64,000 nt of DNA from Amoebophrya sp. A120 (Eukaryota; Protista; Dinoflagellata). A program made the translations under genes and the position numbers. Below, piece after piece: positions 1-64,000 of the stretch. The notes beneath the pieces were generated by a model that saw only the letters and a list, made by a program, of their open reading frames with translations, searched no databases and was not told the origin of the DNA. How positions within the stretch are numbered: position 1 is the first letter of the stretch; each line of letters opens with the position of its first letter. The stretch covers positions 8,141,224 through 8,205,223 of the forward strand of contig CAJINV010000002.1 in the NCBI GenBank assembly GCA_905178155.1. Reading direction: 5' to 3'.

Positions 1-3000
1 GCCACCGAAACAGGCACTGGCAGCCGCGTTCGACTCGAATGTTATCACACCAGGTACAACTACTAGCGCGAAAGATTAACATATGCGAATGATTTGTTCA
101 TCTCTATACCTTTTTTCCGTCGTGGAATAGGAAGACGAGTTTTTTTTTTCCATCACGCAACCAAGAACATAGAAACAATTATGCCTTATCATCATCACGA
201 CATCTTCACAGGAACGAAGTTTATGTGGGACCTGAACGAGGCTATTAAGTACTACATCCACGAGCGAACGAACTTCGATCCTTTGTGGCAAAAACTCCGG
301 TTCCGCGTGATTCTGTCCGACTGCCAGATTCCCGGGGAGGGAGAGCACAAGTTGATGGACTTCATCCGAATTCAGCGGGCCCAGCCCGAGTACGACCCGA
401 ACACGCGGCACTGCATCTACGGCGCGGACGCGGATCTGATCCACCTGGCGCTGGCCAGCCACGAAACGCACTTCCACATCATTCGTGAGGTGGTCTTGCC
501 AAAAGAGGAGAAGAAGCAGGACCCCTGGGAGCAGTTCGAGGCCGATGAGGAGGAGGCGGAGGAGGTCGCGAAGGCCAAGCCCTTCCAGTTCATCAACATC
601 GGCGTGCTGCGCCAGTATTTGTACTTCGAGTTCGAACCCCTCCGGGACAAGCTGCCCTTCCCGTACAACTTCGAGCGGTGCGTGGACGACTTCGTCTTCT
701 TCTGTTTCTTCGTCGGGAACGATTTTTTACCGCACTTGCCCTCCTTGAACATCAGGGACGGCAGCATCGACATGATGATTCTGCTCTACCTGGAAACGCT
801 CCCCAAACTCGGCGACTACCTGACCGACGCGGGGACCTTGAACCTGGAAACGACGGAGAAGTTTCTGGAGGACCTCGGGTCCGTCGAGGATCAGGTGTTC
901 AAAAACCGGCTCGCGCGGGAGGCCAAGCAGAAGCAGGAGTTCGACGAGGCGCGGGACGGGGGCAAGGGGCTGGAGGAACTGGAGAAAAACGTGGAGGACG
1001 ACGAGGAGGAGGCGAAGATCGAGCGGATCAAGCGGGAAAAGCGCGACAAGGAACTGCAGGAGAAGAAGACCAAGGGCGAGTCCGCGAAGGGCATGGCGGA
1101 GGGGAAGAAGAAGAAAAAAATCGTCCGGAAAAAGAAGGGCATCGAGGTGAAAAAGGATGCGGACAAGAAGGAGGCCAGCGAAAAGAAGGACGAAAAAGCA
1201 TCGCCAAAGAATTCGCCGAAGCAGGCCGCGAAGAAGGTCGACGTGACGGCGGCAGCGGATCAGCTCGCCGCGCTCTTCGACAACGAGGCGGAATCCAGTA
1301 TCCTATGTAAAAACGTATCCACCCCATAGTCAAGATGGGGAATCGGCTAGACAAATCCACAAGCTTTGGCTGTTTCGCATGACAAATTTGGACGCGTAGT
1401 GTAGTTGTGTTTGAGCTAGTTCAGCAGCATTACAGATCTAGTTTCTCATGCTGATTGGAGCATGACAAATTTCAAAACACCATTAGAAAATGCTTCTCAT
1501 GGGGCTCCGCATGAGAAACATTTTAAGCATGCAGACTTGCGTGACAACTATGGTGTGGGGACGTTTTTACACAGGATATGCAGTTCCGAAGAAGAAGTCG
1601 AAGTCACGGATGACGAGGCCAGCGACGCCGAGAAGCCGAAAGAGAAACCCTCACCCATGGCGAAGGTACTAGAGAAGATTTTACCGTCTGCGTTTGCGTA
1701 TGAGGATACAGAGACAGACCCCAAATAACCCCATGCATATAGTTATAATCTTATCGATTGGCAGCTCTTTAGTGCTTGGTTCAAGGTGGAGATGTGTATT
1801 TACTTTTATCGGAACAGTGGTAGCAAGAGTCTTGAGTTTTGCATAAGGCAGAAACAGAAAGCGGTTAACGACCGAGGACATCGACTCTGGCGTCCTGTGA
1901 ACAAGCGCATGAAACAACTTTTTTCAAAAATCACTCACAGCCCGTCGTGAACTCGAAGAGACGCGAGGAGAAGATGGAAGAAGCGTTTTTGAAGCAGGTG
2001 AGAAATCGTCTGATATCAAAAGGAAAAATCCCCCCTCCCCATATCGAAAACGAAATTTGTGATGCTGTATTTGAGTACGCAAGTCGACTTGTAATGCTAG
2101 AAGGCCAAGAGACGCAGCTGTGGCCTCGGCTGCAGGCAATTTGTCATGCTGTTTCCCACTTCCAGCTGCCCCCTGTCATGCTGAAGATGCAAGGCTTTCC
2201 CACGCCAACCAGCACTACAGTCCGCATCTTTTCCCTTCTAGCATGACAAAGCTGATTTGTGGCCACAAATCTGCATCGCAGTTTTCTAGTTTGAGTATGG
2301 GGTGGGGGGATTTTTCACTTTGATATCTGAACGACAAGAAGGATTTCGGTCAGGCCATGAAGGACACGATCCGGCTCGGGGAGGGCGCGCACTGGAAGAG
2401 GCGGTACTACGCAGAGAAATTCAAGGTCGAGCAAGAGGATTTGGTCGATTTTCTGCAGCGTATCCGAAAGGCGTACATCGAGGGATTGTGCTGGGTACTG
2501 AAGATATTTTTTCTATGCACCGATACTGACTATGAGTATGACCATGGCGAATAGTACAGTACGACCCACATCGACGTGGTTATTGTGTGAATTTGCGATA
2601 GAAGCGGTTTCTTGTACTTATATTCAAAATAAATCTTGTATGTAGATATGCACTCGAAGGTGAAGCTCTACCGAGCTACAAAAAAAATCAGGTGTTGAAG
2701 TACTACTACCAGGGAGTGGTATCCTGGACGTGGTTTTACCCGTACCACTACGCCCCGTTCGGGTCCGACTTGATTGGTATGAGCAGTTTGAATATGGATT
2801 GTAAAAGTGTCTGGGTCTGGAAGGTTGGGACTTGTAATGCTAGCTTTCCATACCTAGAAAATCTGTATTGCATAACCAACAAAAGTCGCAGCCTCTTTTG
2901 TCATGCAAAAACGCAGTTTCTCATGCGGATTGCCTATGAGAAAGCGTTTTAGGAAGTTGTCATGCCGGACTGCATTCGAAAGTGTTTTCATCATGCATTT

Positions 3001-4427
3001 TTAGCATCACAAGTTTCCAGACCCAGACATTTTTACATTTGATATTGAAGTGCAGCGACGAGAAGTATTTCGCCCTGGGTAAGGGTTTCGAGCCCGTGCA
3101 GCAGCTATCAAATGCAAAAATGTCTGGGTCTGGAAGATTGGGGGAGTTTGTCATGCAAATTTTACATGACCTGCGATGTTGGTGATGCATGCCTTCGCAT
3201 TACAGATTTTGTGAAGGCTTTCTCATGCCTATACTGCATGAGAAATGCCTTCTCAGAATAGCAAAAATCTGAGTGCCGTTTGCTGCTCATGCAATACAGG
3301 TTTTTGCATCGTCGAAAGTTAGCATCACAAATTCCATTCTTTCCAGACCCAGACATTTTTGCAATCCATAACAGCTGATGGCGGTGCTGCCGCCCGTGTC
3401 CGCGAAGGTGGCCGGGATTCCGCAGGCGATGATGACCCTGATGGAGGAGCACGACTCCCCCATCGCGGACTTCTTTCCCACCGACTTCGGGCTCGACCTG
3501 AACGGGAAGCGGTTCGCGTGGCAGGGCGTGGTGCTGCTGCCCTTCATCGACGAACCGCGGTTGCTGCGCATCCTGGCGCCGATGATGACGCAGCTCCAGG
3601 GCGACGAAAAGAAGCGGAACAACCCCAGCATAAACTGCCTCTTCGGCCACGTATCCGATCTCAAAAAGAAGGTGCCACCAAAGGGATCAACAAACAAAAG
3701 GCTACTCAGGGACGCGTTTCTGTTCGGGTATAGTCAAGTGCTTATGTTGTTTGCATTGAAAGTTTGGATTTGCTATGGCAGAAGAAGTGTACTGACGTAC
3801 TATGTTCTACTTCGTAGTCTGACTTCGATGTAGTTCTCTCCTTTTTAAAAGCGAGATCATCGCTGAGCTAATATACCGACGAAAACTTAATTCGTTTCGT
3901 TGCGATTCGAACTCGGCCTGATTTTCCTCAGCGTGGTGACGCAGTAAAAACTCTACTGCTTACACTTCTACCTCCCCCCATAATTTCGACGCCCAGAAAA
4001 AAATGAACACGCAAAATCATGCAGGTTCGTCCAGGGCCAGTTTGGCACCGGCGAAGAGATTCCATCGCCCATCGAGGGTCTGGCGGAGGTGGACGAGTCA
4101 GAGTGCGTGGAAACCAAGTACTACTTCCCGGACCGTGTGACGCATTCCATCGAGCTGTTGGAGAACGCGACGTTTGAACCCCAGGTGGTGGACCAGTCCG
4201 ACCTCGACGACATGCAGCGGCTCAAGGGGTTTGGCGGCATGACCGCGAAGAAGGTTATCCAGCAAGCCCTCGGCCTGTTCAAGGGCAAGTCCGGGAAGAA
4301 GGGCGGCAAAAAGGGCGGCGGCAAGAAGGGCGACAAGGGCGGGGGCAAGAAGGGAAAAGGCAAGATGGCCATGCCGCAAGCCGACCAGGGGCCCCGTCGA
4401 CCCCCCGCCAGATCCGGACCGTACTAA
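1..4427 (+). CDS. XRN2: 5'-3' exoribonuclease, XRN2/Rat1-like (5'-partial, spliced)
   Basis: XRN motifs [85 protein letters not shown] introns 54-211, 1666-1940, 2495-2691, 3728-4024 plus four TIR elements give one frame ending at TAA 4427. The short C-terminus favours XRN2 over XRN1. Confidence 0.9.
1299..1578. mobile_element. Introner family B (non-canonical intron)
   Basis: TATCCTATGTAAAAACG...CGTTTTTACACAGGATA; flanks TCCAG/TGCAG; removal restores AESSSEEE. Confidence 0.9.
2014..2325. mobile_element. Introner family C
   Basis: TATCAAAAGGAAAAATCCCCC...GGGGGATTTTTCACTTTGATA; TSD TCTGA; restores NRLNDKK; near-identical to 16257-16568. Confidence 0.92.
2793..3044. mobile_element. Introner family A
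   Basis: TATGGATTGTAAAAGTGTCTGGGTCTGG...CCAGACCCAGACATTTTTACATTTGATA; TSD TTGAA; restores SSLKCSD. Confidence 0.92.
3106..3370. mobile_element. Introner family A
   Basis: Family A TIRs; flanks GCAGC/ACAGC; restores the conserved QQLMAVLP. Confidence 0.92.
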
Positions 4428-5753
4428 GCGTGATGGGAAATATATAAAACTTCTTCGAGAAATGGATCTTTTTTCTTTGTGCGGTCGCGCTGAACCGAGT
4501 TTGAAGTTTGACTGCGCGTTCGTGCTTTGTTCCCATGTTTTAACATAATTGGTGACGAAGATAGAAGAATCCATTACTGCGGACACGATAAGAATCCGTC
4601 TTCCACCCGCTCTTCCCGTGTGCATTGGAACTTCCTTGGAAGTACTAGTAGATCGTGGTTGGCGAAGTCCATCGCGGAAACAGACCAAGATACTTACTTA
4701 CCAAAGAAATCATGATCACCCACAACGAAAGCGTAAACTCAAAATCCATTAACCTAAAGATGACAAAAGTACGTACTGAAATTGTGAAGCCATGAAGCTG
4801 CGGGTCTCATCAACCAGGAGCAGCGAAATCGTGAATGGTAAAAATAAGCGGTTGATGTACAAGCAGCATCCTGATGTCGAGAGACCAAAATGAAACCTCG
4901 TGTCGTCCCGAATGGATACTTGCTGTGCAACTACTCTACTGTGAAGGAGACTTTTTAAAAGCGTCTGAGTAGAAAAGCAAAATAAGGCATCTCTAGCCAC
5001 GAGTGCGCAGTTTCGCGGTTGAAGCGTACCACAACGATGGAGAAGAGACTTGATGGACACCAGTGTTCCTTGCGTGTCGTACCACTTTATTCGTGCATCA
5101 CCTTGCTTCGCATCCAAGTTGGCTACATAGTGGAAAAGTAAAGAGAAAACTACCGTCGTAGTTGCATAACCCTGCTGTTTGTAGACAGAGGGTCACACCA
5201 AACACAGGAGCAAACAAGCAAATCGTGGACTCACCGTCCTTGTGCCAACAAGCCAGTTCTTGCAACATCGTTCGTCGTCTTCCTTTTCGTAGGATGTGGT
5301 TCGTATGTTCGTTAATATCGTTTTCGTTCGAAATGAAGAAACTAAACCTATCGTTCACCCGCACGTTGGCGTTCTCGTTCCTCCGTGGCGTGCCGAAGCC
5401 GAGCTCTTTGTTTTCACGCGTTTCTGAAATGTGAATGTTATCCATGCACTTTGTTGTTTGCAGAACAAGTAATCTTCACTCGTTAATACATATAGACAAG
5501 CGTTATCCTCGTATTGATGCACGGAAGAGGAAGAGCAACCGGGGGAAAGGCTCTGACGCGTTTAGCTAAGTACATCTATCAAAAAACCTTCTGGCAGTTC
5601 CCCTCATCGACTTTTTTTACGAGGAAACTAGAAGCGAAAAGAGACATAATAAATTTGATCGGCTGTAGTTAGTTGCACACCAGTACAGCAGGCGAACGTC
5701 CACAATCGATTTTTACGCGTTCCGCTTTTTGATACCTATTTACACGGGAAAAA

Positions 5754-6932
5754 ATGTTGGCGCCGTGCATCACCGCTCGTAGTAGTGGGTCCAGCCTTTA
5801 TTCCTCCCTTGCAGCGCTGACGTATTTCTTTGTTTTCTTAGTGGTGCACTACCAAAACTACTACAGCAGATGCGCAACCATCGTTGGCGCCTTTTCGTTG
5901 TCGTTTAGCAAGGTCAAGAAACGAACACAAAAGAGAGTGGCGACATTGCAAAGAGGGCGCACTACACGTCGGTCGTTGAAGGTGCTTCCCCCGACTTCAG
6001 GTGCCAGGTCCTCGAGGACCTACAAACAGAAGGAGACTTCCTCGCGCACGGCTCTCGAGGTCGGCAGAGCCACAGCGAAGAGCTCGTCGTCGGGTGGCAA
6101 TCAGCACCCAGCAGCCGCCACTTCTTTCATCCTGAGCGGGCCGGGTTCCTCGTCGTCGCTGCGCGGAAATGGAGAGGAGCCTCTGGAAGTCGCAGTGGAA
6201 GGAATTAGGAAGAACCGTGTGTGGAGTAAAAACCCTGCTCACGACGAGGACGAGCCGCCCCAAGGAGAGAGGGGTGCTTCCGAGGCGGGGAAGATGAACA
6301 AGAACCAACAACACGCCTCCTATGATAAAAATACAAGGCCCTTGTTCCTGGAAGACCCGTTCTCAGCAAGTGCACTGATGGGTGACGGAAATGCGATGAA
6401 TGTTGACGCCCACGACGCACACACCCCCGGGGAAGGGAGGAGCAAAGGAGTATCAAACGTCCAGCGAGCGGAGGTGCAGCTGACGCAGGCCCTCCAGGAG
6501 CTTCCGCCAGGCAACTGCCAGGATAGGTATTTACTGCACCAAGCGGAGCTGTTTAACCCCTTCGTGTGGTGTCGCGAGACGGAGCGGGGTGTTTGTTCTC
6601 ACCTTAGTGTGAAAATGTCGGAAACTGGGTCAAGCGAGTGGTCTCCTGTCGGAGAAGTAATCGACGATCCCCCTTGCGAGATTCTGACAGTGGAGTTGAC
6701 AACAGAACCGCCAGAGAACATGCCCATAGGAGAACAATGGGTTTGGGAATTGAACTATAAAGATATCGCGGAAAATTGTCAAAGGAAATGCAATAGCTGG
6801 CGGGAATGCAAGTTCTTTATCCACCTCCCGGTCGTGCTGGGGCCCACGAATGGTACCGAAAGGGACTACGTTGGGTGTCATTTGTTCTCCCGGGACGACA
6901 CCGTGAGCTGCCCGTTACCGGATGGTTTATGA
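5754..6932 (+). CDS. Putative first exon of a Cys-rich PAN/apple-like surface protein
   Basis: 392-aa ORF with hydrophobic N-terminal segment; Cys pattern CQRKCNSWRECKFFIHLP...CHLFSRDDTVSC is paralleled in the 9292 ORF. Confidence 0.55.
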   Translation: MLAPCITARSSGSSLYSSLAALTYFFVFLVVHYQNYYSRCATIVGAFSLSFSKVKKRTQKRVATLQRGRTTRRSLKVLPPTSGARSSRTYKQKETSSRTALEVGRATAKSSSSGGNQHPAAATSFILSGPGSSSSLRGNGEEPLEVAVEGIRKNRVWSKNPAHDEDEPPQGERGASEAGKMNKNQQHASYDKNTRPLFLEDPFSASALMGDGNAMNVDAHDAHTPGEGRSKGVSNVQRAEVQLTQALQELPPGNCQDRYLLHQAELFNPFVWCRETERGVCSHLSVKMSETGSSEWSPVGEVIDDPPCEILTVELTTEPPENMPIGEQWVWELNYKDIAENCQRKCNSWRECKFFIHLPVVLGPTNGTERDYVGCHLFSRDDTVSCPLPDGL

Positions 6933-8569
6933 GAGTGCGAAACTACTTCCCATTCTCGTCATTTGTCGTGCAGAATGGCAATCGCGTTCGCGTACCGATA
7001 GCCAGCCGTTTCGTTTCAGGCCTGGCTTGCGTGGTGACAGGCTACAGAACTCCAAACTGCACTAGCTTTCGTGTCTGGACTTGTCATGCGGAAGCCACGG
7101 TTCTGCTGTTGTTTCTGCTGCGGCTCATGCCACTAACTACGAGGGAGGGGAAGTTGCGTACTCGCATAAGATGTTGAGGGAATCCGGTATGGAGTGGATC
7201 AAGCCCCGACAACTGCGAATTATATCAGTGCGAAAAAAACCTATTTTCCACCCAGATTGATTCAAGACCGCTGCGTGGAAACCAAATAGCGTTTTAGTTA
7301 TATGTATCATGATGTTTTTGTACATCTCCGCGGCCTGTTATTGGCAGGGTATAAATACAGATATGGTATCGGCCGCAGAAGGGCAGATGTGGAGCTTTTG
7401 CAGGACCAATGCAGGTGCAAAGCGGACGAGTATTGTCTGAGTGCTCCAGTTTGTCACCATGCTTGCTCCTGCTGGAAGTAGAAGTATTTGGGGCTCGCGC
7501 CGCCGTGTTGGTACAACGGCGCGGGGATCTGCGCATAACAATAGAAAAAGCAGTACTGCAGCAACTAGAAACAGTTCGAAGAGGCTTGGTTGAAGAGCTG
7601 GAGCGTGCTTTCTCTGGGGCTGACTGTTCCCGGAAGGGCGGCCGACGCACTAACGCCGCGCGATGATGGCAAACAGCTTGATGGCAACAAAGTACAAAAA
7701 CAAAAAGGAAGAGCACGCGTAGCCAGGAACATAAAATGAATAAGAAATGGCGGCCAGTAGAGCGACCGGCCCACCAACTGCAGCCCAACGCCTAGCGCGC
7801 CAGATCCGGCCGGCCTCTGTAGTGCCAAAAGCCGGGTCAGGTAGAGGTAGATAAGGGCACGCACTTCCGCTTGGTGCGCGGCACGGTAGCCGTGCCTCCT
7901 ACCTTCTAGGAAATGTAAAGCAGACCCGTGCCGGGCGGCGTCCCCCCTTTCTACTTCAGCTACCCAGCAAGCGCAGGCAGCTAGGGCGAGAACGCGAGCC
8001 CTTGGGGTCCGCAGGTAGGCTCTTTTTTTAGGTGCGACTCCTGGCCGCCGCGCTGGTACTCGTCGTAGCAGGTGGCCGGCCAAAGCGCTGCAACCTGCCG
8101 AAGGCGCCGGCGCCGCTGCACGGATGTAATCTCTGTGGCGGCTGGCATCTGTTGCCTTCGCATCAAGCCGCCCCCTGTGCGCCGAGAGTTTCTCTTGCGT
8201 TTGGTCTTGCGCTTGTTGTGTGCATGCTTTTCCATCCGGGCTGCCCATCGGCGAGGCTTGGCCCGATACCCTGTAGCAAGTAGCAGGACCACGCAACTGC
8301 TGGCGGTTGCCTCCCAACAAATCTAAGTAAGAGGCACGCCTGCCAGGGGTGTTTTTGAGTTTTACTCTCGGCGCCGGCGGCCACACCTCAAAGCATGGAG
8401 GCAACAGCCATGCGGCTGGCTGTTTCTGATGTGTTAGCCACAGCCCCATTGCGGTTGGTTCGTTGTTTCTGTGCTCGGTTTCCTAGGCAAGCATCAGGGG
8501 CAGCAGATCGCCCGGGTAGCTGCGGTTGCTCAGTGTCAAAAACGATAAAAAAAGGCTTTTGGCTGTCGA

Positions 8570-8696
8570 GCTGTAGATGCTCGCTATAGGCGGAAGCTGT
8601 AGAGCTTTGGCTCTAGAGCATCACCAAACAGCTGTAGAGATTCAGCTCTAGAGATTGAGCTCTACAGGTTTTCGAGCTATAGAGGCGCTCGCCCTA
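8570..8696. repeat. Cluster of GCTNTAGAG-like short repeats
   Basis: About seven GCTGTAGA/GCTCTAGA/GCTATAG units ending in GGCGCTCGCCCTA. Confidence 0.6.
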
Positions 8697-9291
8697 ATCG
8701 TTATCAATCTTTTTTCGCAGTAGCGTGGTGATTCGCCAAAAAAAATTAGAAAAAATAAGGTCATCTCTAGAGATTTGATCCTTCTTTGCCCAGATTTGAG
8801 CCTAGTCTGCACCACAGTAGCATGCAGATTTCAGAAACAAAGCAAGTAGCCTTCTTTGAGCCTTCTTTGGTTCCAGGTTTGACCCTAGTTGCTGCAAGTA
8901 CTATAGTTCTCTTGGCTACTATACACGAAGGCTGGAACCGTATTTGCTGTTTTGCATTCACAAGTGAGGGGAAAGAGGATGTTGGTTCTGCGCTCCGAGA
9001 GTCATCGCAGCCCAGCAAGAAATATTTGCAACAGATGTATAAGTGAGCTCTCCTGTGCTTCTGCGGATCGGCAACGGCATCCATCTGTAAATCTCAATAA
9101 GGTTTTGTACAACATTATCTGTCATAGTCATGCGCTGTACCTGTGAAGAAGACAGAGAGCTACATGCACCAAAGAGGCAAGAGGAAGCTTCTTGAAGAAG
9201 TTGCGTCGTTTCTCCACGCGGACGAACGATCGTTTCGTCGCAAGTGCGAGTCTGATCACTCTCGACTTCGAGGGGAAAAGAGGTTTTCAAC

Positions 9292-12200
9292 GTGATAGAC
9301 TATGTGATGAATGTCTATGGGTGTCGTGGTAAAACTACCTCGTTTTGGGAAGAAACGGCATCGACAGACGACGCTGTAAACGGTGGCACTGGACCGGGCG
9401 GCGCGACTGGGACTACACCAGTGTCCGCGACCGGTGAAGCGGGGGGGTGCGCCGGAAGCAAGTTACTGAACCGAACGGAGGCGTTCGAACCGGTTGATTG
9501 GTGTGGACCGAGTACTTGTACGGAGGAAACCGTGGCTCTATCTGGCTCGCTTGCGTCAAATGCCACCTCCTGTTACTTTCGAACAGAGTTACTCACGGCG
9601 ACGTCCACTTCAACTGGCGGAGACCTTTCTGACGCTTCGTATCAAGATCTGGTAGAGACGTGTCGACTTTCTTGCAATTTGGAGATGACGTGCAATTTTT
9701 TTGTGATCCACCTGCCCGATGATACGCAGAACTACTCTGAGTGTCATATGTTTTCCCGGAGTGACAACCAAAGCTGCGATGTGCCGCAAGGTGTGGAGGA
9801 GATCGGGAGCAACGATCCTCAGGGAGGTTTGTATCCGCAACTCGTTTACGAGTGTACGCCGGGAGGCACTACGGGTACGCCCGAGGCTTGGCCGCCCACA
9901 AGCAGTCCCTGCGTGCATTTCCTGAGCGACGCGGACCAAAAAAGGATCAACCTAGGGTCACATATGACCGAAATAATGCAAGCTACCACCGCCACGACCC
10001 TTGCGGAGAGCCAGACGGTCACTGTCAGCGGAATCCTTGTTGAGTGCAGTGACGATTACGCGCAAGCCAACCCGCCCCGATTCTACTGCCCACCAGAGAC
10101 GCAGATGACGGTTACATTGGTCGGGTGCGATGTGGCAGCCACGCCGTCCAACGACACAGTGCCAGGGGATGAAGCCGTGGTATCAGAGGACTCTGTAGAA
10201 AACCACACCAACGACACAGTACCAGAAGCCGTGATATCAGAGGACTCTGTAAAAAACCACACTGGAGCTGGAGAGGGCGGCACGACTACCAACGCCACGG
10301 ATGACGGGGACGGCAATAATGGCACAGCGACTCCTGGCGTGCCTCTGGGCGGAGCAGCCGCCTTGGCGGAAGCCCCAGCGGAGATCATTTTCACGAACGG
10401 CACTGGCGAGGGGGATGGTGGCACAACCAGCGGAGATGCTGATGCATCATGGACCGTGCCGGTAATTGTGGCAACCGTCGTCGGCCTCGTTCTGGGTTTG
10501 ATTATCCTACTGTCGTGCTGCTTTTGTAGCAGCTCATCTTCCCAGGAAATCATGACAGAACAAGCGCAAGCGGATCGTGAAGGCTTTGATCCGGCGGATT
10601 CAAAAAATAAACCGAGTGTAGTAAAGGAACGAGAGCCCGAGCCTGCTCTTCACGTGGCGCCAGACCTCACGGCGGAGCAGGATGCTGCTGCGAGTTTTGA
10701 TTTTGGCGAGGCGGAGACGGCTTTCCAGGCGGCCGGCCTGACCCCGGCGTTCGCAAAGCGGCTCGCGATGCAGATCTGTGACCAGCGGATCAGCGACTAC
10801 CAGGAGCTGGCCCGACCTGAGGACGGGCCCGATCTGGAGATCATGCGCAAACTCGGCCTGTTTCAGGATCCGTCGGATGGAGCGGACGACGGCTCGGGGG
10901 TGGAGGCCGTCGGTCGTCTGCGCGGGTTCCTGCAGAATCTGGCCGAGACGCAGAGGCGGGAGAGGTCAATTGACTTGGGCGTGGAGGACTCCGCAGAGAA
11001 GCAGATGTCGAGAACGTACGAGGAAGAGGCGCAGAGGGCACTAGCGGTCGAACAACTGTTCCAGGAGGCCAGGGTCCGGCTGCAAAAGAATGCGGGTTTT
11101 TCCGAGCCCGCGGCGGACCTCGTGGCCAGCAGACTGGTGCAAGCCGCGCAGGGGAATTTTGAGAAGGCCAGCGCCGTGGCTGGCTTTGGCATGGCCGGCG
11201 ACGCGAAGTTTTTGGCTATCAGTAAGGAGGATCTGGCGGCCGTGCTCGCAGAGCTGCAGGGACAGCAGGAGTGGCAGGACGTTTGCCGCACTTCTCCGGA
11301 GGATGAGACGGCTGTGCAAGTGCTTATGGCCACTCCTGTCATCGTTCTACCCGACGACGGTGAGGCGCCTCTACAGGCCACCTGGGTGCAAGGCTTCCAG
11401 TCCGCTACCTCTGGCAAGTCGGAAAAGAAGCGCAAGTCCGCCATGGTGTTTGACCTGCGGACGCTCCTCACTGACCCTGGGGCGGACTTTGGCAGTACCG
11501 AGGTGGCAAGCCCGTTGGCGGGCTTCCAAACGCTGTTGCCGGCGAAAAAGAAATTTGAGAGGCGTGCGGCGGCAGCAGACAATCGAAGCGTTCCGCCTTC
11601 GTTGCAAGCAGGACAAGAGTCTCGGCGATCGGAATCACAGGGAGCGGTGGAACAAGGCGGTATTGCAGAAATCGATCCCGGGGCCGTTCCGCCCGCCGAT
11701 GGTGCGAACACCAACGCAGTGCAACGGACACCCTCAAAGCATCTTCTGTGGGACACCCTCAAAGCACCAACGCATGGCATCTTCTCTGGGACAACGGACA
11801 CCCTCAAAGAAGATGAGGACAGTGGGAAGCAGAAACCGAAAAAAGTTTCGAAGAAGAAAAAAACCAGTGCCGAATTATTGGGAAAAAGTGTTTCAGGCAC
11901 AGGGACAAGCGTGACGGCGTCCTCAGGGTCCTCGAGCCCACGGCGGCCCAAGAAGAAAAAAGATCTGAAAAAGAAGCAGACCGGTGCAAAACTCGCGTCC
12001 GTAGAGAAGGAGGGAGTTGCCAGCATCGCAGCGCCTGGCGAAGCGGAGACTGCAGTTACAAGTGGCATGTATGACGGAATGTTCGAGGACGTTTCGGCTA
12101 CCGCCTCAGCTCCCAATAGCGCGGCCGTGGTGCAGCAACAGCCCGCTTCTCGGTCCGCCGACCGAGTCCACCAGGCGTTCGAATCGGAAGCGTTGCAAGC

Positions 12201-12759
12201 TCTACAATCCATCGGGTTCCAATTGGCGACCGCGAAAAAGATCGCGAAGCAGTTGGTGGCGACGGACGTCTCCGGGGGGGAGAGAATAAAACTCGGCGAG
12301 TCGGAGAAACTCGTTGCGACACAAGGTTTCCAGAAGGTCGCGGGGAAGAAGAAGGTGAAGATAGAAAATCTACGCGATTTAGCGACGGAGCTGATTTCTT
12401 GCAAGCCGGAAGCCTTTGTGAAATCACTCTCTCCCACCTCCTTCGCCGCCTTCGAGCACGACAAGCAGGCAGGCGGGTCGATCAGTGTGTTGCAGTCCTG
12501 TATGATGCAGTCCGGGTTGCAGAGTGGAGGGTCGTTGATAAGTGATGGCATGGCGGCGTATGAGGACGACCCTGCAGCTCCAGTAGAAACCGCTTTGGAA
12601 AAGAAGAAGCGGATAAAGAAGAAAATACGGCAGGCGGCGGGAGGAGAACTTTCTCTTTCCTCCGCAGAATCTTCGGGTTCGAGGACGAAGGCGAAAAAGT
12701 CCGGAAAAACGAAAAAGTCAGAAAACATCAAGATGAAAACGGCTTCCAGCAAGGAGTGA
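9292..12759 (+). CDS. Single-pass membrane protein with Cys-rich PAN/apple-like ectodomain and long low-complexity tail
   Basis: 1155-aa ORF; CRLSCNLEMTCNFFVIHLP...CHMFSRSDNQSC; TM helix VPVIVATVVGLVLGLIILLSCCFC; Lys-rich C-terminus. Confidence 0.7.
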   Translation: MIDYVMNVYGCRGKTTSFWEETASTDDAVNGGTGPGGATGTTPVSATGEAGGCAGSKLLNRTEAFEPVDWCGPSTCTEETVALSGSLASNATSCYFRTELLTATSTSTGGDLSDASYQDLVETCRLSCNLEMTCNFFVIHLPDDTQNYSECHMFSRSDNQSCDVPQGVEEIGSNDPQGGLYPQLVYECTPGGTTGTPEAWPPTSSPCVHFLSDADQKRINLGSHMTEIMQATTATTLAESQTVTVSGILVECSDDYAQANPPRFYCPPETQMTVTLVGCDVAATPSNDTVPGDEAVVSEDSVENHTNDTVPEAVISEDSVKNHTGAGEGGTTTNATDDGDGNNGTATPGVPLGGAAALAEAPAEIIFTNGTGEGDGGTTSGDADASWTVPVIVATVVGLVLGLIILLSCCFCSSSSSQEIMTEQAQADREGFDPADSKNKPSVVKEREPEPALHVAPDLTAEQDAAASFDFGEAETAFQAAGLTPAFAKRLAMQICDQRISDYQELARPEDGPDLEIMRKLGLFQDPSDGADDGSGVEAVGRLRGFLQNLAETQRRERSIDLGVEDSAEKQMSRTYEEEAQRALAVEQLFQEARVRLQKNAGFSEPAADLVASRLVQAAQGNFEKASAVAGFGMAGDAKFLAISKEDLAAVLAELQGQQEWQDVCRTSPEDETAVQVLMATPVIVLPDDGEAPLQATWVQGFQSATSGKSEKKRKSAMVFDLRTLLTDPGADFGSTEVASPLAGFQTLLPAKKKFERRAAAADNRSVPPSLQAGQESRRSESQGAVEQGGIAEIDPGAVPPADGANTNAVQRTPSKHLLWDTLKAPTHGIFSGTTDTLKEDEDSGKQKPKKVSKKKKTSAELLGKSVSGTGTSVTASSGSSSPRRPKKKKDLKKKQTGAKLASVEKEGVASIAAPGEAETAVTSGMYDGMFEDVSATASAPNSAAVVQQQPASRSADRVHQAFESEALQALQSIGFQLATAKKIAKQLVATDVSGGERIKLGESEKLVATQGFQKVAGKKKVKIENLRDLATELISCKPEAFVKSLSPTSFAAFEHDKQAGGSISVLQSCMMQSGLQSGGSLISDGMAAYEDDPAAPVETALEKKKRIKKKIRQAAGGELSLSSAESSGSRTKAKKSGKTKKSENIKMKTASSKE

Positions 12760-13970
12760 AGTTTTTTAAAGCATAACTGTCTCTTTATTCACTTGACGCA
12801 CTGCAAACATACTGTTATATCGTTTCAAAATTTGATATCTTACTTTCGTTTTATTTCCAACTTCAACAAAACCAACTTCAATCAAGTTTGCGGAAAGTTG
12901 CGACTTTAAAGTTCACTGTTAATGCATCCAGACTCATTTTTGTCCCTCTTTTAAGTACTTTTTAAGTAGAAAATCACAGGTCCTGAAACTATGAACCTCC
13001 AGAGAGAAAAATTGTTTTAGAGAATATACAGATTTTTACTTCGCTTATTTAGATTTTTATACTTTGTCTTGCAGCATCTTTGTAGGCTTGAACTACCCTC
13101 TTCTGCAAAACTTATGAAGACAGCGCTGTGAGCAAAGGCGCAGAACCTGCTCGCGTTGACCCTCCCAAAAACGTGATCGGATTGATTGACTGACTGTTGC
13201 TGTTTCACTTCGCTTTCTGCTCTCACAGAAACAAATACACGTGCAGGCAGCTAAGCACGCGTTTATTTTTGAGAAGCCGTGCTTGGTTTCTTCTTGTTGC
13301 TGCCGAGACCTTGGTTCTCATGGAGACAGATGTTCTACAATTCAGAGCGTTACTGGAGGTTCACTTGTTATTTTCTGTTGTTTGAAAAACAAAACGGACC
13401 GCATTATAGTACCTCCGTGTCCGCGTATTCGGTGACTATTTGCATAAAGTACTTTTAAACAGCCCCAGCTGCTCCAACACATGCTCACTCTGCTGATCGG
13501 TAGTCTATGTGCGAATCAACGGTGAATCGGTCGGTGCAACGAGTGTCCTCTGTCTGTTTCGGAATAAAGATCACATTCAAGGACCGCCTTCGCCTTACTG
13601 ATGTGGTGGCCACGACGCACTGTAATGACAATCATGCTCGCAGGATGATTATGAAACGCGACCTCCTACTCCCGTAGTAATAATTTTCGACATTCATTTC
13701 GACATAATATTCTGTCATCATCACCTTCCTGACACCTGTTGGCTGGGATAAGTTAAGAGTAGACCAGGGTGTAATATTCACCACCTTTCGATTATTTCGA
13801 TTGCTCACTGGCGCTGTTACTATCGGACTCGTCCGTGAGGAGCACTTGATACTTGAATACCATCGTAAAATTTCTACTTTCGAATAACAAATTTACGTAA
13901 TTACATTAATCAACGACCAGCACCGTAATTAGAAGCGCCTCCACACAGCATTGTTTTTCTTGCGGAAGAA

Positions 13971-16900
13971 ATGAGTTCCGCAAGCGACGAACTGCATGAG
14001 GAGGAGATGGGCGACGAGGGGAGTCGCGGCTTCACCTCGACGTCCGTCGGCGTGATGGATGAAAAATGGAAGAAGAAGGGCTACAAAGACTGGAGTGATT
14101 ACACCAAGAAGGACTGGGTATGAAATGCAAAAATGTCTGGGTCTGGAAACTTGTGATGCTGGGTGGCGTATCATGAGGAGGCCACAAGTGCTGGCTCAGC
14201 ATGACAAGTTTCTGAGCTTCTAGGTGTTGCTTATTCTGCATGACAAACTGCGTTTCTGCATGACAGAAAAATGGCGCTCTTAGGTAACGTGCATGACAGA
14301 TTTGAGAGTCATGCCAGACAAGCATGACAAACATGCACGCTTCCAGACCCAGACATTTTTACATTTGATACTGGGATCAATACTACAATTACGGTGTCTA
14401 CGCGTTGTCGCAGACCACGTCGGCAGCGGCCGGGGCGAAAAATGCCGGCTCGACTGGTTCTGGTACAACTTCCTCGAAGAAGAAGGGAATGAAGAAGGCC
14501 GCGGCCGCGACAAAGGCCATGAAAGCCGGTGGGAAAAAAAAGAAGATGAAGATGGCTCCGATGAAGAAAATGTCCGCCGCGAAGAAGAAGATGGTGCAGA
14601 TATGCTGAGTAAAAATTGATACCCACAGTGCTTACCCCACAGTCAATGAGTTGGAACTCTGAGGAAACACGAGTCCAAAAGTTCTTCGTTTGGGAGTCCT
14701 GCTCAACATATTTGGCAAGTTTCTATCTGTAGTGTGGTTCTGCATAGCAAGGAAAGCCGCACTTTTACAGAGCCATCTGCCAACATCCCTAGTGCAGTAT
14801 GTACAAATGATTCCAAAACACGACTACGACTAGAAAGCCTCGCAGATGCAAATCTAGTACATGACACCTCGGGGGTGGGTACGTTTTTTTGACAGGATGG
14901 CAGATGAAGATGAAGACCACCAAGAAGAAGATGGCAATGAAAATGAAAACGATGAAAAAGAAGTCCGCGAAGGAGAAACCCACCAAGAGCATATCAGAGT
15001 GCACACGCCCCCCCTCCCCCTCATGTGTCTTGCAAAAACGCAAATCATGCATGCGGCGCATGAATTGAAATTTCTCGTGCAACTCCAGTTTCGCTAGTGT
15101 TAATGCTTTTCTTGCTGGTGACGCCCTTCAAATGAGGGGGAGGCGAAGTTTTGCACTCTCATAGAGCAAGACGCTAGTGTACAAGGGAAAGCGACCAAAA
15201 ACCACGGGAGGCCTTACCAAGGCGGACCTGAAGGTAAACAAGCGGGTATCAAAATGAAAAGTGCCCTATTCTCAAAAGACCGAACAGTTTGTATTCTATT
15301 TCCATTGCATATATGAAGCTACTACATTTGTCACGCCAGCGCAGCATATCATACCAAGGCAGATACTTATTTGTATTTCCCTATGTATAGGGAAGCTTAT
15401 TTGCAGCATGAGCATCGCAAACGCAAACCCGTGCCCTTTCCGGGGTGCTTAGGGCAGCTTTTCAAGAGGATAGCGGGGAAAGGTGGTGTATCCTATGTAA
15501 AAACGTCCCCACACCATAGTCAAGATGGGAAGTCTGCAACACAAATCCCCAAGTTTTAGACATGACAAGTTTCCATCTGCAGTGTAGTACTGGCTGGCAA
15601 GGAAAACCGCATGAAAAAGCCATTTTCTCGTCCTGTTTACAGCATTACAAATTTCAAAACACGACTGGAAATGCCTCTCATGGAAGTGCGCATTACAAAT
15701 CTTCCTGTCATTGCACATTTGCATGACAACTCTGGGGTGGGGACGTTTTTACACAGGATATGGTGTCCAAAAAGGCCTCGGCCGCGGCCATGAAGAAGCC
15801 GCAGGCGAAAATTATCGTGAAGTGGTCTAGCTTACCAAGTGCAAAAATGTCTGGGTCTGGAAGAATTCATGTTTGTCATGCTTGTCTGGCATGACTCTTA
15901 AATCTGTCATGCTCGTTACCCAAGAGCTCCGTTTTTCTGTGGTGCAGAAGCGCAGTTTGTCATGCGGAATAGGCAACACCGAGGAGCTCAGAAACTTGTC
16001 ATGCTGAGCCAGCATTTGGAGCCTCATCATGAGACGCCACCCAGCGTCACAAGTTTCCAGACCCAGGCACTTTTACAATCCATATAGCTGCGTAAAGCAA
16101 GCGCGTGCGAGTCTCGGGTTCCAGGGCGTCTTCGTGCCGGTGGGGGGCAAGACAGAGCGGGGCCAGCGCCTCTACCGGGAGACGCGCATGCTGTACGACG
16201 CCGCCCGGGGATCGGGATCCGCGACCCCGAATGCGAACAATTCGCCGCAGGCCAGCTATTGAGAGGAAAAATCCCCCCTCCCCATATGGGAAACGAAATT
16301 TGTGATGCTGTATTTGAGTACACAAATCGACTTGTAATGCTAGAAGGCCAAGAGACGCAGCTGTGTTCTCGTTTGCAGGCAATTTGTCATGCTGTTTCCC
16401 ACTTCCAGCTGCCCCCTGTCATGCTGAAGATGCAAGGCCTTCCCACGCCAACCAGCACTACAGTCCGCATCTTTTCCCTTCTAGCATGACAAAGCTGATT
16501 TGTGACCACAAATGTGCATCACAAATCTCTAATTTGACTATGGGGAGGGGGGATTTTTCCTTTTGATACCAGCAAGGCGAAGGCGCAGCAGGTCCCTTCT
16601 ACGATGCGCAGCGGTAGTACCTTCCAGCTGCGTGCGGACGTCCTTCAGTATCCTGAGTAAAAACATCCCCACACCAGAGTCAGGATGGGGATTTTGCAAC
16701 ACAAACCTTGGAGTTTTGGGAGTCACGCATGACAAGTTGCACTCCGCAGTGTAGTGCAGGTTAGCAAGTGCAGCCGCATCACAGATTCATCTGCTCATCC
16801 TGTTCACAGCATCACAAATTCCAATACACGATTGGAAATGGCTCTCATGGGGATGCGCATTACAAGTCTTCCTGTCTTTGCAAATCTGCATTACAACTCT

Positions 16901-16974
16901 GGTGTGGGGACGTTTTTCCTCAGGATATTCAGGAGCAGAACTTCAGCCGCGGCTACGTCGGGCCTTTCCAGTGA
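13971..16974 (+). CDS. DVNP: Dinoflagellate/viral nucleoprotein (DVNP) with N- and C-terminal extensions; 9 exons, 299 aa
   Basis: Removing 8 elements gives a 900-nt ORF: MK-rich region, then LVYKGKRPKTTGGLTKADLKVNKRGKVVSKKASAAAMKK...KWSSCVKQARASLGFQGVFVPVGGKTERGQRLY, the DVNP core. Confidence 0.9.
14119..14370. mobile_element. Introner family A
   Basis: TSD CTGGG; reverse-complement relative of 15833-16084. Confidence 0.92.
14601..14899. mobile_element. Degenerate introner family B
   Basis: TATGCTGAGTAAAAA...GTTTTTTTGACAGGATG; TSD GCAGA. Confidence 0.8.
14992..15163. mobile_element. Short introner (distinct TIR)
   Basis: TATCAGAGTGCA...TGCACTCTCATA; TSD GAGCA. Confidence 0.87.
15247..15472. 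mobile_element. Introner (TGAAAAGTGC-type TIR)
   Basis: TATCAAAATGAAAAGTGCCCTA...TAGGGCAGCTTTTCAAGAGGATA; TSD GCGGG. Confidence 0.87.
15489..15760. mobile_element. Introner family B
   Basis: TSD TGGTG; carries an empty GCATGACAACTC site. Confidence 0.92.
15833..16084. mobile_element. Introner family A
   Basis: TSD TAGCT; 252 bp, inverted relative to 14119-14370. Confidence 0.92.
16257..16568. mobile_element. Introner family C
   Basis: TSD CCAGC; 312 bp, near-identical to 2014-2325. Confidence 0.92.
16649..16927. mobile_element. Introner family B
   Basis: TSD TTCAG; 279 bp, close to 61196-61474. Confidence 0.92.
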
Positions 16975-18834
16975 ACAGATGACGGCCACCAGAGAGGACG
17001 ACAGGACGAAGACGAAGCTGCAACGAACCTGAAACAGCCACAGGCAATGAGGCACGGGGCGGGGCCTTTTACATAACACATTATTGTTTTACATTATTAC
17101 AACTCCGCGGTGACGTAGGCGAGTTGATTGCTTATGAGTAAACTACGCATCATTTGCATTTCAATGGTGCATGCGCATCCTACTACTAGACATCGACGTT
17201 GAGCAAGTACAGGTAGTGCGATGTTGCACTGATCATGTAAGTAAAAAGATAGGCGAATCTTCTACCGCGAGCTAGTTGAGTCGCGTAAAACTCTCGACTT
17301 CTATCTCCAAAGATGCATGAATCGCCGTGTAACTATATCTTTGAATTTTTGTACTCTTTTGTTGTAAATCATCTATTTGCTTGTTATTCTCTACGCGCGG
17401 ACCTGGGGCGATTGATGGGTTTCTTTTCAGACACCGGTCACGCTTGTAGATGCAGCATTTTGTGAAGTTTCCCTGGAGCTCCTCCCGTTCCATGTCAATT
17501 TCATAATAACATAAAGCACAACCAACAACATAAGTAAATATTCAGTAAATGTTCCCTAGGAAGTTTCCTAAAAACATTTTGATCGCACTTATGCAGGACA
17601 TTCTGGCTTTTCGAGCTGCCGAGAAGAGCAGTTTCGATATTTTTTGCCACACACACCGATGTTCTGCCTTTCTTTTTTCGTGTAGACAGAATACACCTAC
17701 GAGCTGTTGGTCTTCGTTTTGATATTTTGAAAATCGGGCCGCACACTCCGTAGTCTTTATTTTTTTTCTGGCAGGTGTGCTCCTGAAAAATGCGCCCGCC
17801 GGATGCGCGTCCTCTTGCGCCATTGGATTCGTTTTCGGTCGGCTCACGGTCACTCGTAAAGAAGAATTTTTTTTCTTCGACGATGATTTTGATTCGCGAA
17901 AACGCGTGAAAGAAGTGCGGTCGGACGTAGCAGAGTCGTAGTTGCGTCCTTCGAGACGCAGTCGTCCTTTTATTTGGCGTCATGTGACACAAAAAAAATG
18001 AACGCACGCATGTGTTGCTCGTTTCGTGTCCCATACCTTCGTAGAGTCTCGGTTTCAACACCTGCATTTCGTCGGTTGCGCTTGTTTTGCCCTCACACGA
18101 CTACACATAAAATGCATCGGTGTTGTAGTGCTAACTTGGTGCTGCTTTCGTTTCTGACCGTAGAAAGACAATATTTGACAGCTGAACTCAACTCACCTGC
18201 TTCTGGTCGGTTATCGTTCATTCTGGAGGACATCGAATTTCCGGTATTGCCTCTCCTCGTACAAAAATGTCGTGCTCGTTCCGTCCAACAGACGTTTCAG
18301 CAACGAAATTCCACACGTCATGGCTTTCTTCTGAAATTGTGAAGACTTTATTTTATATCGACAGGAACAGCAACAGGGTATAATCCAATTGGAGCCCGAT
18401 AACTTTCTCTCGTCCTGGCTAATTTTCCAGTGGCAGCTGAGATCGTTTTTCGTGTTGTTGTAACAATTCGCGACCCCTCGCGCAACGGTTGTATTTCCCA
18501 TGTACAGTAAAAAATTATTTCGAACTCATTTATCAATTTCGATGTCCCCCTGACTTGTAGTTTGTATCATATCATAGTACTATCCAGGAAAGCCAAATTG
18601 CTTATCGAAGTTCTCACTTATTTTTGACGTGTTGTGTTGGAGTTCCTTGTCCTCCACGCTAAGCTAGCTTGTAGTCTGTCAGGAACTCGTCATCAAACGA
18701 GCGCTCCAGGCCGTTTGTTCTGTTCGTGCAAAAAGTTCCAGTAGGTGTCGTGCTAGTTTGCTCTACATCCGGGCGACGAAAAAATACAAGAAGCGGCGGC
18801 ATCTGCCCAACACCACCACCACCAAAAGATTACC

Positions 18835-21800
18835 ATGTCGGCCCCTACTTCTGTGGCGAACGCGCTATCGCCTTCATTGGCGCAGGGATCTTTGGTGACC
18901 CCGGCGGAATTGGCAGCGCTGCTGCACGCAACCATTTTGGCCCAGAATATCTCGGCCACCGCGACGTCCGCCGAGATGACCACGGTGCCGCCGGTTCTGT
19001 ACGACGCGACGGAAGAAAAGGTGACGTGGACGGAGTATTTCAGCCCCTCGCAACAAGCGGTGGCGATTCTGGTGGAGTTTCTGCTGTGCGGGATCCTGTT
19101 CGGCACCTTCCTCGGGTACTGCGGGCTGCTGTACGTGAAAACACCGAAGACGGCGGAGGGGCACCGCCTGCAGCTCTCGCAGTGGGTCACCATGCAACTG
19201 ATGTTCTTCGGGTTCTACTGGTTTCTGCAGGCGATGTTCCATTTCGTGGACTACGGTGCGTTCGACGCCTTCATCACCACGCGCCAATGGGGCCAGGTCG
19301 CGTATGGATTGCAAAAATGTCTGGGTCTGGAAGAATGCAACTTGTGATGCTATTTTAATTTTTGGAATCTAGGAAAACCTGTATTGCATGAGCAGCAAGA
19401 GGCGTCCAGTTTTTGCTCCGCGGAGAGGGCATTTGTCATGCGGGATAGGCATCAAGATACCCGCAAAAAATCTGTCATGCTAGGTCATACATTACAGGCA
19501 TCATAGCCCATGCGAAATATGCATGACAAACCTGGAAATCTTCCAGACCCAGACATTTTTACAGTTGATATCGCGCCGGACGGCGCGATCTACGAGTTCG
19601 CGGTCCTGGATCTGGACATATCAAATGTAAAAATATCTGGGTCTGGAAGATTGCAACTTGTGATGCTATTTTTGGAATCTAAAAAAATCTGTATTGCATG
19701 AGTAGCAAACAGAATGCAATTTTTTCTACGTTGAGAAGGCATTTGTCATGCGGAATAGGCATCAAGAAGCCTTCAAAAGATCTGTATTGCTAGGGTATGC
19801 ATCACAGACATCATGGCTCATGCAAAACGTGCATGACAAGTGTCAGAATCTCCCAGACCCAGACATTTTTACAGTTGATAGGACACGCGGGACAACCACG
19901 AAAAGTTGCACAGCGAGGGCAAGCTCGAGTACGTGTTCCTCTACGCCGGCGTTGCGACGCTGATGCTCGCCATCTGGCACCTGTTCATGGCACTGATGGG
20001 GCGAAACCGGCCGCTGCTCTGGGCCTCGCTCCTCTTCGTTGCCTACCGCACGGCCTCCCACCTGGTCCTCTGTCTGCACGGCGACACGGCGGTGGGGTTG
20101 GAGCGCAGGTTCCTGCTCGTCGCCTGGTTCATCCCCTGCGTCTATCAAAAGTTGATGTGCAGCCGGCCCCAGAAGGGGGAAGAAGTGTTTGCATGGCAGA
20201 ACTACGTCGGCCACTCAATGGGAACACTTAAAAGATTAATACCACCTTGATGCATCAACATGATCAACAATAATCAAATTCTTGTTGTTGAGCCAAATTT
20301 AGATAGCGACGTCCGTGGTGGCACTAAACGTGCATAACTCGACGGACTCACCGAGCTGCTAAGAGGTCATGCACGACAATTGATTGCCATTGCGTTTGTG
20401 GTTGGATTAGCAGGACAGCATGGTATAATTTCCACGTGGAACAACAAACCTTTATTGCAATACAGACACTTTCTACTTCCTGGGGGCGGGGCTGCACTTT
20501 TCAGCTTGATAGCATCGATTTGTGCCTTCTTGCGACACTGATTTTCGCGTTTGGCGAGAAGAATAAATGGTGGAATGTGACGGAGATCATGGAGCAGCAG
20601 AGCCTGGCTGGGCGCGTGAAGAAGAGGAAGTTGAAAGCGCAGCAGGACCAGAAGATGTTCCAAGGAATCTTGAAAGGGCAGCGGGTGAGCCACAGCCATC
20701 CCATGGGGGCCGGCTACGACTACACAGCGGGAGCAGATGAAGATGGTGACAACTTGTATGGAGGGCACCAGAGGAGCTCGTACCAGCAAGCGCTTTTGGC
20801 CGCGGGTTTCGTGGGAGATGAGGAGGCTCCGCTGGAGGAGGAGGAGGTGACGGATGTCGAAGATGTTGCTCTGGGCGACGAGGAGGCCGCTCTTGACGAA
20901 GATGGACCGGGAGCAGAAGACCTGATGCAAGCCCCAGATGGCATTGTGTACATGACGGCGCCGGGGATCGACGATGCGGGGGCCTTCGAACCGCGGTCGA
21001 TCACGCACATCTCCCCGTACAACTCCGCGCAGAAAGGTGCTTTCCCGGCAGACGGGGCGCCGGGGGACACGAAGCGCGGCCTGTTCTCGCTGCTGGCGGG
21101 CAAGAGCAAAGGCACCTTCGAAACCCTGGCGCGCACCAAAAGCGATCTGGCGCGCGCCAACAGCAACCTGGCAAGCGGCAGCAATGGCAATCTCGGATCC
21201 GCCGCGGTGGTTCCGTTTATGGGTGTCGAGAAAAACCTCGATGTGACGAACGCCGGCTACCAACCTGCGACTGGTTCAACGTCGGGGGAGTTTTTGACGT
21301 TGTCCGCACTGTCTTCCGTCGGCGACCCAGAACAAAACCGGAAAAGATCGGCACGTCGTGCGTCAGATCTTCAAGGAAGTACACCCAGCAGTGCGGTATT
21401 TGAGCCCCCGCGGTCCGGCGGTGCGGACCGGCGGTCGAAGAAGAGCGCGCGCAACGAGAGTGTGCGTTCGCAGGACTACGTGGTGAGCTACCTCCCCTCC
21501 ACCGCCTCCGGAGACCCCTCCGGGGGCATGATGAGCGTCCCGACGCCCGCACCCGGTACGGGGTTCGATCCGGAGGGCGACCTGGAGAAAGCCCTGGCTG
21601 CGGACCTCAGCTTTGTGATGAAAGCGGTGCCAGCGGCAGATCCCGGCGCTGGTGCCTCCAGCGGGATGTTTCCCGTGGGCAAGGGCGCCCTGCAGTCCAT
21701 GCAGCAGCCGCCGCTGGAGAGCGTGCTGCTGTCCTACCCGCCCGGCACAGACTTGAGTGGGGCGCAGTCGGGGCAGAGCTTGCTTCTGAAATCGGCAAAA

Positions 21801-23918
21801 CCGGCGGAGAAAGACATGCTTTCGGGGCCGGTGTCCTTCGGACAGCACCTGCTGAAATCGGGGACCCCGCAGAACGAGAAGCCCGCGCGGCCGGACGGGC
21901 GGATGGACTGGAAGAGCATGATGTCCAAGTCTTCCGGCTCGGACTCCTCCATGGAGACGGACGACGAGGGGGGACGCCGGCGAAAGGTGCGGCCGAAGAT
22001 CGTGCTCTCCCGCCCGGGGTCGCATGCGTTCGGGCTGGGCACCGGCGGGGCGGCCTCCTTCAAGATGACCCCGCACCACGACCACGACGCCCATGAAACC
22101 GATGCGCAGCGCCTATCAAAATGAAAATATTTTTATAACACTGCCCCTACTTGTTATCTCTTCTTCGCTTTTTTTTAAATACGAGTGTACAACATTCATC
22201 CGAATACAAACAATTATACCAAAAATAACGCGGCCCGTTCTCGCATGATTTTTCCCTTCATGTTTAGTAGAGAGAAGCGATGGTGGTGGTCTACATCAAC
22301 CCCATGTGGATGAGATGAATGTTGTTGCGTGTAGATTGATGCAAACTGGTACTGGTTTTTGTCACGATTAAGTAGGGGTAAGTAAACATATTTTTCAGCT
22401 TGATAGTGGCTCCACCAACACAAGACGCACACGAAGGAGCGGCACCAGGACCACACCCACGTGTCCGCCAAGGGTCACCCGATCCGGCTGGAGAGCGCGC
22501 TTCCGGGCTTTGGGGATGACGATTTTTTTTTCATTAAGGAGGAGACCGTGAAGCCGGAAAAGGTGCGACCCCTGTCCGCGTCCGGACACGTAGGCTCGGC
22601 CCCGGACGCAGCAGCAGCAGCAGCCATCGGGACGACCCAACATCAAAACCGGACGGAGCAGCAGAACTTGAACTTGTCCTCTCCCCCCGGACAAGGCCCG
22701 GCGGACGCAGCACCCATGATCGGGACTTCGGCGGTGAGCTCACTGGGACGCAAGACCGACAAGCCCTACGCAAGTTCGCCGTTCAACGACATGATGGCGG
22801 CTTCGGACTCGAAGATCCGCTCGAAGATGTCGAAACGCGAAGAGAAGCAGACTACACAGGAGCAGCAACAGGATCATAGAGCTGCAGCTGCGTCTTCCTC
22901 TTCGAAACATCACACGATACTGCCAACCGGTGCGCCGATGGTGGAGCGGCCGACGGGGCCCAGCGCGGGCGCAGGACAAGGGTCGGGCGCGGCGGCCATC
23001 GGGACGTCGGCGCTAAGCTCACTGGGACGGAAGACCGACAAACCCTATGCCAGTTCGCCCTTCAACATGAGCGATACGATGAAGACGTCAGACGCCGGGA
23101 ACAAGAGCCGAAAGATGACCAAGATCGAGGAGGAGCAGGGGCGTGCATCCCCATGCGCGAAGCAGACAAAGCCAACTGTTGCGCCGCCGGTGGGCCGGCC
23201 GACGGGGCCGAGGGCCAGCGCGGGAATGGCGCTTGGAGGAAATAACAGTGGCGCCACAATGTCTTCAATGGGTGCGCCGGTCGTGGGCCGGCTGAGCGGT
23301 CCGAGTGCGGGCGCCGGAATGGCGCTCGCGGCCGCAAACACCAGCGCCGGACGACTGACCGAGCAGGTTGCGAACAAATCACAGAACCGGAGCCAGAACA
23401 TCAAAACGGATGAAAATTATTCGGACCAACAGCAACAAAACAGGAAAACGGAAATAAAGCACCAAAAAAACGCCGGCGGGCCGAAGGAGAAAACCGGGAT
23501 TTTCAACGCCAATTCGCAAGGGAGCCTGGTTCTGGGGAACTTTTACCGGAAAGTTGGTGAGGACGGGCATACCATAAAAATCGAAAATCCGAATATGTCC
23601 TTGAATTCCTTACTCAGCGAGGGCACGACCGACATTCGGTCGCAGAACAAGCCGCAGAGTGGCGAGGGGGAGCAGAGTCTGTTTTACTACGGCGAGCTGG
23701 CAGGAGGAGAGGAAGAACAGGCGCAGAGCTCCTGGGCGGAGGACCGTCTATACCACCACCGTCCTCGGGAGAATAACTCCGAGTCGCACGTCGTCGAGAT
23801 TGCGTATGTGGAGAGCGGCAGCGAGGAGGAGGAGGTCTCATCCGACCAGGAATCTTCGGCTCCGTATTCCGAAGAAAGCAGCGCGGAGGGTCAACCGTCC
23901 TCTAGCGACGAAGAGTAA
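18835..23918 (+). CDS. Multi-pass membrane protein with long low-complexity C-terminal region, function unknown
   Basis: ORFs 18835, 19906, 20436 and 22461 join in frame after removing elements 19303, 19619, 20143 and 22114; about five hydrophobic helices near the N-terminus. Confidence 0.75.
19303..19570. mobile_element. Introner family A
   Basis: Family A TIRs; TSD TCGCG. Confidence 0.92.
19619..19880. mobile_element. Introner family A
   Basis: Family A TIRs; TSD GGACA. Confidence 0.92.
20143..20511. mobile_element. Older introner
   Basis: TATCAAAAGTTGATGTGCAGCC...GGCTGCACTTTTCAGCTTGATA; flanks GCGTC/GCATC; frame restored. Confidence 0.8.
22114..22405. mobile_element. Older introner
   Basis: TATCAAAATGAAAATAT...ATATTTTTCAGCTTGATA; flanks GCGCC/GTGGC; frame restored. 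Confidence 0.75.
22719..23066 (+). repeat. Intragenic duplication encoding IGTSAxSSLGRKTDKPYASSPFN twice
   Basis: Copies at about 22719-22787 and 22998-23066. Confidence 0.8.
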
Positions 23919-24915
23919 AGTTCTCTCGGTCCGACGAAGTTTTTCATAACAGGAGCAGGAGGAGAAGAGCGGCGCCGACGTCTGGCAAATAAATTTCGGC
24001 TCATCTAACTACCCTCTACTCGTCTCTAATACCTGAGAATCTTATGACAGCGATGAGGCGCACGCGCAGCATTTTTTTTTGTTCTGACTGTTTATACATA
24101 ATTCTGACTCGCATTTTTTATCTCAGCATAATAGATTGACCCAGAAGTAATCCCTGTACTTTTTGTTTCCCTCCCCGTGAATTGAAGAACTTTGAACTTG
24201 TTGTTTTTGACATTTTTCTCATTCCCACTTTGATTCCTTTAATTCTTTCATTAACATCGACTAGTGAAGAAAAATTTTCGACCCATTAGCAGCGACTAGT
24301 GAATCTCGTTTAGTCTCCCGAATTCGTCAAGCACCATCGATTTCGGTATCCCCGAGGTTTTCAGAAGAAAAGCGATCCAATAATAAAGAAGAAAAGAAAG
24401 CGTGCCAACAATAACCCCTCGAAGAACGTTTCACGCGCGGACAGAAGGCCTTTAAAAATACTAGAGTTGCATCTGTACAGCTAAAAACACTTCACAATTC
24501 CGTTTGAAGAGAACATCATGCGGGCTGCCCTTGCAGTTTACCCGCAAGGTTTCTGCTTGATAATTTGCGCGAGAGGGTGCAAGTGGAAGCCCGCGCCACC
24601 AGTCGTGTTCTCCGCGATGACTTTGACGAACTAATTTGCCTTCCCGTTCACTCCGGGTCAGAACGACCCTGGTCGGGATCGATGCTCGATCCGTTTGCTT
24701 ACATCTTCTTTGGGTCTCAACATCGATCGGAGGTGCTGATCGGAGGCGCTCCTGTATCGATCAAGATCGTTTCTCGCATTTGTTTTTGGTTGGTTCAGAT
24801 TCTGGGTCTACTGTCCGTCCCCCGTACTATCGAAGAAGATCCTCAATCTGTTCTCGACAGTTCGCCCTTCTCCGTCGTACCGACGCGCCAACGCGTCACA
24901 GTATCGGAAGACACC

Positions 24916-27900
24916 ATGCCCACCAACGTTCGCATGCTGCTGAAGCCGAGCTCCAAGAGCCTGGGCTCGTCCACTGCGGGTACTAGCAAGGTTTCCTGGA
25001 AACTGCCGGCACAGAGTCCGTTCTGGGACGCGATCCGGCCGCCAGACGAGCAGCTGATGCGGCGGAAAAAGAAACGCACCGCAGCGCGGCCCCCGCACTG
25101 GCACCAAAGCAAGCAAACCCAGGACGGGGACGACGAGAACGCGCCAATGTACACGAAAACATATCGAAAGGAGCCAACGAACGAGGATGAAAAGAGGTGT
25201 AGTGCTGGCCGTGCTGCGGGTCCTCGTCCAGGGCAAGACCGTCTTGATGGCGAAAGAAGTTGTACTGTTAAGACGGATATTGAAAAGCTCGATGTCGACG
25301 ATGCCTGTCGTCCGATCGTGCCACATACTGCAGGACACGCAGGAACAGATGCAGAAGCGGCTACAGCATTCTCGTCTACGTTGGACGGGACATCAGCTGA
25401 AGATCATGTTGAACGAGCACCTTCTCAGGACGGGCATAGTGGACAGGCGGATGTTGGTGTGCTCGATAACTCAGCAGACGTATACCAAAGGGCCGGCGTG
25501 GTTGAGGAAGATTTCTTCGAGGGAGCCCGCGGAAACCCGCAGTCCTCCTCCTCATCCAGATCGAGAGTAGTGGATTTGGTCTTCGGCGATGCAACAGACT
25601 TGAAGACAAACCCTCGAGATGAGGAGACAAAGAGAACGCGTCTCCTACTTCACGAGGAGGATAACAAGGCCACTGACGTTGACCGTCTCTGGGACCAGTT
25701 ATCTTCCGGAGGTCGTGATGGAACATCTTCCGGACGATGCAGTGACCCGGTTTCTGACTACATGTCCTCCGAGGAACATTATTTTGGTCGTGCTGACGGC
25801 GTGGAGGATCATAGTGCTTCTTCGCAAGAACTGACGAAAGCTACTATACCAGAACAAGCGCCGGTGATCACCCCGTCCAATGCCACGATCCAGGCGCCAC
25901 CGGAGCGCGAACCGGACAAAAAGCCCGTGAACCCAAAACTCCGCACCAGCAACGACCTTGTGGAGCTGCAGTTGCAAGAGGAGCAGGCGCATTTGCTCAA
26001 TATGAGGCCGGATCAGATAGGGTACAATGAGGACTTGACGAAGGCAAAAACGGTTTTGCAGATTCTCAGCGTGGTGCGCGCGGCTCATAGCTCCTTCGAG
26101 AAAAAGCAGTTGCTTGTCGGTGCGGGCGGTGGTGCAGGAGCGGAGAAGCACGTCGCGGACCAAGGTGCTGGAGGTAGTTCATCATCATCCACCTCGTCGA
26201 GTCGGGCCAGTGGGACGACAACCTCCAGAACTGGGACCACGAGGACGGCAAGCAGCAATAGTACCACCGTAGTTGATGGTGCTGTCGTTTATTCTGGTGG
26301 TGCGTCGACTACATCTTTGACCACCACGACGTCCACCAGCTGTCTCCAAACTGCCACTTGCCTCGACGCGATCAATCTTTGCACGGCTCTGCACCGCATC
26401 GCGAAGTTGAGCGCCAACAGCGGGAGCAAGAACGGCTACACCCGCACCCGTTTGCTCGCGCAGCCGGGCTTTCAGACCTTGTTGGATTTGGTCGCTTTGA
26501 AAATTCCGGAGTTCACTGCCCGCGGAACAGCGAACGTGCTGTATGCGCTGGCGAAGTTGAAGTTTGTCCCCACCTGGATGCCGCAGCTGCTGCGGCAGGC
26601 GGAGAGGGTTGCGGACTGCTTCGAGCCGCAGCAGCTCTCCGCGTGTTTGTATTCGCTGGGCAAGTCCCCGGCGCTCTACGCCAGCAGCGAGGGTAGGGCG
26701 CTGAAACAGGCTTGCTTGCTGCAGACGGAAGCGATTCTGCCGTCTTTCTCGACGCCCATGGAGATCGTCGGGGTGGCCACCGGACTTTGCAGGATCGCGA
26801 CGAACAATAGTGCAGGAGCTGACGAGGAACTAGTACGTGGAGATTGTTCTACCAGCGGTCGTCCTGTTGACCACCAGCTGCAGGAACTGCATCTTAGTGG
26901 CGCCACCACCACCACTGCAGTTGCAAAAATGAGTCCACCATCAAACCGCAACAGCGAGATGATGGGGCGGCTGGCGGAAAAAGCGGTGGAAACCATGGAG
27001 GCGTTTGACTTAGCCCAGCTCGGCTCACTCAGCTGGAGCTTTTCGCAGTACTTTACTACAACTTCATCCACCGCCAGTAAAGCTGTCGGCACAGCAACAT
27101 CAAGAGCATCGTCAAGAATTGCAACACCTCCGGCCAGCGTGAAGCAGTTTTTTCAAAAAACGAAGCTGCGGCTGGAGCGCGACATCGCGCAAACCAGTCC
27201 GAAAGTTTTGGTCCAGTTTGTGTACGCATTGTCGAAGATGGGGGAGGCGGAGGAGGACTTATACAAATTTACGCTTGCGCCGGCGATCCGTTCGTTCTTG
27301 CTCGATTTTGAGACGAAGGACCTCTGCGCCGTCGTGTGGGGCTTTGCACACGCCCGAATCGTCGACACTGCTTTTCTGCAGGACGTGGCGCATTTTCTCG
27401 AACAGAAGGTCTCGCACATGAACGCGCACGATATCGCGGCTCTGGTGCTAGCGTTCTCCTCTTTTGACAGCGAAGTTATGGCAGCTTCTACTTCTCTGAC
27501 CGGGACGACGAAGATGATGATGAAAGCAAACGAGGACCCTGGCGCAGCTCCTGCGATGACGAGCGGTACAACTACTACCCTAGAGCAAGCCATGCTGTTT
27601 AGGACCTTGATGAAGAAGCTTTCCAAACAAGCGTTCCTGCTAGCGCCTACCTTCTCGCCGATGCAGCTCACCCGGGTGCTGTGCGGGCTGTCCGCGACCT
27701 GCACTGCCGGGGGCGGTACGGCGGCAAGTAGACTGTCGGATCATGTTGATTCTGGAGCTGACCACCACGAACGCGATGAATTGACGAACGAGCATAGCAG
27801 AACTGCGACGGCCGCGGCCAACAACGGGATCATCAAGAAGACCACTTCTTCTGTGCCGGCGAGAAACGCCAACGCCACGCACCGGCGAACTTTCGACCGG

Positions 27901-30900
27901 CTGCTCGTAGAGGTGAGGGAGAAGAGACATCTCTTGTTATCCAGTGTGTACAACTAGAAAACGTCCCCAATGATCCATGGCCAAGAAGATGGAAAGTAGA
28001 TACACAAAACAGCAAGTCGTCCTGACTGTTGCGCATGATGACACCTTTTGGCTCTAGTGTAGTAGAAGTCGAGGTTAAGATTACCTCGTGCAGTCGCGTC
28101 ACAAATCGGCTGCTTCTACAACATGTTGATGTGAGCACGACAATAAATCCCCAGATAGTTCTCGTATCCGTTAGAAAGCCGCGCTTTATCTCGTCATGGA
28201 GAAGTCTGGGGAGAACTGTTGGGGACGTACTATTTTTGTACACAGGATACTTGTACCGGTCCAATGTGATCGACATTCTGCAAGCCGTGACGCTGAACTT
28301 GGAATACTACCCGAGGGAGCACTTGCCCTGGTTGCTAGAAGCGAGTTCCGGTAGTCTCGACAAACTTCCCGTGGACGACGCCATCGTGTTGCTCGAGATC
28401 CTCGCTGACGTGTTGACCAACGGAACGGGTGTTTTCCTGGTCAACAGCGAGCAGGAAGAATCAGCTCGACGTCGTGGAGAGCACCTTTTGGCAACGAGTG
28501 GTCCAAGCGCACGAGAGGAAGACCGAGAGTTGTACAGCGCCTTCTCCAGCACTCTCCAGACCCACGATCTGCTGGATATGATTCACGGCTTATGTGATCG
28601 GGTGTTGCTCTCGATCAAAGCGGCGCCGAAGTCGCCGTGGCGCACCGACTGCGACAAGGTTGCGAAGGTGTTGGGCAGTTGTCGCAGGATTCAGCAGTCC
28701 CGCTTCGGCGGCCGGAGCCTGGCGAATGTGGACGATTTTTTACTGGAAACGTGTATTCTGCGCCCGCTCCCCTTCACGCTGTTGGAGGACAGCAGCACGG
28801 AAGACGGAAGCAATTTGTTTCTGGAGTTGCTGCAAGAGTTCTGCGCGTTCGGCTTGCAAACGCGGCAGAATTACCTGATCCGCGCGACGTGCCACCGCCG
28901 CCCGCAAATATTGCAGGCTTTGCAACAGCGCCTGGACGCGTATTTCCACAGTGTCACGAGCGGCTTCCACAGGAAGTACAACACCCGGAACGCGGTCGAG
29001 TTGGTGAAAATCTTCGCTTCCCTCGGGATCGACAGCAAGCACGGACGCTGGCTGATCGACGAATGCCTCTTCTTGGACAGCGACATTCAGGCGATGGTCG
29101 CGTTCGGAAACAGGTACTTCAGTAGCGCGGCGCGGAGTGGTATCAAATGCAAAAATGTCTGGGTCTGGAAGAATGCAGACTTGTCATGCATATTTCTCAT
29201 GACCCCTGATGCCTGTAATGCATGACCTAGTATCACAGACATTTAGAGGTCTTCCTGATGCGCCTTCCGCATGAGAAATGCCCTCTCCGCGTAGCACAAA
29301 CTGGACCTTTCTTGCTGGTCATGCAACACTAATTTTTTTAGAATCCAAAAACAGCATGACAAGTTGCATTCTTCCAGACCCAGACATTTTTACATTTGAT
29401 AAGTGGGAGAAGTACGCAAAAGAATTCCGAGGGGCTTGGTGTTGCACCAAGTACGAGCAGCTTGCAGGACGAGGAAGTGATCCAGCTGATCTGGAGTTTG
29501 TCGGAGTTGAATTGGAACCCGACCCTGGCGCGGGGACTACTGAAATATATCACCGGGAAGAGGCGACTCCTGCCTGAGGATGATGGAATTCATCTTTACT
29601 TCAAAGACGAATTATCTTCCACACCGCAGGTCGGCAGCGACGTCGACCGACATCTTCACGCCGATGGTGCAACAAGGACGTCAGCGGAGAAGTTTTTACC
29701 CGGTGAAAACCAGGACCTCGCTGATGTTGAGCCACCAGAGCCAGTTTCGCAAGAGGCCAACTTGAAACTTGCGTTTTCCCTGGCGCTGCAGCTGGTGCCG
29801 GAGCTGGTCGGGGACAAAACCGGCATTGTGCCACTTAAGCTCGTGGAAGAGATCATGCGAGGTGGGGAGGTGGACTTGTTTGACCCGAATGTTGCGGCGC
29901 AACGTGATCCGGTGAGCTTTGCAGCAGCGAACAAAAAAATCCCCAAAGACTCGTGGATGCACTTGGCGCAAACGGCTTTCGCAGAGATCGAAGAGAAGGA
30001 CTTTACACACTACCGTGAAATTATTCTTTCTGGTGGGAGAAATGAAGGCTCGACCACGAAGATGAAAGACGAAGAAACATCAGCTCCGGTAGCGTCGGGA
30101 GAAACGACAACGAAGAGCTTTTACGGCGACCAAGATGTTGACCATTCTTCTGTCGTGAGAACAAGCTGTAGTTCTACTGACTCAACAAGAAGAAAGCAGG
30201 CGACAGAGCGAAGAGTAGCAAACTTGCAGTATCAAATGTAAAAATGTCTGGGTCTGGAAGATTGCAACTTGTCATGCTAAATCTGCAGCATGCAAAAATC
30301 TGTGTTGCATGAGCCCAATCTGTTTATGCTAGCAAAGGGCTAGTGCGCTGTGGACCCCCAGGATCAGGTAGACGAGGTCCCAGACCGAAGTGGTAGCTAG
30401 GCGCTTAGGGTGAACTATGTATGTAGCGCTTAGGGCCCTTCCGTACGGCCAATATGTATGCCCGCAACGGGGTTCGCCTATGTCGGTCATTTGTATGCAA
30501 GGCGTTGGGTTACCCGGTCGGCAGAGCCGATCCACAACGAACGAACGAACGAATGATTACCAAAAGTCGTCCAGTTTTGACCAAGTCGGGAGGGAGTTTC
30601 TCATGGAGGATAGGCATTAGAGAAGTGTCGCAGAATCTGTCATGCTAGGTCCTGCATTCCAGACCTCATGGGCCATGGAAAAGCAGCATGACTAATCGCG
30701 GACTCTTCCAGACCCAGACATTTTTACATTTGATATGCAGCAATACGTGACAAACATCAAGCACGACTTCTTCCGTTCGGATCTGTACCCGGCGAAAGAC
30801 AGAAGCCAGAGCCTGGCGTCGTTGAACAAGGCAAACACCATATCCTGAGTAAAAACGTACCCACACCAGAGTCAGGATCGGGATTTTGCAACACAAACCT

Positions 30901-33667
30901 AGGAGTTTTGTGAGTCACGCATGACAAGTTTCAGTCGGTAAGGTAGTGCAAGTTAGCAAGGAAAGCCGCATCACAAATCGATCTGCTGATCCTGTTTACA
31001 GCATTACGAGTTCCCAAACACGATTGAAAATGCCTGTCATGGGGTTGCGCATCACAAATGTTCCTGTCATGGCAAATCTGCATGACAACTCCGCCTGCTA
31101 CAACCTCGTGCTTCCACTTTTTTGGATGGTTTTTTACTGGGGGTAGAACTGTGTCATAGTTCCTGCTTCAAACCCTTTTACTTTTTATTTTGGTTCCCTC
31201 GGTGCTGAGACAGGGAGTTTGCACAGAGTTATTTCTACCTAGATAACAACCAACTCACGTCGCAGCCGTCCCAGGAGTTTCGGTTGTTGTCTCTCGGTAG
31301 AAATCACGCTGTTCAAAAATTTCTGTTTTGGAGTTTACCGGGTACGCGGTTAAGGTTTATCGAGTTGCGTAGGTCTGTTTATCGAGTTTACCGGGTCTGT
31401 TTATCGAGTTGCGTAGGCTACTCGGTAAATTTACCGGTCTTGCGCAGCAATGTGAATCCAATTTACTTGCTGCTGCTATGTATGTTTTTGTATGACAGCA
31501 CGGCGCCACCTTTGGCATGGCTTCGCCTTTCGTAAAAATGTGTGGCGATTTGTATCAGTCTCTGCGCTTCGTGGTTACTGCTGCACTTTCTTCGTAAGTA
31601 CCTGCTGCCTCGTAAATGGAGCTAGATCGCAAATTCGTGCGCTCCTCATTCTGAAAAAGCCGATCTTCCCTGCCTTCCCATCGTGCCCACGTAGATGTAG
31701 TTCTCTACCCTTTTACTTCCTCCTTGTCGTGTAGTTTTGTCTTGTTGCTTGCCTCATCCTTGTAGCGCTAGATCGCGGATCCCGCTTCCTCGCAGGGGCA
31801 GCTGTTTTTTTTCCGCCTTGCCAGCGGACCTGTGGAGGGGTTGGGGTTGCAGCTGCGGCTGTTTGCGTGTAGATTTATCGTGGGTCGGCTACGTTGTAGG
31901 AAAGGGCATCTATTTTTGTATGTGGGCGTTCCTGATATTGCCGCTCGGGCTTATCCGTATCGCTAGCTGTGTCTCTAGTTCTTTATTGGTTTTAAGAAAG
32001 TAGCCAGGCCCTTTTTGCGATCTCCGGTGGAGAATCATAGCACGCCACTCCTAATTTAGTCCCTGGCCCGGTCTGCTAATCCGGGTAAGTAGCAACATTT
32101 CCGTGCTTCTCCACTAAATTGCTTTTTGGTGTCTGCCCGCTCGGGGAATAATTACATAAACGGCTCCCGCTTGTGGTGGTCAGAGGCGTTCGGGTCTAGT
32201 TAGTCCCTAGCTGCGCGCTACTCCTTCAGTACGTGCGGGCTCCAGGTGCTGCGATCACCGGCAGGAGTCTAACAACAGCGAACATAAGGACGTTAGATTT
32301 TTGATTGCTCTACATTACAAGACCGGCACTTGTGTCGGCCCGCCGAAGTTTCGCGCGCGGGTTCAGCAGTCTTCTTTCTCGCGAAAAAGGTGAGTCTCCT
32401 GACCCTTCTGGTCGTCACCATTCCGCCGGTGTCTGTGCTTTCATTCGGGCGCGTCACCCACCTCAGGACCTCAGGTTAAGAGTTTGTCGACGTAATTTAC
32501 AAAGGGACGCCCTGCCCTTAGTTTCCCAACATGACAACTCTGGGGTGGGGACGATTTGACACAGGATACACCAACCGGAAAAGAAAGAACACCAACTCGC
32601 CCCCGTCCGTGAACGACTCCCTGACTGTATTGTGAGGAAGAATCCACCCTCCCCATACCAAACCGGGATACTTCTGAAAATTTGTGATGCTGATTTGAGA
32701 CCACAAATCGTCGCTGTATTGCATGAAGGCAAATCTACAGGGTCCGCCACATTCTATAGGCGGTTTGTCATGCTGTTGCTCCTACAGCGTAGACGTCTGT
32801 CATGCTAAGCGCCTAGGCCAAAACCTGTCTACTGTGGCTTGGTATGGGCCTGCAGTCCTCGCCAGCAAGACAAATCTGATTCGTGTGCGCAAATCCAGCA
32901 TCAGAAACATCCTTTTGATATGGGGAGGGGAGATTTTTCCTCTCAATAGACTGCCAACCGGCAAGCGATGCGAATCAAGGAATACCCTTATGACATTTGG
33001 CTCTCGGACGCGTTGGTTTCCTTGAAGATCCCGCACGTAAAGAATTTCGTCGTGGACAACCTGCACAAAGTCTGCATCGCCTTCCCGGAGTACAAGACGC
33101 TGGTCGACTGCCTCGACGCGCGAGACTTGCTCTGCACCACCGGGCTGAACACAACGGACCTGAGGGTTACCGGATCGGCGATTCTGCGCCGCCGACAGTT
33201 GATTGACCGAGGATGGTATGGATTGCAAATGTGTCTGGGTCTCCTGGAAGATTCTAAACTTGTGATGCTGTCTGTGGATTCTAAAAAAATTTGTATTGCA
33301 TCATGACCAGCACCAAGAGGACTCCAGTTTGTGCTACGCGGAGGGGGTTTTTCTCATGCGGTGGAGGCATCGCAATCGCAAAGCCCTCGAAAAATCTGTG
33401 ATGCTAGGGCATGCATCACAGACATCATGGGGCATTCAAAATATGCATGAAAAACCTGGCAATCATCTTCCCGACCCAGACATATTGCCAGTTGATACAT
33501 GGGTCGTGCTGGAAACCGACCTTCGCATGCTGCACACCAAAATGCGCGAAAAGTGCATCCGCAGCTACGTCAGCGAGCTCGTTGGCGATTTGGCGCCGTT
33601 GAAAGTGCACAAGTTTACGGGCCAGGATCAAATGGCCGCGGAAGTGCTGGGGGAAGAGTTTTTTTGA
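24916..33667 (+). CDS. Helical-repeat (HPR/OPR/FASTK-like) protein with C-terminal RAP domain
   Basis: Repeats such as FTARGTANVLYALAKL, FEPQQLSACLYSLGK, FETKDLCAVVWGFAHA; spliced C-terminus TGSAILRRRQLIDRGWVVLE is RAP-like. Six elements removed. Start uncertain (ORF is open from 24565). Confidence 0.8.
27938..28249. mobile_element. Degenerate introner family B
   Basis: TATCCAGTGTGTACAA...TTGTACACAGGATA; TSD CTTGT. Confidence 0.85.
29141..29401. mobile_element. Introner family A
   Basis: Family A TIRs; TSD AGTGG. Confidence 0.92.
30230..30735. mobile_element. Introner family A carrying a nested insertion
   Basis: TSD TGCAG; about 240 bp longer than sister copies. Confidence 0.9.
30313..30552 (+). 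mobile_element. Putative SINE or 5'-truncated LINE with (AACG)4 tail
   Basis: Absent from sister family A copies; flanked by ATGA repeats; hairpin GTCGGC-AGA-GCCGAT just before the AACG tail. Confidence 0.6.
30841..32568. mobile_element. Introner family B carrying a 1.44-kb nested insertion
   Basis: Family B TIRs at both ends; TSD CACCA; frame restored (ANTNRKRK). Confidence 0.9.
31092..32529. mobile_element. Unclassified non-TIR insertion with an 11-bp direct repeat
   Basis: CATGACAACTC at 31081-31091 and 32530-32540; internal TTTATCGAGTT repeats at about 31330-31420; no long ORF. Confidence 0.75.
32628..32948. mobile_element. Introner family C
   Basis: TSD GACTG; 321 bp, sister of 47466-47786. 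Confidence 0.9.
33217..33497. mobile_element. Introner family A
   Basis: Flanks GATGG/CATGG; splits the RAP motif GW|VV. Confidence 0.9.
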
Positions 33668-34612
33668 TCTAGTTTCTGCGTAGCGAAATTCTAGAGAAGA
33701 AAATGAACAATGATCTATCACGATGGACAAGTGTTGGCCTTTACATCTAATGAACTGTTTTGCTTTTCTTTGCGCTTTTCCTTCGCTCACCGAGAAGCGA
33801 GCACACACGTTGCTTTTCTTTATGCTGCTTTTCTTGAAGCCTCGCACGAACTCGGCCTTCGCGGGAAAATGATGACAACAAGGATGATGAAAATATAACG
33901 AGATACGCGGGGTAGCTCCCTTCGACTCTAAAACTAGTGTCACAGCAGGGAAATGAACTTCCCGCTGCGCTCGTCACGGTAATTTCACGCGACAGGCTAC
34001 TTACTTGCTCTGAAAAGAACAAAAACGCGCATCTGCAAGCGTGTCCAACAAATGGGAGGTCGGTGCTGGTGTCTCGCTACGTGTACGTATCACACACATG
34101 ACTGCTCGTTTTCGTATCGCTCGAGCACTTGGTAGTGTAGTCGACACGTCCGTCGCTTAATCGTACTTCATCCACACATCGTCAAGACACTTAGTTTCGC
34201 CGAATCGCAATCGGTTTGATTTACGTACTTACTGCGCGCTGCGATGTTGTCTCGGTGAGTGGGTCGATTTTGTTTGTATCGGTCATGATGCGTTGTACTA
34301 CGTTCGTCAAAAATGGGAACGGAGCTTCGTATATCGTGCATCAGAGGACAGTAAAGTAGATGCTGCAGCACCACGTTGTATTTGGAAAGCGCTTGGATGT
34401 GGTGGTGGGATTTTCCTTTTCTCTTTATCGCTTGAACTTTTTTCATCCCTTCGCGTTTCAAAAAAAACTTCGGCTGCATGTCCCCCCGTGTTCCTGTCTA
34501 CCCTATCCACAATTTCGCATACCGCTGCCTCCATTGACATTTCGGCAATATAACAAAATTAGGACAACGAATCGGAAAAGTTTTTTCCAAACAGAACCAC
34601 CAACCCACCAAA

Positions 34613-34919
34613 ATGGCCAAGATGATGAAGATGATGAAGGCCGCCGAGCCGGCGCCGGCCATGAAGAAGATGATGAAGTATCCATTAAAAAAAAGCTAGC
34701 GTGCCAACCATGCGTATATGGGAAAAACAAAAATGTTTGGATGGGCCGGAAACAAAAAGTATGTCTTGCACAGCCTAAAGCCAAACAGCACGTTGACCAG
34801 CGATTTGCATGCGATTTGTTTTTGCCTCGAACACGACACATGACGGCACGTTAGCTTTTTTTCTTTGTGATAAGCAGATGAGCATGAAGATGAAGATGAT
34901 GTCCATGAAGAAGAAGTAA
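34613..34919 (+). CDS. 35-aa Met/Lys-rich basic peptide (two exons)
   Basis: 34613-34678 plus 34878-34919 give MAKMMKMMKAAEPAPAMKKMMKMSMKMKMMSMKKK*; resembles DVNP N-terminal tails. Confidence 0.65.
34679..34872. mobile_element. Introner (distinct TIR)
   Basis: TATCCATTAAAAAAAAGCTAGCGTGCC...GGCACGTTAGCTTTTTTTCTTTGTGATA; flanks TGAAG/AGCAG. Confidence 0.8.
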
Positions 34920-35930
34920 GCAGCTGCGGCGGCGCTTTTTCGGACAGCTACAGCTTCAGCATGACACTCATCTTCTAGGTCATCTGGAAAGATTTTTCTA
35001 GCGCTCCTGAACGTGGTGTAATCCTACGGCGGTCGAGCTGATGCTAGGGGTGAAACTTCTTAATGGACGGCATTCGATGACGAACCATTTTTGTAGGCAC
35101 GCTACAGAATGATTCTTTAAAGTTGCCCTCTACATGAAGGAAGAAAAACAATCGCGTTTCGACGCCCTGAAACAAAGGGTGTAATTTCTTCAGCCGCTGT
35201 GTTAGGCGTTGATTGTTCCAGAAGTACATAGCGATCCACGTTTTGCTTGGTATCTACGAAGCAAAAATCCCTGCGAACGGATGGAAATGATTGATCAAGC
35301 AAATAAAGAAAAATCGTGGTCGAAAGTCTGCTACTGACTATAACGTGTTAAAGCGCAAAAAAAGATGTAGACCGACACGAAAGCGCCCGGTAAATAATAA
35401 TAAAGTAAATTTCAAAATGATAAATGAATCCAATCGACTATCCCCGAAAAGAAGAAGGTTAATCCAAGGATCTTTTTCAATTTGAGTGAGATCGAAATTT
35501 TGACGAAATTGGAATTAGTTTGATCGTGGCTGGAGGAAGAGAACACAAATGAGGAGCTAGAGGTGGATGCGCAGTGAACTTCCCTTGGACAGTGAATGAG
35601 AATTTCAATTTGCGACAACTTGAATAAATTGAACATGGATAAAAATTCGAGTCGCAGCGACAAATTGAATACATAGTCGCTTACGAAAACGAATCTAGTT
35701 TCATGATTGTGTCTGCGTAATAGATACACATCTTATTTTCATATGGCGATTTCTTGAGATTGTATTTGTAATGCGACATTCTTTTACTTTCACACCACAG
35801 AACCAGAAGACAATTTGATATAGGGAGTTCTCGCTGCGACCTTGATCATGTGTTAGTAGCATACTGACGATCTTTTTAACAGCCTATAATACGTAATCTG
35901 TCATTACAGGAAGAAAATTGGAAAAGAAAT

Positions 35931-38047
35931 ATGCCCGTGCCCATGGATTCGGCCACTTCCTCTCGCAGTTCGGGCAAGGCCGGGCTGGTCGACGCGAAAG
36001 ACGACTTATTCAATCATGTGACCAACTTTCTCGCTCACCCAAAGCAGCAAGCGCCAGGTAAAAAAATGTCTAAGGACTTTTGAATCTCTTTTTGAATAAT
36101 GATGATGATTGAACAATTATGGCTACCTGTGTAGTCATGTCGAATCAGTCGTGAAATGTACATAAACCTCTCACAAACAGCCTTCATGCCGCGTTCCCTT
36201 TTGCCGGAGGGCGACGCCAGCCCCAGTTCTTCGAGCGACTCCATGTCGGATCTAGGTACATAGCTAATACGTGGTTGAGTTGGTGGAAAGAAACAGAAGT
36301 TAGTACACCTTTTTATCCATGTAGCTAGCTGCCTAGCGATTATTTTCATGAATTTTTCTACTTTAACTTTGTGAAGAATGATAAGATAGATCATTCGGAA
36401 AGAAGACCAAGATCAAGAAGCAAGAGGACTTTCTGCATATTGATATTGATTTTTTATTTGAACATCACACAACAGACGCCGACATGCAAGGTTCGGAAGA
36501 CAGCGACTCGGGTTCCAGCGTGGACACGTCCGATAGTGAGTACAACAGCAAGAACCTTTCCCCCGTGACGCGGATGCGCAAAGTTCTGCAGAAGTGCAGC
36601 AGCCATGATGTCACAAATACGACCTCCAACAGCCGGAAAAAGTCGGCGGCGAAAAACAAGGCGCTCGCCCTCTCGGTGATCTCCAAGCTGCTAGCGAAGT
36701 ACGCGGGTACGGCCGCGACGGAGGCACGCAGTAGTAGTGCGGAAATCGGCGCACAAGAAGATACGAACATGGTCGTGGACAACGAGAAGACCGCAACATC
36801 TTCAAGTTTCAATAACAGCAGTGGTGCGTCGAAGCAGGAGGAAAAGAGCATTGGCAAAGCGACTTCCTCGTCCTCCTCCGCGGCGACCACACCGTCGACG
36901 ACAACAAGCCTGTCAGCGCAGCAGAGTACAACTCCGAGCATGCAAAACGGCAAGAACGCAGCGACGTTGAAAACCACTTCTAACAGCACTTCCGCAGGAG
37001 TACAACCGCAAAATAGCAGCAAAAACACAACTACAACCATGACCACTAGTATCGCCAGCTCGCTCGGAAAGGTGTGCGCAAAGTATCCTGACGCAGTGGG
37101 GCTGTTCTTGGAGCATCTGCTCGTCAAAAACTGCGAGGCAGTTGTTCCGGGTGCCGGCGGCTGCACTGGAACTGGTACGACGGCGTCGACGTTCTTGCAC
37201 GGCACAAGGACTACGGGCACTAGTAGCGCAACAAATACCAGCGCAGCCGCGAGCCCGCTGTCGACGGGCAGCACGTCGGGCGGGACGAGCAGCAGCAAAA
37301 TCGTGGATGCAGCTTCCATATCAAACGCAAAAATGTCTGGGTCTGGGAGATTGCAAGACTTGTCATGCTTGTCTGGCATGACTCTGAACTCTGTGTTGCA
37401 TGGCCGCGAAGAGCTCCTCCTCCCTGTCATGCAAAAACGCAGTTTCTCATGTGGAGTACGCAACTCAGAGCCATGGAAAAAACTTGTCATGCTTGGCAGC
37501 GCGTTATAGTGAGTTCACTATTCCCTTTCTTGCATCACAAGTTTCCAGACCCAGACATTTTTACATTTGATATTCCATCAACGCTTTTTTTTGTGTGGAC
37601 GAACTGGAGGAACGAGCGCAGCAACTCTCCTCTTCTACTAGTACTACGGGCGGGGGAATTAGTACTATTACGTCGGTAAGGGGTGCTGGCGGTAGTAGTT
37701 TTGCTGGTCCGTCAAGCAGTACTACCGCTGCGAGAATCGCAAGCAGTACAACTTCTACGCATCAGAATTATAATTTTGGTACAGCAACAGCATCGACAAC
37801 CGTGTCTGTATCCACGAATAAGCGACAATTTGTTCCCGATGAAACGGGAGAGGAGGACGCTTTGATGAGCGGCTCGACGCCTACCGGAGCGGCGGGCAGG
37901 ACGACAGGAGCAGAGCAAAACACCCAGTTCCACCAATACGCCACGAAAAAGGCGGCAGCGGGACAAAATCAAAGTAGTCCGAGCAGGCCCACCAACGGGA
38001 ATGCTGTCGTGTCCAATTTTCTACCCTCGTCGAGGAACAAGACTTGA
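35931..38047 (+). CDS. Ser/Thr-rich low-complexity hypothetical protein
   Basis: GT-AG introns 36058-36180 and 36256-36475 plus element 37319 join ORFs 36484 and 37595 in frame. Confidence 0.7.
37319..37572. mobile_element. Introner family A
   Basis: Family A TIRs; TSD TTCCA. Confidence 0.92.
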
Positions 38048-39727
38048 ATTTGTTTTTTTTTCACGCATGATTTCCTTGTACGTGGTTTTTCGGAGACTTT
38101 AAGCAGCAATTTATACTCTGCGACGTCCTGCTCTAACAACTTGTTTTACTAGGAGTTTTTAAAAAAGCCTCGGGGTGGAAAAACACGTAAAAAAGAATCA
38201 ACCTCTACCTCCGTCGAGAGTTTCATACTACCTATTGTATTTCCCCATCGCTTGCCATAGCCTCGGTTCTCCTCTTTGAGTCTCTCTCTTCCACAGGTGC
38301 ACCTCTTTACCTCCACCTTCCCCGACGTGTAGAAAGTTTGTTTCCAGGAGGAGACACGCATTATTTATTACCTACTGAATTTTCCGTACACTATCATTTC
38401 ATTTTCACCCCACCAGCTGACAAACCGAAACACCAAGTCGCTTTGATTGACCGCTGTGCCACTACTGGCTGATTATTCTGCATTCTCTTTCGAGATGGGG
38501 TTGTGACGCCATTTATTCTTGCCGCCTACACTAGAAGACCCTTCATGGATGAGTAAATTGATTCCGTTCATCGCATTTCCTTCACGAGCACAAGAAGAAG
38601 AAAACCCGACTCAGCGTACGCATATTTTCGAGCTACAAGCGTTCGTTCCAGCTTTTTGTTAGCTGCAAGCGTGTTGAGGCTGATGTTCTTCTCTGAAGGG
38701 TCTGATCCTAGGGAGGATGAAGTTTCGAGTTCTGATGTTAAAGAGATCGCGGGAAAAGTGGCGTCGAGAAGTGATGTCAGACGATCATGATCTCGCACTA
38801 TTGCACCGAAAAATTGGTAGCTGCCCGTTTCAGTCATCAGAACATCCACGCGGCAAAGCTGCAAGATGCCAAGAAAGGAAGACGGCAGGTTAGAAAGATC
38901 AACAGTTGTTTCCTCCAGGAAAAAAATTCATCGATTTTTTTCAGCGTGGATTTTTGCCAGGATGAACGAGGGTCAGAAGTAGTGGCGTTTGTAGCAAGCA
39001 ATGCGCCGAAAAAGTTCTTTTTACAATTTATATGTTGCGAAGGGTCCTCGTGCGTGTTGGTTCAAACCGCATGGCTGTATCTATGATGATGGTCTTCTAG
39101 ATGACGTATGTGAATTTGCGAAAAAGATCTTCATCGGATCTGGCGTGCGAAATTTGCTATGAAAAGTTTGTTCTCTTGTGCTCGGACGTTCACCGTTCCG
39201 CTTTTGCAGCCTTCATGCAAAGGAGCACACTTTTTCCTGATAGATGAAGATTTAGTTCCGGGTATATGTAAGTTTTCTGCAACTTTTGCTCCTCCTGTAC
39301 TGTTTTCCATTTTATCCGTAGACGGAGAATTGTTCCGTGGCCTGCAGCGTCAAGATGCCCTTGGTGTCATGTGTGCATCAAATGGCCGACCATGTTTTGT
39401 TACAGCGAGCTTGTTTTGGATGTTTTGATGCATCGTTCTCGTTGCATGCCGGAGCTAAAAGTAGTGGCTCCGATGCTGTCCTGCTTCTAGATTTCCGACT
39501 TTAGTGTTAGCGCTATCCATTTATTCAATTCTCTTCATGGCGATTATTTGCGGTACAAACTCTACGCAAAACTTTTGATTTACGTTGAGGTCGACGAAAC
39601 GGCTGCGCTGGTCCTGGTCCGTCCCTTTCGTCGCTTTGAAGATTCATAATTTTTGGAAGACCGATAATACATTAATACAACATCACTGCAAAAAATAAAG
39701 TAGTGACTCGCCCCCTGTCATAAAAAG

Positions 39728-42700
39728 ATGGGTCAAGGCCACAGTAGCCACGACTCTGCTGGAGTCTTTATTGAGCTGGACGAGTACTCTGTGTATCCAG
39801 GGTCGGTTTTGCGCGGCCGCATCCACGTGAATGTGACCAACCAGGTTACCCAGCTGAAGTCTCTCAGCCTGAAACTCACCGGGTATGAGGAAACCAGCTG
39901 GCGCACGGTCCACGTCCGGCGGCAGCGGAAGGACAGAAACAACAACGATAACTTTGGGACCAATCGCGAACACGGTCTTTATCAGGATAATTTCAATCAG
40001 GACCACCCGCAAGGAAGAGACAGAGACTTTGGTGGTGATGAAGCCAGCAAGTTTAAAAACATTTCCGACGAATACGAGGAGATCGAAGAGATCAAACACC
40101 ACGACGGGCGCCACGACTTTTTCAAATTGACTCGTCCCGTTTCCAACGGCGGGGCGTTTTTGTCCTGCGGCCAGTACTCCTTCCCGTTCGAAGTTTACCT
40201 CCCCGACGACCTGCCGGGGTCCTGCACCGTGGGGCGACACCCGAAATTCGATCCGCACCTGCGCCACAACGAGAAGTATTTCCACGCGATGTGTAAGTAC
40301 AAGATCAAGGCGTTTCTCGAGATAGTGAAAAACCCGGAGGACCGGTCCTGGTTCAGTTCCAGGGAGAAGACCGTGAAGTGCTCGCAGGAGTTATTACCGT
40401 GAAAAATGCCCCCACCCCTGAAATTGCAAAAATTTGTGATGCGAAGTTTCCGAATGAAAACTTTTTGTCATGCATGAAAGGAGTATGAATCTTTCTGATG
40501 CAGAGTTTAGGCGTATGTAGCATTGCTTGGATGACAAGCGCCGCTTTTGCTGGGATCTGATGCAATACAAATCTTCACTATTCACGATTGGAAATAATCT
40601 GTGATGCTGCTAGATGCAAGAGGGCGAGTGTTTCTGTTGGAAAAGTTTGCAATGCAAATGCTCCCAAGTTCGGGGGTGGGGGCGTTTTTCATGGTGATAG
40701 GAGTTCCAGATCATTAACCGCTGTCCGCCCGCGCGGGCGTGCTTGAAGCAGATGTCCACGGAAATCAAGATTTGCGGCTGCTGCTGCAGTATGAAATGCA
40801 AAAGCATCGTCATTAGTATAAATCGCATGACAAATCTCCTCAGCGTGAGAAATAGAATTTGTAGTGCGGATTCAACTTGAGAAAGAAATTTGTAATGCAT
40901 GAATGCGATTAGTACGACTACGATACTTTTGCACAGGATATGCGGCAAGGGAACCTGCGACGTGTGCGTGCAGATGGGCCAGGATGCGTTCCGGATCGGG
41001 GACCAAATTCAGGTCCTTGCGTATCCAATGTTGCTGAAAAGTGCGATGTCCAGGCGAAAAAGCGCCATGCGTATCCGATGTTGTTGTTGAAAACGAAAAG
41101 TGAATATCTCATCTGAGGCAAATAATAAGTTTCCAAAAGGTCGTCGCGGTCGGGACGAATTCGTGTTACTAGCATATGCAAGGAGAGGAGTGCGTCCATT
41201 TGGAGCCTTCGCATTGCAAATACTTTCGAAATAGTTTTGGGCAGCAGGAGATCGCGCTTTTCAACATGATATGGCGAAATTCGACAACTCCAACACCACT
41301 GCGGAGTTGAACGAGCTGCGGCTCACCCTGCATATGCTGGGCAAAGCTTTCTCGGTCTGGGAGTGCAAGACTTGAGCTGCTTGTTTGCCATGACGGTAGA
41401 GCTTTGCTCGTCGTCCAGGACGAGGGCCTCTTGATTGTCATGCGAGCGCGCTGTTCCTCACGCGGAATGCCGCGCAACACGTACTTTTTTGCCGCTCATA
41501 TATCGATTTCTCATGCTTGGCCGTGCACGACATACTGTAAAAAGAAAAAAAGAAAATGAAAAACTGTCCATCTTCATTCACAGCGGAGCATATAGTACAA
41601 CTCTCGTCCACACCCAGACAAACATATTTGCATTTGATACTGCACCGCGTTATCCAATTGCGTTCGACCAACACGAATGAGCAGTACAACGAAAGGAAAA
41701 TGATTTGCCAGGACGTGAAGCCCGGCTGCCCGGCCGGCATCACCAAGGAGGAGATGTTTTACATGACCCTCCCCGGACAGACGACGGAGCGGGGAAATTA
41801 CAACTACGATAATGGTGCGGACTCCAACGTCGTGCCAACCTGCCAGGGTGGCTTAGTGCAGGTGTACTACGAGCTGGAGGTTCGGGGCTCCGTGACGTGT
41901 GCCAACGATCCGGTGGTGTCTTTACCCGTGTTTATTTACAGCACGCCCCCGGTGTACATGCGGCCGCAGATCGCCGATTGGAAGCCCCAGGTTAGTTCTT
42001 CTTTTTTTTCTGTTTCTAATGCGCGCGAACCTAAATAATGCGAGCAGGACATTTTCATTGAATGAAAAAATATGTTGTATGCATGGATTCGTCAATGGGC
42101 GTCGACTTCGTGCAGCAGGTCTGTGTGAAATGTGCCATAGTCCACTGTGTCCGCATGTAGATACTCTTCATGAGAAAGGGTCGGCATCGAGACAGATGAA
42201 GGAAGGGCAGTTGGTGAAAAAAGTTTTGATATCATCTTTCAACGCACGGCAGGTTTTCCAAGTGACTGTGGTGTCCGACATTCCTTGCCAGATGGGGTTT
42301 ATGGGCCGCAAATATTTCCGGGTCTGGAAAGTTGTGATGCTCACTCTTGAGATACATCTGCAGATGCACAGCATCTAAGCATAACAAATTCATTGCCAAA
42401 CCAGCAGTTGTGTGCATTGCGCATCGTGCATGACAAGAAGTTCCCCACCCCCCTCCTCACGGCTGGTAGGCCGATCGGCTGACGAGGTGGGTCGGAGGAT
42501 GTCGCTACATCATTCGTTTATTTTCGCATGGCAGGCGAGTGGGCCCCCTTGAAACCCAAGCAAACAAGCAAAGTTTTCAATTGTGCCAGTTGTAGCCAAG
42601 CATCGCACGTCTTGGAATCGTCCAGACCCAGACATGTTTGCAATGCACAGGGTTCGTCAACGTGGTACCAAAATCTGAAACCTGTCCCCTTCGCCTCAAA

Positions 42701-43246
42701 CGCATATGGTTTTGTTTGGCGATTTTTTTTTGTTTACCGCATGTTTGTTAGTTTTACAAAGGAGTGTGATGCAGCATTTGGTTTTGTGTATCGCCATGCA
42801 AATGTTTGAAAGCCAAGTCAATACTACAACGCGCGTGCCGGGGACAGTTTTCGCTTTGATAGGCGCCCACGCAGCAGACCATGCAGCCAGTGGGGGGAAT
42901 CGGTTATGGCACGATGAATCAGCCCGCAATGGTGCCCCAGCAGACCACGGGGATGGTCCCCCAACAATCTCCGGGAATGGTGCCGCAGCAACCGGGAATG
43001 ATGCCGCAGCAACCGGGAATGATGCCGCAGCAACCGGGAATGATGCCGCAGCAACCGGGAATGATGCCGCAGCAACCGGGAATGATGCCGCAGCAACCGG
43101 GAATGATGCCGCAGCAACCGGGGGTGGTGCCGCAGCAACCGGGGATGGTGCCGCAGCAACCGGGAATGATGCCGCAGCAATACAACTACCCGAACCTGTA
43201 CCATCAGCAGGCGTCGTGTATCAACTTGAATCGTTGTACTAACTAA
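39728..43246 (+). CDS. Arrestin-fold (arrestin N and C domain) protein with PQQPGMM tail
   Basis: YPGSVLRGRIHV, LKLTGYEETSW, GQYSFPFEVYLPDDLPGS, PTCQGGLVQVYYELEV, DPVVSLPVFI; five elements and GT-AG introns 41991-42252 and 42665-42862; 3' end may extend further. Confidence 0.82.
40392..40699. mobile_element. Introner
   Basis: TATTACCGTGAAAAATGCCCCCACCCC...GGGGTGGGGCGTTTTTCATGGTGATA; TSD GGAGT. Confidence 0.9.
40790..40940. mobile_element. Short introner (151 bp)
   Basis: TATGAAATGCAAAAGCATCG...CGATACTTTTGCACAGGATA; flanks TGCAG/TGCGG. Confidence 0.87.
41022..41271. mobile_element. Introner with duplicated left end
   Basis: TATCCAATGTTGCTGAAAAGTGCGAT...ATCGCGCTTTTCAACATGATA; flanks TTGCG/TGGCG. 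Confidence 0.8.
41333..41639. mobile_element. Degenerate introner family A
   Basis: TSD CTGCA; restores LTLHRVIQL. Confidence 0.85.
42300..42649. mobile_element. Degenerate introner family A
   Basis: GGGTCTGG/CCAGACCC cores; TSD GGGTT; right end reads CACA. Confidence 0.8.
42971..43180 (+). repeat. 21-bp coding tandem repeat (PGMMPQQ), about 10 copies
   Basis: CCGGGAATGATGCCGCAGCAA units. Confidence 0.95.
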
Positions 43247-45505
43247 CGTTCTTCTCGCGACCCCTGAAAAATTAGAATAGAAATACACACCGCAACCAAG
43301 AAGAGTTTTGTCATCTTTGATTTGCCGCGATGAAGCAATTGGACATGCTGACTTTTGCCATATCATCATCGCTGGCAAAAATGTAGCAGTGTTGCTTGAT
43401 CGCGAGCTTCATTTTCATTAAAGGTTCTACTTGGAGCCAGTAGAAAGCTATTGCCTCTGCTTTTCCTGCTCGCCTTTTCGCAGTAAATGTAAAATTGGTT
43501 TGAAATACTCTTCCTCGGCGATCGACCTTTGCATTGATGATTCCAAAACTTCGGACGATGACTTGTTTCATGGACAAGCTCGCACTTGCATCGACGCCAG
43601 ATAAAGAACCGCTGCAGATACTAAAAAAATGTTTTATTTCGTCGGGGCGGGAGGTCTCAGCGACTGGTTTCAAGTTGATACCCGTGGGCAACAACAATCC
43701 GGCTATCAAATTGAAGAAAAAATCGCCACCGCACTACCGTAAATTTATGTGATGATGTGGGATGTTAATGTTTCCAGGCCGACCAGAATAAATTTGTATG
43801 AAATCTTATTGCGTCTGCGTCGGTCTTCACGGGAAATTCAAATTCGATACGCCAGAAAGCGAGAGGAGTCCGTTCTTGAGGCGGATTCCAGCGGTACGTT
43901 CCGAGGGTGTCCTCTGGGCTTCCAGAGCAAAAGGATCTGGGTCGACTGGTACCTTGCTTCGTCAGATGCACCAACTAGCCTCTCCTCCAATTATGCCATG
44001 CGATAAAAAAGTGTTCATTCGCGAGCAGGGAAGATTATGCAGGATCTGAAAGTATGATCGCAGACACTCACGTTTTCGCGTGGAATTGTGCGGGAAATGG
44101 TGGCGCTTTTTTCCCTTTGATATTGAAATTGCAGCCGCTAATACCCTCGAATTCGGCCGACTTTGCTGGGCGGTGAAAAGATGTGCCTTCAAAGCAGCTC
44201 ATTTTCAATCCGGGAGAGGCCAGAGGAATCTGTTTTGTTTCACGCAGACTACAAGAATACTACGCAAGAAGTATTTTCACTTTGCTTATACTACGATTTT
44301 ATCGAAATGGGAAAGCAAGAGGAACCAACTCGCAATTCAGTGCGCACTGCAACTCTCCGAGACGGAGATTTAATGTGGAATGCGGTTACAGTTATACTTG
44401 GATATTAATTTGGCTTTGGCAACAGTTTTGTTTATACTATTTTTGTTTATTTTTTGCATGGTGGAATGATGAGCAGAGGGCACACTACTGCAAATTGTTG
44501 GGTTAGTAGAGCAGATGATAAAGCTGAGTGGCGACTGTGTATCACGACGAAGCGAGGTGCTGAAAAAATTTTGGGTTCGCCTGCGCAGTCTGGTGTCTCG
44601 CAGAGATGTCAGCGTAGATTTCTTCAATCATTATGGCTAAGTACGAAAGACAAATCCTAAAATCAGTGATCGGAAAGACATCCTGCAAACTGGCGGGCAA
44701 AAGCTTCAATTTATGAATTGGGCTGTCTTGATTGTCGTATTGCATATTAAAAGCAGCTGCAGCAATCGGTTATTTTGCAAATATCTATCATTCCATCGGT
44801 CTGCAACTTTGGTACTTATTTTGCATCGGTTTTTGGCGATTAGATAGTCAAATTTCGGTTTGCTCTCTGCTTTTTTCTCTTCAGTGTATCTGTAATGGTT
44901 AGTGCAAGAAGTGGTCAACAAGTTGCACTTAGATCTTGAGACGCTCGACTGTGACAGTGTCTGTCGGTTGTCTGCCATCTGCATTCGGTTATGCTGAAAG
45001 AGGAATATTACAATTCGTAGTGCTGGGCGAATGTAAAAATGCTAAAATTCATTGTCTCTGTGTTAGTTTGTCTCGCCTGCATATCGGTTCCTGTTCTAGC
45101 GGCCGTGTGGAATCATTTTCATTCCTCTTTCATTTTGTTTCACTGGTTTTCATTTATTGCGCTTTTTATCGAACGTGGCAGTTCAAAAACTAGAACTTCT
45201 CAGTTGTTTACTTTAGCACGCGTGGCCCCTCTAAACTTTGTACTCCCTCCCTTATTATTGTTAACTTTGTACTTCGTGTTCGTCCTTGTCTTTGTCACAG
45301 ATAGAATTTCAGAGATTACAAGTCAGTGGTTGAAGGAACGCCCCATCCGGGGCCTCCGGGGGGTTCGTCTGCAGATCGATGGATAGAATGTCCTGGAATT
45401 AGAAACACTTTATCGACGGAAGGAAGATGAAGATATCGGGAAGGAGCTCACCGGTGATGATGATGATGAGGATGTTGATTTTTATGATGAAGATCTAGTA
45501 TTTCG

Positions 45506-45816
45506 TATCCGGATGTTGAAAACAAGATGTCCCCACCCCAATGTCAAGATGGTTTGAACTATGCAGTACAAGTCCAGAACTTTTGGGACTTATCACGCAT
45601 GACAAGTTTAGCTTTATTGCAGCGCAGTTGTGGGTGCGTGAGTAACTGGTCAAGATGTATCGGAAACGGAAACCCACTCATTCTATTACCCGGAATGTCA
45701 CTAGAAAAACAAAACGCCTCCTATGGTGGAGAAGAGCCGCGTGAGAAACAACATCCTGAGCATTCAAATGTGCATGACCAGGTGGGGACGTACTTAATTT
45801 TCACTGGATTTACATA
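45506..45816. mobile_element. Degenerate introner family B
   Basis: TCCCCACCCC/GGTGGGGACG cores; flanks TTTCG/ATTCT; frame restored. Confidence 0.65.
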
Positions 45817-45852
45817 ATTCTCAATCTCACTCAGGAGCTTGTTAGAATCACG

Positions 45853-48800
45853 ATGAAGAACAATGGGATGAAGATCCGTGGGCGTGGCTACACTTTTTTT
45901 CTCTCCTTGCTGCCACTCGTGCTGGTCGTGGAGGCAACTGTTCTGGTGCCTTCCAGGAGGGATTTTTACTCAAGAACAAGGGGCGGCAAGAACGAGACAC
46001 TGGACAATGAGCAGGATCCGAAAAACGGCACGGGCCAGAAGATTATAACCCGCTCAAGTGTAGTTTTTACAGTTGCAACCGTTACAAAATGATTTCGGCA
46101 TTTTGTACTATATGGACCCGCTAAGAAGCACTGAATGTGGATTCGCGTTCAACAACTCTGTCATGCAACACACTGAATAATGTTTATAGGTGCTGTGGTC
46201 TTGATTTGGATCACGACCTACCGTTCCAAATCGCTGTTTTTCACACGATAGTGACAGTTGTGATTGTAAACACATGTTGAGCACGTCATAAGAAAAGTAG
46301 GTGTATCTGATCGGACTCCAGAAAATGAAAAAGAAATACGTCCACCGGAACAAGAAGCGGCAAAAAAAGACGAAGGGCCGAGAACTGGCCTTGACAAGGA
46401 ATATTTCTTGCCTGTGGAGCGATACGAGTCCCTGTTCCGCCGGGAACTGGAGCGCCTGACCTCGGTCACCTTCAAGCTATCTTACAGGAAAGTACACGCC
46501 GCGCGCTCAATACCAGAAAAAAAGCTCGATTTTGTGTTGGTGTTTTTCTGGTGTCACAATGCTCAACTTCTCGTACTGCTGCTGGTGCAAGAGAAACATG
46601 GATAAGAAGAAGGTACTGTGCGAAAAAATATATAGGTGTGATCGTGATGGTAAAAAAAGGGGCCACGCAAATGTGTTACGCTGAACACCCAAGAAGGGGC
46701 ACAAAAAAGAGCATGGCAATATTAGTAAATAATAATTTATTTATATGATACTAACGCAGCTAGTGGCTGAAGAGGCTGACGTCGTGTGCTTTCTCTTTCT
46801 TGATAGACGCTTACGTCGGAAAGGGCCCCCTGCCAGGTTCACCTCAGCATTCCGGAGCTATCAAATGTAAAAATGTCTGGGTCTGGAAGATTGCAAGGTT
46901 TGTCATGCACATTTTGCATGACTCCTGATGTCTGTGATGCATGCCCTAGCATCACAGATTTTGTGAGGGCTTCCTGATGCCTATACCGCATGACAAATGC
47001 TCTTTCCGTGTAGCAAAACTTGGACTCTCTTTGCTGCTCATGCAATACAGATTTTTTCAAGATCCAAAATCAGCATGACAAGTTGGATTCTTCCAGACCC
47101 AGACATTTTTACAGTTGATAGGAGCTCGAATCGTACAATGGGTCGCAGTATCAAATGTAAAAATGTCTGGGTCTGGAAGAATGGAAGCCTTGTCATGCTT
47201 GTCTGGCATGGCCCATGATGCTTGTAATGCATGACCCAGCATCACAGATTTTTGGAAAGCTTCCTGATACCATTTCCGCATGACAAATGCCCTCCTCGCG
47301 TAGCACAAATGTGGCTCCTCTTGCTGGTCATGCAATGCAGAGTTTTTTAGAGTCCAAAGTTAGCATCACAAGTTCCAACTTTCCAGACCCAGACATTTTT
47401 ACATTTGATACGCAGAAAATACGTGGAGCCACGACCACGACACCAGGAAGGTCTGCCGCAGGAGATATCGTAAGGAAAAATCCCCCCTCCGCATATTGAA
47501 AGCGTATCCGTCTGAAAATTTGCGATGCGCATTTGTGACCTCAAATCCTGTCTGTCTTGCAAGAAGGCAAGTCCAGAGAGCGCCCCGCATTTTGCAGGCG
47601 GTTTGTGATGCTGTTGGGCTTAGAGCATAAACGTCTGCCATGCTAGGCACCTACGTCAAAACCTCTAGACTGAGGCTTGGCATATGCCTGCAGTCCTGTA
47701 CTGCAAGACAAATGTGATTCGTGTATGGAAATCCAGCATCAGAAACGTTGTCTCGATATGGGGAGGGGGGATTTTTCATTTTAATTGGAGACGTTCCGTT
47801 CTTTGTAGACGCCCAGCCCGGCGATATACTGTACGACTTCTGCTACTCCAACTATTTGGAAGATCTGAAAAACCACTACGATGCTAGCAACCTGCCCCAC
47901 GCGGCCCTGCCGCTGGGCAGCAGCCTTGTGCAGTGGGACTTTGGGTTGCCAGATCGACTATGGATTGCAAATGTTTGGGGGTTAATATCTGGAGAGATGC
48001 AAACATTTCATGTTCGTCTTGTAGGACGACGCATCGTCAAGGTCAACCTGTCATGCGTGGAGAGCAGCGTTGGTCTTTTTTCTTCATAGTAGAAAGGTGG
48101 TGTTTGATGTACGTGTCATACTTAAAGGAAATAATGGGGAGGCATTGTTCATCTGATGCCCTGTCATGCGATGCTGTGGCATCATGCTATGTATAGAGAC
48201 TACATTCTGCATGCAAAAAAGAAAGCCTGCGTCTCTACAAAAGTTGCAGCTGTCTTCCAGCAGACCTTCCGGATCGATGTTTGCACTTGATGTCGACCGA
48301 ACTTTTGGTATCGCCGGGAGGTGGAAGGGAGCGAAGAAAATGCCGAAGCCGAAGTACGGGAGCAGCAGCAATTCGTGACTCACAATTCCGCTTCTCATGA
48401 TCGTAGTGGTTCTTCCCGGTCGAGTGATAATGTAAAGATAGATGATGTGAACAACGGCACTTTTTTTCACGACAGCAGCAGCCCCCAAGAAGAAACAAGC
48501 GCCGATGAAGAACATTATGTAGAAAATGAAAAAAATGTGCATAAAAATCCGACGTCTTTCTTGCTTGCAGCGGAGGTAGGAGGCGAAACGTTGCACAACG
48601 GGCTGCAAGAAGTGGGGATCGACTCTGGAGGCGGAGGGAATATGAAACGCCAGAACGTCACCAGCTGGGTGCCCGCAGATGTTGAGGTTGACCAAGAACA
48701 GGTCGCGGTAGAACAAGCAGCTCCCTCCTTCACCAATATCATGGCTACGAAAAAAAGGAATACAAGAACTGTTTTCAAAATGATGAGTTCGGTTCCCAAG

Positions 48801-51800
48801 CCCTGGGTCCGCACGCTCCGAGCCGAAGAAATGCTGATCTTTGGCTTGTCTCCTAAGCCATCCTCATCTGTAGTAGTGGAGTCACAACATCAACAAGAGG
48901 AGCAGGAAGACGATTCTGCGACAGCGGAAAAAACCGAACAGCAGCAGGAAGAAGATCTGGGCGTTCATTTTCCGCTGACAAGAGACGAGATGCAAGCCCC
49001 CACGAGAACCTCGAGCGCAGAATTGACAGTTTATCCCAGAGAAAAAATGATGTAGCATAGAGGATGTCAAAAGTCACGTCCATATTTATTTTGCATAAGC
49101 ACCTCCAGCACCGTGCTGTGGGCTCGCCCGTAAGACGACGTGCGCTACTGTCATCATAGAAGTGTATTCATAATATCGCATCAAGGATATGGTATACAAC
49201 TAGTTTTTTTCTGTTGGATACAGTTGCCAGCTTCTTTCACCGATCAGCGGAGACTGTGCTGAATTGCTCGCTGATGTATCTGACGCGCAGCGATCTGTGG
49301 TATCCTGTGTAAAAACGCACCCAGCATTGCCTGTCTTGAAAACCGTTCATGTGCAGGAAAGGGGACGCGTCTCGTGCCAATGCGGCTCCCCCTGAGAGGC
49401 ATTTTCTGAATGTTATGTTGTAGCTTCTTCCCGTGCTCTACCATGTACGTAGTGTGAAGCAGTTGTCATGTGTGATTCCGAGCAAATATACTTCTGGATT
49501 TCATCGCTTGCAGGACTCTCCCATTATGGTTGTTTCAACATTTCAGGATGAAACGCATAATGAGTATGAAACAGAAACGAAAATTCCATCGTGACTCTGC
49601 CTGGGGACAACTTGGGTACATTTTTACACAGGAGAGGTGGCAGTACAACACCTACGAGCGCAACATTTCGTTCGTTGTGCGAGATCCACCTCCGCGTCCC
49701 GATCAAACTGGTGATGAGAGTGAAATGGGGAACTCGACCTGGAGTTCAGAAGTGCAGACGTTGGAACGGGAATTGGAGCGGGCAGCGCTTCTACACGTGG
49801 ATGCAGAAGAAAGGAAAACTTCTGCAGCGCGGCCAGCGGTAAAAACATCACGGGCATCTTCTACACTACAGACCACTTCCTCTTCATCGATGTTGAAAAT
49901 GAACCATAATATTGAACAAGGCGCAGCAGGAGTAGCAAATGCGACACAGAGGATGAGCACTACCAGTGCGCACCCAATAAACCAGGTAGAAAAGGAAAAG
50001 GATCGGGTTCGGAGGTATCGCAATTGCCGCTTAAGGCTGGAGACAAGAGGCAGCTACTACCCGCAGAACCATTCTCACAGCGCCTCTAGTGCAGCGAGTA
50101 CAACGGCCGAACCTTCATCTGCTTCGCCCCAACATCATGTTCTTCTTGAGCCGATTCTTTTACTAGAAAAGAGCTGGCCAGCGCCGCATTGTAAAGGATT
50201 GCTCTACACCAACTACAAGAGGAGCAACGGAACTACAACGACTATGAATAACAGCGTCGGAGGTCTGGAGAAAGAGGACACCGTGCCCCGGCGTGGTGTC
50301 ACGGTGGCGGAGCTGCTCGACGAAGTGCCAGCGGAACTGTGGGAGCGGCACGGCGCGGCGACGAGGCTCATCCCGGACGAAGCCGACCTTGTGGCGATCA
50401 GACTTTCGGTCCACTTTGATCTGGACGTTGATGTCTCCGGGAGGAGCGCAGAGCTGGCGTCGAGTGGTGTTACCGTGTAGAAAAGCGTTCCCACAACTCC
50501 AGATTTGTCGTCATGTAAGTCTGCAAGCCTAGTAAATTGTTTCTCATGCGGCGCAGGAGCCCGATGGCGATGAGCAGCATTGTCCAAAAATGCTATCGGT
50601 AAGTTTGTTATGCTAGAAGAAGGACCACAAGATGAGGGCCGATTGGTAGTGATGAGGCTGCACTTCTAGCTAACCACGACGACGCTAGAGACCCAAACTT
50701 GTGGTTGACCCCGGTTCGCGGCAGCCGCACAGTCTGGTTATAGCGCAAGGGCAAATAAGACTCTTGATTTGTATAGCAAAGCTGCCATCTGGACGAATGG
50801 GGCGTTTTTCCTGCGGATAAGTTTTCACGAGAAGAGTCGTTTGAAGGCGCGGCTGGCGGAGTTCAGAGAACGGCAAGCACGGGAGAAACGGGTACAGCCA
50901 GCGGATCTCGGTGCTGTTGAGATCAGGGTCATTACTGGGGGCCCCGACAAAGGTCTTGTTCAGAAGCACGCTGTAGATCAAAGACGAGAGCCACTAGGGG
51001 GAGATGAACTTCTACAAGAAGAAACGACCTCCATGCGACGGCTGCCGGAAATTGAGCCCGATCGACGAGCAGGTACTAGTGCGAATAAAGAGCAAGGGGC
51101 TGACGCGTCGACGTCCTCACCCTCTTCATTTACTTCGGCGTTCACGTTGATGGGGGATGAAATAGGACGAAATAAAATAAAGGTTTCTAGTACTGGAGAT
51201 TTGAGTGCTGGTGATCATCGTTGGCTGGCTACGGAGTGGACCATGGAAAAGAATATCTTCGCCAGAACGGATTTTTCAGCTTCCATGCTGCGTCGAAGCA
51301 ACGCGTTAGCTTCGACGTTTCTGCCTCCTGGGATTTGCTCCTTTTCCGGGGTACCCGCCTCCAAACGCACGTAGCGCTCGCGACACAGGAGCAGCTGGAG
51401 CAAAGGACAAGGGAAAAGAAACGCGCGCGGCTGAAGCTCGAGCAACAACGGCCCACTGACGCGGTATCGCGACGAAAAATTTCGCCTGAGACCACAAGGA
51501 AACCTGTGATCATGCTGATTTGTGGCCAAAAATCAACTTACACACAGGCTAAGTAAAAACATTCGGGAGCGATGTGCTGGCGCAGTCTACAGCGAATCAG
51601 TCATGCGCTTTCGCCTGCGTCAAGCTCAATGATATTTGTCATCCTAGATTGCTAGCCGGCAGCTGCATTAGAATAAAAATTTACCCAAACAGCAGGTCCA
51701 GAGAATGCCTGCAAGCGCTCGTTGCACTACAGATTAGTGTACATCGCAAAGAAACCTCGCATAACTACAAATTTCCTTTTGAGTATGTGGAGGCGGCGGG

Positions 51801-54800
51801 ATTTTTGATTTTGATACGCGGAAACACTGCTTCTCTTCGCGGCTGCTTTGTCGGGCATGCAACTCAGTAGCCTCAGAGTGATGGACCGCCCTCCTTACAC
51901 ACCTTACCGCCTTTATGGGAGTGTCTCGTTGGAAATCGTCAAAATAAAAGATTAGTAAGGTACCGTGCAGAAATCGACCCCAGTTGGACCCATAGTTTTA
52001 GTCTCTAGGCGGGGTATGATAAATGAATTGTTTAGAGACACTACTTGTTTAAGCGAATGCGAATCTGCCATACTGTGTAGGGCAAAGAACAAGAAGTGCC
52101 AGTGCTTCCCTGTCATGCTGGTCAGCTCTCCTCCTTTCACGCCAACCAGGACTACAATCGGCCTCACATCATTCTAATGCTCTTGGTTTGTGGATTGTTT
52201 CACGTTGCCTTGTGATTTGCATGTGCCTCACGCATTGCTTGGTCAGGTGCTTCCAAGTCTCACGATATCGCAGGGTGCACGCACAAACGAGATCGCCGGG
52301 GCGCGGGGGGGGGGATGTGCAATCAAGAAAAGGAATGCCTCTGGGGCGCTTGTTGTTGTTCAGTATTTGGGTCGCATCTCATGCATTTTATATTTACAGA
52401 CTATTACCAGCTTGCCGATTTCTACCCAGACACTGCCATAGGAATGCTAACCGGGTTTCGTTGATGCAAACCTTGGCGAAGAGCCGGGCCGTGCGCATGG
52501 AGCTCTCGCGTCTTGCCGTGCCGCTCTCTTTGGAGTCCAGAAGCTGGTCTAAAGAGACAGAAGAATCGCTCGATAAGGCACTAGCCGGAATAAGACTTCA
52601 GCAGGGGGCGTTGTTGGGAGCCCTGTTGCGATGGAATCCTCTTGCGTTTCGGTCAGACGAGACTTCCTCGCCGAGCTTCGGGTCTTACACGGAACTGGAT
52701 GTGTTTCGAGAGTTTCACCTCGGATATGATGAGCAGGACGTGAGAACGCAGATGACGCTAGCAGGATTTTCGCCTCGGAGTTGGCTTTTCCTCGACCTGC
52801 CTTTTGTGCTTCAGCAAAACCCCCGTTTCCTGCTGATGACGATGACCGACCCCGCTGTGTGGAACGATGAGCACCATCACAAGGAGATGCTGCGCTATTG
52901 GGACAAGTGGTTTGGCCGCCAGCAGAGGTGGCGGGAGTCCGGCGGCAGGCAAGAAAGGCCCAGGGAAATATCGGACACCCACGTGGTCATCCTGGAGCAT
53001 GAGGACAGGCAGAGGCAGAGGGAGAGTCCGGAAAGCGCCATGGACTTGTTTGCAGTCGCGCTGCGTGAGGCCCTTGCTGCCGCCTACTTCGTTCAAGGCC
53101 GGGAGCGGATACTGGATTTTCTCTCTGTCGCCATGTACCGGATCCCAGGAACGGTGACAGTTAAACCCCGCGATGATGCGGGCTGTAGCTTGTTTACTCG
53201 TAATTATTACCAGACCTGTGGTGTGCTAATTACCGAGCGCAGCCGCCAACCACAGTATTCCTATCCAGGAGAGGAAGGGTCCGGCAACAGGACTTCAGCA
53301 AGACTGCTGGAGATAGAAGAGCCCCGAAGAGCGGTCATGGGCCCTTGGCCCGTCGTGCATCGCTTCTTTTTGCCTCCCGCAGATGCCGTTGCGGTCCAGG
53401 AGAGGGTGAAAGCGTTGCACATTCGGCAGGGGAGTTGGCGTCCCCCCCTGGAGCTGGCACTGCCGAGGCATCGGTTGGAAGTGTATGTTGGGCCTTTGCG
53501 CAACAGCAACGTCTACACCACGTTTGTTTCCGAGGATATGCCCGATGAGGCCTTGTGCGATGCGCCGCTGTATGGCGTGCACGTTCGGCTCATAGAGCTA
53601 AAAACAAGTCATTCAAGAACACCTCCAGACGACGACGCGGACGGCGAGGGACGAAGACCAACGCCGCCCCCGCTTCGTAGTGCCCCTGAGCGGGAGGTGC
53701 ACTTTTTTCCAGCAGAGGACCACAATTTGCTGCAGAAGTATATGCGAGACCTGGATGATTTGTCGATGTCGAGAGACCACGCTCTTTTGCCCGGAGCGGT
53801 GAGTCCTCGAGGAGGGCGTCCGTTTTCTCTACTGGGTGATAGTTCTGGTAGAGGTTGGGACAAACATCCATTTGATCCTCATCCAGGGAGTGGCGTCAAA
53901 TTTAACCGATGGGGAGGGCTGAACTCGAGGCTCGTGGAGTTCTTGCTGCTGATGCAGCGGTTAATGCAAAAGGAGCTGCGGGAACGAGGCCAGTTGCCGG
54001 TTGGCTGGCGCGAGAGTCTGCATGCATGGTTCCGGCTGCGATTTGGACCCTCCGCGGACGGGCGGTATTACGATTATTCGCCTGACATGGCATTCTTTCT
54101 GGGTTCGGGCAGCATAGATGTCGCAGAACTTCTGCGGATGCAAGGTCTCACCTGTGACAACCCAGACTTTCGTCGGGTCCAGATTGCAATATTCTACGAC
54201 GCCTACCATCCGTCCCAGGTCGTGAAGGTGGGGAACACGACGAAGCAACAAGGCAGTTTTCTCGGGATCATGGACACACCGAAGTTCTCTGAACCTCCGA
54301 GAGAGGAAACGCCATTGCTTTCTCTGCACGCGGTTGTCCATTACTGGCTAGACGCCTTCCCGCCCGGCCCGGAAGAGGTGGAGTGGATGTTGAGGGGTGG
54401 CCAGGCGCACGGGGAAACGAACAGAACAAATTACCTCCTGCATAGTTTTGGAACGTCAGCGGCTAGCGCCATGTTGATGCCAGTGAAAAATCTCGACGTA
54501 GACGAGGCGGGTAAAACTCTTTTTTCGGGGAATTTAAACTTTTCCGACCCCGTGCCCAACCTGAGCTCGAAACTTTTTGTCGGAATGGTTAGGGGCAGCA
54601 GCATATCCTGAGTAAAAGCGTTCCCACACCATAGTCAAGATGACAAATCTGCTAGACAAATCAACAAGCTCTGGCTGTTGCGCATGACAAATTTGGCCTC
54701 GTAGTGTAATGCTTTTCGGCAAGTTCACCAGCGTCACAAGTCTCGCACATCATGGTGATTGGAGCATCCCAAATTCCGCAATACGACGAAAGCACGCTTC

Positions 54801-56616
54801 TCATGGGGCTCCGCATGAGAAAGATTTCTAGCGTGCAGATTTGCATGACAACTCCGCTGATGGCAGTTTGGTGTCCGCCTGACCCACCCGCCCGGCGCAC
54901 CAAGCCATCTGCGGCCGTGGTGCAATGGGGGGGCAAAGTGTGTCGCATTTTGTTTAGCATGACAACTCTGGGGTGGGGACGTTTTTACTTCGGACACAGC
55001 ACAGAGCCTCCTCCAGTGGGGGCGGGCGCGCGTGAAGATCACGAGAAGAACCCCGCCCATGGTCGTGTCGGACAGGAAAAAGATAAAGAGCCCAGTCGAG
55101 GACGTGCCGACGCGGGGGATCACCAGCAACACTCTATCCTGGCGCGTCCTCCTGATCCTGCCACTGATAGTAGACGAGGAACTCCAGAAATACAAAACTC
55201 GTCTGGTCAAGCTCAACAACCACTTCTACTAAACGTAAACGCGACTCCTGAAGACCTTGTTCATTCGACAACGACGAGAATACAAGGTTTAAGACCGAGT
55301 AGACCACCAGGTCGAAGAACATCGAAGATGACATCAATTCCCACGCGACGAGAAAACACGAGCAATCGGACGAACGCAACGGGCGGCCGCAGCACCTCCA
55401 GTGGTGGAAAAAATACCTCCAATGCTGCAGCCTGCTGTGCAGGTGAAAATGACAATGGAGGTGAAAATGACAATGTAGATCGCGGCATATCACGGCGTCC
55501 TTCATCACGGCCGTCACCTTTGCGTCGATACTTGGTGTGTGCGCGGCTGTGGTTGGGATCCTCCTGGTTGCGCAGTGCCTGGCCGCGCGCGCCGAGCGGC
55601 AGCGCCGTCTGGCCTCGGGCGAGCGGAATGTTGAGACGAAGCTGGAGCGTGCACGGGAGCGGTTTCTGCGCGAGCGCGAGAAGCGGCGAAAGCTTCGACA
55701 GCGGCAGCAGCGAAAGTTGAACCTCGTAGAAAAATTGCAAAACAGGATAAAAATCAATACACACAAGCAGGGGGATGTGGATCAGGATCACGAAGATGAA
55801 ACCCGGGTGGAAAGGGACAACGTTTCCGGCGGTCTGGAGCAAGACGAGGCGTTGCGAGGGTCACCTTCAGGAGGTGTCAATTTAATATCTCAAGAGGCGC
55901 GAAATGATATTCGAGCAGGGAGTGCGCATCTCCGGGTACCAGAAAGCACGGGTAGGTCCCGTAGCCCGCCGGGAGATCCAGTCGTATCACCTCCGGCTCG
56001 TCCCACCTCAAACGCGGCAACAGTTGCAACAAGGAAGTTAAAGACCAGCGTAGTAGACGGAGCAGGAAAAACACTCCCCGCACCAGCCGCACCACGACGC
56101 GCGACGGAACGCCCCCCGCGCGCACCACCATCAAGCACGCGGGACAAGCTGACAAGCGACAACGTTTTAACCTTGCGGCCGAAAGAAGAGAGAAAAAGGA
56201 AGAACGCTCCTCTTAACTCCTCGTTTCCCTACCACGTGTGGGAACAACCTCCACCGCGCACAGTAGAGCCCGTGCGGGAGCAGGGGCGCGACCGCCTGGA
56301 TAGGGAGGGTGCTTTTCTTCGCCCCGATACTGCCGGTGTGAGAAACCAGGTTCTCGTGCAGATTCCGGAAGATGACAGCAGCACGGCAAGAAGAGCCGGA
56401 GCGGCACCTTCGGCGCCCGTTTTCACTCTGTCCGGGACCCACGGGGGTGTGGGGGAGCAACCTTCAGATGCGCTCGACGTGTCCTTTCAAGTGCCACGAA
56501 CGGCTGAGGAGTGGGAGCGGTTGCAAGCGTTCCAAGGGTACGGAGCAGAGGATCCGATCCCCGCCTCTACCCTACAGCCTGTAGTACATCGGGGTCCTCG
56601 TGCTGCAGGAACGTGA
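45853..56616 (+). CDS. Large orphan protein with possible signal peptide and C-terminal TM helix, split by many introners
   Basis: ORFs 45853, 46408, 47721, 48321, 49530, 50769, 51221, 52188, 54752 and 55537 join after element removal; junctions near 50890-51220 and 55261-55535 and the start are tentative. Confidence 0.55.
46044..46290. mobile_element. Eroded introner
   Basis: TATAACCCGCTCAA...TTGAGCACGTCATA; TSD eroded, but removal of element+5 is in frame. Confidence 0.6.
46478..46805. mobile_element. Eroded introner
   Basis: TATCTTACAGGAAAGTACACG...CGTGTGCTTTCTCTTTCTTGATA; flanks CAAGC/GACGC. Confidence 0.7.
46859..47120. mobile_element. Introner family A
   Basis: TSD GGAGC; inverted relative to 19619-19880. 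Confidence 0.92.
47149..47410. mobile_element. Introner family A
   Basis: Family A TIRs; TSD CGCAG. Confidence 0.92.
47466..47786. mobile_element. Introner family C
   Basis: TSD GGAGA; right end reads AATT. Confidence 0.88.
47959..48292. mobile_element. Degenerate introner family A
   Basis: TATGGATTGCAAA...TTTGCACTTGATG; TSD TCGAC. Confidence 0.82.
49032..49220. mobile_element. Short introner
   Basis: TATCCCAGAGAAAAAA...TTTTTTTCTGTTGGATA; TSD CAGTT. Confidence 0.82.
49301..49635. mobile_element. Degenerate introner family B
   Basis: TATCCTGTGTAAAAA...TTTTTACACAGGAGA; flanks TGTGG/GGTGG. Confidence 0.82.
50468..50819. mobile_element. Degenerate introner family B, apparently inverted
   Basis: AAAAGCGTTCCCAC...GGGGCGTTTTTCCTGCGGATA; left boundary approximate. 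Confidence 0.6.
51465..51816. mobile_element. Degenerate introner family C
   Basis: TATCGCGACGAAAAAT...GATTTTTGATTTTGATA; TSD CGCGG. Confidence 0.8.
51914..52440. mobile_element. Eroded 527-bp introner
   Basis: TATGGGAGTGTCTCGTTGGAAATCG versus right-end reverse complement TATGGCAGTGTCTGGGTAGAAATCG; removal of element+5 is in frame. Confidence 0.7.
54604..54996. mobile_element. Introner family B carrying a 102-bp nested insertion
   Basis: TSD CAGCA; right end reads GGACA. Confidence 0.88.
54855..54956. mobile_element. 102-bp hairpin-forming insertion with a 12-bp direct repeat
   Basis: GCATGACAACTC at 54843-54854 and 54957-54968; internal inverted repeat GATGGC..TTGGTG / CACCAA.GCCATC. Confidence 0.75.
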
Positions 56617-58027
56617 AGACCATCGTCTGAGGGAAAGTAAGTACGTTATTAAGTACTCACATGATAAAGGTGGAGATTGTAAGTACATACGCAGAGAAGA
56701 AGAGTACAGAGTTTTTATTTGTGAAATCTGCGCAACCATGCTACACGATTGATTTATTTTGCACCAGGCAGGATGTGGTCGTGAAAAGGTTCAGTCGTGT
56801 TGAATGAGTCATTTTTTTATGAACAATAAAGTAAAGTTTCCGATGACGACAGAGTGGGTGAATCACTTGGTCGTCTACTTGAAAATCCGTTGCTACTGTA
56901 TTGAAAATGTATATGTAATAGATCTAAAAGCTCATGATCGTGATCGTTTCGTGCTCTGAAGCCAAGCATCTAGAAGGAAAGGAATTGCAACTACTTCTTA
57001 TGCGACCAATGTCCTCTGGCTCTGATTCTGCGGCGAATACCGAGTGTGTTCTAGTTGTTTCTGTGCCTTGTGGTCTCTCCTGCTCTGGCAAGGTGTTCCT
57101 ACTTCCTCCGCATCTTTGTCGGAGTCGGTATTTAAATCCATGCTTTGCCGTCTGTGGTTCCTGCCGAGCAGAGCGAAGAGTGTTTTGTGTGCTCGTCGAT
57201 GGTGGAAACTGTACCGAAAGACAAAATGTTGCATTTTTCTTCACAATCATGAATCACAAGCACATGATCGAACAGCATTGCCGGAAATGCCACGGAAATC
57301 GGTGCTGCAAGATATAGCTGTGTAATAGTGAACCCATACAACAGTGTACAGTGTAATACGGTTATGAGATGTGTTAGGCTACGTCACGGCATCATTGATG
57401 GTGGAGCGATGTTGAAGCATAGCACCCCATTTTCCATAAGGTTGAATAATTCCTCGCGCCATGCATTTTTGTGACAGGCTTGCGTCTCCCAGCTTGCTTA
57501 GCCGCTGCCCTGCCAGATAGACTCGGCCCATTGCGCCGAATTGCCGTCCCGCAGCCAGTACGGTCATAATACTTATTTACCGTCGCCCAATCCCCTGCTA
57601 CAATGGGGACTCTGCTATTTTCCCTTGCGCCGCGTGAAGAAGTGATAAAATCTGGATACAATATATGAATTTATTCGCTTTCGCCTTCCTGGTACACGCA
57701 GGCACCACAGTAACAGTTGCGACCGGAAGCAGCGCCACGAAGGCAACACGAACGCTGCTTCATCAAATGGGGGCCATTCGCGCGCCGCGGGCGGAGCTGT
57801 CCGGTCGTTCTTCACCGTCTGCAATCGATGTGGTAGTGAGCCAACTACAAATACATTGGGCCGCTAAGAGCAACGGTAGATAGCAAAGCTCGCTTGAAAA
57901 CTTGTTGCACTAAGAAGTGTCGTGGTAGCCGAGGAGTAGGTCGGTGGCCGCACGATGTTATGTTCTTCCTCGTCCTGCGCTAGATGAAAATACACGCCGG
58001 CAGAGCAGTCTTGTCGTTGTGCTAAAG

Positions 58028-58876
58028 ATGGAAATCTATGCGGAGCAGTGCTCGGTCCCCTCGTGCAACAAAGTCGATTTCTTGCCCTTCAAGTGCGACG
58101 CTTGCAACCAGCTGTACTGCTTAGAGCACCGGTCGTATGCCGCCCACAACTGCACCGCAGCTAGCAGCAAGGATTTTACTATCGTGGTAAGTGCATCACG
58201 ATACTAGCGGTACATTCAACTACATCGCAGGAATTTCCTCATAACTTCTTTTGTTTTCGGTGCGGACTTCAACTTCTTTTTGGTTGTTGTTTTTATAGAA
58301 AGAGGTTCGAATTTGATGTTCTTTGCTATCGCAAATTAATAGTCTCGTCACAACCACTACCACTCGATTTCGAATCTTTCAAACACAAGAAATGCTGGAT
58401 ATCAACAACAGGTATGTCCCGATTGCAAGAAGGGTTTGCGCGTGGCGGCCAGTGAGCGAAATCTGGAAGGGATTCTGGAGAAGCACAAGAAGACCGAATG
58501 TCCTGGGGCGCCAAAGAAGCAGGCGAAGTGCGCGGTCTGCAAAACCAAGCTGAACCTGACCAATCGGTACGAGTGCCCGAAATGTGGCAAGTTGGTTTGC
58601 TTGAAGCACCGATTCGAGGAGGAGCACGACTGTATATCACTGCAAGACCAGCAGAAACCGAGCAGCGGGAACCGAAAACAGGCCAACAACCTGGTAAATG
58701 CAGGCAAACCTTCTACCGGGCGAGCGCCAGCACGCACCGGTGCAACTACGACCAGCACGAGTGATGGCGGCGGGAGGAAGAGAAAAGGCCTCTTTGGGTG
58801 GTGCTGCCCGGTGGCGGACCGGAACGCGACGCCCGTGCAAAACGTCGCACACAGCAGCTCCAGGAACGACGTTTGA
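58028..58876 (+). CDS. AN1-type zinc finger protein (two AN1 fingers, ZFAND2/Cuz1-like)
   Basis: CSVPSCNKVDFLPFKCDACNQLYCLEHRSYAAHNC and CPKCGKLVCLKHRFEEEHDC; GT-AG intron 58187-58411. Confidence 0.9.
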
Positions 58877-59680
58877 GATTTTGTTGTATCTGGATGTGCG
58901 TTTTGAAGAGGGTATCTTCAAACTGAAACAGACTGCCTCGCTACTATTCGTGTAGAATGAACTATTGACGAGTGGAGAAATGATATTTTTCACGTCGCTC
59001 ATATCGTCGCTTCTCTAGTATAAACATCAAGGTGTTTCTTTGAGCCTGGACTATGTACGATGCGTTGCAGGTGTGCTTTGGAGGAACACAAAGAAGTTTG
59101 AGTTGACGCCTTCTTCATTTGAACACAAGGAAATACCATGCGCAGCTCGTCCTGCGGCAGTCGCTGCTCAGACTTGGTCTTGTGGTGTTGCTTTGCTCAT
59201 CTCGTCGTGGGGTCTGCTGCGTGATAGGTAGTACTTTGTAGAGGTCGCAGTGTAAAGACGGCCTCGCGATGAAGGAGCCACCACGACGATGACGATGACG
59301 TGGAACTCATTTTTTATAAAAGCAAAGCTTTTATTCCTTGTGACCGTGACATGGGTGGCGCGAGTGACAAGATGTTGACCCTGGCACGAAAAACTGTAAG
59401 CCTAGTCATCTGTGTGTTGGAGTGCTTCGGGCTGGGTATCAAACTGAGCGACAAGTTGTTGGTCGCACTAAAAAGCCGAAGTTCGTTGTCGAAGAAACAA
59501 AAGAGAATTCGTATATGATATGCAAAGCGTTGTACACGACCTAATTCCAAGTCGACCTCTGGAGGCGGGACCTTCGAGCGTGAGAAAGAAGTAGACCCCA
59601 AGGGTTCCAGTAAAAAAGGTTTGGCGTGGTTTTGCTTTTCCCAGCGACCTGAGGAGCGACGAGATCATCATCTGCAAAAG

Positions 59681-61990
59681 ATGAATTTCGGCGTGGATCT
59701 CTTCCGCTTGTACGAGAACCACAAGAAGGAATCGGAGGCGGCGGGGAATTATGAGACGGCCGCAACCACCGCCCTGCGGCTGCATCAAATGCGGACCGTA
59801 GAGCAAAAGCGGCAAAAAGCGTACAGATACTTTGCTTACTCAGATTTCGATCTCATTTCTTTCGTGTAGAAGCTTTTGTTTCAGTAGTGTTGGGTGCAAC
59901 TTGATTCAGAGAAACTCACAATTGCAGGAGCAAATATCTTTACCTGTACGTAAATGCAAATCGTCGCAGGTCACTTGCCCAGCGCCACAAAACCGAGCTG
60001 GAAGCTCTGGAGGCCGCACAGGTGCAGGCAAAACTGGAATTGGTCGAGTATTCAGTTCTTAAACGTTACATTTTCAGCTGTTACATGCATTTGTGACGCA
60101 AGGATAGGAAAAGTGAAATGGGGGAGCTTGCTGCACCTCTCGCATCACAAATTAGCTCGGCACAGATTTTGGCGGTGTTTAAGTTTTTCAAGAATTTGTC
60201 AAACGAAGTAGCTCCGTCGTGTGGATGTGGATGGTAATTTTGCATGACAAATTCACGGAGCAAAATGGGTCGCCCTGCCCTTAGCCTTCCAACATGACAA
60301 ATTCACGGAACAGCTGACAGCGTAAGGTTTGAGAACTCCATAGCGAGGCTGAAAAAGCCGCAGTCGGCCAGCTGCTAGCGCACGAGTCGGAGCAGCATGC
60401 GAAATTGCGGGCCAGACATGCGAAGGAACTGGAGAATGTTTCGCCGCCAGCGCGTAGCTCTACTCGAGCCACCACGTCAGCAGGTGCGGAAACGAGTAAC
60501 AGCACTGGAAGTTGTTGTAGCACCAAGGACGAACAAGAAGGGCACTACGAGATCGCCACAAAAAGCACAACTGGAGGTTTCGAAGCAGCTCCTGAGAGGT
60601 CGACCAGCACTGCTACTGGTAGTACGAATGCAGCAACTGCTGTGACGAAACAAAAGCCGACAGCCGAAATTCTGCAACTGGAAACTCGCCTGAAGCACAT
60701 CGTCTCCCAAGGCCTTTACGCCAAAGCACGTAAAATCGCTCAGCAGAAACAGATGCTAGTGCAGGAGCAAGAAGCGCGCGCAACGGTACTAATACAACAC
60801 ACAGATGTACAGATGCTTGCTGTAGTTGCATAGAAGGTTAGAACTAGATGCTTCGTTTTTGTCGCAGCGAGCAACGTGTCTCAGACACTGTCACTGAAGC
60901 CTAGTACCGACTAAAAATATTTAAAAAATATTGCGGACAAGTTCGTGAACGAAACATTACCGAAGCATTACCGAGTGGATCATCTAAAGATCTAATCCTG
61001 TTTCTTGTTTAAGATTAAAAACGACAAAGTCGACATCAACGCTGACACCCAGGCCTCCCTGCCGCTCGAAGCGGAGACCAAAGCTTCAAAATTGGCGCAA
61101 AAGCACCAAGCTGAGCGCGACGCGCTGGAGGCCCGTCTGCGGCGCGGGCGCGACTGTTTGCGCCGCAACCAAGAAGATGCGTTCCAGCAGCTGCATATCC
61201 TGAGTAAAAACATCCCCACACCAGAGTCAAGATGGGGATTTTGCAACACAAACCTAGAACTTCTGGGGGTCACGCATCACAAGTTGCAGTCCGTAGTGTA
61301 GTGCAGGTTCGCAAGGCCAGCTGCATCAGAAATCCATCTGCTCATCCTGTTTACAGCATTACAAATTCGAAAACACGACTAAAAATGCTTCTCCTGGCGA
61401 TGCGCATTACAAATGTTCCTGTCATTGCAAATCTGCATGACAACTCTGGTGTGGGGACGTTTTTACTCAGGATACTGCAATTACGGCAGGCAAAGGCGCT
61501 CGCGAATCTGCAAACCAAGCACCGCTGCGAGCTGGCGCAGTTGGAAGCAAAATGCAGGAACACGGCGAGGAAGCAACATGCAGGAATATTACAGGACGGA
61601 AGCGAAATCTTCGAAACAGATGTTGCTCAGCGACTGCAGGGCAAAACTTTGCTGCAGACAACCAGCAGGGAAAACAGTCCGCGGGGAGGACGAGCCGTCC
61701 CATCTTCACATAGAAGTCCTCGCTGCAAAAGTCCTACTTTCCTCGCTTCGGGCAAGTTGTTCGAGGTGGATAGGGCTGCTTATAGCGAAACGTCATTTTT
61801 CAATACCAGTATTAGTGAAGAGTTTGCTTCCAAAGAACTAAACAGGCCCCCGATAGTGAGTGCGTTTGATGCAAGTCAGAATAAGGACAGTGTCAGTTCA
61901 GCCATGAGCAGGTTTACCGCGGAGGAGCGCAGTCGCACGCTCGGAAGTGGTGGTGATCACTGGAGTAGAAATCCTCGAAAGAAGTTCTAG
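59681..61990 (+). CDS. Coiled-coil hypothetical protein (multi-exon, internal junctions only partly resolved)
   Basis: Helical segments YENHKKESEAAGNYETA, KLAQKHQAERDALEARL; ORFs 61005 and 61232 join after removing element 61196. Confidence 0.6.
61196..61474. mobile_element. Introner family B
   Basis: TSD CTGCA; empty GCATGACAACTC site. Confidence 0.92.
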
Positions 61991-62661
61991 TTTGCTTTTG
62001 CTGTATACACGGGCATCAAGAACAAGAATCTTCCACCACCAAGCTCGGAAGATGAAAAGATGGAGCGTCGTCGCTTTGTTCCCATTGATTGTTCCCAAGT
62101 GATTTTCAGTTGCGTGGCTTCTATTCTTCTATTGCTTCGCACTGACGAGGACGAGTGTGCTGAAGTCGTTGTGGCTCTCGAGGAGCACTGCGTTGTGCGC
62201 CTGTAAAGACCACAGCAGCGTACAAATAAAGGACGAGTAGTCTGGCGCCGTGTCCTTGCCCCGGCTGGGTCCGCGTGCCGACGACCGGGCTGGATGCAAA
62301 CAAGAGAAAGAGAAAGAGCGAGAGGAGCAGCTATAATTTTACTCAGTACTAGAGGCAGATAGATTTTAGACAAAAGTGAACGCTCTGTCTGCTGATCGAC
62401 GATCAACAATTTGAACAGAACAACTGCTGTATTTAAATGTCGAGAAGCACAGAGTACTTACAGCTTGTCTGCGTGTTTTCAAGTAATTTATTGCGAGCGC
62501 TTTTTCATACGGCCGTGTTGGTACAGCTTTTACAAATGTCTTAATGTGTCCTCGGACAACATCAAGAAAAAGAATCGCGGTGTCACGATAGCATTGACCC
62601 CTCTCGGCGTCCGACCGTGAAAACAAGATTGCCTCGGATTCGTCGAAAAACAGAATCGAAG

Positions 62662-64000
62662 ATGCCGAAAATCGCCCTCACCCGCGAGGACGGTCTGAAT
62701 GACCAACTCGAGCAGGCCGTTCGAGCGCACTACATGAAGCACGTGTCGGTGTTCGATGACCACATTTCGTATGAGGAGCTCCCGGGTGTCGAGCAGATCA
62801 AGGGCCCGGACTTCCAGCGGCTGGCCCGGCTCTGGGATAAGGAAGAGTTCGACTGCTGCTGCCTGCTTGGGACGGAAGCGGCCAAGATCTACGTGGACCA
62901 GTGCAAGCACTTCGACTACGCGAAGTTGGTGTGCGTGGGCAAGGGCACACTGGAAGTCTTGCAGAAGGAGAGGAGGAGCAGCAACGTGGTGACGCTGCCG
63001 GACAAGGCCACCGCCGACGGCACCGGGTTAGCGGACCACTTGCCCCTGGCAGTCGGCACCCGCCTGCTGCTGCTCTGTTCGGTGCAGCAGAAAGACGAAT
63101 GTACTTCTTATTCTTGAAGATGTGACGAGGTCCGATAGTTGCTTCGGAATATTATTCGGAGGACGAGCGCTATCTAGAGAGATCACTTTGTACTTCAGGG
63201 TGAGGAAGTGCAGCTTTTTGTTGATGCTGAATAACATAGAAAGGTGCCGTTCTACTTCGCAATCATTTGTTTACATCGTGAACAAGTAGAAGAGTTTACA
63301 CACACTACAGGCAAATCCACTTTAGAGCAGCGGGGTTTCGAGACCACGGTGTTTCAGGTGTATTCCACCCATATCAAATGCAAAAGTGTCTGGGTCTGGA
63401 AGAATAATGCTGTTTTTGCATGACACAGAAGGTCTGGCATGGAAGCTCCAGCATCACAGGTTTGGAGAAGCGTTCACAATGCCGAATCCGCATGACAAAC
63501 CCCTGACTTTTGTGACAGAAAGCGGGCAACTTTTGCTGCCTATGCATGAGAGATTTTTCTGTGTTCTGAAATGCGCATCACAAGTTTGCACTCTTCCAGA
63601 CCCAGACATTTTTGCATTTGATAACCCAGCCCCGCACGGAGCCCCCGACGACCTTCGACTTTTCGAAAGTGGACATCTGGACCTTCGGCAGCGCCTCGGC
63701 CGTGAAGGGCGTCGCGCAATGGAAGACGGCCAACGTGAAGGTCGCGATTTGCGTGAACCTGACCACCGCGAAAACGGCACAACAGCTGCTGCCCGCGAAA
63801 CTGGAGGACGGCAGCGAACTGAAGATCGAGTGTGCGGACAAATCCGGTGTGAAATCCTGGGCCGCGAAGGTGGTGGACTTCCTGAAAAATGGGCCGAGCA
63901 AAGAACAGAAGGACTTCGCGGCCGAGAAGGACAAAGAAGCAGCAGACCACCACCTCCCGGCGAAGAGTAGCGGAGCAGCGACGAGTAAAGCAAGCGCAAC
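62662..64000 (+). CDS. hemD: Uroporphyrinogen-III synthase (3'-partial)
   Basis: KIALTREDGLNDQL, ELPGVEQIKGPDFQRL, VCVGKGT, PDKAT, LEQRGFETTVFQVYST, TFGSASAVK, KSGVKSWA resemble plant/algal UROS; GT-AG intron 63101-63310 plus element 63372. Confidence 0.8.
63372..63623. mobile_element. Introner family A
   Basis: Family A TIRs; TSD ACCCA. Confidence 0.92.

What the first reader, a model, noticed from the sequence alone, without database searches (positions are those of the whole stretch)
1299..63623. About 45 TAT...ATA MITE-like elements behave as precise non-GT-AG introns with one rule: remove element plus 5 nt
Seen: several TIR families share TAT/ATA termini and 5-bp TSDs and interrupt conserved motifs (XRN QQ|LMAVLP, DVNP KRG|KVV|SKK, RAP GW|VV, HemD). 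Removing the element plus one TSD restores the frame in every traced case. For most, no sliding of the junction gives GT-AG (e.g. 2014-2325). Known: inverted/direct-repeat non-canonical introner introns are reported in Amoebophrya, and to my knowledge their excision machinery is unresolved. Inference: a structure-guided excision system serves many families. TAT termini with a 5-bp TSD match no transposase superfamily I recognise.
Basis: partly seen in the sequence, partly recalled or inferred. Interest (0 to 1): 0.85.

Follow-up and report, generated by a model that had tools for sequence, protein, structure and literature searches.

The report
Transposon-derived introns without GT-AG ends
About 43 small jumping-DNA elements sit inside this protist's genes and, where transcript assemblies could be checked, are cut out exactly despite lacking the usual GT-AG splice signals; they match introns already published for the marine parasite Amoebophrya, and what this work adds is where the cut falls and a hint that a modified spliceosome likely makes it.

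Summary
I catalogued 43 TAT…ATA elements with 5-bp target duplications (24 strict cases vs 0–1 in shuffles). Likely-RNA contigs show a joint at 12 of 13 elements in one 20-kb stretch; all 12 remove element+5 nt. Four XRN elements fit by exact length (1601=1601). The phenomenon is published: Amoebophrya A120 introners (Farhat 2021: TAT start, 5-bp repeats, RNA-supported, U1 not found; Gozashti 2025 supplement: 5-bp TSD, TA/TA termini). New here: (1) mismatched duplications show the mRNA keeps the upstream copy, which puts the 5' cut 0–1 nt before TAT and the 3' cut 4–5 nt after ATA; Farhat left borders unknown. (2) Across 298 oriented elements the first T is never mutated, the mirror 3' A 14 times. 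(3) There is no G·U bias or fold asymmetry, orientation is free, and a 1.7-kb element is removed whole. The termini resemble IS3EU/GingerRoot (TA..TA, but usually 6-bp TSD); no transposase was found. Known system with a testable refinement.

The parts
1299..1578 (+). Introner in XRN gene; TSD mismatch at position 2
   Evidence: Likely-RNA contig matches to 1295 (upstream copy kept); length sum exact
2014..2325 (+). Introner in XRN gene; no GT-AG register
   Evidence: Length sum exact
2793..3044 (+). Introner in XRN gene
   Evidence: Length sum exact
3106..3370 (+). Introner in XRN gene (QQ|LMAVLP); TSD mismatch at position 1
   Evidence: Contig resumes at 3372 as +5 predicts
6928..7168 (+). 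Older introner; TSD mismatches at positions 1, 3, 5
   Evidence: ORF restored; no RNA cover in X3
14119..14370 (+). Introner in DVNP-family gene
   Evidence: ORF
14601..14899 (+). Introner, 3' end ATG, DVNP-family gene
   Evidence: ORF
14992..15163 (+). Introner, DVNP-family gene
   Evidence: ORF
15247..15472 (+). Introner, DVNP motif KRG|KV
   Evidence: ORF; DVNP Pfam hit on the upstream exon
15489..15760 (+). Introner, DVNP motif VV|SKK
   Evidence: ORF
15833..16084 (+). Introner, 5' end TAC, inverted relative to 14119
   Evidence: ORF
16257..16568 (+). Introner, 93% identical to 2014
   Evidence: ORF; blastn
16649..16927 (+). Introner, last in the DVNP-family gene
   Evidence: ORF; an X3 contig joins the window at 16928 with 804 upstream letters not shown
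19303..19570 (+). Introner in 1317-aa ORF
   Evidence: ORF
19619..19880 (+). Introner in 1317-aa ORF
   Evidence: ORF
20143..20511 (+). Introner, TSD mismatch at position 3
   Evidence: ORF
22114..22405 (+). Introner, TSD mismatches at positions 2 and 4
   Evidence: Joint 22112>22410, 297 nt = element+5, contiguous in the record, upstream copy kept
27938..28249 (+). Introner in 1907-aa ORF
   Evidence: ORF only; depth 0-1.5, no joint
29141..29401 (+). Introner
   Evidence: Joint skips 266 = element+5, contiguous in the record
30230..30735 (+). Introner with a nested insertion of about 240 nt
   Evidence: Joint skips 511 = element+5, 'between: not known'
30841..32568 (+). 1728-nt introner carrying a nested insertion of about 1.44 kb (31092-32530)
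   Evidence: Joint skips 1733 = element+5, 'between: not known'
32628..32948 (+). Introner
   Evidence: Joint skips 326 = element+5, 'between: not known'
33217..33497 (+). Introner (GW|VV); TSD mismatch at position 1
   Evidence: Joint skips 286 = element+5, contiguous in the record
34679..34872 (+). Introner in a small M/K-rich gene; TSD mismatches at positions 1 and 3
   Evidence: Joint skips 199 = element+5, 'between: not known', contig depth up to 2276
37319..37572 (+). Introner in a gene that also has two GT-AG introns
   Evidence: Joint skips 259 = element+5 in 4 of 4 runs, same contig as the GT-AG joints
40392..40699 (+). Introner in arrestin-domain gene
   Evidence: Joint skips 313 = element+5, 'between: not known'
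40790..40940 (+). Introner, TSD mismatch at position 4; limits the cut to register 4 or 5
   Evidence: Joint 40788>40945, 156 nt, one ambiguous letter, 'between: not known'
41022..41271 (+). Degenerate introner found from the RNA joint; TSD mismatch at position 2
   Evidence: Joint skips 255 = element+5, 'between: not known'
41333..41639 (+). Introner with weak TIR (8/15) and no predicted terminal stem
   Evidence: Joint skips 312 = element+5, 'between: not known'; pairing 0.13
44771..45083 (.). Doubtful: perfect TSD, TIR 6/15, no long ORF
46859..47120 (+). Introner in 827-aa ORF
   Evidence: ORF
47149..47410 (+). Introner in 827-aa ORF
   Evidence: ORF
47466..47786 (+). Introner, 3' end ATT
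   Evidence: ORF
47959..48292 (+). Introner, 3' end ATG
   Evidence: ORF
49032..49220 (+). Introner
   Evidence: ORF
49301..49635 (+). Introner, 3' end AGA; a GT-AG register is possible
   Evidence: ORF
50471..50819 (+). Introner, 5' end TAC; TSD mismatches at positions 1 and 4
   Evidence: ORF
51465..51816 (+). Introner in 1073-aa ORF
   Evidence: ORF
51914..52440 (+). Older 527-nt introner, TSD 2/5
   Evidence: ORF
54604..54996 (+). Introner, 3' end ACA, nested insertion of about 100 nt with a 12-bp duplication
   Evidence: ORF
60049..60342 (+). Introner with a 33-nt nested insertion and a 17-bp duplication
   Evidence: ORF
61196..61474 (+). Introner
   Evidence: ORF
63372..63623 (+). Introner in HemD-like gene
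   Evidence: ORF; HEM4 below cut-off on an upstream exon
42300..42649 (.). Degenerate element lying inside what appears to be a GT-AG intron
   Evidence: Automatic scan; no RNA test
1666..1940 (+). Canonical GT-AG intron (donor GTACT); likewise 2495-2691 and 3728-4024
36058..36180 (+). Canonical GT-AG intron; likewise 36256-36475
   Evidence: Joints in 4 of 4 runs

Best explanation
These are non-autonomous TIR transposons (TAT...ATA, 5-bp target duplication) of the kind published as Amoebophrya A120 introners; likely-RNA contigs lack the element plus 5 nt at every junction that could be read, and the removal is likely done on the pre-mRNA by a modified spliceosome rather than by a hairpin alone. 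Shown: the elements, the +5 rule, the upstream TSD copy kept at positions 1-4, free orientation, and tolerance of TSD mismatch and of a 1.4-kb insert. Inferred steps: (1) an unknown integrase-type (IS3EU/Ginger-like) transposase inserts the element with a 5-bp staggered cut at almost any exonic site; (2) the 5' cut falls one base before TAT, so the intron starts N-U-A-U, which resembles the host's own GUA(C/U/A) donors with position +1 relaxed and +2 U required; (3) the 3' cut is set by distance, 4 nt past the terminal AUA, with no AG; (4) exactly one TSD's worth of sequence is removed, so the protein is unchanged and insertions are nearly neutral, which lets the families spread. What measures the 3' distance is not known; the paired ends may help.
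For: Joints at 12 of 13 elements in 21800-41799, all element+5; the 13th was not covered. XRN: 1601 nt needed, 1601 predicted. Seven RNA-read elements with mismatched TSDs all keep the upstream copy; 22114 and 40790 force register >=4, and 40790, 33217, 34679 and 41022 force <=5. First T of the 5' end mutated 0 times vs last A of the 3' end 14 times in 298 oriented elements, p=1.2e-4. The other assembly alone gives 0 vs 11 of 256 with per-element orientation, 1 vs 9 of 262 with per-locus orientation, and 0 vs 9 of 234 where both agree; the window gives 0 vs 3 of 42. Five of the 14 changes (ATT, ATC) break the pair, and position 3 runs against a wobble rule (TAC 7 vs GTA 3). All 5 host GT-AG donors checked begin GTA. 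One contig at one depth joins GT-AG and introner junctions. Farhat 2021 reports 83 of 89 spliceosomal proteins, with U2, U4, U5 and U6 but no U1 found in A120. Fritillaria is a precedent for a spliceosome adapted to transposon-derived non-canonical introns.
Against: No lariat, branch point or spliceosome dependence was tested. Register 4 vs 5 is unresolved: the mutation-polarity test gave p=0.25, and the only pointer to 4 is one paralogous domain (V at 6928, like the copy near 9751). The published N-T donor counts are not independent support, because aligners place junctions freely inside a repeat. My prediction of an invariant branch A three bases from the element end failed in the second assembly (4 changes vs 6 at the mirror site), and no 3'-specific constraint was found in 20 terminal positions. 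Position +1 shows no clear G preference (107 of 298 vs about 31% in flanks). 13 of 15 RNA-supported elements that were folded do have a predicted terminal stem >=0.5. The RNA is contigs from 2 samples of 1 study, with RNA status guessed by the tool, and 8 of 12 joints are flagged 'between: not known'. Orientation in the second assembly comes from a codon model (38 of 43 right on its own training window in the first version).
Confidence: 0.6

Rival explanations
1. Structure-guided, possibly non-spliceosomal excision: the TIR stem brings the ends together and an unknown nuclease/ligase cuts at fixed spacers from the paired motif.
For: Orientation is free (81:91 in the largest cluster). A terminal stem is predicted in 13 of 15 RNA-supported elements folded. 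Neither a 3' AG nor a branch motif was found. 9 of 14 terminal 3' changes are A>G, which keeps a U.G pair. Euglena's rule also uses paired motifs with fixed spacers, N3-CDG...CH'G-N5-6 (abstract).
Against: No G.U over A.C excess in TIR positions 1-24 (281 vs 285; one sub-bin of the window, positions 11-16, did show 15 vs 3), and no sense/antisense fold difference (p=0.88, n=289). 41333 and 34679 are removed exactly with predicted terminal pairing of 0.13 and 0.33. The 5' T is constrained while its partner A is the most variable terminal base. Symmetric TIRs explain free orientation under either model.
Confidence: 0.27
2. A sequence-specific protein (for example a domesticated transposase or an RNA-binding protein) bridges the two TIRs or the internal TGTSATG repeats and delivers the ends to the catalytic core.
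For: All clusters share TAT-N7-AAA ends, and an internal motif is about 55-fold denser inside elements (9.8 vs 0.18 per kb), pointing inward near both ends.
Against: The motif is strand-symmetric (368 vs 357), as expected of transposase-binding sites on DNA. No such protein was found (one search covered only the 61 distinct ORFs sent of 134).
Confidence: 0.08
3. The elements are excised from DNA (empty somatic alleles), and the 'spliced' contigs reflect those alleles.
For: The product is identical to a precise excision that leaves one TSD.
Against: X1 contigs at single-copy depth (21-33) run from exons into elements at 1299, 2014, 2793, 3106, 14119, 15489 and 16649. The spliced contigs also lack GT-AG introns and leave intergenic DNA uncovered. 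A low-depth contig retaining 34679 (depth 2.9 vs 2244) looks like precursor.
Confidence: 0.03
4. Reverse-transcriptase template switching across hairpins with direct repeats fakes the joints.
For: A hairpin plus a short direct repeat is the classic substrate (own knowledge); the data are cDNA-type contigs.
Against: The XRN frame needs the removal. The removed form is the major contig at the same depth as GT-AG joints. Joints are exact where only 1-2 letters are shared (40790, 22114, 34679) and where no stem is predicted (41333).
Confidence: 0.02

Closest known systems
Amoebophrya A120 introner elements (Farhat et al. 2021, PMC7789003; Gozashti et al. 2025, PMC12130899)
   Same: TIR starts TAT + 7 variable bases + A-run; 3-5-nt direct repeats (5 bp in Fig. 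S19); RNA-supported non-GT-AG introns; many families of about 150-320 nt; host genes on one strand; a DVNP gene in the window.
   Different: Nothing essential. Farhat's Fig. 3 legend calls splice sites variable and the border unknown; here the length rule is fixed (+5) and the register narrowed to 4 or 5. Their analysis was limited to 40-1000 bp; a 1733-nt one is removed here. The strain of the window was not determined.
Euglenid nonconventional introns (PMC12501133 abstract; PMC11282704 passages)
   Same: Non-GT-AG, TIR-like paired ends, TSD-like repeats, cuts at fixed spacers from terminal motifs, coexistence with GT-AG introns, unknown machinery.
   Different: The motif is CDG/CHG at +4 with a 5-6-nt 3' spacer and a purine after the cut; here it is TAT/ATA at +1 or +2 with a 4-5-nt spacer and no purine rule seen.
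Fritillaria borealis MITE-derived non-canonical introns (PMC13326754 abstract; PMC11282704)
   Same: Transposon-derived non-GT-AG introns removed by an adapted spliceosome.
   Different: They have defined AG-AC/AG-AT ends, U1 is retained and U2AF duplicated; here there is no 3' dinucleotide and U1 was not found.
Micromonas/Aureococcus introners
   Same: MITEs with TIR and TSD that become precise introns.
   Different: They keep canonical splice motifs taken from the element and TSD; here only 2 of 42 could use G[TC]-AG.
IS3EU/GingerRoot DNA transposons (PMC10045372, PMC12730594 passages)
   Same: TA..TA termini (TAYGG..CCRTA in fungal IS3EU; TATGG is one end type here), TIR about 30 bp, integrase-type transposase as hinted for A120 family 38.
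   Different: TSD is usually 6 bp; here it is 5 bp; no transposase was seen.
Ginger2/Tdd and hAT5
   Same: 5-bp TSD (Tdd-4, Tdd-5; hAT5).
   Different: Ginger termini are TGTNR; hAT5 termini were not checked in a paper (YA recalled); no transposase to compare.

Membership tests
Amoebophrya A120-type introners | IR begins TAT, seven variable bases, then an A-run | tested here: met
   TAT at 287 of 298 5' ends; A at 81-96% of positions 11-14 in 258 elements; definition
Amoebophrya A120-type introners | 3-5-nt direct repeat at the borders | tested here: met
   Exact 5-bp repeat in 199 of 289 strong-TIR pairs, none at 6 bp; 215 of 300 perfect
Amoebophrya A120-type introners | Removed from transcripts at non-GT-AG borders | tested here: met
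   12 of 13 joints plus the XRN length match; RNA status of the runs is the tool's guess
Amoebophrya A120-type introners | Repeated in families, non-coding inside | tested here: met
   Clusters of 172, 24, 21 and fewer; summed X1 depth up to about 116,000 on elements vs about 25 on unique DNA
Amoebophrya A120-type introners | Host is Amoebophrya strain A120 | not testable with these tools
   No genome held; run names coded; genus inferred from element anatomy and the DVNP hit
U2-type spliceosomal intron | GT/GC...AG ends | tested here: not met
   2 of 42 window and 17 of 185 other elements offer such a register
U2-type spliceosomal intron | Conserved U at +2 | tested here: inconclusive
   The terminal T is invariant; it is +2 only under register 4
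U2-type spliceosomal intron | Branch point and lariat | not testable with these tools
   The candidate branch A was not conserved; no raw reads covered the genes
Euglena-type nonconventional intron | N3-CDG...CH'G-N5-6|R signature | tested here: not met
   Ends are TAT/ATA
Euglena-type nonconventional intron | Selected base pairing between the ends | tested here: inconclusive
   Stem usually predicted, but no G.U bias
IS3EU/GingerRoot | TA..TA termini | tested here: met
IS3EU/GingerRoot | TSD usually 6 bp | tested here: not met
   5 bp
IS3EU/GingerRoot | IS3/integrase-type DDE transposase in an autonomous partner | tested here: inconclusive
   None in the window or in 61 of 134 long ORFs from 483 kb of related loci; sample far too small
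Ginger2/Tdd | TGTNR termini | tested here: not met
   TAT; TGT in 2 of 298
Ginger2/Tdd | 4-5-bp TSD | tested here: met
hAT5 | 5-bp TSD | tested here: met
hAT5 | hAT transposase | not testable with these tools
   No autonomous element found

The most novel reading that the evidence does not exclude
Amoebophrya has a U1-less spliceosome that needs only a U at intron position +2 and places the 3' cut by a 4-nt ruler from the transposon's end, with no AG. Any TAT-ended transposon, in either orientation and at any exonic site, then becomes a perfect intron, and the elements in turn serve as safe landing sites for a target-specific retroelement.
Probability: 0.35. Interest if true: 0.78.

Novelty: already known. 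Interest (0 to 1): 0.4.

Why it matters
How Amoebophrya removes tens of thousands of non-GT-AG introns, with no U1 found, was left open by Farhat 2021, who could not place the borders inside the repeats. Using mismatched duplications as markers gives a register (5' cut 0-1 nt before TAT, 3' cut 4-5 nt after ATA) and one required base. That turns the question into specific tests: lariat mapping, position-5 mismatches genome-wide, and U+2 versus stem mutants. If the spliceosomal reading is right, it would be an extreme case of 3' splice-site choice without AG and would explain why the invasion was nearly free of cost. The elements themselves are not a discovery.

Tried and rejected
No whole genome was held. 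No listed holder was on record as RNA. Element 27938 had no cover. The joint 30252>33253 joins two TIR copies and was dropped as false. Branch-A hypothesis: suggested by 5 of 5 window ends, not supported by the second assembly. G enrichment at TSD position 5: 17 of 42 in the window but no clear excess overall. Depletion of position-5 mismatches: apparent in the window, absent in the second assembly (7 of 52). Polarity test for register 4 vs 5: p=0.25. Homologue search to read the junction at 6928: nothing at E<=1e-5. Published N-T donor frequencies were rejected as evidence, since the same tables show about 68% A-N acceptors, which points to aligner placement. Transposase hunt: no TIR match in viral contigs; the longest intact elements in 149 loci were <=1.1 kb; no transposase Pfam hit in 61 distinct ORFs of 134. 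No orthologous locus to test empty sites. No Rfam family in the window. Earlier findings: none returned. The per-element ORF test alone was noisy, with off-frame ORFs winning for several elements; for 34679 the 140-aa ORF counted is not the likely frame. Paper searches for a published mechanism or register found none; Roy et al. 2023 Curr Biol was seen only as a reference, and the figures of Farhat 2021 and files 13-14 of the Gozashti supplement were not seen and may bear on novelty.


Full report
1. Observation. An unbiased inverted-repeat scan of the window returned mostly TAT...ATA pairs with 5-bp flanking repeats. With TIR >=11/20 and a perfect 5-bp repeat there are 24 pairs, against 0-1 in each of 10 shuffles. 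Hand curation of the full sequence and one element revealed by RNA gave 43 elements of 151-1728 nt, 21.8% of the window. 42 are convincing. Seven of the 42 have one altered terminal triplet and 14 have TSD mismatches. All host genes traced are on the + strand. Removing all 43 with 5 extra bases yields ORFs of 821, 314, 1317, 1907, 522, 432, 827 and 1073 codons, among others. 38 of 43 elements lie in ORFs >=300 aa, against 11-19 for other offsets and 33-34 for the frame-equivalent +2 and +8. Pfam confirms XRN, DVNP and arrestin domains split across exons. Only 2 of 42 elements allow any G[TC]-AG register.

2. Transcript evidence. Contigs of runs X3-X6 (two samples, one study; the tool only guesses they are RNA, but they lack GT-AG introns and leave intergenic DNA uncovered) were laid on 21800-41799 at 99% likeness. 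Of 15 joints listed, 12 are elements, 2 are GT-AG introns and 1 is a false TIR-to-TIR joint. All 12 skip exactly element+5 (297, 266, 511, 1733, 326, 286, 199, 259, 313, 156, 255, 312 nt). Four are contiguous in the record coordinates and eight are flagged 'between: not known'. The thirteenth element was not covered. In XRN one contig spans four elements and two GT-AG introns with 475 letters where the window has 2076; the predicted removal is 1601, as needed. Contigs of X1, which behave as genomic DNA and may be the window's source, run from exons into the elements at single-copy depth.

3. Where the cut falls. With a perfect TSD the junction can slide over six registers. Seven RNA-read elements have mismatched copies, and all keep the upstream copy: position 1 (3106, 33217), 2 (1299, 41022), 3 (34679) and 4 (22114, 40790). 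If one register serves all, the 5' cut lies 0-1 nt before TAT and the 3' cut 4-5 nt after ATA. TSD identity is not needed for precision. Registers 4 and 5 could not be separated (p=0.25; one paralogue favours 4).

4. What is read. A metagenome-collection scan with the TIR core gave 149 loci, almost all from one other assembly, holding about 300 more elements. The repeat is 5 bp (199 of 289 strong pairs, none at 6) with little base preference. I oriented 256 of 319 elements with a codon model and added the window's 42. The first T of the 5' end is never changed, and its mirror, the last A, is changed 14 times (p=1.2e-4). The other terminal positions change 3-8 times. With per-locus orientation the second assembly gives 1 vs 9. 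Wobble explains 9 of the 14 but not the other five, and position 3 runs the other way. There is no overall G.U excess (281 vs 285), no fold difference between strands, and no orientation bias (81:91). Most elements can fold a terminal stem, but 41333 and 34679 are spliced exactly with little predicted pairing. My own branch-A prediction failed.

5. Mechanism. The best reading is a modified spliceosome. Under register 4 the intron begins N-U-A-U, like the host's GUA donors (5 of 5 checked) with +1 relaxed, and the 3' cut is set by distance. The transposase, the register-4 choice, the spliceosome's role and the ruler are inferred. A paired-end, Euglena-like system remains a serious rival.

6. 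What is known. Farhat et al. 2021 (PMC7789003; abstract, sections 10 and 12, passages of 11, 16, 17, 32, 36, supplement legends and Tables S4, S7) describe A120 introners starting TAT + 7 nt + AAA with 3-5-nt direct repeats, RNA support, 29,850 members and no U1 found, with borders left unknown. Gozashti et al. 2025 (PMC12130899; passages and the 58 A120 rows of supplement file 8) class most families as TIR DNA of unknown superfamily and list family 38 as Ginger, '5-bp TSD, TA/TA Termini', while the main text says it lacks Ginger's termini and TSDs. IS3EU/GingerRoot have TA..TA ends with usually 6-bp TSDs (passages); Tdd-4/5 and hAT5 make 5-bp TSDs (passages). Euglena and Fritillaria comparisons rest on abstracts and a review's passages. 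Four searches found no paper giving the register or the machinery; the library lacks most subscription journals. The window's genus is inferred, not looked up.

7. Verdict. The register, the single required T and the lack of selection on the stem appear to be additions that make the open mechanistic question testable. Interest 0.4.

Noticed in passing
window 31092-32530, about 60260-60292; L050 about 3950-4300; L008 about 4200-5117: A nested repeat family with a shared 3' end inserts into introners at their internal CATGACA motif, with 11-17-bp duplications and lengths of about 33 nt, 340 nt and 1.44 kb. This looks like a 5'-truncated, target-specific non-LTR retroelement using introners as safe sites (inferred; no reverse transcriptase seen)..
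   Followed up: partly
window about 54858-54957 and 30314-30553; L074 5013-5984; L019 505-1608: Other nested insertions in introners: one at the same motif with a 12-bp duplication, one ending in an (AACG)n tail, one with an A-rich tail and a duplication of about 16 bp at the same motif, and one about 800-nt insertion with short tandem repeats..
   Followed up: partly
window, inside all elements: The motif TGTSATG is about 55-fold denser inside elements than outside, strand-symmetric, and peaks near both ends pointing inward; likely transposase-binding sites..
   Followed up: partly
window 13971-16974: A DVNP-family gene of about 300 codons carries eight introners, with exons as short as 16 nt plus TSD (15473-15488)..
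   Followed up: partly
window 34613-34919: A tiny Met/Lys-rich ORF of about 35 codons with one introner has contig depths in the thousands, with paralogues suggested by loose ends..
   Followed up: no
window about 7340-9340: Intergenic region with 5-8-fold raised depth in X1, probably another repeat family; not identified..
   Followed up: no
window 5733-7289 and 9256-12759: Two neighbouring ORFs share a cysteine-rich domain (around 6770-7200 and 9650-9800); no Pfam hit or homologue for the first.
   Followed up: partly
window 51372-51389: The 827-aa and 1073-aa ORFs meet at a possible 18-nt GT..AG mini-intron that would fuse them into one gene; untested.
   Followed up: no
window 42300-42649, 44771-45083, about 45500-45810: Elements outside exons are markedly more decayed than exonic ones, as expected if splicing keeps the ends under selection; only three cases.
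   Followed up: no
window 42920-43180: A 21-nt tandem repeat encoding a Gln/Pro/Met-rich tail at the likely end of the arrestin-domain gene..
   Followed up: no
runs X10, X11 on window 1328-1381, 16687-16708, 19618-19668: Raw RNA reads hold element ends with foreign flanks from single loci, i.e. retained elements or DNA elsewhere, while the window's exons have no cover..
   Followed up: no
L039 (AUXO010294962.1): One TIR-core match lies in a contig with a phage terminase-like ORF; probably a chance 19-mer..
   Followed up: no

Follow-up and report, generated by a model that had tools for sequence, protein, structure and literature searches.

The 1,438-bp insert in a TIR introner of Amoebophrya sp. 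A120 is very probably one member, non-coding and truncated at its 5' end, of a repeat family whose insertion site is G^CATGACA in TIR introners. [quoted passage not shown] The family is designated X. Nine copies were analysed: two in the window, that is, the whole stretch of 64,000 nucleotides of contig CAJINV010000002.1 (positions 8,141,224 to 8,205,223 of the forward strand), and seven elsewhere (L001 to L007).

The filled introner and its host gene

The window is crowded with TIR elements of 250–320 bp that have TAT…ATA ends and mostly 5-bp duplications. They match the Amoebophrya introners described in the available text of PMC7789003. The family-B element at 30841–32568 (no strand assigned) would measure 279 bp if empty. 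It shows the features of a TIR introner: TAT…ATA ends with TIRs of 32 nt, a 5-bp direct repeat CACCA (30836–30840 and 32569–32573), multiple copies and a reading frame that is restored by precise removal. Within it, an exact CATGACAACTC at 31081–31091 and 32530–32540 (+ strand) forms the left and right target-site duplications of the 1,438-bp insert, 40 bp from the right end of the host. The first-pass annotation had described this insertion. The sister copies that it named as empty, 15489–15760 and 61196–61474, indeed contain a single site copy each. Two more empty family-B sisters, at 1299 and 16649, have a variant site. With at most one mismatch, the CATGACAACTC motif occurs 14 times in the window, compared with 1.24 expected occurrences.

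The insert is a composite of about 310 bp of X family sequence and an extra piece of 1,126 bp, termed Y. On the + strand, it consists of a 5'-truncated X body (31092–31347), the multicopy piece Y with two GGTTAAG at its borders (31348–32473) and the conserved 3' end of X (…GGGACGCCCTGCCCTTAGTTTCCCAA, 32474–32529), which abuts ^CATGAC without poly-A. The X body is 96% identical to L005 and L007, and both reach further 5'. A long ORF is absent, as annotated before; the longest overlapping stop-to-stop frame has 108 amino acids. The internal repeats were also found, as three TTTATCGAGTT at 22-bp spacing (31355–31417). The initial CGC, earlier taken as the diagnostic start of the element, is a truncation point, since longer relatives extend 5' of it. 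Aligned with the L007 insert, the window copy begins at its position 1,121. A strong internal hairpin, missing from the earlier description, is located at 31207–31329 on the + strand, where its z-score is −6.9; the − strand gives −3.7.

The 3' part of the host gene (28026–33667, + strand) encodes protein P0121 with a FAST_1 domain and contains five TIR introners, including the filled one. The 275-amino-acid exon adjoining the insert is 100% identical to the A120 protein P0121. Removal of all five elements with one duplication each yields a single open frame of 839 codons. Its translation coincides with P0121 over the last 764 residues, and the junctions are included in this identity. The host frame is open only when the entire filled introner is taken out, and the public gene model drops the whole intron in frame, in agreement with the predicted removal of a 1.7-kb intron. 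According to the available text of PMC7789003, A120 gene models were made from transcript alignments owing to non-canonical sites. Because P0121 matches and the models rest on transcript alignments, the 1,733-nt filled intron is likely spliced out of the host message, as judged from the public model. The raw RNA run X11 has zero reads on the exons or the insert, with reads on the family-A TIR only. Run X7, an RNA run by guess, provided a 714-nt contig on the exon 30743–30834 and similar depth on the next exon; the joint was not among the matches listed. The flanks of L003, L006 and the element at 54604 read through once the host element is removed. Those of L002 and L004 are uninformative due to other elements close by.

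The family-A introner 30230–30735 in the P0121 gene has 506 bp, compared with the usual length of about 262 bp. Some 280 bp of it (30314–30590) have neither a sister match nor an obvious duplication. Pairs of family-A introners were observed in exons only about 30–55 bp apart (19303–19881, 46859–47410 and 2793–3370). Pfam host genes in the window code for an XRN exoribonuclease, an arrestin-domain protein and an AN1/FYVE zinc-finger protein (67–3830, 39707–42035 and 58343–58873). The XRN fragment is 98% identical to an Amoebophrya sp. A120 protein.

Copies, ends and duplications of family X

Metagenome contigs were scanned with the shared 3' end of X, using a pattern without any target base. 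Eight loci (L001 to L008) were obtained, and seven of the eight matches run straight into CATGAC. The random targets that had been set as a refutation of site specificity were thus not observed. The exception, L008, overlaps the X family in the 21-base pattern alone and looks like a chance match. L001 to L007 all come from one assembly series. The 3'-end pattern had no match in viral contig and genome contig collections, and patterns for the introner TIR and the hairpin loop had none in the viral contig collection.

All copies share a fixed 3' end (…GCCCTGCCCTTAGYYTYCCAA). The 5' ends are nested and variable, with 33–1,430 bp of X in the other copies. L001 to L007 have inserts of 44, 339, 501, 128, 771, about 40 and 1,430 bp, all nested at the 3' end; they form three subfamilies, 72–96% alike. 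Their duplications measure 20, 13, 18, 9, 19 and about 17 bp, the last of these with one mismatch, and at least 15 bp in L007, where the contig ends. With 11 bp at 31081 and 17 bp at 60243, the duplications of all nine copies lie in the range of 9–20 bp, and all start at CATGAC, that is, at the 3' junction. This variation removes the fixed 11-bp att-like core that had been proposed. X ends with CCAA right at the target, and a poly-A or simple-repeat tail is absent. In the two cases checked, the 5' microhomology at the junctions is a single exact base.

The second window copy (60243–60309, + strand) is the third insertion in the window and was missed by the first-pass annotation. It contains the final 33 bp of X (60260–60292) between 17-bp duplications CATGACAAATTCACGGA, and the last 29 bp of the insert at 31081 match 60264–60292. 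Its host is a TIR introner of family D (60049–60342), which interrupts an open frame that is restored on removal. More short truncated X copies follow CATGACAAATTCACGGA in sequencing run X1, visible as loose ends. The summed contig depth in this run is 3,523 over the last 46 bases of X and about 29 for unique pieces; summed depth is not a copy number, and X1 is possibly the source of the window itself. The longest X copy, the L007 insert of 1,430 bp, is non-coding. It holds five GCATGAC-type motifs, four of them reversed. The longer X sequence of L007 may have captured introner sequence or may be able to target itself.

Target site

The junction G^CATGAC is present at all nine X copies and G^CATGACA at eight of the nine. 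X inserts in a single orientation relative to the motif, with the 3' junction at the identical base (9/9). The hosts belong to family B (31081), family D (60243), an A-type family (L002, L004, L006) and family E (L001, L003, L005, L007). The automatic TIR and TSD finder gave hosts for six of ten sites. For 60243 and L001, the host was delimited manually, allowing one mismatch in the duplication. The hosts at L005 and L007 are incomplete because of contig ends, and alignment gave their families. A target CATGACAACTC specific to family B, as first assumed, is not supported; the target is G^CATGACA, preferably TTG^CATGACA[AG]ATT, in four families. TTG^ precedes seven of the nine filled sites and 26 of 141 empty motif sites (p 0.0004), and CATGACARATT follows at six of nine filled and 21 of 141 empty sites (p 0.001); these p-values overstate independence because four of the nine copies share one family-E site. 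As background, CATGAC begins at 0.0008 of the strand positions in the window.

The motif GCATGACA occurs 61 times in the window, with 2.6 occurrences expected. Of these, 42 are inside the automatic TIR-element mask, which is incomplete and covers 12% of the window; several of the remaining 19 fall in TIR copies absent from the mask. An element that cuts this motif lands mostly in introners, as the motif is concentrated in TIR elements. Introner families with differing TIRs (e.g., 1299, 2009, 29141, 32628, 40392 and 60049) mostly start with TAT, end with ATA and have 5-bp duplications. Several GCAT[GCT]AC[AG] repeats are present per copy. The shared ends and repeats suggest one transposon superfamily with a common putative binding motif.

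A different insert occupies the same family-B site at 54855–54957, in accordance with the earlier annotation. Its 103 bp, GC-rich, are flanked by a duplication of 11–12 bp (54844–54968, + strand; host 54604–54996). Membership in family X was not confirmed, since the resemblance is weak and 77 of 2,000 shuffles score equally well. The insert folds no better than shuffles. It may derive from a distant family or from a different RNA that the same machinery has copied.

RNA structure of the 3' region and the extra piece Y

The hairpin 31207–31329 is kept in diverged subfamilies, and the L002 copy has a z-score of −3.3. On the + strand, six pairs are changed on both sides among six aligned rows, which are related and include the one that provided the structure; 3 of 500 shuffles reach this value. 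For further pair types, the value is below the shuffles, of which 497 of 500 are as high. RNAalifold favours a different fold for these rows. Bases CGTCCC of the loop could pair with GGGACG close to the 3' end of X. These pairs are invariant; a pseudoknot is possible. Two similar segments, GGTAGAAC and GGTAGAAA (31140–31160 and 31295–31320), are each able to pair with CACAGAGTTATTTCTACC, which gives two alternative folds.

Y is missing from all X relatives L001 to L007, and BLAST of Y against these loci gave no match. Its first part consists of 22-bp repeats, in which flanking X sequence is reused. Several diverged copies of Y are present in run X1. The short joint 31347–32474, without Y, has a depth of 183 in this run, compared with about 29 for unique pieces. 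A second X copy in X1, about 85% identical (27 differences in 175 letters), enters Y at 32330, so that it has only the last ~150 bp of Y, and leaves X at 31350 via 34 letters. These joint letters partly repeat flanking X in rearranged form. Y in the window copy is possibly a later, nested insertion into X. The two junctions would fit two independent 5'-truncated Y insertions at one X site. Alternatively, Y may belong to a long X variant of which other copies are deletions, or may be a GT..AG intron of the X RNA.

Discussion

The footprint of TPRT by non-LTR elements consists of a fixed 3' junction, 5' ends that vary, and duplications that vary in length and start from the 3' junction. X copies show the common 3' end with variable 5' truncation and the duplication of variable length from the 3' junction. 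In the proposed sequence of events, an endonuclease would nick TTG^CATGACAR in its bottom strand, at the G/C step marked by the caret. The 3'-OH released there would prime reverse transcription of a structured RNA, starting at its …CCAA end. Synthesis would often stop early, and the top strand would be cut 9–20 nt downstream. The motif repeated inside introners may be a protein-binding site of these DNA transposons. Because of this repetition, insertions would fall into sequence that is spliced out, spare the TIR ends and cost the host little. The earlier proposal of a second mobile system with site-specific insertion into introners holds for the insertion, given G^CATGAC in four families; for its splicing together with the host, it is the public protein model that skips the filled intron. 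Of the two mechanisms then considered, the truncated 5' ends and the 9–20 bp duplications favour the retroelement and disfavour the tyrosine recombinase.

In 157 window ORFs, P0121 and 74 ORFs of L001 to L007, Pfam gave no mobile-element domain, that is, neither RTs and endonucleases nor transposases and recombinases. A motif search bearing on the RLE clades, which have a C-terminal PD-(D/E)xK endonuclease, was negative across all six reading frames of Y and the L007 insert.

The same TPRT chemistry could be provided by a Penelope-like element (PLE) with a GIY-YIG endonuclease in place of an RLE or APE non-LTR element. This is unlikely. Truncation at the 5' end and variable duplications also fit PLEs, and X has a structured 3' region. 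PLEs are present in protists according to the available text of PMC8557442. Target-specific families are mostly RLE, Tx1 or R1 elements, as far as covered by the consulted part of PMC4640811. Rfam gave no match in the window insert and nothing above the gathering score in L002, L003, L005 and L007, with six weak sub-threshold matches; a hammerhead was thus not found in these inserts. Self-BLAST of the inserts, covering the last 1.43 kb of X, revealed no long internal direct repeat that would represent a pseudo-LTR.

Less probable still is an RNA that is reverse-transcribed into breaks made by another enzyme, such as the introner transposase nicking its own motif. Cut-and-paste transposases cut at the element ends, and the X sites are 40–200 bp inside the elements. 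The same junction base in all nine copies and the single orientation are as expected for a nickase encoded by the element. Such a borrowed specificity would agree with the presence of the motif in unrelated-looking introner families that share TAT…ATA ends, and with the fact that no element-encoded endonuclease was seen.

The fixed 3' junction together with the variable 5' ends and duplications effectively excludes a deletion origin and a recombinase core. Internal deletion is a frequent origin of short non-autonomous elements, and the 1.7-kb copy could be the ancestral form of family B from which the 280-bp copies arose by deletion between the 11-bp repeats. The same sequence occurs in families A, D and E with other duplications, which makes this very improbable. 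An assembly artefact is equally improbable: none of the contigs listed spans the whole stretch, yet run X1 contigs match 31325–31658 and 31629–31777 with zero differences. Weakest is the case for a Crypton- or DIRS-like element that a tyrosine recombinase would integrate at an 11-bp core. The window copy agrees with it in having neither TIR nor poly-A and in its exact 11-bp direct repeat. Integration of a circle, however, yields fixed ends and a fixed core, and the duplications follow the target sequence for 9–20 bp with a different left end in each copy. An LTR element with TG…CA taken from the motif was ruled out, as the duplications match target sequence over as many as 20 bp.

A TPRT-driven, sequence-specific retroelement in a non-autonomous DNA transposon has counterparts in animals. 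Tx1L inserts into the non-autonomous piggyBac element Tx1D (PMC4494074 and PMC6719617, consulted parts). Tx1L and Tx2L of Xenopus (Tx1 clade) resemble X in being sequence-specific and in having such a target. The Tx1 clade was described from animals and targets one transposon family, whereas X comes from a dinoflagellate relative and targets a short motif in at least four families. Unlike those of Tx1L, the targets of X are introns of coding genes, and X is known from non-coding copies alone. The crocodilian SINEU-3, with 313 of 347 copies flanked by Mariner-N4_AMi in the available text of PMC4494074, is likewise a non-coding retroelement with a strong preference for a non-autonomous DNA transposon. 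SINEUs have a snRNA-derived head and an old target; X has no Rfam match above the gathering score and targets introners, and its copies are probably 5'-incomplete. A SINE would have a Pol III RNA-derived head at a defined 5' end; even in L007, the longest copy, Rfam gave nothing above the gathering score.

RLE-type elements (CRE, R2, R4, NeSL and Utopia) share with X the precise 3' junction, variable 5' ends, a multicopy target and a structured 3' region. Their targets named in the consulted part of PMC4640811 are rRNA, snRNA, spliced-leader and tRNA genes, transposons, microsatellites and telomeres; introners do not appear in this list. Transposons are also listed there among the targets of target-specific elements in general, and Utopia is described as occurring in SAR, with 20-bp duplications possible. 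The X copies show no RLE or RT.

The hosts of X correspond to the Amoebophrya introners of Farhat 2021 and Gozashti 2025, introns of about 250–320 bp with TIR and direct repeat. Targeted insertion into these introners is not described in the available text of either study. The intron analysis of Farhat 2021 was limited to introns of 40–1000 bp (PMC7789003, available text), so the filled 1.7-kb copy would be left out. Gozashti 2025 (PMC12130899, available text) assigns some A120 introner families to non-LTR elements and reports LINE peptide matches (I-Jockey, RTE-BovB and Tad1) for three large families. These matches may represent coding bodies nested in introners, without a link to X. Short X motifs are absent from supplementary file 3 of Gozashti 2025 and from the supplement of Farhat 2021. 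A literature search, with most subscription papers and Repbase outside its scope, gave no report of a retroelement targeting introners. The strategy is known from Tx1L and SINEU-3; the literature searched contains no case of a target motif common to introners that are spliced out.

X extends the safe-target strategy of site-specific retroelements to introners, a target that is abundant, still spreading and removed from the mRNA. LINE-like matches in catalogues of TIR introners may stem from filled introners. The short, well-defined putative nick site TTG^CATGACAR and the structured 3' RNA end should lead to the autonomous RT-endonuclease in the public genome, in a field of gene insertion that seeks new site-specific TPRT enzymes. 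A more speculative possibility, to be held tentatively, is a nest of three tiers. X would cut a motif that introners need for transposase binding or non-canonical splicing, and Y would be another site-specific retroelement, with ^GGTTAAG of X as its target. Introners would then be unable to mutate the motif away, and X would leave the transcripts with them. GCATGACAA, present in introner families whose TIRs differ, is a candidate functional motif. It is a lead on what mobilises Amoebophrya introners and on how their non-canonical introns are spliced.
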